Positions 1 through 44,512 of a DNA stretch of 44,512 nt are shown here, one piece after another. The notes beneath the pieces are model-generated. The model had not been told where the DNA came from and made no database searches. It was given only the letters and a program-made list of their open reading frames with translations. Positions within the stretch are counted from its first letter, which is position 1. Every line of letters starts with the position of its first letter. Source of the DNA: an archaeon (GTDB lineage Archaea; Nanobdellota; Nanobdellia; SCGC-AAA011-G17; VGLX01); contig JAZDEN010000031.1 of NCBI GenBank assembly GCA_043808805.1, forward strand, positions 1 to 44,512, read 5' to 3'. The position numbers and the translations under genes were made by a program.

Positions 1-1
1 A

Positions 2-82
2 AGACAATACATAAGATGGTGCAAGAGAAAATACAACTTCAAGACAATAAGCGATATGCTCACTCAAGAAGTGCCGTTATAA
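2..82 (+). CDS. 3' end of a gene entering from the left edge (partial), possibly a polysaccharide deacetylase-type C-terminus
   Basis: Frame 2 reads RQYIRWCKRKYNFKTISDMLTQEVPL* with TAA at 80-82. 'YNFKTISDML' resembles the 'YxFxTxxEL' tail of deacetylases. It overlaps the next gene tail-to-tail like every other convergent junction here. Confidence 0.4.
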   Translation, partial: RQYIRWCKRKYNFKTISDMLTQEVPL

Positions 83-1572
83 ACAAACTCATAGATAATT
101 AATATAGGCTGCTGCTTTGCCTCATCAGCATAATACGCCTGGACCGGAACAACCCTATCCTGATGACTCTCAGGCCACGCATAAGTCCATTGCGGCGAGG
201 GCTCAAGCCTTGAAAGAACCATGAACTTAGGCCTGTTCTCAGAAATGAACCCGTCAAAATCAGCCTCGTTCTCAGGATAGAAAGTAGTGTTCCTCTCAGA
301 ATAATAAGTGTTCTCAGGAACACCGCTGTTAAGAATCAAATCATTAGGACCAGACCTCTCCTTAATCCACAAGCCAGACTCCCTGAACTGGACATAGGAA
401 GAAGCCTTGAACTTCACAAGCTTATCACCATAAGAAATCTGGGCATAAGCAGTAAGGAAGAGAATCACAAGAACAAAAGCAATGGCAGCATACTTATTAG
501 ACTTCTTTATGAAATCATAACACTTGAAAAGAACCAGGCAAGCAACCATGAACATGGCAGGATAAACCATAAACAAATACCTGTCCTCTGCCTGGGAAAT
601 CAAGCTGAAGAAAATGAAAGGAATGACCATCCAGGCAATAAGGAAAGCATAAGACTTGAGAGAACTCTCCTTCTTAACCAAATCCCAGCCGAGGAAAAGA
701 TTGACAACCATATAAGCCAAGCCGGCGATGAACAAAAGCAAAAGAACCTGGAATATCCAGCTCGCGGTTATCGAAGGAATCATGCTCGCAAATATGGTTG
801 GCATGACATTAACATAAAAGGGAGTGAAGCCATGAGTACCAAAGCCATAAGAAGGGGTCGAGATGAAAGGAAGACCACCATAAGAGAGGTTGAAATAGAT
901 GAAATACGGAAGGATGCCTATGAAGAAGAACAGAACAGCCATCCACAAATTCTTATTCTTTAACATGGAAAAGCCCTCGTTGAGGAAAACATAAACAAGG
1001 AAAGGGGCTGCAAGAAGAACGAAAGGCATCTTGAGAGAGGCACCGAAGCCCATGACAACACCCATCAACCAGAAATAATACTTGGAACCATTCTTAACAT
1101 AACCCTCCCAGAAGAAATAAATCGCAAGAAGCCACAGAACAGTCATCATAATGTCGATGAGTATCCTAGCAACATAGAAAATGTTAAGATAGGAAACAGC
1201 GAGGATGAAAGCAGAAGCCAACGCAATCCTCTTATCAAAGATTTCTTTGCCGACAAGATAAGTAAGGTAGACAGCAAGGACAGAAAACATGAGCATGGAA
1301 AACCTTATGACAATCTCAGTAGCACCAAAAGAGTAAAGCAGGGCAACAAAAGCAGGAAAGAAAGGAGGCCTTATGTAACTCACATCAAAAGGAACGCCGA
1401 AAGCCCAGTGCTTAGCAATGGAAAGGTACTCTGCCTCGTCCCACCACAAAGCCTGATTAATGTTGAAATAACGCAGGGCAATTACAAAAGCCAAGCCAAG
1501 AATGCCAACAAGAATGAGATTATACCTATCGCTCAAAAACGATCTCTTCTCGTGAACAACCTCTTCAGACAT
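64..1572 (-). CDS. ArnT/PMT-like (GT39/GT83, GT-C fold) membrane glycosyltransferase
   Basis: WWDEAEY motif after TM1, RPP motif, many hydrophobic segments, RYL motif, soluble C-terminal domain. ATG at 1572 (MSEEV) is preceded by GGGGTG and a TATA box, so preferred over TTG at 1596. Confidence 0.88.
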   Translation of the reverse strand: MSEEVVHEKRSFLSDRYNLILVGILGLAFVIALRYFNINQALWWDEAEYLSIAKHWAFGVPFDVSYIRPPFFPAFVALLYSFGATEIVIRFSMLMFSVLAVYLTYLVGKEIFDKRIALASAFILAVSYLNIFYVARILIDIMMTVLWLLAIYFFWEGYVKNGSKYYFWLMGVVMGFGASLKMPFVLLAAPFLVYVFLNEGFSMLKNKNLWMAVLFFFIGILPYFIYFNLSYGGLPFISTPSYGFGTHGFTPFYVNVMPTIFASMIPSITASWIFQVLLLLFIAGLAYMVVNLFLGWDLVKKESSLKSYAFLIAWMVIPFIFFSLISQAEDRYLFMVYPAMFMVACLVLFKCYDFIKKSNKYAAIAFVLVILFLTAYAQISYGDKLVKFKASSYVQFRESGLWIKERSGPNDLILNSGVPENTYYSERNTTFYPENEADFDGFISENRPKFMVLSRLEPSPQWTYAWPESHQDRVVPVQAYYADEAKQQPILIIYEFVYNGTS

Positions 1573-1602
1573 AAAACACCCCAGATAAACTAACAAACAA
1601 GG

Positions 1603-1610
1603 TTATAAAA
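1603..1610 (-). promoter_or_regulatory. Archaeal TATA box (TTTTATAA) with upstream purine-rich BRE-like AAAAGG
   Basis: Minus strand reads AAAAGGTTTTTATAACC, about 31 nt upstream of ATG 1572. Confidence 0.6.
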
Positions 1611-1616
1611 ACCTTT

Positions 1617-2672
1617 TCAATACGTGCTGAAATCAACCTTCTCAGGGTAGTAAACACTCTTGTGGTTCTCCAACAACCACATGTCATGCTTGACCATCAT
1701 GCTGACAAGATCATTCAGCTTAACCTTAGGCTCCCAACCTAATACATTCTTAATCTTTGAATAATCTCCCCTCAACTGCTCAACCTCAGCGGGCCTGAAA
1801 AACTTCGGATCGACCTCAACAACAACCCTACCAGTTGACCTGTCAACACCTTTCTCACTAACACCCTCACCGACCCACTCAATCTCCTTACCAACCTCAT
1901 TGAACGCAAGCTCAACAAAATGCCTTATTGAATTGGTCTTATTGGTTGCAAGAATGTAAGTTTCAGGCTTGTCATGCTGCAGCATCATCCACATGCCCTG
2001 CACGTAGTCGCCAGCAAAACCCCAATCACGCTCTGCAGAGAGATTGCCTAGAGAGAACTTATCCTCCAGACCCTTGCTTATCTTAGCAACATTATGTGTT
2101 ATTTTTCTTGTCACAAACTCCAAACCACGCCTAGGAGACTCGTGGTTGAAAAGAATTCCTGAAACTCCAAAGATGTTGTAGCTTTCCCTGAAATTCACAG
2201 TAATATGATGGGCCAAGACCTTAGCACAACCATAAGGACTTCTTGGATAGAACCTAGTCTCCTCCCTCTGCGGCACTTCCTGAACCTTGCCAAACATCTC
2301 AGAAGAAGAGGCTTGGTAAAACTTTATAGACGGATCAACATGGCGTATCGCTTCCAACATCTTAACTGTACCTGATCCGGTAATTTCCACAGTAGTATCT
2401 GGAAAATCCCAAGAGTTAGGGACAAAAGACTGAGCACCTAAATGATAAACCTCATCAGGCTTGGCAGTTCTCAGAGCAGTAGCAAGAGAATTCTGATCTG
2501 TGAGGTCTCCATCAATCTTGTGAATATCATTCTTTATATGCTCCAACCTATCATCGTTGCGGACACTTGTCCTCCTAACCAAACCATAAACCTCATAACC
2601 CTTCTGCAATAAAAACTCTGCCAAATACGAGCCGTCTTGGCCCGTGATTCCAGTAACGAGAGCACGCTTCAT
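1617..2672 (-). CDS. gmd: GDP-mannose 4,6-dehydratase
   Basis: ALVTGITGQDGSYLAEFLL, YQASSSEMFG, PRSPYGCAK, GILFNHESPRRG, RDWG and RPAEVE signatures. ATG at 2672 follows a GGGGGT SD-like sequence. Confidence 0.96.
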   Translation of the reverse strand: MKRALVTGITGQDGSYLAEFLLQKGYEVYGLVRRTSVRNDDRLEHIKNDIHKIDGDLTDQNSLATALRTAKPDEVYHLGAQSFVPNSWDFPDTTVEITGSGTVKMLEAIRHVDPSIKFYQASSSEMFGKVQEVPQREETRFYPRSPYGCAKVLAHHITVNFRESYNIFGVSGILFNHESPRRGLEFVTRKITHNVAKISKGLEDKFSLGNLSAERDWGFAGDYVQGMWMMLQHDKPETYILATNKTNSIRHFVELAFNEVGKEIEWVGEGVSEKGVDRSTGRVVVEVDPKFFRPAEVEQLRGDYSKIKNVLGWEPKVKLNDLVSMMVKHDMWLLENHKSVYYPEKVDFSTY

Positions 2673-2674
2673 TT

Positions 2675-3892
2675 TCAAACCCCCTTAAAATCCTTCAACA
2701 CTTTCCAAAAAGCATCAACAATCATGTCCAAGTCAGGCTTGGGCTTAAGATACTGATGACAACCGATGTAAAAACCATTACTGCCGACGAAATCAGCATT
2801 AGGCAACTTACCCTCATACTGACTCTTAAGATGACGATAAGCAGGCTGCTGGGTCGGAATTGAACCAAACAAGGGCCTGGTCTCAATGCCTTTCTTTTCA
2901 AGGGCATTCCTCAACCTCGCAGGAGAGACATGGGAATCAGTGACAACAATTGGGTAAGCAAGATAACTAATGTCCTCTGAATGAACAGGAAGCTGCAAGA
3001 CATTGGAAAAGACCTCCAGATGATCATTAAGGTACTTCACATTCCTCTGCCTTATGTCCTTGTTATCAGCAAACTGCTTCAGCTGGACAATGCCAAGAGC
3101 ACCGGAAATCTCAGTAGTCTTAAAATTGTAACCCAAAACCTCATGAGTAAACCTAGGATCGTAAGGCTCATCAATCTTAGCACACAAAGTAGTCCTGTTG
3201 CAGGTAAAGCAATCACACACACGGCCATTGGCCTTGATCTTGCGAGCCATCTTGGCAATCTCCAAATCATCAGTGTTCAAAGCACCCATCTCACCAACCT
3301 GGATGTTGTGGGCGACGTAAAAGCTGAAAGCAGAAAGATCAGAAAGGGAACCCGTACGCTTGCCCTTTGTCCTCTTACCGTTGTAAACAGAACCGTGAGC
3401 CTGGGCGGAATCCTCAAAAACAAACAAGCCATGAGCATCAGCAATGTCCTTGATACCATCCATGTCACAGGGATAACCCATCAGATGGACAGGAAGAATA
3501 CCAACGTAATCCTCATTATGCTTCAAATCAGGAAGCGCATCAATGCTTTCAGGAGTTATTCCAAAAGTCTTCCTATCAACATCAACAAAAACAGGCTCAA
3601 AGCCTGCATGAACAATAGAGTTAACAGTAGCGATGTAAGTCAAGGGACTCGTAATAACCTTGCTGCCCATCTTATAATTGCGGGTATACTTAAGGGCTGT
3701 CAAGCCAGCAATAAGAGCAGAAGAACCTGAATTGAAAGCAACAGAGTAATTCGTGCCAACAAACTTGGCCCACTCATTCTCGAACTGCCTAACAAAACGG
3801 CCCTCTGAAAGCCTGTTCGAGTCAAGCACCTCATTAATGATTGCCCTCTCTTCTTTGCCAATCCTAAAGTCACCTACCTGAATTAATCCCAT
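2675..3892 (-). CDS. DegT/DnrJ/EryC1/StrS-family PLP enzyme, His-type (RfbH/E1- or ColD-like sugar 3-dehydratase)
   Basis: NSGSSAL, PVHLMG, EDSAQAHG, SFYVAHNIQVGEMG (His where aminotransferases have Lys), GYNFK, Cys-rich GRVCDCFTCNRTTLC. ATG at 3892 lies 26 nt below a CTTATAAA box. Confidence 0.88.
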   Translation of the reverse strand: MGLIQVGDFRIGKEERAIINEVLDSNRLSEGRFVRQFENEWAKFVGTNYSVAFNSGSSALIAGLTALKYTRNYKMGSKVITSPLTYIATVNSIVHAGFEPVFVDVDRKTFGITPESIDALPDLKHNEDYVGILPVHLMGYPCDMDGIKDIADAHGLFVFEDSAQAHGSVYNGKRTKGKRTGSLSDLSAFSFYVAHNIQVGEMGALNTDDLEIAKMARKIKANGRVCDCFTCNRTTLCAKIDEPYDPRFTHEVLGYNFKTTEISGALGIVQLKQFADNKDIRQRNVKYLNDHLEVFSNVLQLPVHSEDISYLAYPIVVTDSHVSPARLRNALEKKGIETRPLFGSIPTQQPAYRHLKSQYEGKLPNADFVGSNGFYIGCHQYLKPKPDLDMIVDAFWKVLKDFKGV

Positions 3893-3917
3893 GGATAACC
3901 CATAACATAGAGGGCGA

Positions 3918-3925
3918 TTTATAAG
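3918..3925 (-). promoter_or_regulatory. TATA box (CTTATAAA) for the DegT-gmd unit, leaderless spacing
   Basis: 26 nt upstream of ATG 3892. Confidence 0.55.
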
Positions 3926-4001
3926 CATTTATCTACAGCAAAATATATAAATAGAATTCATGAAAATAGCATAGTTTTGATATAAAACAAAAGGTGTAAA
4001 C

Positions 4002-4724
4002 TTGAAGGTATGCGTGATAATACCAACGTACAACGAAAGAGGCAACATAGAAAGACTAATACCGAAGCTGCAAGAAGTTTTTACAACAATAAAAGAATTT
4101 GACATGAACATACTAGTCGTAGACGACAACAGCCCAGACAAGACATACGAGGCAGTCGAAGAATTCTCAAAAAAACACAAAAACGTTTTTCTATTAAAAA
4201 GAGAGAAGAAGGAAGGACTTGGGGCTGCTTACCTAGCAGGATTCGACTATGCGATAAACAACATAAAAGCAGACGTCATAGTGCAGATGGATGCTGATTT
4301 TTCTCATAACCCAGAGGTAATGCCAAGACTGATAGGTTACATAAAAGACTATGATTTAGTAATAGGATCTAGGTACGTAGAAGGTGGGGGGGTAGTAAAC
4401 TGGAGCCTAACAAGAAAAGCGATAAGCAAAGGAGGAAACTTCTTCGCAAGGGTTGTCGCTGATTTGAAAGGCGTGAACGACTGCACATCGGGTTACAGGG
4501 CAATGAGAGTGGACCTAGTAAAAAAGATGAACAAACAGAACATAAACATATACGGCTACGCATTCCTCATGAGTTTGTTACATGAAGCAAAGAAAAACAA
4601 GGCAAGAATAAAAGAAACACCGATATGGTTCGTCGACAGGACAGAAGGAAGCTCAAAGATGGGAATAAAAGACATAGCACAATTCTTCCTCATGTGCTTC
4701 AGATTCAGAATTAAGAACCTATAA
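4002..4724 (+). CDS. Polyprenol-phosphate mannose synthase-like GT2 (DPM1-like)
   Basis: IIPTYNE, VVDDNSPD, GLGAAYLAG, MDADFSH, IGSRYV, DCTSGYRA, FVDRTEGSSK. TTG start with AAGGTG upstream. Confidence 0.92.
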   Translation: MKVCVIIPTYNERGNIERLIPKLQEVFTTIKEFDMNILVVDDNSPDKTYEAVEEFSKKHKNVFLLKREKKEGLGAAYLAGFDYAINNIKADVIVQMDADFSHNPEVMPRLIGYIKDYDLVIGSRYVEGGGVVNWSLTRKAISKGGNFFARVVADLKGVNDCTSGYRAMRVDLVKKMNKQNINIYGYAFLMSLLHEAKKNKARIKETPIWFVDRTEGSSKMGIKDIAQFFLMCFRFRIKNL

Positions 4725-5351
4725 CTTCCTTATAACAACAACGTTATGAATCAGAGCACCGCGCAAACTCCACTTGGAATCAACCAACCTGAAATTATTC
4801 CTCTCAACAACACTCGTAACCCATTTCTTTGACTTAACCAGGGAAGGCTCCTCAGGAAACATCCTGAAAACACCAAGAAACCTTATCATGAGAGCAACAG
4901 GACCATACTTCGGAGGCCAGAAAAGAACAGCCTTACTGTCCTTCTTCAGAACCCGGTTGAACTCCTTAAGGATAATATCAAGCTCACCTGGCTGGAAATG
5001 CTCCATCAAACCAACATTCCAAATCCCATCAAGAGAATTGTCCTTGAAAGGAAGGTTAAGGACATCAGCATTGACGCGATAATCAACAACAACGGGCTGA
5101 TTCTGGAAGATAATGTCAGAAATGTCCATGGCAACCAACTTACGATTATGCTTCGGAATCCTGATGCTCGTCTGAGAAGTACCTGAACCAGAATCAAGGA
5201 AAACACCCTCACGAGGAAAATGCCTGTTCAGCGAATGCGCAACATCATTAGCAATAACATTAGTACGGAAAAAAACAAAAACCCTATTCAAGAAAGACTT
5301 GTTCAGCGTGTTCCAGTGCGCATTCCAATTACTGCCATTATTTTTTATCAT
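4719..5351 (-). CDS. Class I SAM-dependent methyltransferase
   Basis: LDSGSGT motif I, 'ADVLNLPFKDNSLD', 'EFNRVLKK'. Start overlaps the end of the upstream radical SAM gene. Confidence 0.85.
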   Translation of the reverse strand: MIKNNGSNWNAHWNTLNKSFLNRVFVFFRTNVIANDVAHSLNRHFPREGVFLDSGSGTSQTSIRIPKHNRKLVAMDISDIIFQNQPVVVDYRVNADVLNLPFKDNSLDGIWNVGLMEHFQPGELDIILKEFNRVLKKDSKAVLFWPPKYGPVALMIRFLGVFRMFPEEPSLVKSKKWVTSVVERNNFRLVDSKWSLRGALIHNVVVIRKL

Positions 5352-6768
5352 TCTTCAACAAAAACTTCGTAAAAGCAAAGCCAGACTTGACAATCTTCCT
5401 CCTCAAAACAGGATCCTTCATCTTCTTGGTATAATTCCACACAATCCTCGGACGGAAATAGAACGAACGCCAGAGCCTCTTGTAATGCCTCTCAAGCTCC
5501 TCCCTGGTAAAACCATTCGGAAGGAAATTCTCGGTGTTAAACATGTTAACCTTCCTCCAGTCAGGATCGAAAGAACCATACTTAGGGGCCAGCTCCCAGG
5601 CGCTAGTACCAGGCAAGGGAGTAAAATAAGTCATGTGAAAATCAGTAAGGGGAACACGCTTGATGAAATCAAGAGTCTCAGCAATAGTCTCCTTGGTCTC
5701 ACCGAAATTACCCAACATGAACAAACCCTTAACATTGATGCCAACATCATTAGTCATCCTCACAGCACGCTCATTCTGCTCAACAGTAGTCCTCTTATTC
5801 AATATGTCAAGAATTTTTTGTGAGCCAGACTCGAGACCATAATTAACCTGCCAGCAACCGGCCTTCTTGGCAAGTTTCAAAGTCTCCTCATCAATCATGT
5901 CAACACGACCCATGCAAGACCAAGTAATGTCAATCTTCTCATCGATAATAGTCTTTGATATTTCCTTCATCCTATTCTTGAAAACAAGAAAATTATCATC
6001 CTCAATAAACAAATCCTTGATGCCATAATTATCCATCAGATACCTAATCATCTTAATTACGTAAGGGGCGGAATAAGCACGGCAAAGATTGCCAAAAACA
6101 CTCTTCTCACAGAAAACACACTGGCCAGGACAACCCCTCGATGTTATAAGAAGGGTTGCAGGAGAACGATAAAGGCTGTCAGCAGCAGGCTGATAGTACT
6201 TGACAAGATTAGGAAGCAAGTCCCAGGCAGGCAGAGGAAGCTCATCAAGATCCTTAATGTAAGGACGGCGCTCGGTCATCAAGACCTTCTTTCCCTTCTT
6301 GAAAATCAAACCCTTGACATTATCAACTTTCTTATCCTTATCGAGATGCTCCAACAACTCAACAATCGTATGCTCACCCTCACCATAAACACCAACATCA
6401 AAACAATCAAAACGGTCAAAGGTCTCAAGAGGAGCGGCATTGAGATGAGGACCTCCAAGAATAATCTTCACATCCTTATTCTCCTTCTTAACCTCATTCG
6501 CAATGTCAGCAGCATTAAAAATAGCCATAGTGGTCGAAGTAATACCCAGATAATCAGGACTTTCATCAAGAATACGCTTAACAGCCTCCTGCTTGTTCAA
6601 ACGCAGGGCAATGGAATCAAGAATAGAGGTATCATAACCCTTCTCACGGGTAATCGCAGCAAGTATGGAAATGCCCAACGGCGGAAGCTCACTGCCGCTG
6701 TCACCCAAATCATTATAGAGTTCGCTCAAAGACAACGTCGGATTCAAAAACATAACCTTCTTCTTCAT
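5338..6768 (-). CDS. Cobalamin-binding radical SAM protein (1 of 7)
   Basis: N-terminal PPLG, GGPH and GEGE (B12 domain), SRGCPGQCVFC, DDNF, GLESG, PLPGT. Confidence 0.93.
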   Translation of the reverse strand: MKKKVMFLNPTLSLSELYNDLGDSGSELPPLGISILAAITREKGYDTSILDSIALRLNKQEAVKRILDESPDYLGITSTTMAIFNAADIANEVKKENKDVKIILGGPHLNAAPLETFDRFDCFDVGVYGEGEHTIVELLEHLDKDKKVDNVKGLIFKKGKKVLMTERRPYIKDLDELPLPAWDLLPNLVKYYQPAADSLYRSPATLLITSRGCPGQCVFCEKSVFGNLCRAYSAPYVIKMIRYLMDNYGIKDLFIEDDNFLVFKNRMKEISKTIIDEKIDITWSCMGRVDMIDEETLKLAKKAGCWQVNYGLESGSQKILDILNKRTTVEQNERAVRMTNDVGINVKGLFMLGNFGETKETIAETLDFIKRVPLTDFHMTYFTPLPGTSAWELAPKYGSFDPDWRKVNMFNTENFLPNGFTREELERHYKRLWRSFYFRPRIVWNYTKKMKDPVLRRKIVKSGFAFTKFLLKNDKK

Positions 6769-8516
6769 TTCCTCTCCCTAAGATCCTTCAAATCATAAAC
6801 ATAGTAAATGTCCATACCCTGTATTCGGATTATATCGTTGGGCTCGTACTTGGCCTTAAGCTCTAAGCCTTCCTCACCGAACAGATTCTGGTAAGGGCTC
6901 AGGAATAAATACCTTATGGTCTCATTGTTAGGATGATAATACTGGATTCTCTCTGACAGGCTGGGGTCACGGCCGACCTGCTGCTTGAACTGGGTGTCAA
7001 ACTGGAAATTAGTCATGTGCTGGGAGCGCTTTATGTAAAAATGGATAACCTCAGAAGGACCATAAAAAGTCTCACCAGGACCAAGCCTATCCTTCAAATA
7101 ATTGTAAACAACCTTGGAAGAAAAACTGCTTATATCAGAAGAAACAGCAGAGGTGCACTTAGACTTATCAGAAAGGCAGTGGGCACGGTTAACAGAAATG
7201 AAATAAGGAGAGCTTGAAAGCGCAATCGTGAAGGAAAAAACCACATAGACAATCATGAAAACAAAGAAGAAAGTCCTCGGAGGGATCTTGATTAACTTAG
7301 GGATGGAAATCCAGCGGTCAGAAAGCGACATCGCCATTAGGAAGATGAAAAATAAGAGGAAAGGAATGGCAAGCCTGTTAATCTCAAGAATCCTGAGGAA
7401 CAAAGAAACAACAATGCCAATAAGAGTGAAGTAAAGCAGGAAGTTGTCAAGCCTAGATTTATTTTTCCTGAATATGAGAGCGATAAGAAGAACAAAAGCA
7501 AATATGAAAAGGATAGTATCAATAATGTTAATGGTGAGGAAGAAGTTGTAGAAATAGGTGTAAAGACTTTTTATGCTGAAAGAGATGGCTGACATCTCAC
7601 TGTTGAACTGCTGATACATCATGTAGGTATCATAAACATTCTTAGGATTGAACCTGAAAGGAAGAAGAAAGAAGAAAAGGAAACCGATTACAGAGTAAAG
7701 GATTATCCTCCTGAACTGATTCAGCCTAGGCTCAGCACCTGAAAACTTCTCAGCCAACTTAAGATCAAGGGTGTTGAACAAGGATTCCAGGTAATGGGCA
7801 ACCTCACTCAAATACTTACTCAAGAATATGCCAATCCCGAACAGGACAAAAACAGCAGCAGTCTCCTTCGCAGCTTGGGCCAAACCGAAAGAGGAGAAGC
7901 TGAGAACAAAATACCACAACTCCCTCTTCGAAGCCTTCTCAGAGGTATAACCCTTCCACAAGAAAAGCAATGATAATGCAAGGAAAACCCAGAAAACAAT
8001 ATCAGTCCTAATCCAACGGCTGTAAAGCAATATTGGTGGATAGAAAGCAAAAAAAGCAGTAACAAAAGCAGCGCTATACTTATCAAGCATGACAAAAGCC
8101 AAGACAGCAACAAGGAATAAGAAGATTATCCCAAAGAAATACATTGGCATATGACAGAAACGCTCACCATTCGTCAAAGGCTCACCGATAAGCAAAGGAC
8201 GGTCAGGATAATACAAGGGCTTCGTATTAACAACCCTGGAAAAATCCTCACCAGAAAGCATGCAGCCAGCACCAATAAAATAATAACCAAGAGGAAAGTT
8301 GCCAACACTCAAGCCCGGATAATAAGGGGAATCATAAAAAAACATCAAACCAGCGGGAACGAAAGCAGAATCATCACTCCACAATCCCTCCTCATTATAA
8401 TGAGAGAACCTAAGGTAAACACCAAGAAGGAGAATCGCAAAAACAAGTATCAACAAGAGCTTATCCTTCCTCAACTCAGAAAAAATGACCTTCTTCTCAA
8501 CAACCCCTTCTTCCAT
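6765..8516 (-). CDS. ArnT/PMT-like GT-C membrane glycosyltransferase
   Basis: YLRF...LWSDD acidic motif after TM1, 'YSRWIRTD', 'AKET', about 12 hydrophobic segments, soluble C-terminus. Confidence 0.75.
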   Translation of the reverse strand: MEEGVVEKKVIFSELRKDKLLLILVFAILLLGVYLRFSHYNEEGLWSDDSAFVPAGLMFFYDSPYYPGLSVGNFPLGYYFIGAGCMLSGEDFSRVVNTKPLYYPDRPLLIGEPLTNGERFCHMPMYFFGIIFLFLVAVLAFVMLDKYSAAFVTAFFAFYPPILLYSRWIRTDIVFWVFLALSLLFLWKGYTSEKASKRELWYFVLSFSSFGLAQAAKETAAVFVLFGIGIFLSKYLSEVAHYLESLFNTLDLKLAEKFSGAEPRLNQFRRIILYSVIGFLFFFLLPFRFNPKNVYDTYMMYQQFNSEMSAISFSIKSLYTYFYNFFLTINIIDTILFIFAFVLLIALIFRKNKSRLDNFLLYFTLIGIVVSLFLRILEINRLAIPFLLFFIFLMAMSLSDRWISIPKLIKIPPRTFFFVFMIVYVVFSFTIALSSSPYFISVNRAHCLSDKSKCTSAVSSDISSFSSKVVYNYLKDRLGPGETFYGPSEVIHFYIKRSQHMTNFQFDTQFKQQVGRDPSLSERIQYYHPNNETIRYLFLSPYQNLFGEEGLELKAKYEPNDIIRIQGMDIYYVYDLKDLRERK

Positions 8517-8538
8517 GGAAAAAATTAATCAGGAAGGA

Positions 8539-8546
8539 TATATAAA
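8539..8546 (-). promoter_or_regulatory. TATA box (TTTATATA-like), leaderless spacing
   Basis: Minus strand reads TTTTTATATAT, about 23 nt upstream of ATG 8516. Confidence 0.6.
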
Positions 8547-8549
8547 AAT

Positions 8550-9518
8550 TTATGGTTTATAGCCTTTTATTGTCTTAATAAGCTCATCACGGGTTGTGGT
8601 AGCAGAACCAAGCTTCCTAACAACAATCCCGGCAGCATAGTTAGAAATCTGAGCCGCATCCTCAAGAGGGGCGCCAGAAGCCAGAGACAGAGCAAGAGCA
8701 GCAGCAACAGTATCACCAGCACCTGTAACATCATAAACACCAGTGGTTATGGCATTAAAATTATGCTCAAGACCGTGCTTCGTAAGAAGCTTCATACCTT
8801 GCTCACCCCTAGTCAGGAGAACATTGCAACCCAGCTCCTCCTTAAGCTTGTAACACAGATGGGAGAGGTCATTATGCTCAGGAACCATGGACTTGGCCTC
8901 AGCAACATTCGGAGTGATCAGTTCACAACCCCTGTATATCCTCTTATTCTGAGGCCTGGGATCTACGATAACAGGAATATTTCTGGAGTATGCAATATCA
9001 AAAAGAGCCTTCATCACATTCTCAGTAACAGCCCCCTTGGCATAATCAGATACTACAACAACGTCACACTTCAGAGCAGCCCTCTCAAGCCTGGAAATAA
9101 CAAGCTGCTCATAAACAGGATGCAAAAGACTAGAATCCTCCTCATCAAACCTCACAATCTGCTGCTTATGCGCGATAAGCCTGACCTTGCTCGTAGTGGG
9201 CTTATCCCTGCAGGTAACAAGATTGTCGGTAATAATCCCCTTCTTATCCAACTCCGAAAGAAGAAGCTTGGCATTATCATCACAGCCGACAACACCAACA
9301 AGATAAACACTACCACCAAGACTCTTAACGTTGGCAGCTGTGTTAGAAGCACCGCCAGGAGTGTAAAGCTTACGCTCGACGTTAACAACGAGAACAGGAG
9401 CCTCAGGAGAAATCCTTGTTGAATTACCCATGAGATAAGTATCTAGCATCACATCTCCCAAAACAAGAACCTTCTTACCACCAAAATTTTTTACAATGTC
9501 CACCAATTTTTGCTGCAT
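8550..9518 (-). CDS. rfaE1: D-glycero-beta-D-manno-heptose-7-phosphate kinase (RfaE/HldE domain I, stand-alone HldA-type)
   Basis: VLGDVMLD, RISPEAPVLV, GGASN, SDYAKG, TPNVAEA, TRGEQGM, DVTGAGDTV, AAGIVVRKLG. No adenylyltransferase domain. Confidence 0.92.
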   Translation of the reverse strand: MQQKLVDIVKNFGGKKVLVLGDVMLDTYLMGNSTRISPEAPVLVVNVERKLYTPGGASNTAANVKSLGGSVYLVGVVGCDDNAKLLLSELDKKGIITDNLVTCRDKPTTSKVRLIAHKQQIVRFDEEDSSLLHPVYEQLVISRLERAALKCDVVVVSDYAKGAVTENVMKALFDIAYSRNIPVIVDPRPQNKRIYRGCELITPNVAEAKSMVPEHNDLSHLCYKLKEELGCNVLLTRGEQGMKLLTKHGLEHNFNAITTGVYDVTGAGDTVAAALALSLASGAPLEDAAQISNYAAGIVVRKLGSATTTRDELIKTIKGYKP

Positions 9519-9568
9519 AGAGTAAAAAAAGCAAAAAACACAGTATAAAAGAATTGTTGTGATAAAAA

Positions 9569-10477
9569 CTAATTATCAAGAGGCCTTGTCGAGGCAACCC
9601 TCTTCCACTTATCACCATAATGCTGGTCCAAAAACTTAGTCTCGTAAGTGAACCTGCCCCAGACGTACAGACGGGCAGGGAAAAGCATCAGAGTCCAGAA
9701 GAACTCCCTGTAAGATTTAGGATAGAGGAAAGCCCACCTCAAACCCTTCAAAGCCTCATTGCCGAAAGACTTAACCCTCAACTCCTTCTCCCTTGACATG
9801 TACCTGTCAAGCATCTCATGAGCCTTGCTGCTCCTAACCTTCTGATTAACCCAATCCTTAAGGTTTTTTGGGTAGGTAACATAAGCAAGAGCCTTCTCAG
9901 CATAAGCAACCTTGTAACCTTTCTTCCAGAACATGTAAGGGATGATAGCATCCTCACCCACATCAGTCGGCATATCACCTACTATATTATTTCGCATCGC
10001 AAACAAATAACCAGTACACTCAAGGAACTGCCCGTTCTTGTACCTCTCCCTCCTGATGTTATGGGCACCTGCATCAGTAAGAAGATGAGACCAATAACCA
10101 AGCATGTTACCCTTAGGGTTAGCAGAAACAGGCCTGCCAGAAACACAACCCACCTTAGGATCCTTAAACTTGTTATAAAGTTCCTTAACAGAATTATCAC
10201 TAACAAAAATATCACCATCAGTAAAAATAAGGATATCACCCTTAGACTTCTTCGCAAGGATGTTCATCATAACATTCTTACCCCACTCCCTCGGCTGATG
10301 CAGGAAATGAATGTTCTTATGCCTCTTCATGTAATCCCTGACAACCTTCTCAGTAGGCTCATCAGGACAGGTAACCCAGATCTCAAACTTTTCAGGAATC
10401 TTCTGGACTAAGAAACGACGGATGCACTCCTTACTAGCCATAGGCTCCTCCCAGGCAGTAATTATTATTGATATCAT
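9569..10477 (-). CDS. Glycosyltransferase family 2 (processive-type motif set)
   Basis: ISIIITAWEE, FTDGD (DxD), VGCVSG, GED, and NQKVRS as a QxxRW variant. Confidence 0.88.
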   Translation of the reverse strand: MISIIITAWEEPMASKECIRRFLVQKIPEKFEIWVTCPDEPTEKVVRDYMKRHKNIHFLHQPREWGKNVMMNILAKKSKGDILIFTDGDIFVSDNSVKELYNKFKDPKVGCVSGRPVSANPKGNMLGYWSHLLTDAGAHNIRRERYKNGQFLECTGYLFAMRNNIVGDMPTDVGEDAIIPYMFWKKGYKVAYAEKALAYVTYPKNLKDWVNQKVRSSKAHEMLDRYMSREKELRVKSFGNEALKGLRWAFLYPKSYREFFWTLMLFPARLYVWGRFTYETKFLDQHYGDKWKRVASTRPLDN

Positions 10478-10500
10478 CGCAAAATCCCAGAAATTATAGA

Positions 10501-10509
10501 TATATAAAA
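10501..10509 (-). promoter_or_regulatory. TATA box (TTTTATATA), leaderless spacing
   Basis: 24 nt upstream of ATG 10477. Confidence 0.6.
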
Positions 10510-10510
10510 C

Positions 10511-11623
10511 TTACCTATCAATAAGAGACCTGACAGCATCAAAAACCTCTTCAGGAGTAATCGTCTCCATGCAGGTGGGCTTCCTGTCACACTCAAACTG
10601 GTCATAACAGTTGATGCAATCAACCTTACCAACCAACTTCACACCCTTGCCGTAAACATCAATCTCCTGAGAGGGAGTAGGACCGAACAAAGCAACAACA
10701 GGCCTCTTCAACGCAATCGCAAGATGCATACCAGCAGTATCACCGGTAATGACAACATCACAAACATTAATCAGGGATGCAAACTCAACAATAGTCGTCC
10801 TATTGGTCAAATCAATCACGTTGTCCGAAACGCTGCTGAGCCAGCTGTTATAACCTATCTCAGTCTTTCCGCCGAACAACAAAACCTTGGCATCAAACTC
10901 CTGAACCATCATGTTAATCAGCTTGATGTAATACTCCACAACCCACTTCTTATGAGGATAGACAGGACCGCAGCCAGTGTTCAAGCCTATAACAACATCA
11001 GTGGAACCAACATCATTACTCTTAAGAAAATCATACGCAAACTCGACAGCAGACTTGGGAATGTTAACAACATACTCCTCACCATCATACCTCAAGCCGG
11101 CGATGTCAAAAATCATCTCTTGGTAGGTCTTCACATTCTCAGTCTTCTTGCCCCAATTATCGATGCACATGTCAAAATGGTATTTTGCTTCCTCATTCAG
11201 GGGAAAAACAACACCATGCTTGTCAAGGCCATAACCCCTCTTCTCCTTGGCATCAAGCCTCATCGCCAATGCAGCGGAGTGAGACGCCTTATCCAGGTTA
11301 ATCAGGATATCAAACTCCTGAACCATCAAAGCCTGGACAGTGTTATGATTATACTTCAGAAGACGGTCTATGTAAGGATTATCCTTAAGCAGCTCATAAG
11401 ACTCCTCACCAACAACCCAAGTAAGTAAACTCTCAGGATATTTCTTCTTCAAGCCGACAGCAAGAGGAGTAGCACGCAAAACATCACCGATGGCATCCAG
11501 CTTGATAAGGATTATATTCTCCTTGACAGGGGAATGATGAGAACACTCTTCACAGTTATAAGACCTATCATCCCAATAATGCTTGCAGGGCCTATCACCC
11601 TTGAAATAACGACATACTACCAT
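10511..11623 (-). CDS. Glycosyltransferase family 9 (heptosyltransferase-like) with Cys-rich N- and C-termini
   Basis: IKLDAIGDVL, KKW, ITGDTAGMHLAIAL, VALFGPT, C-terminal CINC-x5-C-x5-CM. ATG at 11623 follows GTGGGGGT. Confidence 0.9.
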   Translation of the reverse strand: MVVCRYFKGDRPCKHYWDDRSYNCEECSHHSPVKENIILIKLDAIGDVLRATPLAVGLKKKYPESLLTWVVGEESYELLKDNPYIDRLLKYNHNTVQALMVQEFDILINLDKASHSAALAMRLDAKEKRGYGLDKHGVVFPLNEEAKYHFDMCIDNWGKKTENVKTYQEMIFDIAGLRYDGEEYVVNIPKSAVEFAYDFLKSNDVGSTDVVIGLNTGCGPVYPHKKWVVEYYIKLINMMVQEFDAKVLLFGGKTEIGYNSWLSSVSDNVIDLTNRTTIVEFASLINVCDVVITGDTAGMHLAIALKRPVVALFGPTPSQEIDVYGKGVKLVGKVDCINCYDQFECDRKPTCMETITPEEVFDAVRSLIDR

Positions 11624-11729
11624 AATAACCCCCACTCAAACATTATCCACTCTTTTTATAAAGATTTTGCTATGCAAAGGTTTAAAAATAAGCCCATAAT
11701 CGGTAAGGAAAAGGAGTTCTGATAAAAAA

Positions 11730-12083
11730 ATGCAAGGAAAAATATACTTCCAGGTAAGAGTAGCGATATGCGACGACCTAGAAGAAAAGCTGAAACAAAA
11801 CTCAAAAGAATTCACAGCATTCGACAGAGATGAGGAGTCAATAAAATACTACAAGGTAGAAGGCGAAGGCAACGACGCAATCTACATAACAGCATCCTAC
11901 ATAAGAAAGGGAGTGGATATGATCACCGACTATTACACTGCCATCCTAATCGTGCACGGGCAAGACAGGGAAAAAGTCACGACGAGAATGGGAGAACTGG
12001 AAAAGAGCTTGGGGATACAATTCAAGCCAGCACCTGAAGCGCTGATGAGAAGGTACAGGATGATGTTCGGCAATTCATTCTAA
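11730..12083 (+). CDS. Hypothetical protein (117 aa)
   Basis: ATG with AGGAG upstream, codon usage like other + strand genes, fills the gap without overlap. No recognised motif. Confidence 0.75.
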   Translation: MQGKIYFQVRVAICDDLEEKLKQNSKEFTAFDRDEESIKYYKVEGEGNDAIYITASYIRKGVDMITDYYTAILIVHGQDREKVTTRMGELEKSLGIQFKPAPEALMRRYRMMFGNSF

Positions 12084-12131
12084 AAAAGAAAAACTTTTTT
12101 AACTTCAAACCACAAAAAATTAGCATAAAAG

Positions 12132-13460
12132 ATGATAATAAATGCAAATGAAACAAAAAGAGGGATAAAAATAGTGATGGGCAACAAGAATTCCGAGATT
12201 TCTTATCCATTGCCCGTCTGGGAAAAACTACCAACAAACCTCAAACAGGTACTCCTAGACAACCTAACATACTCAAAGACCATGGTGGTCGGCGTAGTCG
12301 ACGGGATAGAAAGGATAGAATACGGAACAGCACCACCCATACTGAAAACATTCTTCGACGCATGCTGCATGAAAGACATACCGAGAATGCCAAGCGACAA
12401 GAACAACGGCCTGAGAACAGAGGACATGCTCAAAAAACTGATAAACTCACAGTATAAGTTCCTGAAAGACGAGGTAAACTACCCAGAATACGATGCAAGA
12501 GGGGAAAAGGGGGCCATAATAGCAATGTCATTCGGAAAAGACAGCCTTCTAAGCTACGGACTCCTGGAAGAAATAGGAGTGGAACAAGAACCAGTATACG
12601 TAAAAGACATGTTCGACACAGAAGCAGACCTAAAAGACCAGCTCAAAACAAGATTCGAGAAGGAATTCAACAAGAAAATAAACGTCGTGTCAGACAACAC
12701 CGACCTCATGTTCACCGACATGCACGACAAGTTCAACCCATTACTTACAAACGCCATAAACACATACACTCTGATGATGCTGCCATTCAACTACTACCAC
12801 AACTACAGATACATAGTATTCGGGAATGAAAAAAACCTCAGCGACTGCTTCATCAACAAGGACGGATTCAAGGGTTATGCATCATACGACCAGACATCAG
12901 AATGGATGAGACAACAAACAGCATTCATGAGCATACTAACATCAAACAAAGTAAAGGTATTCAGCCCTATAGAGACCATACACAACCTCGCAACCATGAA
13001 AATACTCAACGACAGATACCCAAAATACGGCAAATACCAGATAACCTGCACCCTAGAAGACACAAAAGAAGGCGAGAAATGGTGCGGCGAATGCTCAGAA
13101 TGCGCAAAGATGTACTCAATAATGAAAGCACTAAACATCAACGTGAAGGAGAGAGGATTCACAAACGACATGCTCAAGAGGGAATACAGGAGGTATTTCG
13201 CACTGTTCAACGGGGAGGAAGTGATGCCCTACGACAAGCCAAAGGAATCAAGGGACGAACAACTGCTAATATTCTACATGGCATACAAAAACAAGGCAAA
13301 AGGAGACCTGATAGAGGAATTCAAGAAGAAATACCTCGAAGAGGCAAAGCAGAGGGAAGATGAACTGCACAAAAAATACATGACATCAGGCCAGCCAGAG
13401 AGCATACCACAAGAGCTCAGAAAGGAGATAATGTCAATAATCAAGGAAGAACTGAAATAA
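12132..13460 (+). CDS. PP-loop (adenine nucleotide alpha-hydrolase) superfamily protein, MurL/QueC-like
   Basis: AMSFGKDS (SGGKDS variant), GNEK, and C-x11-CGECSEC metal motif. Confidence 0.7.
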   Translation: MIINANETKRGIKIVMGNKNSEISYPLPVWEKLPTNLKQVLLDNLTYSKTMVVGVVDGIERIEYGTAPPILKTFFDACCMKDIPRMPSDKNNGLRTEDMLKKLINSQYKFLKDEVNYPEYDARGEKGAIIAMSFGKDSLLSYGLLEEIGVEQEPVYVKDMFDTEADLKDQLKTRFEKEFNKKINVVSDNTDLMFTDMHDKFNPLLTNAINTYTLMMLPFNYYHNYRYIVFGNEKNLSDCFINKDGFKGYASYDQTSEWMRQQTAFMSILTSNKVKVFSPIETIHNLATMKILNDRYPKYGKYQITCTLEDTKEGEKWCGECSECAKMYSIMKALNINVKERGFTNDMLKREYRRYFALFNGEEVMPYDKPKESRDEQLLIFYMAYKNKAKGDLIEEFKKKYLEEAKQREDELHKKYMTSGQPESIPQELRKEIMSIIKEELK

Positions 13461-13853
13461 TCACTTTCTTATAACATAATGGACCTTGAAGTCCTTTGCC
13501 TCAAAAAATTCCTTGGCAAACTCAGAAACGACATCAGGGTCAAACATCTTGCAGCTGAAAACATCAAGATAAACATGATTTGTCTTGTTGGCAAAATGGC
13601 CTGAAATCAGAGAAGAATCAATCAACTGGACCATGGAGAAACCGGCAACCTCCTCATTGGCACCGAAATTAACGACGGTGCAGGGGCCGAATCGGTTCAT
13701 GCCTATCTTATCAACTAGCTCGATAACAAACTTCTCGATAAGCTTTGCATCCCTGATTGTGGAAGGGTTACAATCATGTAGATCAATAGATGCCAGAAGT
13801 CCCCATCCACCCTGTTTTTTGAACTCCTCTTTTAATTTCTCGTACTCCATCAT
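13461..13853 (-). CDS. speD: S-adenosylmethionine decarboxylase-like pyruvoyl proenzyme
   Basis: DLHDC, GFSMVQLIDSSLISGHF (aligns with LAESHISIH), YLDVFSCK. Substrate not certain. Confidence 0.8.
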   Translation of the reverse strand: MMEYEKLKEEFKKQGGWGLLASIDLHDCNPSTIRDAKLIEKFVIELVDKIGMNRFGPCTVVNFGANEEVAGFSMVQLIDSSLISGHFANKTNHVYLDVFSCKMFDPDVVSEFAKEFFEAKDFKVHYVIRK

Positions 13854-13988
13854 ACCTCTTTTTTTACGTAATAATTATGTATTGTAATGCAAAAAGGATT
13901 TATAAAGATTTTGTTTTTGAAAAAAAATTGAAAAATCAGAAAAAATCCCCGACGGAAAAATAAAAAAATAATTTTTTGAAAAATCTTT

Positions 13989-14039
13989 AAAAAATAAAAA
14001 AATAAGAAAAAAACCTTGCTAAGAAATATTTTTCAGGTT
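13989..14039 (-). terminator. Hairpin plus repeated U-tract terminator of the CxxC-x17-CxxC gene
   Basis: Minus strand after TAA reads AACCT-GAAA-AATA-TTTC-TTAGCA-AGGTT, followed by several T6-T7 runs. Confidence 0.5.
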
Positions 14040-14046
14040 AAAAAAT

Positions 14047-14217
14047 TTATTCCCTGTCTTTCTTATGCTTGGCGTAACATTCTTTGCAGTAAACAGGCCT
14101 GCCTTCAATTGGCTTGAATGGCACTTCTGTTTCAGCACCGCAATCAGAGCACACTGTCTTGTGCATCTCTCTTGGGCCAAACCTTCTGGGGCCGAAGCCG
14201 CCGGATCTTCTATCCAT
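14047..14217 (-). CDS. CxxC-x17-CxxC domain small zinc-binding protein (56 aa, absent from ORF track)
   Basis: Translated by hand: MDRRSGGFGPRRFGPREMHKTVCSDCGAETEVPFKPIEGRPVYCKECYAKHKKDRE*. Exact CxxC-x17-CxxC spacing with VPFKP..GRPVYC. GGAGG SD upstream. Confidence 0.93.
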   Translation of the reverse strand: MDRRSGGFGPRRFGPREMHKTVCSDCGAETEVPFKPIEGRPVYCKECYAKHKKDRE

Positions 14218-14295
14218 TTTTCTTTTCCTCCACTGTATTAAAAACGTTAGAACAAGTTTTCTGTTGCTAACTGAGAAATATGAAAAAGTCGGGGT

Positions 14296-14303
14296 TTATA
14301 AGC
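14296..14303 (-). promoter_or_regulatory. TATA box of the CxxC-x17-CxxC gene, implying a 5' UTR of about 55 nt
   Basis: Minus strand reads GCTTATAAACC immediately after the GT4 stop codon, about 80 nt above ATG 14217. Confidence 0.55.
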
Positions 14304-15446
14304 TTATTCTTTTAGGGATTCCCTGTAAGTTTCCATGTACCTCTTGGCTATAATGTCCCAATTGTACTGCTTGCTGCGCTCGATGTTATTCTTACCTATG
14401 GTTGAGGCGAGCTTCTTATCGTCGAGAACCTGCAGGATTCTTTTCTTCAGATTCTCCAAATCACCATAATTGACGAGGAAACCGTTCTCAGGCTCCTTCA
14501 TCTCATAAGGAACCCCGTTGACGGGAGAAGCGACTATCGGGATGCCAGCAGCCATGGCCTCAAACAAAGTCAGGGGCAAACCCTCCCTGAAAGAGGGAAG
14601 GACATAAACATCAGCAGCCTGATACATCTCAGCAACCTTCTTCCTATCACGGATAGGCTCATGCAACACTAAATGAGGCTCACCCCTTATTATCTCCTCG
14701 ACGGTGGACTGCATGCCCTCATCAGGGCCCACCCACATAAACCACACATCATCCCTTTTCTTAACAACATCCTTGCCAACCAAAGCAAGCTTATCAACAC
14801 CCTTAGTAACGTTCAAACGGCCGAAGAAAAGAACCAACTTGTCGTTGATCCCATGCTCCTTCTTGAAGTTGTTAGGATTAACCCTTTCAAACATCACATC
14901 AGCCATACCGTTGGGAATCACAGAAATCTTATCCTCAGAAGCCCACTTCTTGATGAAGCTGAACTCCCAAGGTGTAATCGCAACAACCTTATCGATACGC
15001 TTGAAAGCACCCCTGTTAAAAAAATTATAGGAGAAAAACAATGCAATACGAGCAGGAAGCGGCCTGAAGGCATCAGTCCAAGGACAATGAGTGGTATGGA
15101 TATGAGGGATGTTATTCTTCCTGGCAAGCAAACCAGCGATGTAAACATACAAGTGGCCTGAGACGTGGCTGTGGATTATGTCAAACTTTCCCTTCGGGAA
15201 CTTCCAATACAACGACGGCCAGATGTAAGTGAACCTTGACAGCCTAAACCAGTAAGGAAGATAATGAACCTTGACACCGTTGATGTTCCTGGAACCTACC
15301 TTAAGCCTCTTCTCCTTATCAGAATTAGAACAGAAGACGTGAACATCATGGCCTTCCCTAACCTGACGCTCAGCAAGCTCCCTAACAACCTGCTTCACAC
15401 CGCATATGGCAGGCTCGTAAAACATGGTAATGTGAGCGATTCTCAT
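14304..15446 (-). CDS. Glycosyltransferase family 4
   Basis: MRIAHIT, VIPNG, FFGRLNVTKG, EGLPLTLFEAMAAGIPIVAS (E-x7-E). ATG at 15446 lies 23 nt below TATTTAAA. Confidence 0.93.
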   Translation of the reverse strand: MRIAHITMFYEPAICGVKQVVRELAERQVREGHDVHVFCSNSDKEKRLKVGSRNINGVKVHYLPYWFRLSRFTYIWPSLYWKFPKGKFDIIHSHVSGHLYVYIAGLLARKNNIPHIHTTHCPWTDAFRPLPARIALFFSYNFFNRGAFKRIDKVVAITPWEFSFIKKWASEDKISVIPNGMADVMFERVNPNNFKKEHGINDKLVLFFGRLNVTKGVDKLALVGKDVVKKRDDVWFMWVGPDEGMQSTVEEIIRGEPHLVLHEPIRDRKKVAEMYQAADVYVLPSFREGLPLTLFEAMAAGIPIVASPVNGVPYEMKEPENGFLVNYGDLENLKKRILQVLDDKKLASTIGKNNIERSKQYNWDIIAKRYMETYRESLKE

Positions 15447-15488
15447 GGTGCTAAACATAAAGAAGGGGTTTAAATAACTTATCTAAAA

Positions 15489-15815
15489 TCAGCACTCAAC
15501 ATACAAACCAGAGCGGTTATCCCTGCTCATAGCCACAAAATACTTAACAAAAACCTTCAGAACATCATCCTTATCCTTACCGTCGCACAAGTAATCAATC
15601 CTCGCAGTCTTCCCATCGTTATTCACATTAGAAAAGCTGAACTCCTGCATCCTCAAGTTGAAATCACACATAAGATCAGACAACTCCCTATCATCAGAGA
15701 AATTAACCCTTGTTATCATGGGCTTCCTCCAGCCTGAGATAAAGTTCTTGCCGTATGCAAAAACTACAGCAATCTCTCCCTTATCGGTCCTCTCCAAGTA
15801 AGCGTTGTAATCCAT
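15489..15815 (-). CDS. Hypothetical protein (about 108 aa)
   Basis: Non-overlapping ORF with minus-strand codon pattern. ATG 15815 chosen on TATA spacing. No recognised motif. Confidence 0.65.
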   Translation of the reverse strand: MDYNAYLERTDKGEIAVVFAYGKNFISGWRKPMITRVNFSDDRELSDLMCDFNLRMQEFSFSNVNNDGKTARIDYLCDGKDKDDVLKVFVKYFVAMSRDNRSGLYVEC

Positions 15816-15922
15816 TTTAAGCCGGAATACCGAGAAAATAATCATTAATAAACTTTATTGTTATGAATTATTACAAGTGCTTATTGATAATGCTTATAAG
15901 GGAAAACAAGATACTAACGGGC

Positions 15923-16351
15923 ATGGCATGGTACAATTTTTTCAGGAAAAGCTCAAAACCAAAACAACTCGGTGAAGAATCCTTAGACAGAATTGAGGAA
16001 TTCCCGCTGTACAAACCTGCAGAAGCCAAGGCCATGCAAGAGGCAGAGAAGAAACATAGCTTCCTTGAAACGCTGACAGAAGAAGAAATACATACATTAA
16101 AAGACGCGATGATGGTATCAAGGGCAAACTACCTGACAGCAATAAGAATAATAGCAAAAGACCAGAACAAAAACCCAGTATACATGCTAGAACAGCAAGG
16201 ACTTCTTGAGGACGTGTTAAGGCGTTATGCCAAAGGCGATGGGATAGCAGGCATAGCCGACGATTACCAGCTGCAACCAGGAAAGCTGAGAGAATTCTTA
16301 GAGCCACTGGGATTCACAGAAGAAGAATTCCCATACCACGACAAGGACTAA
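15923..16351 (+). CDS. Hypothetical protein (about 142 aa) with a possible C-terminal helix-turn-helix
   Basis: ATG 15923 lies about 24 nt below CTTATAAG. 'VLRRYAKGDGIAGIADDYQLQPGKLREFL' has HTH-like patterning. Confidence 0.7.
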   Translation: MAWYNFFRKSSKPKQLGEESLDRIEEFPLYKPAEAKAMQEAEKKHSFLETLTEEEIHTLKDAMMVSRANYLTAIRIIAKDQNKNPVYMLEQQGLLEDVLRRYAKGDGIAGIADDYQLQPGKLREFLEPLGFTEEEFPYHDKD

Positions 16352-17877
16352 ACCCTATACCTGACACGATCATACCAAACCTTAAACGAAATAGGCATAG
16401 CCCTGAATAAAGGCTTAGCAATATTTTCTCTTCCAAAATCAAAAATCTGGACAAAGAAACCCACAAAATAAGTCGGGAATCTGTGCTTCAGATTGAAATC
16501 AACCATTTTTGGCTTGATGAGATGCTTCAGGATGAAATAAGGCATAAGACCATAACGCTTGCTGGTGCAAGGGCCACGCATAAGATTCAAAACAAGATTA
16601 AGATAAGCGTTCTTCCTCTTCAACTTGATGTGTTTCCACCTATCCCAATAGTTAAGATGGAAGGCAGAATCCCTCTTAGTCCTGATTATCCGGTCGGCAA
16701 TAGCCTTCTCATAAAGCGGTGTACCAAAGAAAAACACCAGGTTGTTAACAGACAGGTAATAAGGCTTGGGAAGAGCAATCAAGAGATTGATAAGATTAAG
16801 GATGTCCTCCTTCTCCTCATAAGGATTCGTAGTTATAACATCATACATCACAGCAACCTTATCCTTAAACTTGTTCACTATAGCAGCAGCCCTTATGACC
16901 TGAGCATCTGTAATAAACCTCTTGTATATTTCAAAGTTAACACGCTCAGAACCCTGAATACCTATAATAATGTCAGTAAGACCTGCATCAACAAGCAAAG
17001 CCAACTTCTCCTCATTCATTGTAGGAGGATCGGCAAGACACTTGAACCTGATACCAACCTCCTTCTTGTACCTCCTGCAGAACTCCTGAAAATCAGAAAG
17101 GGGCCTAACAAATAACGTCTCATCACGGAGATCAAAAACTCCAAGAGTCTTGAACTTGCTCTTCAAACGGGCCATCTCCTTAATAGCATAATCAATAGAG
17201 TTGAAACGGATAGCCTTACCCTTACCAGTGCAAAGCTTCCTCAAGATTATATTCGAACAATAAGCACAAGCATTAGGACAGCCACGCTCTGTCTGGAAGA
17301 AAATCATACCATTAAGATGCCTCTCCTCAAAGGGAATAATCCTGTTCTTCTCAAGGATGTAATGGTCCTCAATGTCATAATCAGGAGGGGGCAATGAGTC
17401 TAAATCTTCAACCAGCTTCCTAATCTCATTCTTGTGCAACTTACCATCCTTCCTAACCCAGAGATTAGCAATGTTGGTAATGTCCTTCTTCTTCTCAATA
17501 TGGTCGAGAAGCTCAAGCATTGTAAGCTCGCCCTCACCAACACAAACCAAGTCAACATGCTCAATGCACTTGTCAGGACTGATCGTAGCGTGAATACCAC
17601 CCCAGATGATAGGCTTATTCAAAGGCTTAAGACTATTAATTATTTGAACAGCACGGACAGAGGTGGAAGCGTAAGAAGATATGCCAATGATATCAAAGCC
17701 CTTACACATATCATGAAGCTGCGAAAGAACCCTTGCATGATACTTCTTGGAATAATCCTCAGCCTCAGGAAGGAAGAAAACCTTGACATCATGCTTATGA
17801 GCCTTCAGCATAGAAGAAACATGCCTAATACCCTGGTCAGAGGGATAAGTGCTAGTCGATATCAACGCTACCTTCAC
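16348..17877 (-). CDS. Cobalamin-binding radical SAM protein (2 of 7)
   Basis: WGGIHAT, VGEGE, ERGCPNACAYC, GIQGS, FFGTPL. GTG start overlaps the GT9 stop (GTGA). Confidence 0.92.
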   Translation of the reverse strand: MKVALISTSTYPSDQGIRHVSSMLKAHKHDVKVFFLPEAEDYSKKYHARVLSQLHDMCKGFDIIGISSYASTSVRAVQIINSLKPLNKPIIWGGIHATISPDKCIEHVDLVCVGEGELTMLELLDHIEKKKDITNIANLWVRKDGKLHKNEIRKLVEDLDSLPPPDYDIEDHYILEKNRIIPFEERHLNGMIFFQTERGCPNACAYCSNIILRKLCTGKGKAIRFNSIDYAIKEMARLKSKFKTLGVFDLRDETLFVRPLSDFQEFCRRYKKEVGIRFKCLADPPTMNEEKLALLVDAGLTDIIIGIQGSERVNFEIYKRFITDAQVIRAAAIVNKFKDKVAVMYDVITTNPYEEKEDILNLINLLIALPKPYYLSVNNLVFFFGTPLYEKAIADRIIRTKRDSAFHLNYWDRWKHIKLKRKNAYLNLVLNLMRGPCTSKRYGLMPYFILKHLIKPKMVDFNLKHRFPTYFVGFFVQIFDFGRENIAKPLFRAMPISFKVWYDRVRYRV

Positions 17878-19013
17878 TTCAACAACTCCTGAACCTTAAC
17901 CAAAACATCATCAACCCTTATAGCCTTCATGCACTCCATATCCATACTGCACTGATGCTTCATGCAAGAAGTGCAAACCTCACCATCCTTAAAAATGTAC
18001 AGGGCCTTTTCCGAATAAGGACGCCAAATCGTAGGATTACCAGCACCGAAAAGGGCAACAACAGGCCGGTCCAAAGCAGCAGCAACATGCATAAGGCCAG
18101 TGTCAACGCTGACAGCAATCTTTGCACGCTTAACCAAAGAGAAAAGCTGCTTCAAGTCAGTAACACCAGCAAGATTAACAGCATGATTATTCATCATCCC
18201 TATTATGTTGTTGTTGGGAACAAAATTCTCAATAGAACCGGCAAAAACAACCTTAGCATTATACTTAGCAATAAGCTCATCAGCAAGCTTGGCAAAGCGA
18301 TCATCAAACCACTCATGAGTCTTATGACGAGGAGCAGCCTGGATGACAACAAGGAAATCATCAGGAAGAACCTTATTCTTCTTCAAAATCTTATCGACGT
18401 ACTCATCAGACTCAGGAGTCGTGAAAACCTCAATATGCTTATCATCAGTACTTGCATCAACAAGCCTGACAACATCAAGGTTATCATCAATCTTATGCTT
18501 CAGCCTGAACGTAGGAACAGTCTTCCTGTGAAGGAAGAAACCCTTACCCTCACGAAAGCCAACCTTTGTGGAACCAACCCTGAAAGGAATCCCTGCCTTG
18601 TAAAGAAGTTTGCTGATAGTATAAGAGCCGATGTCAATGCCAGGATGGAATATGACTGCAAGGTCATATTTGCCCTTAAGAGAATGGGCAATCCTGCTGA
18701 ACTTATACCTCAAATCATCAGGAGAGAAGGAGATTATGCTATCAACATTAGGGTTGCCGGAAAGCACATCAACCATAGAGGGAAGAACCATAGCAGTGAT
18801 CTTAGCATCATGATACTTCTGCTTCAGGGCACGGATTGAAGGGGTTATAACAATAACATCACCGATGTAAAGCATCTCAACAACAAGAATGCTCTTAAAA
18901 TTCTCCGGCTTTCTCTTGAACTTGAAGGGATTGACTAACAAAAACAGACCATAATCAGCAAACCAGACGAGAGACCTCAAAAGATTTGACACTTTCTTAC
19001 CAAAACTCTCCAT
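17874..19013 (-). CDS. Glycosyltransferase family 9 (heptosyltransferase-like)
   Basis: YIGDV, VSVDTGLMHVAAAL, VALFGA, WRP, C-terminal CTSC-x4-C-x5-CM. Confidence 0.9.
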   Translation of the reverse strand: MESFGKKVSNLLRSLVWFADYGLFLLVNPFKFKRKPENFKSILVVEMLYIGDVIVITPSIRALKQKYHDAKITAMVLPSMVDVLSGNPNVDSIISFSPDDLRYKFSRIAHSLKGKYDLAVIFHPGIDIGSYTISKLLYKAGIPFRVGSTKVGFREGKGFFLHRKTVPTFRLKHKIDDNLDVVRLVDASTDDKHIEVFTTPESDEYVDKILKKNKVLPDDFLVVIQAAPRHKTHEWFDDRFAKLADELIAKYNAKVVFAGSIENFVPNNNIIGMMNNHAVNLAGVTDLKQLFSLVKRAKIAVSVDTGLMHVAAALDRPVVALFGAGNPTIWRPYSEKALYIFKDGEVCTSCMKHQCSMDMECMKAIRVDDVLVKVQELLK

Positions 19014-19066
19014 ACAAACCCCCTAAAAAGATAACCGAACTATAAAATACGCATTTAAATACCTTT

Positions 19067-19786
19067 TCAAAGGAGCTTAACGCGGGACTTCAACGACCAT
19101 TTAGTGGCCTTCAAGAAAAAAGAAGGAGCCTCCTTAGCTAGGTTAAGCTTGGACTCACCGTGAATCCTGTCCCTGAAAGTAACGGGAATCTCAGATACCC
19201 TGTAACCCTTATACTTTGTAAGAAGAATCATCTCAAAAAGAATCGAATTGGTATTATCAGTCGTCTTGATAGCATTCCATACATCACGCTTAATCCCACG
19301 GAAATTAGCAGAGAAATCATGGACGTTAACACCGCTCATAACCCTCAAGGCAACATTGCCGGAACGGCTGGTAAGCCACTTAAGGAAAATGCCAAACTTC
19401 TTCTTTTCATAACCTCCCTGAGAAGTGTGCCTCGAACCAACAACCAAGTCATGAGTCTTAAGCCTCTCAAGAAACTGAGGGATAAGATTGTGGTCAAATG
19501 AAAGGTCAGAATCCATCGAAAAGATTATGTTGCCAGAAGCGTGATTGTAACCATCACGCAAAGCAGCACCAATACCCTCCTTCTTAGGCCTTAGAACAAC
19601 CTTAACATTCCCATACTTCTTATTCAATTCATTAGCAACATCTGCAGTGCCGTCAGGGCTGCTGTCATCAACAACAACGATCTCACCAGAAAGATTATTA
19701 CTCTTCAGCAAAACCTCCAACTCGGGAATGAGAATCCCAATGTTCTCCCTCTCATTGTAAGTCGGCAAAACAATCGAAATGTCCAT
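19067..19786 (-). CDS. DPM1-like GT2 glycosyltransferase
   Basis: MDISIVLPTYNE, VVDDSSPDGT, MDSDLS, VVGSR, FRDRIHGESK. True start is ATG 19786. Confidence 0.92.
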   Translation of the reverse strand: MDISIVLPTYNERENIGILIPELEVLLKSNNLSGEIVVVDDSSPDGTADVANELNKKYGNVKVVLRPKKEGIGAALRDGYNHASGNIIFSMDSDLSFDHNLIPQFLERLKTHDLVVGSRHTSQGGYEKKKFGIFLKWLTSRSGNVALRVMSGVNVHDFSANFRGIKRDVWNAIKTTDNTNSILFEMILLTKYKGYRVSEIPVTFRDRIHGESKLNLAKEAPSFFLKATKWSLKSRVKLL

Positions 19787-19811
19787 AAAACAAAACCAAT
19801 AAAGGAATAAG

Positions 19812-19820
19812 TTTATATAT
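19812..19820. promoter_or_regulatory. TATA element probably shared by the divergent GT2 and GT4 genes
   Basis: TTTATATAT lies centrally in a 56-nt gap, 23 nt from ATG 19843 (+) and 26 nt from ATG 19786 (-). Confidence 0.55.
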
Positions 19821-19842
19821 TTTTGTGAAGACAAGAACAACC

Positions 19843-21072
19843 ATGAGGGTGCTACAGGTAAACCAGACATACGAAAGGCATAGTGGGGCTGAGACAGTAT
19901 TATATGATACCATAAAAACACTGCAGAAAGAACATGAAGTGTATTTATTCGCTGTCGGAAAGGAAGAGATAAAAGAAGAAAAGAAAAGAGTTGTAAGAGA
20001 ATCAAACTTCATCGTCAATTACCTGAGAAAATTCTTCTTCAGCTGGAAAATAAACAAGGCATTGAAAGAATACATAAAAGAAGTGAAGCCTGATGTAATA
20101 CATTTGCACAACCACTACAAATACTCAACAAGCATACTCAAAGCATTCGACGAAAACACACCAGTAGTACAGACAATACACGACTACGGATTGATATGCC
20201 CAACATCCTGGGCAGTGACAAAAAAGAAGCTTGAGGTGTGCCCATGCGTAGATGGGATAGCACCAAAATGCCTGAAATGCATAAAACCATGGCACTACGG
20301 CCTCACATATTACCGCAACAAAAAAAGAATACAGCTGACAGGAGAAAAAATAACATTCCTCATAGCACCGAGCAAGAAACTGAGGGAATACCTCGAATGT
20401 TTTGGTTTCACAACAACATACCTACCCCATTTCATAGACCTAAACTTCTGGAAACAGTCAAAACAGAAAAGAGAAGAAGGACTAATACTCTACGTAGGAG
20501 CTATAACACCGAACAAGGGAGTCAACTACCTAATAGAAGCGATGCCAGAAATACAAAAAGAAATCAAAGAAGCAAAACTAAGGGTTATAGGAGAGGGAAG
20601 CGAGAGAGAAAGATTACAGAAAAGGGCAAAAGAACTGGGAATAAACGCAGAGTTCACAGGAAAACTAAAACCAGAACAGGTAAGGGAACAATACAACAAA
20701 GCACAAGTCCTAGTAATGCCAAGCATATGGATGGAACAATTCGGAATGGTGGGAATAGAGGCAATGGCAACAGGACTGCCAGTAGTCGGAAGCAACATAG
20801 GAGGAATACCAGACTGGCTAAGCGACGGAGAAACAGGATACTTAGTCAAACCAAAAGACAGCAAAGACATAGCAGAAAAAACCACAAAAATACTCAAAGA
20901 CAAAAACAAATGGGAAGAGATGTCAAAAAACGCTGCAAAAAGAGCTCAGAGATACAACGAAGAAGACTTCAAGGCAGACCTAGAGAACATATACAAGGAA
21001 GCAATAAATCAATCACGCAAAAAAAGAACAAGAACACAACCAGTAAGCGTGATAAGAGTAACGATAAGATAA
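19843..21072 (+). CDS. Glycosyltransferase family 4 with Cys-rich insert
   Basis: MRVLQVN, TIHDYGLICP, YVGAITPNKG, EQFGMVGIEAMATG, SNIGGIPD. Confidence 0.93.
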   Translation: MRVLQVNQTYERHSGAETVLYDTIKTLQKEHEVYLFAVGKEEIKEEKKRVVRESNFIVNYLRKFFFSWKINKALKEYIKEVKPDVIHLHNHYKYSTSILKAFDENTPVVQTIHDYGLICPTSWAVTKKKLEVCPCVDGIAPKCLKCIKPWHYGLTYYRNKKRIQLTGEKITFLIAPSKKLREYLECFGFTTTYLPHFIDLNFWKQSKQKREEGLILYVGAITPNKGVNYLIEAMPEIQKEIKEAKLRVIGEGSERERLQKRAKELGINAEFTGKLKPEQVREQYNKAQVLVMPSIWMEQFGMVGIEAMATGLPVVGSNIGGIPDWLSDGETGYLVKPKDSKDIAEKTTKILKDKNKWEEMSKNAAKRAQRYNEEDFKADLENIYKEAINQSRKKRTRTQPVSVIRVTIR

Positions 21073-23069
21073 AGAGGCCTGAAAGGCTGATACGAAAGTA
21101 GGATATCATGCCTTCCCGGAGCGAGTTCTAAAACCATAAGATTGTCTGGACTAACTGCAATATCAATCTCCTGATTGTCAACAAAAGCACGCCAGTAAGG
21201 ATGATAAGTAACCTTGACCAAAACCCTCTTCGTAGACGTGGAATTATAACTGAAAAGCACGAGATTATCATCAAAAGATACCATCCTGTAATCAAAATCA
21301 TCATCATAAGACAACCACTCAGACGTATAGTTGCTAATGGAAAAAACAGAAAAACGGTCGTTGGAAAATTCTCCCTTGAATATTGCTGACTTGTACATCT
21401 TGTCTTTCAGCTCATCATTGACCGCGACCAAATACTTGGAATTAACCAGCATCATGTCATGGGCAATGGAACCATCAGTTGTTGAATCGATATTTTTGCC
21501 AAAAATATTACCATCAGACGTAAACGCAAGCTTATCGGTAGGGTAGGAAGAGGACGGATACCAGCCACCGACAGAATAAACACCGGTGTAATGGAATAAC
21601 ATGCTGGGAAGATGGCTCGAACCAATCAACCTATCATCAACATTGCCGTAAAAATCCTGGTAAACAATCCTAGTGCTCGACTCATCAACATTTGCATTAA
21701 TCCAATCAGCAAGGGAAAAGAAATCATCATGGATGATAGGATCTTCAATAGTTATGGTCTCAGGCCTGTCAGGAAGATAAGTAGTTATGTTAACAACAAT
21801 AAACAAAAGAATCAACGAAAGAACCAAGAACTTCCTTTTCAAGATGCCGTGCAGGAACTCAAGACGTGAAGGATAATAATCGTCAAAGATGTTGGACAAC
21901 GCATAAACACCAAAAACCAGCAGCGAAAGGTTGGCATATACCAAAAAACGATAAGACTGGAAATTGCTGAAAATAGGAATGTCCCTCAGGCTAGGAACAA
22001 GAAACCAGAAACCACTACCAAGAACAATGTTAACCAACAAGAAAACAAAAAGAGATGTCAAGAACAAAGTAGTAGAATCCCTGTTCCTCCAGACCTCAAA
22101 AAGATAAAACAAACCCAACACACCAAGAACAAAAATAACAATCTGAGGGATAGAAGCAACAAAATAAGACCCTAACAAACTGAAGAAAAGAGGAGGGTCA
22201 GAGAAAAAAGACGCAAAAAGATGAGAGGTCACAACACCCTTAGGGACCGCAAACACAAAAGGAAGCAGGACCTTGTAAGGAAGGGCAAGCGCGTTATAAG
22301 TGGGAGGCCAACCGATATTAGTGTCAAGCCAGCCAGGCATGTCAAAGACAGGAAAAATGTAGAAAGCACACAACAAAACACCAATCACAAGACCAAAAAC
22401 ACCAAGAAACAACCTCTGCACAGAAAAAGACTTCCTAAGCCAGAAAACAAGGAAATAAATCGAGAAGAAAACACCACCAGCAAAGGCAGCAAAGGGATGG
22501 GTGAGAATCAAAAGAGCAAATAGAATAGCAAGCTTAACACAATTAATAATCGAAGGCTTCATAAAAAACCTGTGGACCAGATAAACAAAGATAACAAAGA
22601 AACCCAGGGCAAGAAGCGAATTCCACTGCCCAGTCAAGGCGGTAACAACAACATCCCGCCTGATAAGAAGGAATAAGAAAGCTGGAATGAAAGCAGCAAG
22701 AGTTTTATTAAAAAGCTTCCTCGCAACAAAGAATATCGCAAGAGCAGGGAAAAGATAGGCAATGAAAAGAGCGATCTTGTAAGCAAGCTCAACAGGAATC
22801 AAAAAAGCCATGTTGAGAATGGCAATAATCCACAAACCAGTCTGATAACGGGGGAAAAGCTGCAAAGGGTAGCCAACATAAGAATCCATAGACCAACCAG
22901 AAACCCAACCAGTAGACCTAACATTATCAACAAAAGCATAAGACTCAGCAAGATGAATTGGATTATCTAAAGAAACAAGAAAACCAGGCCTGAAGATAGG
23001 GTAAAACATCAGAATGGCAAGTAAGAAAATCATGCAACAAGCAAACAAATCCTTCAACCTAAAAGACAT
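21009..23069 (-). CDS. YfhO / PTPS-related family polytopic membrane protein (putative GT-C glycosyltransferase)
   Basis: DNPIH after TM1, 'GWSMDSYVGYPL', LTHP, YRFL, C-terminal 'YHPYWRAFVD...PGRHDILLSY' followed by a terminal TM helix. Confidence 0.78.
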   Translation of the reverse strand: MSFRLKDLFACCMIFLLAILMFYPIFRPGFLVSLDNPIHLAESYAFVDNVRSTGWVSGWSMDSYVGYPLQLFPRYQTGLWIIAILNMAFLIPVELAYKIALFIAYLFPALAIFFVARKLFNKTLAAFIPAFLFLLIRRDVVVTALTGQWNSLLALGFFVIFVYLVHRFFMKPSIINCVKLAILFALLILTHPFAAFAGGVFFSIYFLVFWLRKSFSVQRLFLGVFGLVIGVLLCAFYIFPVFDMPGWLDTNIGWPPTYNALALPYKVLLPFVFAVPKGVVTSHLFASFFSDPPLFFSLLGSYFVASIPQIVIFVLGVLGLFYLFEVWRNRDSTTLFLTSLFVFLLVNIVLGSGFWFLVPSLRDIPIFSNFQSYRFLVYANLSLLVFGVYALSNIFDDYYPSRLEFLHGILKRKFLVLSLILLFIVVNITTYLPDRPETITIEDPIIHDDFFSLADWINANVDESSTRIVYQDFYGNVDDRLIGSSHLPSMLFHYTGVYSVGGWYPSSSYPTDKLAFTSDGNIFGKNIDSTTDGSIAHDMMLVNSKYLVAVNDELKDKMYKSAIFKGEFSNDRFSVFSISNYTSEWLSYDDDFDYRMVSFDDNLVLFSYNSTSTKRVLVKVTYHPYWRAFVDNQEIDIAVSPDNLMVLELAPGRHDILLSYQPFRPLYLIVTLITLTGCVLVLFLRD

Positions 23070-23172
23070 GCTAAACCCAGAATAACCTCAATGTTCCGAT
23101 ATATAAACCTTAGCTAAAAACAGCAAAACATCACCAAAAAACTTAAATAACAAACAGGGTTAAGAGGTCAAA

Positions 23173-24678
23173 ATGAAAAAAGTAGTTCTATACAACCCAG
23201 ACCCGAAGATAGGAGAGGGAAAAATAGACATATCACTAGCAGTCCTGAGCGTAGCAGCCATGCCGGACAAAAACGGCTATGATGTAAAAGTAATAAACCA
23301 CTCAGACAAGGACCACATGGAAAAAATAAGGGAACACTGCAAGGACGCGATGTGCCTCGGAATAACGATGATGACAGGCAACCAGATAAAAGGGGCGCTG
23401 GAAGCAGCTAAGATAGCAAAGAGCATGAACGTCAAGGTCATAGTGGGAGGATGGCACCCATCAATAATGCCAGAACAAACACTGAAGAACGAATACATAG
23501 ACATCGCAGTCAGGGGACAGGGACAGAGAGCATTCCACGAAATACTAGAAGCACTAAGCAACAAAAAAACACTAAAAAACATCATAGGCATAAGCTACAA
23601 GGAAAATGGGAAGATAATACACAACCCAGAAAGAACACTCGAAGACCTGAACAACTTCCCACCACCCCCATACCATTTGATAGAAAAAGAAAAAGTAACA
23701 AGGAACGTCGTAGAGATAGCAAACAGGACAGTCGATTATTTCACAACACAAGGATGCCCACACAGATGCGGATTCTGCGCAGACCCGATAGTATACAAGA
23801 GAAGATGGTCAGCACTCAAACCGGAAAGGGTGATAGAAGACCTAAAGAGGATAGTAAAAGAATACAATGCAAACGGAATAATATTAACTGACACAAACTT
23901 CTTCGTAGACCAGAAAAGGGTCAAAGAGATATGCAGGGGAATAATAAAAGAGGGAATAAAAGTAAGAATAGGAAGCGTCAACGGAAGGACAGAAGCACTA
24001 TTAAGGTATGATGAAGAGAGCATGGAACTTCTGAAGAAAAGCGGATTCGACAGCTTCCTAATAGGGGCGGAATCAGGACTGCAAGAAGATTTAGACACGA
24101 TAAAAAAAGACGCAACAGTGCAGGACACCATAGACCTGACAAAGAAATGCAAAAAATACGGGTTCAAAATCTATTTTTCTTTCTTCATAGGACTACCACC
24201 AGAACCTGAAAAGCTGGAAGAATACCCAAGAAAGCTAAAAAGAGAGATGAAAGCACTAGTAGAATTGATAGACAAGATACTCAAAATAGAAAAAGAACAC
24301 GTGTTCTACCTACTCATATACACACCATACCCGGGATCACCCCTGTATGAAGTAACAAAAAAGATAGGATTCAAGGAACCTGAAAGGCTGGAAGACTGGA
24401 TAAACTTCGAGCACGACACATCAAACACACCATGGATACCAGAGAAACACGTCAAGTTCATAGACCAACTAAACGTCCTTTATTTACCATTCCTAACAGA
24501 AAACGTGTACAAAAAACTCAACAACTATGGAGTTGTAGGAAAAATATCAAGACCATTCGTAAGGATACTACACAAAATCGTGAAATACAGATGGGAAAGG
24601 AGAAAATTCGGCACACCCATAGAATACTACACACTGAAAGGGATTAAAAGAATCGTGAGGGTATTCCACAAAAGATGA
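23173..24678 (+). CDS. Cobalamin-binding radical SAM protein (3 of 7)
   Basis: GGWHPS, RGQGQ (GEGE variant), TQGCPHRCGFC, GAESG, TPYPGSPL. Confidence 0.93.
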   Translation: MKKVVLYNPDPKIGEGKIDISLAVLSVAAMPDKNGYDVKVINHSDKDHMEKIREHCKDAMCLGITMMTGNQIKGALEAAKIAKSMNVKVIVGGWHPSIMPEQTLKNEYIDIAVRGQGQRAFHEILEALSNKKTLKNIIGISYKENGKIIHNPERTLEDLNNFPPPPYHLIEKEKVTRNVVEIANRTVDYFTTQGCPHRCGFCADPIVYKRRWSALKPERVIEDLKRIVKEYNANGIILTDTNFFVDQKRVKEICRGIIKEGIKVRIGSVNGRTEALLRYDEESMELLKKSGFDSFLIGAESGLQEDLDTIKKDATVQDTIDLTKKCKKYGFKIYFSFFIGLPPEPEKLEEYPRKLKREMKALVELIDKILKIEKEHVFYLLIYTPYPGSPLYEVTKKIGFKEPERLEDWINFEHDTSNTPWIPEKHVKFIDQLNVLYLPFLTENVYKKLNNYGVVGKISRPFVRILHKIVKYRWERRKFGTPIEYYTLKGIKRIVRVFHKR

Positions 24679-25781
24679 AAAACACACTATTCATAACAAA
24701 CGGAAGCACAAACCACAAAGTCCTGGAACTGTGTGCATCATTCTCAGACAAACTAATAATACTAGGCAATAGGAAATACGAGCAACAATTCAAGGACGAA
24801 CTAGTCCAGATAAGCAAACACAGGGAAAAGATGAAGATATACTACGCAAGATCAAGCCTCAACCTGTTCGGAAAAGCAAGGCAGCTAGTGAATAAAGAGG
24901 GAATAAACCTCGTGGTATCACACTGCCCGATATCAAGCAATGTGGCAGTGTACGCAAAAATGTTCAAGAAAAACAAAACAATATTCATAATGTGCCAAGA
25001 CTTCATAGAATACAACGAGGAAAGCGTGCAAAACATCCTATCAAAAAAAGCCAAGACAGCAATGCTCAAAATACTTTTAAACATATCATGCAGGATGACA
25101 GACGTAGTTGCATTAAGCAGCCACGTGAAGAAAAGCGCAGAGAAATACGGGGCAAAAAAAGTAACCCTGATACCAATATACGGGGTTGACACGAACGAGT
25201 TCAAAAAGAAAAAGAACAATTTGAGAAAGAAATACAAACTTGACAACAAGAAGATAATACTCACAGCATCAAGACTATCACCTGAAAAAGGAGTGGACGG
25301 GATGATAAAGGCAATGGCAGAGATAAAGAAAAGCATACCCTCAGCGAAACTTATGATAACAGCAAAGGGACCATACAAACCATTCCTAGAAGGATTAACA
25401 AAAAAACTCAACCTGCAAAACGACGTCATGTTCATCGGAGAGCTGCCAAGAAAGATGATGCCAGAATACTACAACATGGCCAATGTATTCGTGATGCCAA
25501 GCTTCAAGGAAGGATTAGGATTCTCAGCAGCAGAGGCGATGGCATGCGAAACGCCAGTCGTAGCAAGCAACGTCGGAGGGATAAAGGACATAGTGCTGCA
25601 TGAAAAGACAGGGCTCATGGTAGAGCCAAGAGACGTCAAAGGACTTGCAGATGCAGTAAAGAAAGTACTGAAAGACAAAAACCTAACCAGCAAAATAACA
25701 AAAGACGGAAGAAAGCACGTGATACAAAACTTCGAAGAGGAAGTAGTGAACAGAAGATTCATCCAATTAGCAACTACCTGA
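24675..25781 (+). CDS. Glycosyltransferase family 4
   Basis: SRLSPEKG, EGLGFSAAEAMACETPVVASNVGGI. ATGA overlap with the upstream radical SAM gene. Confidence 0.93.
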   Translation: MKNTLFITNGSTNHKVLELCASFSDKLIILGNRKYEQQFKDELVQISKHREKMKIYYARSSLNLFGKARQLVNKEGINLVVSHCPISSNVAVYAKMFKKNKTIFIMCQDFIEYNEESVQNILSKKAKTAMLKILLNISCRMTDVVALSSHVKKSAEKYGAKKVTLIPIYGVDTNEFKKKKNNLRKKYKLDNKKIILTASRLSPEKGVDGMIKAMAEIKKSIPSAKLMITAKGPYKPFLEGLTKKLNLQNDVMFIGELPRKMMPEYYNMANVFVMPSFKEGLGFSAAEAMACETPVVASNVGGIKDIVLHEKTGLMVEPRDVKGLADAVKKVLKDKNLTSKITKDGRKHVIQNFEEEVVNRRFIQLATT

Positions 25782-27291
25782 TATTTCTAGCAACAGAACT
25801 CAACTTACCCCTAATAGACCTCATTATCATAATATCCTCAGTGTCAAAAGCCCTGAAAAGGAAAAGAAGACCGAGATAAACAACACCAAAAAGAACAACA
25901 GCAAAAACAAGCAGGTAAACACTATAAGAAGCCAGAGACATAACCAAAAACGCAACACCAAGAGAGATAGCAGCAGCAAAAACAGCCTTCAAATAATCAA
26001 AGTTGAAAGGAACAATCCTAGAGAAACCATAACCCCCAGCAATGAAGAACAATGCAAGAACTATGTAAGACACAGCAGAAGCAACAGCAGCACCCACAAT
26101 ACCATAAACCGGGACCAAGAACAGGTTAAGCACCGCATTGATAACCAATACTGAAATGTAAGCAAGAAGAACAAACTTAGTCCTCTTCAAAACCATAAGC
26201 ATCCTCTCAGACGTCATGGCAACAGAGTTCACAAAGAACCCCAGAGAGAGAACAATTAAAGGGATGGATGCGGAAACATACTCAGCACCGAAAAGAATGC
26301 TGAAAATCTGCCTGGAAAACAAACCAAACAGAACCAGAAGAGGAAGGTTGACAAGGAAAATCCACTTAGTCACACTAGAATAAACAGACCTGAAAGCCTT
26401 CCTATCACCCTTAGAGAAAAGCTCAGACAGAACAGGAAGGAAAAGTATCAGGATGATAGAGGGAATAGTATAAAGAATCTGGGCAGTGGGCATGGCAGCA
26501 TTATACAAGCCAACATCAGAGGCTGTCATGAAATAACCAATGATCCAACTGTCAACAGAACTTATCAGGATAATGCACAAACCGCTCAACACAAGAGGCA
26601 CGGAATAAACAAGCAACTCCCTGTTAACATACTCAACACCATCACGAGCAAACGAGAAATACCTCTTCAGGTAATACCAAGAGAGTAGAACAGAACCAAG
26701 GACAGAAGCAACATAAACAAAGGCTATGCCAAAAATCCCATAACCAAAATAGACAGCGAGAAAAGTAAGGGCAAGCTTGAAAGCACCATCAAAAATGTTC
26801 TTGGTGTAAATCTCATACTTCAAAAACCTGAAAGCCTCAAAAGAGGCGTACTGAATGAACAGGACAGCAGTAAGTGGAAGGGAAAACGCAATCACCTTCA
26901 AAACACTGGAAAAAACATCAGGGTCAACGTGCGGAAAAAAAGTCCTGGAGATAAAACCAGAGAATATGAAAAGCAGGAAACCAATAACAAGACCAGCAAC
27001 AAACGAAGTCTTAATCGAATAGGAAATTATGCCAGCAACCTTCTTGTTCTCACCCTTGCTGCTGTAAAAAGGAACAAACCTCAGAACACCATTATTAAGG
27101 CCGAGAGTAGCGATAACAGCAAGAACGCTGACAAGGGAAAGAGACAAAGTTACTAGACCGTAAGTCTCAGTGCCTAACCTAGCAGCGATAAGCCTGAAAA
27201 AATAATTAAAAAACTTGGAAAAAAGCATGCCGATGAAGAATATGCCAGCACCCTTCACAACGGTCTTCAGGGGAACATCGGCAGAATCCAT
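25774..27291 (-). CDS. Oligosaccharide flippase (Wzx/RfbX, MOP superfamily)
   Basis: About 14 TM segments, 'ARLGTETYG', 'VDSWIIGYF..ASDVGLYNAA', 'LVPVYGIVGAAVAS'. ATG 27291 in a TGATG overlap. Confidence 0.9.
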   Translation of the reverse strand: MDSADVPLKTVVKGAGIFFIGMLFSKFFNYFFRLIAARLGTETYGLVTLSLSLVSVLAVIATLGLNNGVLRFVPFYSSKGENKKVAGIISYSIKTSFVAGLVIGFLLFIFSGFISRTFFPHVDPDVFSSVLKVIAFSLPLTAVLFIQYASFEAFRFLKYEIYTKNIFDGAFKLALTFLAVYFGYGIFGIAFVYVASVLGSVLLSWYYLKRYFSFARDGVEYVNRELLVYSVPLVLSGLCIILISSVDSWIIGYFMTASDVGLYNAAMPTAQILYTIPSIILILFLPVLSELFSKGDRKAFRSVYSSVTKWIFLVNLPLLVLFGLFSRQIFSILFGAEYVSASIPLIVLSLGFFVNSVAMTSERMLMVLKRTKFVLLAYISVLVINAVLNLFLVPVYGIVGAAVASAVSYIVLALFFIAGGYGFSRIVPFNFDYLKAVFAAAISLGVAFLVMSLASYSVYLLVFAVVLFGVVYLGLLFLFRAFDTEDIMIMRSIRGKLSSVARNIR

Positions 27292-28319
27292 CAAGGCTCA
27301 CCCCTAACCTTCCTCACAGCCTTCCTGAAAGCATAACCAGACAACCTCAAGGGATGAGCAAGACTAGGCCAGCCATAACGCTCATTGCAAGGACCACACA
27401 AATCATTACCTGTGAAATCATTCACGAGATGCTGCCTCCTCAACTTCAGCATATCAGCATTATTCCAAACATCCTTCAGGGATTCTTTCTTTAAATCACC
27501 AATAACATACTTACCATCATAATCATAACAGCAGGGAACAACACGACCATCCCACATGATAGTAATAGAACGCCAGGGAAGGAAGCAGGGATAGGCACAC
27601 TTCTTGCTTATCTTCTCCTTTGTTGAATCGTCAGCATGCTCAAGAATAGACTTCAAACCAAAACCAGTGAAAGGCTTTATGCAAACAGAATCAATACCGG
27701 GAATCTCCCACCTCTTCTTAAATTCCCCAACATTACCTTTCGTTGTCTTCATATAGATAAGGCCGACTGTAATCTCAGGAGTCCTGCTCTTATTCCTAAC
27801 TTTCAAATCAGCAAGATACTTAATGTTCTCAACAGCCTTATTGTAATCAGCCCTTGTGCCACGAATCTTCTTGTAAGAATCATCATCAACAGAATCAAGA
27901 GAGATATAAACACGGTCCAAACCAGACTCGATAAGCCTCTCAGACATGTTCCTAGTGAGCAGTATGGGATTAACAGAACAGTTAACAACAACACCCTTAT
28001 CATGACAGTACCTAATAAACTTGTCAATCTCAGGATGCATCAAAGGATCACCAAAATGATGGAGCTGGATATGGGTATCATAAACCTTCACCTGATCTAT
28101 GATTTTTTTGAATAGAGCAAAATCCATGTAACCAAGCTTACGCTTCATGAACTGCCTGGGACACATAACACAATTCATAGGACAATGATTGGTAGGCTCA
28201 ATCTGGAACACAATGGGATGGGAATTAACCCTGTCCTTCCTGGTGAAATACGAAAAAGCCTGGGCTAAATGAGTCCTGGAAAGACGTACACGATTCACAA
28301 AAGGATTAAGCCTCGACAT
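27291..28319 (-). CDS. Radical SAM protein with SPASM/twitch domain
   Basis: IEPTNHCPMNCVMC, GDPLM, ISLD, C-terminal CFLPW...GRVVPCC...IGDL...CGPC. Confidence 0.92.
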   Translation of the reverse strand: MSRLNPFVNRVRLSRTHLAQAFSYFTRKDRVNSHPIVFQIEPTNHCPMNCVMCPRQFMKRKLGYMDFALFKKIIDQVKVYDTHIQLHHFGDPLMHPEIDKFIRYCHDKGVVVNCSVNPILLTRNMSERLIESGLDRVYISLDSVDDDSYKKIRGTRADYNKAVENIKYLADLKVRNKSRTPEITVGLIYMKTTKGNVGEFKKRWEIPGIDSVCIKPFTGFGLKSILEHADDSTKEKISKKCAYPCFLPWRSITIMWDGRVVPCCYDYDGKYVIGDLKKESLKDVWNNADMLKLRRQHLVNDFTGNDLCGPCNERYGWPSLAHPLRLSGYAFRKAVRKVRGEP

Positions 28320-28417
28320 AGGGCAGGAAATAAGATGCTGTATTTAAATATCTTCTGCTGAATTACACAAAATTAATATATGGGCAGCATTTAGAGAGCA
28401 TGGGGGGGTAGTGTTAT

Positions 28418-29275
28418 ATGGTTGCTAAAATCAGCGTAGTAATACCAGTTTACAACGACGAAAAAAGGATAGGGCAGATACTAGAATCTCTAAAAAGACA
28501 GACATTCAAAGAGTTTGAAACAATAGTAATAGATGACGGTTCTAAAGATTCAAGCGCAGAAGTAGCAAAAAAATATGCAGACAAGGTTATTGTGAACCCA
28601 CACAGCGGACCAGCAGTAACAAGAAACACAGGAATAAAAAACGCAAAAGCAGACATAATAGCATTCACCGACTCTGACTGCATAGCAAAAGAGGACTGGC
28701 TTGGAAAGATAAACGAATTCTTCAAAAACAAAGAGAACAAGGTCATGATGGGAAGAACGGTAATACCCCCATCAACATTCATAGGGGACTCGATATCAGC
28801 GTTAGGCTTTCCAGCAGGAGGGCATGCAGGATTCGAGAACATGTGGAAGGTGAGCAAGGAAGGCTACACAGACCACTTATCATCATGCAACATGGCACTG
28901 AGGAAAGAAGTGTTTGAAAAACACGGCATGGTAGACGAAAGCTTCCCACTGGCAGGGGCTGAAGACACTGAATTATCATACAGGCTGACAAAAAACGGGG
29001 TAAAGATAAGATACAACCCCCAAGCAATCGTGGAACACGAGCCCAGAACAAGCATGAAATCATTCATAAGATGGCAGATAACAAGGGGAAGAAGCAACTA
29101 CCACTTCAAGAAAAAGGTCGGGAAGGTGAACGAATTCGTAAAGCTGAGAGCATGGTCAACAAAGAACATAATCAGGAAATACGCAACAGATCCAAAAATA
29201 GTAATGATAATACCGCTGATAGCAACAAGCTTCGCACTACAACAGTATGGTTACATGAAAGAGGCGTTAAGATGA
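28418..29275 (+). CDS. Glycosyltransferase family 2
   Basis: ISVVIPVYN, IDDGSKD, RNTG, FTDSD, AEDTEL. Confidence 0.93.
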   Translation: MVAKISVVIPVYNDEKRIGQILESLKRQTFKEFETIVIDDGSKDSSAEVAKKYADKVIVNPHSGPAVTRNTGIKNAKADIIAFTDSDCIAKEDWLGKINEFFKNKENKVMMGRTVIPPSTFIGDSISALGFPAGGHAGFENMWKVSKEGYTDHLSSCNMALRKEVFEKHGMVDESFPLAGAEDTELSYRLTKNGVKIRYNPQAIVEHEPRTSMKSFIRWQITRGRSNYHFKKKVGKVNEFVKLRAWSTKNIIRKYATDPKIVMIIPLIATSFALQQYGYMKEALR

Positions 29276-30735
29276 AGTCTGTGTTGTTAATATTTCCAGG
29301 AAACATCGAAAACCAGCCGAGGTTACCTTTTTCTATACTAGTCCTAGCATCCCACCTAAGGAAAAAAAATATACCAGTTGAAGTGTTGGATACAAGAGTC
29401 CAGCCTTACAACAATGTCAATTATGATAAATACATGCTGATAGGTGTTTCTGCAAAAACAGGCGAGCAGTTATCATCAGCAGTAAAGCTATGTAAGTATA
29501 TAAAGTCAAAGAGTAAAACCCCCATAGTATGGGGGGGGCCGCATGCAACTTTCTTCCCCGAACAGACATGCAAATCCGAACTCGTAGATTTTGTCGTAAG
29601 AAGCGAAGGCGAAGAAACTCTCTACGAACTTGTCAAAGCAATCCAAGAAAAAAAAGAATTTGAAAAAATAAAAGGACTCACTTTTAAAAGGGACGGTAAA
29701 GTAATAAGTAATGAGGACAGAGAATTTATAGATATGAATAAACTTGAAATACCTGCATATGACCTAGTAAATTTCAGTGACTACATAGATTCGGTAAAAT
29801 ACCTTACCATCGAAACAAGCAGGGGATGCCCCCATCGATGCTCATTCTGCTATGTACACCAATTCCACAAAAGAAAGTGGAGATTCAAAAGTGTACAAAA
29901 GGTCATAAGTGAGATAAAAGAAATAAGAAAAAAATATGGCGCTAACAGTTTCTTTATAGCAGATGATAATTTCTTCGTAATAAAGTCAAGGGTGATAGAA
30001 CTCTGCAATGAAATAGTCAAGAACCAATTAAATATAAAAATATTTGCACAAGCTAGGGCAGATTATTTTGCCAATTACTCAGAGGAAGAGCTGAACCTAA
30101 TAGCAAAATCCGGATTTGAATTCTTATCAATCGGAGCAGAATCTGGTTCACAACGCGTGTTGGACATGATAAATAAAGATATTAAAGTAGAGGACATATT
30201 CAACTCGGCAAAGAAATGTATAAATCATAAAATAAGACCTGTATACAGCTTTGTGATAGGTATACCGGGTGAAAGATTAAATGATCTGAATGTGACTCTT
30301 GATGCATACCAAAAACTTAGAAAAATATCAAAGAATGTGGAGGTAAGTGGACTGAATATCTTTACACCTTATCCTGGTACTCCACTTTATGAGGAAGCAA
30401 TAAAAAATGGCTACAAGCCTTATAAGACGCTTGAAGGCTGGGCAGACTGGAAATTTTCAGACTTGTCAAATATAACATGGCTTACCAAAAAAAGTAAAAA
30501 TAATCTGCAAACATTAGCAAAGCTTAGCCTCTTTATCTGCATAAGAGATAGACTTAACTCATACGGAAAAAAATTCAAACGAAAAAAAATAGGGACACTT
30601 CAAAGAAATATTCTATGGTACTTAGGAAGCCCTATCCTAAGCCTAGATGCTGCAATACGCCTAAAACTAAGGTTTTTCTCATTAGGATATGAATGGTTAT
30701 TGTTTGGAAAAATAGTAAGTGAAATGAACGGGTAA
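29272..30735 (+). CDS. Cobalamin-binding radical SAM protein (4 of 7)
   Basis: ATG 29272 (ATGA overlap with the GT2). WGGPHAT, SEGE, SRGCPHRCSFC, DDNFF, GAESG, TPYPGTPL. Confidence 0.93.
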   Translation: MKSVLLIFPGNIENQPRLPFSILVLASHLRKKNIPVEVLDTRVQPYNNVNYDKYMLIGVSAKTGEQLSSAVKLCKYIKSKSKTPIVWGGPHATFFPEQTCKSELVDFVVRSEGEETLYELVKAIQEKKEFEKIKGLTFKRDGKVISNEDREFIDMNKLEIPAYDLVNFSDYIDSVKYLTIETSRGCPHRCSFCYVHQFHKRKWRFKSVQKVISEIKEIRKKYGANSFFIADDNFFVIKSRVIELCNEIVKNQLNIKIFAQARADYFANYSEEELNLIAKSGFEFLSIGAESGSQRVLDMINKDIKVEDIFNSAKKCINHKIRPVYSFVIGIPGERLNDLNVTLDAYQKLRKISKNVEVSGLNIFTPYPGTPLYEEAIKNGYKPYKTLEGWADWKFSDLSNITWLTKKSKNNLQTLAKLSLFICIRDRLNSYGKKFKRKKIGTLQRNILWYLGSPILSLDAAIRLKLRFFSLGYEWLLFGKIVSEMNG

Positions 30736-30736
30736 A

Positions 30737-31465
30737 ATGGAAAAAATAATCATATTTGCAACACACCAAGATGATGAAGCAATAGGCACCGGAGGGCTTA
30801 TTGCACAAACTTTAAGAAAAGGGGCACAATTAAAAATCGTCTACACAACCACAGAGAATGATGTAAGAAAAGAAGAGGCAGAAAGGGTTATGAAAACAGT
30901 GGGCGTTAAAAAAGAATCGTTGATATTTTATGATTACCAAACATTAAAAAATAAAATCATTGTAAAAGAAGCAATAATAAGAACAAAAAAAATATTAAGA
31001 AAAGAGAACCCAACAAATATTTTTGTACCCAGCTATGAAGGGGGGCATATCGACCATGACCTTACAAGCTATATAGTAAATGAGACTAATGAAAAAAGAA
31101 TACCCACCTATGAGTATCCCCTTTATAACAACTATCCTTTGTATATCCCAATAAAAATTATGAGAAGATATACTGTTAAATGGCTGCCATTCATACATAT
31201 ATTCCCCCCCTTATTCATACCAAGACAAACTAGGGTTATTAAACTAAGGATGAGCGATGAAGACATCAGGATAAAAAGGGATATGTTGAAAGGTTACATG
31301 TCACAGAATAAAAATGACTACCTAATTAAAAACTTTCTTTACATAGACAAATTTAGATTATGCCCAAATTACAACTATAAGAGGCCACCTCATGGTTTAC
31401 TGCCATTAAATTATACAATAACAAGAAAACAAAGCTTCAAAGAATTCAGAGAGTTAATTAGTTAG
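30737..31465 (+). CDS. PIG-L/LmbE family deacetylase
   Basis: ATHQDDEAIG (HxDD), RKEEA, GGHIDH. Confidence 0.88.
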   Translation: MEKIIIFATHQDDEAIGTGGLIAQTLRKGAQLKIVYTTTENDVRKEEAERVMKTVGVKKESLIFYDYQTLKNKIIVKEAIIRTKKILRKENPTNIFVPSYEGGHIDHDLTSYIVNETNEKRIPTYEYPLYNNYPLYIPIKIMRRYTVKWLPFIHIFPPLFIPRQTRVIKLRMSDEDIRIKRDMLKGYMSQNKNDYLIKNFLYIDKFRLCPNYNYKRPPHGLLPLNYTITRKQSFKEFRELIS

Positions 31466-32429
31466 GTTTACTTTTAAAATAAGTCGCTATGTCTCTTATG
31501 ATATCATCCAAGCTGTGATCCACCTTGTAAGAAATAGTAGATCTTATCAATGAAATGTCAGGAACCCTTCTTGACATATCTTCAAAACCACGACCATAAG
31601 CTTTATCATAAGGAACGTAAACAATCTCCGAACTACTATTTGTCAACTCCTTCACTCGCAAAGCAAGATCCTTAATTGAAATTTCATTATCAGATCCTAT
31701 ATTGTAAATGTTACCTTCAGCCTCCGGGCAGTTAGATATGTCCACTAAACCCCTAACAACATCAAGCACATGCACAAAACACCTCACCTGGGAACCGTCT
31801 CCATAAACAGTGATAGCCCTGTTGTTTAAAGCTTGTTCAACAAAACGTGGAACTACCATGCCATAACGACCTGTTTGCCTAGGTCCAACAGTATTAAATA
31901 ACCTCATAATGGTAACAGGTAATTTCTTATCATCTCTGTAAGCAAGAGCAAAAAATTCATCAACAGCCTTACCGCAAGCATAACTCCACCTCATAATCTG
32001 AGCAGCCCCTAAAACGCGATCATCATGCTCACGAAAAGGTACCTTATCACTCTTACCATAAACTTCAGAAGTAGAAGCAAAAATAACTTTCTTATTGTAT
32101 TTAGCAGCTAACTCAAAAACATTCTCAGTGCCTATAATGTTTGTTTTCAAAGAATTCAGAGGATTTTTAAGAATGTACTCCACCCCCACAGCAGCTGCAA
32201 GATGATAAATAATATCTACTTTCTTAACCAAACTTTCAAGAAGCTCTTTATCAAGAACACTCCCTTCATTAAAATAAAAATTCTTATTATTCATTAGATG
32301 ATTAATATTGTCAATATTTCCAGTAGAAAGATTGTCTACAATACAAACCTTATGACCTCTATCTATAAGCACATCATTGAGATGACTGCCAATAAACCCT
32401 GCACCACCCGTAACCAAAACATTTTTCAT
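31458..32429 (-). CDS. NAD-dependent epimerase/dehydratase (UDP-uronate decarboxylase-like SDR)
   Basis: VTGGAGFIGSHL, HLAAAVG, STSEVYG, RWSYACGK, RLFNTVGPRQ, RRVPDI. Confidence 0.9.
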   Translation of the reverse strand: MKNVLVTGGAGFIGSHLNDVLIDRGHKVCIVDNLSTGNIDNINHLMNNKNFYFNEGSVLDKELLESLVKKVDIIYHLAAAVGVEYILKNPLNSLKTNIIGTENVFELAAKYNKKVIFASTSEVYGKSDKVPFREHDDRVLGAAQIMRWSYACGKAVDEFFALAYRDDKKLPVTIMRLFNTVGPRQTGRYGMVVPRFVEQALNNRAITVYGDGSQVRCFVHVLDVVRGLVDISNCPEAEGNIYNIGSDNEISIKDLALRVKELTNSSSEIVYVPYDKAYGRGFEDMSRRVPDISLIRSTISYKVDHSLDDIIRDIATYFKSKPN

Positions 32430-32431
32430 TT

Positions 32432-33703
32432 TTAAAGACTCTTATAGATAAAACCATTTTTAAAAGCTTCGGATTCATCAAAAAGATATTTAATATCAAC
32501 AAGAACAGGATTTTTGCCCATAATCTTAAGTAGTTTATCAAGTGTTAAAACTTTAAAACAGTCATGAGCAACGGCTAAAACAACGCAGTCGATGCCAACC
32601 AAACTTTCTATCTGAACAGATTCGATTCCAAACCTCTTAATTTCCTCATTAGAAAGCCAAGGATCATGAACATAAACTTTAATCCCAAACTCCTCTAAAC
32701 TATTAAACACCTCTAAAACCCTAGTATTCCTTGTATCATTAATATTTTCTTTAAACGTAAACCCTAAAATTAGTACCTTAGAATCTTTCAGAACCTTCCC
32801 TGCCTCATTAAGCCCCTTAATTACAAGTTCAGCCACATGTTTTGGCATAAAATCGTTAACATCCCGACCGGCAAGAATAACTTTAGGATGATAACCCACC
32901 TCCTCAGACTTATATAAAAGGTAATATGGGTCTACAGATATACAATGGCCACCAACAAGACCAGGAGTATATTTATGAAAGTTCCATTTGGTAGAGGCGG
33001 CCTCAAGAACATCTTTTGTCCGTATACCCATTCTATTAAAAATCAAAGCAAATTCGTTAATTAGAGCTATGTTGATATCACGCTGAGTATTCTCAATTAC
33101 CTTAGCAGCCTCAGCAACTTTTATATTCTTAGCCTTGAAAACACCCACTTTTATAATCTTTGAATAAATCCTGCAAAGCTCCTCTGCGGTTTCATCATCT
33201 ATACCGCTAACCACTTTAACAAGATTACTGACAGTGCGAATCTTATCTCCAGGACTAATTCTCTCTGGAGAATAACCAACTTTAAAATCCCCACCACACT
33301 TTAATCCTGAATTACTCTCTAAGATAGGTATACATACCTCTTCAGTAACCCCTGGATAAACTGTTGACTCATAAACAACTATACTCCCCTTACTTAAATT
33401 TCTCCCACAAATTTCTGAAGCATTTTCCAAAGGGTATAGATCTGGCTTTTTCGACTTTGTAAGAGGAGTGGGAACAGCAATAAATATGATGTTACATGAT
33501 TTTATATCACTCTCGTTATGCGTAAAAAAAATATTTGACTTCTTTAACTCGTCAGGCGTAAAATGCATTGTAGGATCCAATCCCTCTTTCAATTTCTTAA
33601 TCTTGTCTTTATCAATATCAAACACCACAGTATCATAATGTCGTGAAAATTCTACTGCCAATGGAATACCTACATAACCTGCTCCGATAATACATATCCT
33701 CAT
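32432..33703 (-). CDS. Nucleotide-sugar dehydrogenase (UDP-HexNAc 6-dehydrogenase, TviB/WbpO-like)
   Basis: GAGYVG, AVPTP, YESTVYPGVTEE, YSPERI, AEAAKVIENTQRDINIA, PGLVGGHCI, FKEN. ATG 33703. Confidence 0.93.
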   Translation of the reverse strand: MRICIIGAGYVGIPLAVEFSRHYDTVVFDIDKDKIKKLKEGLDPTMHFTPDELKKSNIFFTHNESDIKSCNIIFIAVPTPLTKSKKPDLYPLENASEICGRNLSKGSIVVYESTVYPGVTEEVCIPILESNSGLKCGGDFKVGYSPERISPGDKIRTVSNLVKVVSGIDDETAEELCRIYSKIIKVGVFKAKNIKVAEAAKVIENTQRDINIALINEFALIFNRMGIRTKDVLEAASTKWNFHKYTPGLVGGHCISVDPYYLLYKSEEVGYHPKVILAGRDVNDFMPKHVAELVIKGLNEAGKVLKDSKVLILGFTFKENINDTRNTRVLEVFNSLEEFGIKVYVHDPWLSNEEIKRFGIESVQIESLVGIDCVVLAVAHDCFKVLTLDKLLKIMGKNPVLVDIKYLFDESEAFKNGFIYKSL

Positions 33704-33835
33704 TTTTACTGCTAATTTAATAAAAAAGGGTATATAAAGATTATTAGAATGCAACAATTAGGTTTTAGATAAATCTCGGTTAGATTAGGAAACTATATAG
33801 AAAGTTATTTAAAATAAAGTTATAACCCTTAACTT

Positions 33836-35266
33836 ATGAAAATTTTGCTTATTAACCCCCCTTGGCCTGGTAAAGGCTTTGGAACAAGAAGCCAGAACAG
33901 AATAATAAAACAGAGGGCAGACAAGTTCCTACAGTTCCCACTCTACTTGGGCTATACATCGGCTATGCTGAAAAAGCTAGGCCATGATGTTTTCTACATA
34001 GACTCTGTAGTTCAAGAACTAAATGAAGAGCAGACAAACCAGAAAATCAAAGAGATAATGCCAGACGTAATATTGATGGAAACAACAACACCTTCAATAG
34101 AGTATGACTTCAAATACATAAACAAGATGAAGGAGCTGACAAACGCCTTCATAATAGCGACCGGAACCCATGTAAGCTACTTCCCAAAAGAATCGATGGA
34201 ACAGTGCAAGGGGCTGGACTTGATAATAAAAGGCGAGTATGACACAAGGATAGACCAGATAATAATAAACTTAAAAGACCTGGAAAAAGTAAAAGGGTTA
34301 ACATTCAGGAAAAAAGGGAAGGTAGTAGACACGGGAACCGCTGAACTTCCAGCAGACCTAGACTTCATGCCTTTCCCAGACAGGGATACTATACAACTAG
34401 ACTGGTATGGGGAAGCTTGGTACAACAAAAGACCATTCATGAACATCATGACATCAAGGGGGTGCCCGTATCAATGCACATTCTGTGTCTATCCCAACAT
34501 AATAGAAGGGCACAAATGGAGGAAGAGAAGCGTAGACAACGTGATAGCAGAGCTAAAATACGTGGTGGAGAAATATGGGGTAAAAGAGATAAACATCGAT
34601 GACCCAACATTCAACATAAGCAAGGAAAGGGTTATAGAATTCTGCAAGAAGCTGAGAGCCAACAAACTGAACTTGCTGTGGACCTGCAATGCAAGAGTGG
34701 ACAACATAGATGAGGAAATGCTGAGAGAAATGAAAAAATCAGGATGCAAGATGATAAGGTATGGGGTTGAGTCAGGCTCAATGGAAGTTTTGAACAAAAT
34801 GAAAAAAGGGATAACCATAGAGCAGATAAAGAGGGCTTTCAAACTCACAAAAAAACAGGGGATACTAGCACTAGGGGGGTTCATGTTCGGATTCCCATAT
34901 GACTCAAAAAAATCGATAGAAGAAACACTAAAACTTGCCAAAGAACTAAAACCAGACCTAATACAGGCATCAATACCTATGGCATACCCTGGAACACCAC
35001 TCTACGAAGAGGCAAAGAAAGAGGGCAAACTCATAATAAACTCCTGGAGCGATTTTGATATGACAAAAGGGCCTATAGTAAAAACTATAGATATGAACAA
35101 AGAAGAGTTGACAGAAATACTCAATAGAGTCTATAAAGAATTCTACTTCAGGCCAGGATTCATACTGCAAACATTATCTACTATAAGAAGGCCATCGGAT
35201 ATATCAAGGCTAACCAGGACATTCCTCAGTCTGGTAAGAACAGTCAGGTTTTACAAAAAAGAATAA
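33836..35266 (+). CDS. Cobalamin-binding radical SAM protein (5 of 7), HpnJ-like N-terminus
   Basis: NPPW..RSQNR, TGTH, GEYD, SRGCPYQCTFC, DDPTF, GVESG, YPGTPL. Confidence 0.92.
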   Translation: MKILLINPPWPGKGFGTRSQNRIIKQRADKFLQFPLYLGYTSAMLKKLGHDVFYIDSVVQELNEEQTNQKIKEIMPDVILMETTTPSIEYDFKYINKMKELTNAFIIATGTHVSYFPKESMEQCKGLDLIIKGEYDTRIDQIIINLKDLEKVKGLTFRKKGKVVDTGTAELPADLDFMPFPDRDTIQLDWYGEAWYNKRPFMNIMTSRGCPYQCTFCVYPNIIEGHKWRKRSVDNVIAELKYVVEKYGVKEINIDDPTFNISKERVIEFCKKLRANKLNLLWTCNARVDNIDEEMLREMKKSGCKMIRYGVESGSMEVLNKMKKGITIEQIKRAFKLTKKQGILALGGFMFGFPYDSKKSIEETLKLAKELKPDLIQASIPMAYPGTPLYEEAKKEGKLIINSWSDFDMTKGPIVKTIDMNKEELTEILNRVYKEFYFRPGFILQTLSTIRRPSDISRLTRTFLSLVRTVRFYKKE

Positions 35267-35268
35267 AA

Positions 35269-35808
35269 ATGTTAAAGAAAAAATTTACGAGCATGACAAT
35301 GAAACAAGCAATAAAACTAAGACCTGAAGAAAAAAAAATTATCGACATAGGCCCTGGAAGATATCCCAAGAAAGATGCCAACATATTTGTAGATATAGAT
35401 TACAAATTAATAAAACATCTTAAAAACCCGGTAGTTTGGGACCTCAACAAGATACCATACCCATTCGAAGAAGACTCTATAGACAAGATATACCTAGCAA
35501 GTGTATTAGAACACCTCCAAGCTCCAACAGCAGATGTACTGAAAGAGCTGTGGAGAATACTAAAATTCGGAGGGGTAGTAGTTCTAACACTACCAAACAC
35601 CTACTTCATAGTCAAAAGAATACAATTTCTACTGGGAATAATGCACAATAATTTCAGACCACAGCATAAGAAATACGTAAATTACTCTTTCATAAGGCAT
35701 ACAGTAAAAGAAGCAGGATTCTGGATTGAATCAGAACCTCACAAGTACCTACCCTTCAAGAACCTCCTCCTTCCAAGAATAGAGATGGTAATAAAGAAGG
35801 AAGTCTAA
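35269..35808 (+). CDS. Class I SAM-dependent methyltransferase domain protein
   Basis: IDIGPG, 'DLNKIPYPFEEDSID', VLEHL, ELWRILKFGG, PN motif. Confidence 0.82.
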   Translation: MLKKKFTSMTMKQAIKLRPEEKKIIDIGPGRYPKKDANIFVDIDYKLIKHLKNPVVWDLNKIPYPFEEDSIDKIYLASVLEHLQAPTADVLKELWRILKFGGVVVLTLPNTYFIVKRIQFLLGIMHNNFRPQHKKYVNYSFIRHTVKEAGFWIESEPHKYLPFKNLLLPRIEMVIKKEV

Positions 35809-35827
35809 ACAAAACAAGGATACAAAG

Positions 35828-36874
35828 ATGAAATTCTTAATAATAAGCTCTCTGGCAAGGAATACAGGCGGTTACCTTAGGGGCGAATACATGGCAAAAT
35901 CACTAAGGGATTTAAAACAAGATGTGACCTATGTAAAATCGTTCAGAAGGCTTCCATTCGAACTCTACTATATATTCTCATTACCTTACTATCTGTTCAA
36001 AGCCCTAACAACAAAAGCGGATGTTGCAATATGCTTGAAACCGTTCCCAAACGCAACAATCCCTATACTCCTAAAAAAGCTCTCAAAAACAAAAACTATC
36101 GTAGATATAGATGACCTTGATTATGGATTCAGCAAGCTAGGAAAAATTATCAAAGCAACACAAGTACCCTCAATAAAATATTTTGACTTGGTAACAGTAC
36201 ACAACGAAAACCTATACAACCTAGTAACCAGTGAATACAAAATCAGAAAAGATAAGGTTTACAAGATGGAACAAGGAGTTCCGTTAAATATTTTTGATCC
36301 TAAGAAATATGACCTAAAAAGAACGAGGGAAGAGCTTGGACTAACAAACAAAAAAGTTATAGGGTACCAAGGGCATCTCTCAAGATCATCAGATCTCGAA
36401 CCCATACTAAAAATCTTCAAGGAGGCCTCAAAAAACATAGACAATATGATATTGTTAGTAATAGGAGGGGGAGTAAAATACAAAAAATACGTCCAAATGG
36501 CCAAAGAAATGGGAATAGAAAACATAAGATTCACAAACTTTGTAAAGCCAGAAAGAGCAGCAGAGCTTGTAGCAATATCAGATGTGTGCATAGTATACTA
36601 TCCAAGGATAGAAGCAAACAAATACCGGGCATCGATGAAATTGAGAGAATACCTAGCAATGGAAAAACCAGTCATATGCAACTCTTTTGCGGACCTAGAG
36701 AGGTTTAAGGAGTACACATACCAATTCGATAAAGATGAAGAAGCAACAGAAGCATTCAAAAAAGCACTAAACCCAGATAAAAGGGAGACAAAAGGATATA
36801 AATTCGTAACAGAAAACATGTCATGGGAAATGATAGCTAAAGGCCTGCTACAGAGAATATCATCTATTTCTTAA
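35828..36874 (+). CDS. Glycosyltransferase family 4
   Basis: VDIDD, QGV...FDP, IGYQG, KLREYLAMEKPVI. Confidence 0.87.
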   Translation: MKFLIISSLARNTGGYLRGEYMAKSLRDLKQDVTYVKSFRRLPFELYYIFSLPYYLFKALTTKADVAICLKPFPNATIPILLKKLSKTKTIVDIDDLDYGFSKLGKIIKATQVPSIKYFDLVTVHNENLYNLVTSEYKIRKDKVYKMEQGVPLNIFDPKKYDLKRTREELGLTNKKVIGYQGHLSRSSDLEPILKIFKEASKNIDNMILLVIGGGVKYKKYVQMAKEMGIENIRFTNFVKPERAAELVAISDVCIVYYPRIEANKYRASMKLREYLAMEKPVICNSFADLERFKEYTYQFDKDEEATEAFKKALNPDKRETKGYKFVTENMSWEMIAKGLLQRISSIS

Positions 36875-38273
36875 AAGTATATCTCAAAAAAGAAACTCCG
36901 GATTTCATAATACTCTTTCTCTGCAATGGATCCCTTAATTTTTTTAGGTAATAAAGCATTATTTTTGGCCTCAGATAGAACGAACGGTATAACTTCTTAT
37001 AGTAAACATCAATCTGCTCATTGGTAAGTTCCTTTGGAACAAAATTATTAGATTGAAAAACATTAACCTTTTCCCAATCTGGATCAAAAGAACCATACTT
37101 GGGAGCTAATTCCCAAGCCTTAGTACCAGGAAAAGGTGAAAACCTACATAGATTAATATCATCTAAAGGAACCTTCATAATGAACCTCTTGGTTTCTTCT
37201 AAGGTTTCTAAGGTTTCACCAAAACTACCAAACATAAAGGAACACTTAACTGATATACCTGCTTCATGAGTTAACTTTATCGCCTTCTCATTCTGCTCAA
37301 CAGTTGTACCCTTATGCAATATATCCAAAATTTTTTGTGAGCCTGACTCAGCACCATAAATAATTTGCCAGCATCCAGCTTTCTTCATAAGTTTTAAGGT
37401 TTCTTCATCAATCATATCAACCCTACCCGAACATGACCAGGGCATATCAATCTTTTCTTTAATCATTATTTCACATATCTCTTTCAGCCTCCTTCTAAAA
37501 ACAAGGAAATTATCCTCATCAAAAATCAATGAATTAATACCAAATCCGTCTCTAAGATACTTAATCAGCTTAACCACATAACCAGCACTATTCGCCCTAC
37601 AGACATTGCCAAAAATGCTTTTCTCACAGAAAATACACTGACCAGGACAACCACGAGATGTAACCACAATAGTCGTTGGTGCCTTATACATTTTATCTGC
37701 AATTGGCTGGTAATGTTTGGCTAAATCCGGAAGAAGATCATAAGCAGGAAATGGTAAAGTATCAAGATTGGATATATAAGGTCTCCGCTCTGTAATAAAT
37801 ACTTTTTTACCTATTTTTATCACCAAACCCTTAACGTTGTTTATATTTTTCTTCTTATCAATTTTATCAAGAAGTTCAAGTAAAGTCAACTCACCTTCGC
37901 CATAAACACCAACGTCAAAACTTGAAAATCTTTGCATAGTTTCAATAGGAGAAGTTGTTAAATGCGCTCCCCCAAGTATTATTTTAATATGCGGGTTTTC
38001 CTTTTTAACAGAATCTGCAATACTAACAGCATTAAAAATATTCATTGTGGTAGAAGTAACTCCCAAATAAGCGGGATCCTCATCAAGAATTCTTTTAACG
38101 GTCTCCTCGTTATCCAATCGTAAGGCAAACTGATCTATAATCTTTGGTTCATACTTATCCCTTACAACAGAAGAAAGTTGACAAATCCCTACAGGAGGAA
38201 GTACAGTCGTGATATCCCCTAACTTTGTGTATTTACCATCCAAAGAAGGATTTAAAAATACAATTTTTTTCAT
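36864..38273 (-). CDS. Cobalamin-binding radical SAM protein (6 of 7), close homolog of 5338..6768
   Basis: PPVG, GGAH, GEGE, SRGCPGQCIFC, GAESG, PFPGT. Long identical blocks shared with 5338..6768. Confidence 0.93.
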   Translation of the reverse strand: MKKIVFLNPSLDGKYTKLGDITTVLPPVGICQLSSVVRDKYEPKIIDQFALRLDNEETVKRILDEDPAYLGVTSTTMNIFNAVSIADSVKKENPHIKIILGGAHLTTSPIETMQRFSSFDVGVYGEGELTLLELLDKIDKKKNINNVKGLVIKIGKKVFITERRPYISNLDTLPFPAYDLLPDLAKHYQPIADKMYKAPTTIVVTSRGCPGQCIFCEKSIFGNVCRANSAGYVVKLIKYLRDGFGINSLIFDEDNFLVFRRRLKEICEIMIKEKIDMPWSCSGRVDMIDEETLKLMKKAGCWQIIYGAESGSQKILDILHKGTTVEQNEKAIKLTHEAGISVKCSFMFGSFGETLETLEETKRFIMKVPLDDINLCRFSPFPGTKAWELAPKYGSFDPDWEKVNVFQSNNFVPKELTNEQIDVYYKKLYRSFYLRPKIMLYYLKKLRDPLQRKSIMKSGVSFLRYTFKK

Positions 38274-38413
38274 ATAACCTTAGATTTACAAATTATATAT
38301 AAAACTTGTGGTAAATTAAGCACATACACAGATAAGATTGTATAGTAAATTATTTAAACCTCTTATTCATTTAGGAATTATATTTAAGAAAAAACTGTTT
38401 TTGAGGTTTTTAA

Positions 38414-39727
38414 ATGAAAATATTACTTATCAACCCCCCAATAAAATTCATTGAAGGACAGGGTGACCGCCCACCATTAGGTTTAGCTTATTTAGCAGCA
38501 AATCTACTGAAGAATGGAAAAGAACATGTTAAGATACTTGATTTATCTACAAAACCTAATTTTTCTCTACCTGAATATTTATTGCAAGAGAAGCCTGACA
38601 TTGTTGCAATATCAAGTATGACCCCTACATTTTTCGAATGTGCAGCTATCTCAAAGATTTGCAAAGAGACCCTAAAGGGAATTATCACGGTAGCCGGAGG
38701 ACCCCATCCCAGCTCACTTCCAGAACAAACTTTGAAAGAATCGGATTTTGATATTGTTATATACGGAGAAGGTGAGGTAACATTTGACAAACTAATTGAT
38801 ACATTAGAAAACAAAGGAAATCTAAAAGACGTTCAAGGCTTATACTATAACGAAGAGGGTAAGATCCTTTCAACAGAACCTAGACAATTACAGGAAAACA
38901 TAGATATGATACCCTTCCCCGCCAGGCATCTTTTAAATATGGAAGAATATACAATGAAGATACAAGGGCTACCTGCAACAACGATAATCACATCAAGAGG
39001 TTGCCCTTTTAGTTGTGTATACTGCAACAAATCAGTCTTTGGAAACAAATTTAGAGCCAGATCACCAAGAAATATTGTTGACGAAATAAAAGAGATAACA
39101 AAAACATACGGAATAAAAGCATTTCTTTTTGTTGATGATACATTCACATATGATTATAAAAGGACAGAAGGTATATGCGATTTAATTATAAAAGAAAAAT
39201 TAGGTATTATATGGCGTTGCTGGACAAGGTCAGATAAAGTTGATAAAAACCTTATAAAAAAAATGTACGAAGCCGGGTGCACGGAGATGAGCTTTGGTAT
39301 AGAATCCGGCAATCAACAAGTGTTAAACAAAATAAGAAAGGGTACATTAGTAGAACAAAATGAAAAAGCAATAAAATGGGCAAGAGAAATGGGAATTTAT
39401 GTTAAAGCATTTTTCATGATAGGGCTTCCTGGAGAATCTATGAATACAGTTAAAGATAATTTAGAATTTATAAAAAAAGCAGATCCCAATAACGTTGATT
39501 TCTACATAATGACCCCTTTCCCAAGCACCAAAGTTTGGGATGATCCAGAGAGCTTGGGAATAAAAATAGTTTCTAAGGATTGGAGAAGTTACTTCCATGC
39601 AGGTAAAGAAGGAGCTACACACAGTGTCGTGGCCACAGAACACATGAGTAGAAAGGAGATTGATTTAGCATATGAGTGGATAGTCAAAGAATACGAAAAG
39701 ATAAAAAATTCCGAAAACAGCAAATAA
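38414..39727 (+). CDS. Cobalamin-binding radical SAM protein (7 of 7)
   Basis: PPLGLAYLAA, GGPHPS, GEGE, SRGCPFSCVYC, DDTF, GIESG, GLPGE. GAGGT SD upstream. Confidence 0.94.
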   Translation: MKILLINPPIKFIEGQGDRPPLGLAYLAANLLKNGKEHVKILDLSTKPNFSLPEYLLQEKPDIVAISSMTPTFFECAAISKICKETLKGIITVAGGPHPSSLPEQTLKESDFDIVIYGEGEVTFDKLIDTLENKGNLKDVQGLYYNEEGKILSTEPRQLQENIDMIPFPARHLLNMEEYTMKIQGLPATTIITSRGCPFSCVYCNKSVFGNKFRARSPRNIVDEIKEITKTYGIKAFLFVDDTFTYDYKRTEGICDLIIKEKLGIIWRCWTRSDKVDKNLIKKMYEAGCTEMSFGIESGNQQVLNKIRKGTLVEQNEKAIKWAREMGIYVKAFFMIGLPGESMNTVKDNLEFIKKADPNNVDFYIMTPFPSTKVWDDPESLGIKIVSKDWRSYFHAGKEGATHSVVATEHMSRKEIDLAYEWIVKEYEKIKNSENSK

Positions 39728-39806
39728 CGCTTTAATAAGAGTTTATTTATATTTTCTGTATAACAAACATTTAAATATCATTACTTTTTTCAATAATCTG
39801 TTAAAA

Positions 39807-40853
39807 ATGCTAGAGAAAATATATTACTCGATTCGGAAAAACCATGTTAAGAAGCCAATTTATTTAATATATTTTGTAACAAACATATGCAATTCAAAAT
39901 GTAATCATTGTTTTTATTCAAAACAATTAAACAGACCAGAAAATAAAGACTTAACTTTGAATGAAATAAACAACTTTTCAAAACAACTTGGCAAGTTAAT
40001 ATGGCTCTCATTCTCAGGAGGCGAACCTTTCATGAGGAAAGATATAACAGAAGTTTACAATATTTTTCTAAAAAATAATAAGTTCAGCAACTTTACAATA
40101 CCCACTAATGGTATACTCACAGATACAATATACAAAAAAACTAGAGAGATGTTAATGATTAAAAAAATAAAATCTTTCAGCCTCAACCTTTCATTAGACG
40201 GTCCTAAAGAAATACACAACCAAATAAGAGGGGTAAGTTGCTACGATAACGTTTTTAAAACCTATGACAAAGTGAAGAGTTTAAAAAAAGAGTTTCCTTT
40301 CTTCTCTATAAAAGTTAGCACAACATTATCAAACAAGAATATAAACTACCTAAAAGAGTTACATAAAGAAGTTCATAACCGAATGCCAGAAATAAATTTT
40401 CATAATTTTGAGATAATGAGGGGGGATGCAAAAAATCATGATTATAACCCTCCTACAATAGAGGAGCTTTATAAGAATAAAGAAATAATATTTAAAATAT
40501 GGGATGATTACCAATTTTACGATAAAAAAATAAGCTCAAGGATAGCTCTAAATGCAAAAAAGGAAATATTTAACACATACATCCAAATTCTAAAGACAAA
40601 AAAACAACCCTTCATGTGCTATGCTGGTAGGATCCATGCAGTGCTTGATAATAATGGAGATATTTATTTCTGCGAATTACTAAATAAGATAGGGAACATA
40701 CGGCAAAAAAGTTTTTCAGAAATATGGCACTCTGAAGAAGCCAACAAACTAAGGGATTCTATAAAAAATAGAGAATGTTACTGTACCCATTCATGCTTTC
40801 AAAATACAAATTTTATTTTTAAAAAAAGTAATTGGCTTAAATTAGTAAGGTAG
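39807..40853 (+). CDS. Radical SAM protein with SPASM/twitch domain
   Basis: CNSKCNHC, SGGEPF, TNG, SLDG, CYAG...GDIYFCE...IGNI...CYCTHSC. Confidence 0.92.
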   Translation: MLEKIYYSIRKNHVKKPIYLIYFVTNICNSKCNHCFYSKQLNRPENKDLTLNEINNFSKQLGKLIWLSFSGGEPFMRKDITEVYNIFLKNNKFSNFTIPTNGILTDTIYKKTREMLMIKKIKSFSLNLSLDGPKEIHNQIRGVSCYDNVFKTYDKVKSLKKEFPFFSIKVSTTLSNKNINYLKELHKEVHNRMPEINFHNFEIMRGDAKNHDYNPPTIEELYKNKEIIFKIWDDYQFYDKKISSRIALNAKKEIFNTYIQILKTKKQPFMCYAGRIHAVLDNNGDIYFCELLNKIGNIRQKSFSEIWHSEEANKLRDSIKNRECYCTHSCFQNTNFIFKKSNWLKLVR

Positions 40854-40857
40854 TACA

Positions 40858-42000
40858 ATGGACACACTAAAAATATGCTTTGTATCAAGAAACTACGGCT
40901 CAGTTATTCATGGGCCATCAATTTATGGAAACAATCTAATAAATGGAATAATAAAAAAGGGCCACGAAGTCCACATAATAACCCCAGATAATACAGCAAC
41001 TAGCAACAAAGCAAAAATAATATACGTAAAGAAACCTATAGATTTGAAACATGCAACATGGATACAATTAAGCAGCATATTTTCAAAAAAAATCGAAAGA
41101 CTATCAAAAATCGAAAAGTTTGATATTGTGCACTTCTTGAATAGTTTAGAAGTTATGAGATACAACGGCAAGATTAATAATGTTTTGACAACAATACAAG
41201 GGTATCATTTCGCAGAATCTACACTAAATCCATTCCATTATACAAACAGATATCCTATAGATTGGTACTTAAGATACCCTTATTATAATATTGGGAGACT
41301 ATTTGAGATAAAAGGGCTAAGGAAAATGAAGCATATAATAACTCCCTCAGAATATATTAAAAAATCTTTGATTAAAAATTATGATCTAAGCGAGAGTAAA
41401 ATTACAACAGTATACTATGGTATAAAACAAAACAAAGAGCATACTTTAAGAAAAAAATTCAATTACAATGTGATACTGGTGGGGAATAATTTCCAAACAA
41501 AAGGAATCTCAACTCTTATAAGAGTAGCTAAGTCATTAAAAAAAGAGTTTCCGATGGCAAAATACACTATAGTAGGAGATGATAAAAGAGTATTACCATA
41601 TATGAAAAAGTTAACAGAAAAAGAGGGTGTAGCAGAAAAATTCATATTCACGGGGCATGTGCCAAATACTGAACTTAAAGAAAAATACAAGGAAGCGGAC
41701 ATATTTATTCTGCCCTCAACAATTGAAGGTTTTGGGATGGTCTTCCTAGAAGCAATGAACTACGGACTGCCAGTAATAGGCAGTAATGTTGGGGGCATAC
41801 CTGAAATCATAGATGATGGAAAGAACGGATTCCTAGTAGACCCTGAAAATCCTAAAGAGATAGCTGAAAAAATAAGGATAATCTTTGAAGATGAAGCATT
41901 AAGAAATAAAATCAGCGAAAACGCCTACAAAAGAGTTGGGGATTTCCCCCTAAGCAAAATGGTTGATGAAACAATCAAGGTATACAAAAACCTGACTTAA
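40858..42000 (+). CDS. Glycosyltransferase family 4
   Basis: KG motif, EGFGMVFLEAMNYGLPVIGSNVGGIPE. Confidence 0.93.
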   Translation: MDTLKICFVSRNYGSVIHGPSIYGNNLINGIIKKGHEVHIITPDNTATSNKAKIIYVKKPIDLKHATWIQLSSIFSKKIERLSKIEKFDIVHFLNSLEVMRYNGKINNVLTTIQGYHFAESTLNPFHYTNRYPIDWYLRYPYYNIGRLFEIKGLRKMKHIITPSEYIKKSLIKNYDLSESKITTVYYGIKQNKEHTLRKKFNYNVILVGNNFQTKGISTLIRVAKSLKKEFPMAKYTIVGDDKRVLPYMKKLTEKEGVAEKFIFTGHVPNTELKEKYKEADIFILPSTIEGFGMVFLEAMNYGLPVIGSNVGGIPEIIDDGKNGFLVDPENPKEIAEKIRIIFEDEALRNKISENAYKRVGDFPLSKMVDETIKVYKNLT

Positions 42001-42875
42001 TGTTTCATGTCAGCAAGGAAGCCAAACAAGACAGTCTGTATGCCTGTCATGAAAAGAAGAACCATCAGGAAAAACAAACCAAGGTGACCTTCTATACCTG
42101 TTGTTAGGTGGAGATACAAAAACCACAAACCGATAAGGAAAGCAAAAAACAGGAAAGCAAAACCAATCCAGCCAAAAAACTTCAGCGGCTCAAAATCACG
42201 ATAAATTCTGAATATGTTAACCCAAGCCCTCATCGCATAACTGAATGGGCTCTTAATCAAACGGCTCCTGCCATGACGCCTGGCAAAATAAATAGGAACC
42301 TCCTTAACCCTGAATTTAGCCTTGACAGCCCTGATTATCTGCTCCTGAGTATAAGTGTGATCCGACCTTATCTTGATTTTCTCAGCAACCTCATGTGTAA
42401 AAGCCCTGAAACCAGTCTGAGCATCACTAATCCTAGCACCACTAATCTGAGAGACAACAACAGAAAAGGCAACATTGCCCATCCTGTTTACGAGAGGCAT
42501 GTACTCAATCCTGCCCTTGAACCTCGAACCAAGAACAAGGTCATAACCCTTCTCTATCTCAGCAACAAGCCTAGGGATGTCAGAAGGAAGATACTGGCCA
42601 TCAGCATCGATGTGGACAAGAACATCTCCATTCAATTCAAGGAACTTCTCAATCTCAGTCCTGAATGCCTCTGCAAGACCAAAATTAACGGGATGAGAAT
42701 AGACAAAGGCGCCAAGACTCCTTGATATTTCCGCAGTCCTATCACGGCTACCGTCATTAACAACCATAACCTGATACTTGTACTTAGTAGAATCCATAAC
42801 TTTTTTTATGCTGGCAATAACATTGCCTATTGTTCTCTCCTCGTTATATGCCGGGATGCTAACCACAATTTTCAT
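41997..42875 (-). CDS. GT2 (DPM/DPG synthase-like) with two C-terminal TM helices
   Basis: MKIVVSIPAYNEE, NDGSRD, IDADGQY, LGSRF, DAQTGFRA, hydrophobic C-terminus. ATG 42875. Confidence 0.92.
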   Translation of the reverse strand: MKIVVSIPAYNEERTIGNVIASIKKVMDSTKYKYQVMVVNDGSRDRTAEISRSLGAFVYSHPVNFGLAEAFRTEIEKFLELNGDVLVHIDADGQYLPSDIPRLVAEIEKGYDLVLGSRFKGRIEYMPLVNRMGNVAFSVVVSQISGARISDAQTGFRAFTHEVAEKIKIRSDHTYTQEQIIRAVKAKFRVKEVPIYFARRHGRSRLIKSPFSYAMRAWVNIFRIYRDFEPLKFFGWIGFAFLFFAFLIGLWFLYLHLTTGIEGHLGLFFLMVLLFMTGIQTVLFGFLADMKH

Positions 42876-44511
42876 TATAACACACCCTATACAGATAAAC
42901 ATCACCAAATGATTTCAGAAGCTGATAATTAAGGTTATGCTTGCTAACCACATAATCAGCATTCCCTGGATTTGATGGATCACCGATAACAACATCACCC
43001 CTAACCCAGAAGCCCATTATCGTGGCAGACCTGCCATTACCAAGATCCTCATAAACACCCTTAGTGCCAACCTTCTGAATCATACCCTCATCCCTTGAAT
43101 CAAACAAAACAGTCGAATGCCTTCCATGATCATAATCGTTAAACCACAAACCAAGCTGGGTCTGTGGATTATTGTACCAATACTTCTCAGCATTGTAATA
43201 AACCATGCCATAGCCTACTAGGCTGGAGCCCAGCAGGAACACAAGGCAGAACAAACCAACATTCCTGAAGGTTAAAAGTTTTTTGTAACTCAACAACAAT
43301 ATAATAAAGAAGATAGAAAGGAAAAAAACAGTGAAAACAATGAAAGTAGGTAGATTGAAGACAGAATCAAAGCCTGACTTATGATAAATTATGGACTCAA
43401 ATGCATACCTTAGCAGGCCAAGCCAGGAGAGAACTATGTTATTAGGGGGGAATAGCTGATAGAAAAGCAGGACAAAGGAGAAGAGGAAGAAAGGCAGGGA
43501 AAACCATAACAGATACTTGAAAGCCTTGCTTTTGTTGAGCAGACTCAAGCCAATGAAACCATTAATAATAATAACAGGAATTAAAACATCAACATAACGA
43601 CCCATAACCTTAGAATAAAACAACGAATACAGCTCCTGGATGTAAAGATTATGATTAACTGCTGCAAATACAACAAATACAGCTGTAAAAATGAACAAGA
43701 GGAAATAAGTCCTTAATTTCTTATCACTAAAAATAGAGAGACTTAGAACCGGAAGAAGAGCAAGAGAAGCTATTAACAGGTAGATTAAATAAAGAACAAA
43801 CCAGTAAGTGAAAAGCATCAGGGTTGTAAATGTAAAATGAAATGAGCCCTTCTCAACAGATGCATACAAGCCAAAAAACCCTCCAATGGTAAAACCATAA
43901 AGCAAACCATTCCTCACAAGCCAAGGAGATATAGTAATGAAGAATGCAACCCCCATAATAACCTTATTCAAAAAACCATACCAGCCAACCTTTCTCCCAA
44001 TAAGATTGCACAAAAACAAAACAACTACAGCAACTACTAAACTCAGTGCAATAACCCTTGTAAGGAAAGTAAGACCTATGAAAATACCTGCCAGGATGTC
44101 AAACTTGATACTATCCTCCTTGAAAGACTTATACACAAAATAAAAGGCTGCCAGGAAAAGGGTGTAGAAAAGGTTCTCAGCAAGAATAAAGCCTGAAAAG
44201 GAGAAAGTAGCTGGAAGGACAGAAACAATAACAGCTATGAGCAAAGACTTGTGATCATCAAAAAACTCTCGGGCAAGGAAAAAAGCAGGAAAGATTATGA
44301 GAGAGGAAAGTATAACATTAATGAACTTCATAAAGAAGAAAGCAACCCTCATATCATTAGCAAGATACGACAAAGAAATCATAATTGGATAAAGAGGGGG
44401 ATACTGGTGGGTGGGAACTCCATCAACAGAAAACGTGCCATGATCAAAAAAACTCTGAGCCATCTTAGCATACATGTAATCATCGCTAGGAGCAGAAGGC
44501 GCAGGAATGAA
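42859..44511 (-). CDS. ArnT/PMT-like GT-C membrane glycosyltransferase (5' end beyond the window)
   Basis: Frame is open to the window edge (FIPAPSAPSDDYMYAKMAQSF...). DD motif, YPPLYP, ENLF, PWLVRN, GRY, many TM segments. Confidence 0.85.
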   Translation of the reverse strand, partial: FIPAPSAPSDDYMYAKMAQSFFDHGTFSVDGVPTHQYPPLYPIMISLSYLANDMRVAFFFMKFINVILSSLIIFPAFFLAREFFDDHKSLLIAVIVSVLPATFSFSGFILAENLFYTLFLAAFYFVYKSFKEDSIKFDILAGIFIGLTFLTRVIALSLVVAVVVLFLCNLIGRKVGWYGFLNKVIMGVAFFITISPWLVRNGLLYGFTIGGFFGLYASVEKGSFHFTFTTLMLFTYWFVLYLIYLLIASLALLPVLSLSIFSDKKLRTYFLLFIFTAVFVVFAAVNHNLYIQELYSLFYSKVMGRYVDVLIPVIIINGFIGLSLLNKSKAFKYLLWFSLPFFLFSFVLLFYQLFPPNNIVLSWLGLLRYAFESIIYHKSGFDSVFNLPTFIVFTVFFLSIFFIILLLSYKKLLTFRNVGLFCLVFLLGSSLVGYGMVYYNAEKYWYNNPQTQLGLWFNDYDHGRHSTVLFDSRDEGMIQKVGTKGVYEDLGNGRSATIMGFWVRGDVVIGDPSNPGNADYVVSKHNLNYQLLKSFGDVYLYRVCYNENCG

Positions 44512-44512
44512 A

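Follow-up and report, generated by a model that had tools for sequence, protein, structure and literature searches.

Nine radical SAM genes in a candidate surface-glycan island of a Woesearchaeota-like archaeon

The window, that is, the whole stretch of 44,512 nucleotides analysed here, is a single contig (44.5 kb) that makes up 5.6% of a 790,161-base (∼0.8-Mb) assembly with a completeness of 76%. The archaeal origin presumed from the sequence alone was borne out: ribosomal protein L21e is present, L20 was not found, and among named relatives a Ca. Woesearchaeota MAG is the nearest. The host is a small-genome Woesearchaeota-like DPANN archaeon. The genes of the window are as follows (GT, glycosyltransferase; R1–R7 and S1–S2, radical SAM proteins).

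64..1596, minus: GT-C fold GT (PMT_2/ArnT-like; PF13231, 71.5 bits; 11 hydrophobic segments)
1617..2678, minus: GDP-mannose 4,6-dehydratase (TIGR01472, 474 bits, exceeding the cut-off of 415)
2675..3928, minus: DegT-family sugar aminotransferase (PF01041, 283.6 bits)
4002..4724, plus: GT2a (PF00535)
4719..5351, minus: class I SAM methyltransferase MTa (PF08241)
5338..6768, minus: R1, B12-domain radical SAM (61% identity to R6; HpnJ profile 205.8 vs. cut-off 577.6)
6765..8516, minus: GT-C-like membrane protein (weak PMT_2 and Agl23-like matches)
8550..9518, minus: heptose-7-phosphate kinase-like PfkB kinase (TIGR02198, 347.1 bits vs. cut-off 345)
9569..10477, minus: GT2b (PF13641, PF00535)
10511..11635, minus: GT9a, heptosyltransferase family (PF01075, 91.2 bits)
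12132..13460, plus: protein of unknown function (weak DUF6395 match; conserved in genus)
13461..13853, minus: S-adenosylmethionine decarboxylase-family protein (PF02675, 82.5 bits)
14304..15458, minus: GT4a (Pfam; 53–60% identity across families of the order)
16348..17877, minus: R2, B12-domain radical SAM (most conserved of the seven, 57–86% in other genomes)
17874..19013, minus: GT9b (PF01075, 111.1 bits)
19067..20005, minus: GT2c (Pfam; real start probably downstream of the annotated one)
19825..21072, plus: GT4b (PF00534, 162.9 bits)
21009..23069, minus: PTPS_related membrane protein (PF10131, 51.3 bits; 13 hydrophobic segments)
23173..24678, plus: R3, B12-domain radical SAM (PF02310, PF04055)
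24675..25781, plus: GT4c (Pfam)
25774..27294, minus: MOP/Wzx-type flippase (PF13440, PF01943; 14 hydrophobic segments)
27291..28319, minus: S1, BtrN-like twitch radical SAM (PF04055, PF13186)
28418..29275, plus: GT2d (PF00535, 111.5 bits)
29272..30735, plus: R4, B12-domain radical SAM (PF02310, PF04055; accessory)
30737..31465, plus: PIG-L/LmbE-family de-N-acetylase (PF02585, 56.5 bits)
31458..32429, minus: NDP-sugar epimerase/dehydratase/decarboxylase, SDR (Pfam, NCBIfam)
32432..33757, minus: nucleotide-sugar 6-dehydrogenase (TIGR03026, 388.7 bits, exceeding the cut-off of 189.8)
33836..35266, plus: R5, B12-domain radical SAM (nearest of the seven to HpnJ: TIGR03471, 309.3 vs. 577.6, profile positions 1–457 of 472)
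35269..35808, plus: class I SAM methyltransferase MTb (Pfam)
35828..36874, plus: GT1/GT4-type GT (PF00534, 41.8 bits)
36864..38273, minus: R6, B12-domain radical SAM (R1 paralogue)
38414..39727, plus: R7, B12-domain radical SAM (BchE profile 232.5 vs. cut-off 481.35; no counterpart in congeners)
39807..40853, plus: S2, SPASM/twitch-like radical SAM, type unknown (PF04055, PF13186)
40858..42000, plus: GT4d (Pfam)
41997..42908, minus: GT2e, AglJ/dolichyl-phosphate hexose transferase-like (TIGR04182 144.1, NF041391 128.7, both below cut-off; C-terminal hydrophobic segments)
42859..44475, minus: GT-C fold GT (PMT_2-like; 12 hydrophobic segments; frame open to the contig end, 44511)

A sequence-only reading of this DNA had described a glycan locus at 5338–40853. 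Pfam and NCBIfam matches agree with its content, since nucleotide-sugar enzymes, 16 GT-type genes and a flippase surround the nine radical SAM genes, but the bounds were too narrow: the island fills the whole contig (1–44512). This contig, with 39 of the 892 ORFs, carries 16 of the 28 GT-category ORFs of the genome (background outside it: 12/853), 9 of the 23 PF04055 matches and all seven PF02310 matches of the assembly, none being present elsewhere in the genome. Such numbers on 5.6% of the assembly indicate that radical SAM and GT genes cluster beyond chance. A tetranucleotide correlation of 0.98 with the other large contigs, synteny in congeners and similar islands inside 0.5–0.77-Mb contigs of two relatives (G012 and G039) demonstrate that the contig is a genuine part of the genome. 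Its segment at 30–42 kb has a GC content of 0.344, lower than in any of 30 12-kb pieces taken from the remainder of the genome. Four GT-C-type membrane proteins with 9–13 hydrophobic segments each are encoded. The one upstream of R1 (6765–8516), previously read as a GT-C enzyme, has nine such segments and resembles PMT_2 only weakly (E 7e-4, below cut-off). No initiating phosphoglycosyltransferase family occurs among the Pfam matches of the window, and the AglB/STT3 gene of the genome is located on another contig (C7).

The radical SAM complement was as read from the sequence. At the coordinates listed, R1–R7 all match PF02310 and PF04055 above the Pfam gathering scores, S1 and S2 both match PF04055 and the SPASM family PF13186, and each of the nine proteins contains exactly one intact CxxxCxxC motif. 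The start of R4 at 29272 is also supported, as homologues of 487–491 aa align from residue 1; the longest ORF starts at 29071. None of the nine proteins reaches a curated NCBIfam cut-off. The best profiles, all below cut-off, are HpnJ for R1, R5 and R6 (HpnJ profile scores of 160–309 bits vs. 577.6) and BchE for R3, R4 and R7. The seven R enzymes are radical SAM proteins of class-B type and fit none of the curated families tested. An alignment of S1 with BtrN extends from the core into the twitch region at the C terminus and places Cys245, 263, 308 and 311 opposite the four auxiliary-cluster cysteines of BtrN, in agreement with the earlier comparison of the twitch enzymes to BtrN. A hydrophobic-segment scan found no such segment in any of the nine proteins, which are predicted to be soluble.

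SPASM-type and B12-type radical SAM enzymes are also common RiPP maturases, and the ApyD and rSAM_ocin_1 profiles appear at E 1e-16 to 1e-49. The radical SAM genes could then mature a ribosomal peptide that the GTs glycosylate. We regard this as highly improbable: both profiles score far below cut-off, a precursor-like gene, a peptidase and an exporter family are absent from the Pfam matches of the 40 ORFs of the window, its three small ORFs of 117, 118 and 162 aa are without a family match, and the islands of relatives are dominated by glycan genes.

The enzymes might instead remodel the cores of membrane lipids, for example host-scavenged ones, by methylation, cyclisation or tail coupling, with the glycan genes merely co-housed. 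Models for chemistry of this type are Gmm, GrsA/B, Tes/Gms and the bacterial Mss. The nearest profiles, HpnJ, BchE and a ladderane-associated enzyme, stand for lipophilic substrates (PMC9204698), and the best profile of R2 is TIGR04072 (“lipid biosynthesis B12-binding/radical SAM”). The characterised archaeal B12-domain enzymes GrsA/B and Gmm are described as acting on GDGT lipids (PMC11214058), and in a study of the Black Sea, “Mss hits” are reported for Woesearchaeia MAGs, with the suggestion that these archaea modify lipids they have acquired (PMC11868695). Nevertheless, we consider lipid cores quite unlikely as substrates. TIGR04072 scores remain far below cut-off (highest for R4, 148.9 vs. 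360); S1 and S2 align weakly, and in the core only, with the solved tetraether synthase homologue 7tol (E 5e-7 and 6e-5); the surrounding genes encode GTs, a flippase and sugar-nucleotide enzymes rather than lipid synthesis; and DPANN archaea are reported to contribute 6 of 990 Gmm sequences (PMC11214058).

Cobalamin binding by R1–R7 is predicted from motifs. With motif roles taken from PMC9204698, G-x-S/T is found in all seven, GG in six (not in R5) and GE in five (R3 being among those that lack it). A structure model of R4 contains a five-stranded Rossmann domain and is closest in fold to OxsB, TsrM and MgmA, which bind cobalamin, with AprD4 also among the top matches, at sequence identities of 15–22%; W87, G88, G89 and H91 vary little or not at all among 77 homologues. 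AprD4 is also the best solved-sequence match of R5 (core region only). AprD4 and ArsL fall into class-B similarity networks, yet are described as lacking cobalamin binding (PMC12931638). If the B12-domain enzymes were similarly cobalamin-free, they would use the 5′-deoxyadenosyl radical only, for sugar dehydration, epimerisation, oxidation or ring contraction, and the locus would tailor glycans without methylating them. In line with this, a FecCD/BtuC-type permease and CobS (nucleotide loop), the two gene families covered by our supply search, are found in none of the 41 genomes of the order, 25 of which are at least 90% complete, and the genome encodes no further PF02310 protein. MetK was detected in few of these 41 genomes (archaeal type in three, bacterial type in nine), with no full-length match in the host genus, and SufBD in 18, none in the host's family. 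However, given the PF02310 scores, the motifs and the modelled fold, we think that cobalamin-free enzymes are unlikely.

Islands of similar make-up recur in relatives. All ten islands fetched from related genomes mix B12-domain radical SAM genes with GT2, GT4, GT9, GT-C and flippase genes (categories from custom HMMs; 154 of 407 ORFs unassigned). PF02310 matches are present in 34 of the 41 genomes of the order and number at least five in 21, clustered in GT-rich islands; in a sample of 301 genomes from the phylum, which counts one flagged as unpublished (G268), 190 have a match. Around more distant relatives of R4 (24–36% identity) in 80 metagenome loci, GT-type genes account for 62 of the 452 flanking genes (13.7% vs. 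a background of 1.4% in the host genome); 32 loci contain a GT and 31 a further radical SAM gene. Congener G001 has kept R1, R2, R3, R5, R6, S1 and S2 (70–86%) without R4 and R7, whereas G003 retains only R1, R2 and S1. These three appear to be the conserved core of the set, and the differing complement of close species resembles that of variable O-antigen-type loci. A radical SAM-rich sugar-coat cluster is thus common to many relatives and hints at an unusual, so far undescribed cell-surface sugar chemistry.

Tight coupling of radical SAM and glycan genes, a central observation of the sequence-only reading, was reproduced: R1 overlaps the GT-C-like gene by 4 nt and MTa by 14 nt; GT9b and R2, R3 and GT4c, S1 and the flippase, and GT2d and R4 (start 29272) overlap by 4 nt each; R4 and the PIG-L gene are 1 nt apart, R5 and MTb 2 nt (with the GT1-type gene following), R7 and S2 79 nt, and S2 and GT4d 4 nt. 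Its interpretation of each GT–radical SAM pair as a module was not supported. In the islands of the ten relatives, a GT is the direct neighbour of 35 of 57 B12-domain radical SAM genes, close to the 28.5 ± 3.6 (sd) obtained for shuffled gene orders, and 53 of 1000 shuffles reached 35. Conservation of such pairs was seen for R2 with its GT9/GT4 block, which is kept across families, but for no other block; in G001, the counterparts of GT2d and the PIG-L gene lie side by side with no R4 between them. Moreover, GT-C enzymes act outside the membrane and the radical SAM proteins lack hydrophobic segments, so that a GT-C product is not simply handed to the enzyme encoded next to it. Functional coupling therefore rests on island membership and the one conserved block.

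Based on these observations, we consider it reasonably likely that the contig is the host's principal island for making surface glycans (glycoprotein or glycolipid), with the radical SAM enzymes performing accessory tailoring of probably lipid-linked sugars. Their accessory nature is indicated by the reduced sets of G001 and G003. A lipid-linked substrate is suggested by GT2a, GT2c and GT2e, whose best profiles, none reaching its cut-off, are those of polyprenyl-phosphate sugar synthases (AglJ, ArnC and PpgS for GT2a; dolichyl-phosphate hexose transferase for GT2c), together with the four GT-C-type proteins and radical SAM enzymes without hydrophobic segments. We propose that the seven class-B and two twitch enzymes would work on the cytoplasmic side, most likely on a sugar attached to polyprenyl phosphate or in a glycolipid, which would next be flipped, with a GT-C enzyme or AglB carrying out its transfer. 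By analogy to MoeK5/GenK and HpnJ/OxsB, the class-B enzymes may catalyse C-methylation or radical rearrangement of the sugar ring, and S1 may oxidise a sugar hydroxyl to a ketone in the manner of BtrN.

This scheme has parallels in Arn (L-Ara4N)/Gtr-type pathways, in which a GT2 loads a sugar onto polyprenyl phosphate for modification and flipping before a GT-C enzyme transfers it. The small GT2s of the window are nearest to ArnC, AglJ and dolichyl-phosphate hexose synthases, and PMT_2/ArnT-like GT-Cs, a sugar dehydrogenase, an SDR decarboxylase-like enzyme, a DegT aminotransferase and a deacylase share one island. Differences are that these matches lie below curated cut-offs and that we know of no radical SAM tailoring in such pathways.

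In the HpnI-HpnK-HpnJ pathway to the head groups of bacterial hopanoids and in the Cds pathway, a GT adds GlcNAc or a hexose to a lipid, the amine is set free by a deacetylase, and rearrangement of the sugar ring is the task of a radical SAM enzyme (PMC13459092; PMC9204698). HpnJ, described as a B12-domain enzyme, is proposed to contract the ring of the resulting lipid-linked glucosamine (PMC13459092) and groups with the sugar methylase MoeK5 in a similarity network (PMC9204698). GT2d, R4 and the PIG-L gene share this gene logic. However, HpnJ scores in the window are below cut-off, the genes beside R4 match no HpnI or HpnK model (no HpnI model is among those listed for GT2d, and NCBIfam gives none for the PIG-L protein at E ≤ 1e-12), and the likeness is therefore one of gene logic, not orthology. 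The window also differs by its archaeal host, the missing hopanoid context and seven paralogues instead of one; calditol synthase Cds of Sulfolobus is likened by its described pathway, not by sequence.

The lipid-modifying enzymes GrsA/B, Gmm, Tes/GDGT-MAS, Gms and Mss of archaea and bacteria are likewise radical SAM proteins of B12-domain or SPASM/twitch type linked to archaeal envelopes, and homologues are reported in DPANN MAGs (PMC11868695; PMC11214058), but the context here is glycan and the 7tol and TIGR04072 matches are weak. With bacterial O-antigen and capsule loci, the island shares a Wzx-type flippase, many GTs, sugar-nucleotide genes, gene replacement between congeners and a low-GC segment; it differs by its archaeal host and unusual radical SAM load, and the Pfam matches of the window include neither Wzy nor a chain-length regulator or an initiating transferase. 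The same enzyme classes act on sugars or aminocyclitols in natural-product pathways: GenK, GenD1, Fms7 and MoeK5 are C-methylases, BtrN is a dehydrogenase, AprD4 a diol dehydratase, and OxsB contracts a ring. These enzymes occur singly or in pairs in bacterial antibiotic clusters, and the fold alignments to them show low identities, whereas the window holds nine in an archaeal primary surface-glycan island of a type that recurs across an order.

The sequence-only reading had described nine radical SAM genes in a glycan locus, all with an intact CxxxCxxC motif and most of them coupled to a glycan gene by a short overlap or gap. ORF listing and Pfam scans of the 40 window ORFs recovered all nine genes, the motif occurs once in each of the nine proteins, and the short overlaps and gaps were all found. 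We named the seven genes with a B12 domain R1 to R7 and the two SPASM/twitch genes S1 and S2. The gene content of the window is as follows.

5338-6768, reverse strand: R1, B12-domain radical SAM enzyme
16348-17877, reverse strand: R2, B12-domain radical SAM enzyme
23173-24678, forward strand: R3, B12-domain radical SAM enzyme
29272-30735, forward strand: R4, B12-domain radical SAM enzyme
33836-35266, forward strand: R5, B12-domain radical SAM enzyme
36864-38273, reverse strand: R6, B12-domain radical SAM enzyme
38414-39727, forward strand: R7, B12-domain radical SAM enzyme
27291-28319, reverse strand: S1, SPASM/twitch radical SAM enzyme
39807-40853, forward strand: S2, SPASM/twitch radical SAM enzyme
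Glycosyltransferases: five of type GT2 (among them GT2d, 28418-29275, forward strand), five of type GT4/GT1 (among them GT4a, 14304-15458, reverse strand, and GT1x, 35828-36874, forward strand) and two of type GT9 (among them GT9b, 17874-19013, reverse strand)
GT-C-type membrane proteins: four, with 9-13 hydrophobic segments
MOP flippase: one
GDP-mannose dehydratase, scoring above the equivalog cut-off
Nucleotide-sugar dehydrogenase, SDR epimerase/decarboxylase-like enzyme and DegT aminotransferase
30737-31465, forward strand: the single PIG-L de-N-acetylase
Heptose-7-phosphate-kinase-like enzyme, which scores 347.1 bits (cut-off 345)
Class I methyltransferases: two (MTa, 4719-5351, reverse strand; MTb, 35269-35808, forward strand), together with one SAM decarboxylase-family protein and a small number of genes of unknown function

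Sugar-nucleotide genes, several glycosyltransferases and a MOP flippase, by which a Wzx-dependent locus is recognized, are thus all present. No Pfam family of an initiating phosphoglycosyltransferase or a polymerase was detected among the 40 window ORFs at E ≤ 0.001; since the contig terminates within glycan genes, these functions may be encoded past its end. An Rfam scan of the window at gathering thresholds gave no RNA family and therefore no cobalamin or SAM riboswitch. The window makes up the entire contig C31 (44,512 bases) of the host assembly, which comprises 790,161 bases in 64 contigs (completeness 76%, contamination 1.7%). It encodes ribosomal protein L21e, indicating an archaeal host; neither bacterial ribosomal protein L20 nor an SSU rRNA was found in this 76% complete assembly. 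The closest named relative of one of its proteins derives from a Candidatus Woesearchaeota MAG. Four DNA sequencing runs carry 0.05-0.15 of the sampled words, and no RNA runs are listed.

The radical SAM and glycan genes of this genome are concentrated on the window contig. Although it represents 5.6% of the assembly, it carries all seven PF02310 matches, nine of the 23 PF04055 matches and, as assigned with home-made HMMs, 16 of the 28 ORFs in glycosyltransferase categories, compared with 12 of 853 ORFs elsewhere. A misbinned contig was ruled out by composition and synteny. Tetranucleotide composition agrees with that of the other large contigs (r = 0.98) except between 30 and 42 kb: the segment 30001-42000 has a GC content of 0.344, with 0.389-0.470 in the 30 other 12-kb pieces, all of which are higher, and its tetranucleotide correlation drops to 0.83. 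This segment contains the genes for PIG-L, the SDR enzyme, the dehydrogenase, R5, MTb, GT1x, R6, R7, S2 and GT4d. Since part of it also occurs in the congener G001, it was not acquired very recently.

Several smaller features of the window were noted along the way. Three ORFs of 117, 118 and 162 amino acids (11730-12083, 15489-15845 and 15863-16351) match no family. Downstream of R2, two congeners have weak counterparts of the second (32% identity in G003, 49% in G002). The third lies on the opposite strand between R2 and the second and may not be a gene. ORF overlaps at 19825-20005 and 29071-29275 come from upstream start codons; the Pfam domain of GT2c starts at residue 77, and the family alignment of R4 begins at the ATG at 29272. 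A 442-amino acid protein with weak DUF6395 and MurL-like matches is encoded back to back with the SAM decarboxylase-family gene (12132-13853). Both are found at 71-83% identity within the glycan island of two congeners and may account for another step that consumes SAM, such as aminopropyl chemistry. This archaeal window also combines the heptose-7-phosphate kinase-like gene with two genes of the GT9 heptosyltransferase family (8550-11635, 17874-19013). The 76% complete assembly yielded neither GmhA nor the adenylyltransferase domain II of HldE, and we therefore do not claim heptose as the sugar.

In all seven R proteins, PF02310 (42.5-75.8 bits; cut-off 32.1) is followed by the PF04055 core, the domain arrangement of class B radical SAM enzymes. 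None of the nine radical SAM proteins reaches a curated NCBIfam cut-off. HpnJ (TIGR03471, equivalog cut-off 577.6) is the top profile for R1, R5 and R6; scores are 309.3 for R5, which covers profile positions 1-457 of 472, 210.7 for R6, 205.9 for R7, 205.8 for R1, 160.7 for R4, 131.6 for R3 and 72.5 for R2. BchE (TIGR02026, cut-off 481.35) is the top profile for R3, R4 and R7 with at most 232.5 bits (R7), and the "lipid biosynthesis" class B model TIGR04072 (cut-off 360) gives 148.9 bits for R4, its highest score, and 91.5 for R2, whose best profile it is. R1 and R6 share 61% identity; every other pair shares 24-35%. At E ≤ 1e-10, 1,892 of 7,998 scored candidates are homologues of R4, none named beyond "radical SAM"; their sources are archaeal MAGs (archaeon, Altiarchaeota, Nanoarchaeota) and, in some cases, bacteria. 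Modeled confidently with AlphaFold from 77 homologues (pLDDT 96.1), R4 has OxsB, TsrM, MgmA/QCMT and AprD4 as top folds with nearly equal E-values, and the Protein Atlas places R5 and R2 only in generic "B12-binding radical SAM" clusters.

The same sub-threshold scores, together with the glycan gene context, speak against a role of these enzymes in remodeling lipid cores. Such a role has been suggested for Woesearchaeia "Mss hits", whose proteins are identified in figures and supplements (PMC11868695); the lipid functions of GrsA/B and Gmm (PMC11214058) point to it as well. We consider lipid-core remodeling unlikely here.

OxsB, TsrM and TokK contact cobalamin through three motifs, G-x-S/T after β3, GG on β4 and GE on α5, as far as described in the accessible part of PMC9204698. 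In our own structure-free alignment of the seven R sequences, G-x-S/T is found in seven, GG in six and GE in five. The deviating residues are TG for GG and GEYD for GE in R5 and GQGQ for GE in R3. We regard cobalamin use by R1-R7 as plausible. That radical chemistry in the locus proceeds independently of cobalamin seems rather improbable to us but has a precedent: AprD4 and ArsL fall within class B networks yet do not bind cobalamin, according to the portion of PMC12931638 at hand.

As a check on its proposal, the sequence-only reading had pointed to genes for cobalamin uptake or synthesis, SAM synthetase and Fe-S assembly. Searches covered a few gene families, so that the following counts mean "not found" and are no proof of absence. 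FecCD (BtuC-type permease) and CobS were detected in none of 41 genomes of the order, the host genome included, 25 of which are at least 90% complete. Archaeal-type SAM synthetase was detected in three of these 41 genomes and the bacterial type in nine, with neither type in the host genome; among its three congeners, G002 alone has a match, a partial archaeal-type one that covers profile positions 53-140 of 395. SufBD occurs in 18 of the 41 genomes and in none of the seven belonging to the family of the host genome. The three congeners, which are 90-95% complete, likewise show no SufBD, FecCD or CobS match. Radical SAM matches in the host genome amount to 23 in 790 kb.

The two SPASM/twitch proteins exceed the PF13186 cut-off of 21.5 with 63.4 (S1) and 42.4 bits (S2). 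Compared with the full seven-cysteine SPASM motif, both carry a partial set (CX17C...CX2C in S1, CX17C...CxCx3C in S2), which suggests one auxiliary cluster in each. The best solved relative of S1 is BtrN (4m7t; E 5.7e-16), with two aligned stretches that correspond to the core and the C-terminal twitch segment. Cys245, 263, 308 and 311 of S1 lie opposite four BtrN cysteines with matching spacing, which we take to be the ligands of the BtrN auxiliary cluster. This combination of core and twitch segment with four cluster cysteines was found for S1 only: S2 gave no match to BtrN, and its matches are all weak. We regard RiPP maturation, as a further conceivable role for radical SAM enzymes of this locus, as very improbable. 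An S1-type gene adjoins the flippase gene in the window (25774-28319), in both congeners examined (G003 and G001) and in G012, a genome of another family. Outside the glycan island, two more adjacent SPASM-type genes (328 and 429 amino acids) are located on contig C52 (L034:1208-3488) next to two proteins without a Pfam match.

The proposal that each glycosyltransferase-radical SAM pair forms a module was not supported. Across ten islands, 35 of 57 B12-domain radical SAM genes have a direct glycosyltransferase neighbor. When the genes of each island were randomly reordered, 28.5 (sd 3.6) had such a neighbor, and 35 was reached in 53 of 1000 shuffles; because the loci were picked for their radical SAM content, this test covers adjacency within islands only. 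Counterparts of R1, R2, R3, R5, R6, S1 and S2 with 70-86% identity are present in G001, which has no counterpart of R4, R7, the dehydrogenase or the SDR enzyme and in which the GT2d and PIG-L genes adjoin each other. G003 retains only R1, R2 and S1 of the nine (59-83%). Based on the gene content of these congeners and the shuffling result, the radical SAM genes behave like accessory, exchangeable tailoring genes of a variable island and not like fixed partners of particular glycosyltransferases.

Comparable islands do recur in other genomes. All ten fetched islands combine B12-domain radical SAM genes with GT2, GT4, GT9, GT-C and flippase genes, as annotated with our own HMMs, which left 154 of 407 ORFs without a category. 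Of the 41 genomes of the order, 34 have PF02310 matches and 21 have at least five; in a sample of 301 genomes from the phylum (≥ 80% complete; one of them, G268, is flagged as unpublished), 190 have matches. Such matches lie in clusters: among the matches listed, six lie within 112.5-139.8 kb of one contig in G012 and six within 55.5-85.3 kb in G039. In a quick tree of 63 island radical SAM proteins (one of 64 was dropped for length), R2 is the only R protein with a well-supported clade across six genomes, in four of which its direct neighbor is GT9 or GT4a. R4 pairs with a Woesearchaeota MAG and R5 with two genomes, R1 and R6 arose from a recent duplication, and R3 and R7 are each on their own.

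A search of genome contigs for related loci yielded one useful locus, L001. The neighbors of a distant Tissierellaceae relative (L002, 24% identity) match none of our glycan categories, and this locus therefore says nothing on the R family. Scanning metagenomes with the R4 family alignment gave 80 loci with relatives at 24-36% identity. A glycosyltransferase adjoins the radical SAM gene in 20 and lies within the locus in 32; 37 contain any glycan-category gene, 31 a further radical SAM gene, and in 23 a class I methyltransferase adjoins the radical SAM gene. Among the flanking genes, 62 of 452 are of glycosyltransferase type and 39 of 452 encode methyltransferases, compared with 12 and 7 of 853 in the host genome, a rough control. 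In four metagenome loci (L080, L060, L076 and L048), between four and six B12-domain radical SAM genes follow one another, accompanied by methyltransferases and by few glycosyltransferases or none; such loci may represent a different system from the same enzyme family.

Where in surface glycan synthesis could such enzymes act? None of the nine radical SAM proteins contains a hydrophobic segment in our scan, and because they also need SAM and reductant, they should be cytoplasmic. GT-C enzymes use lipid-phosphate-linked sugars as donors and act outside the membrane. The best matches of GT2a, GT2c and GT2e, all below cut-off, are polyprenyl-phosphate sugar synthases (AglJ, dolichyl-phosphate hexose transferase, ArnC, PpgS), an AglB gene lies on contig C7 of the host genome, and the nearest characterized relatives, such as HpnJ, use lipid-anchored substrates. 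Taken together, these observations led us to propose a lipid-linked substrate: at the cytoplasmic face, the radical SAM enzymes would act on sugars bound to lipid carriers or present in glycolipids, and the modified sugars would then be flipped and transferred. GT2d, R4 and PIG-L would be the clearest case, and S1 could function as a BtrN-like sugar dehydrogenase. By analogy, the chemistry is probably C-methylation, rearrangement or oxidation. On C7 (L035:1-14728), the AglB/STT3 gene sits at the contig end adjoining a second sugar cluster with two DegT aminotransferases, a GNAT/FemAB-like protein, a GT2, a methyltransferase, two DUF362 proteins, an amine oxidase-like flavoprotein and a UbiA prenyltransferase.

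In DPANN archaea, which live attached to other cells, it is the cell surface that meets the host; to our knowledge, almost nothing has been established about its chemistry. The genome studied here, with about 890 ORFs, has nine of its 23 radical SAM genes and over half of its glycosyltransferase-type genes in one island, and most relatives show the same picture, with enzymes that differ from species to species. Provided that the enzymes do tailor sugars, they make up a large uncharacterized branch of class B radical SAM chemistry on glycans, they predict unusual sugars detectable by mass spectrometry in enrichments, and they raise the question of how cells without recognizable SAM synthetase or cobalamin uptake feed them. 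GT2d-R4-PIG-L, GT-C-R1-methyltransferase and GT9-R2 are sub-operons of a size that can be tested heterologously. More tentatively, and with clear doubt, we consider that cobalamin-dependent radical SAM enzymes may have radiated throughout the lineage and diversified fast in Woesearchaeales and other Nanoarchaeia; they would be dedicated to surface glycans and convert lipid-linked sugars to C-methyl-branched or carbocyclic (cyclitol-like) sugars unknown in archaeal glycobiology. All SAM and cobalamin would come from the host cell to which the symbiont is attached, and the family of the genome studied here would possibly use an unrecognized Fe-S assembly route. If true, the surface chemistry of a symbiont would depend directly on host cofactors.

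Radical SAM enzymes that tailor sugars have already been described for antibiotic pathways and for hopanoid and calditol head groups. The sequence-only reading knew of no characterized pathway of the present form, in agreement with our full-text searches of open-access papers and bioRxiv, which found no description of radical SAM-rich glycan islands in DPANN. As a known system for comparison, HpnJ co-clusters with MoeK5 in a similarity network (PMC9204698, in the part available) and is proposed to perform the ring contraction of glucosaminyl-bacteriohopanetetrol made by the glycosyltransferase HpnI and the deacetylase HpnK (PMC13459092, likewise in part). The order GT2d, R4, PIG-L follows the same gene logic of glycosyltransferase, deacetylase and radical SAM enzyme. 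It differs in that GT2d and PIG-L match no Hpn model at E ≤ 1e-12 and that the triad is not retained in G001 or G003. What is new compared with these systems is a dense, lineage-wide and variable set of radical SAM enzymes inside the primary surface-glycan island of reduced-genome archaea.
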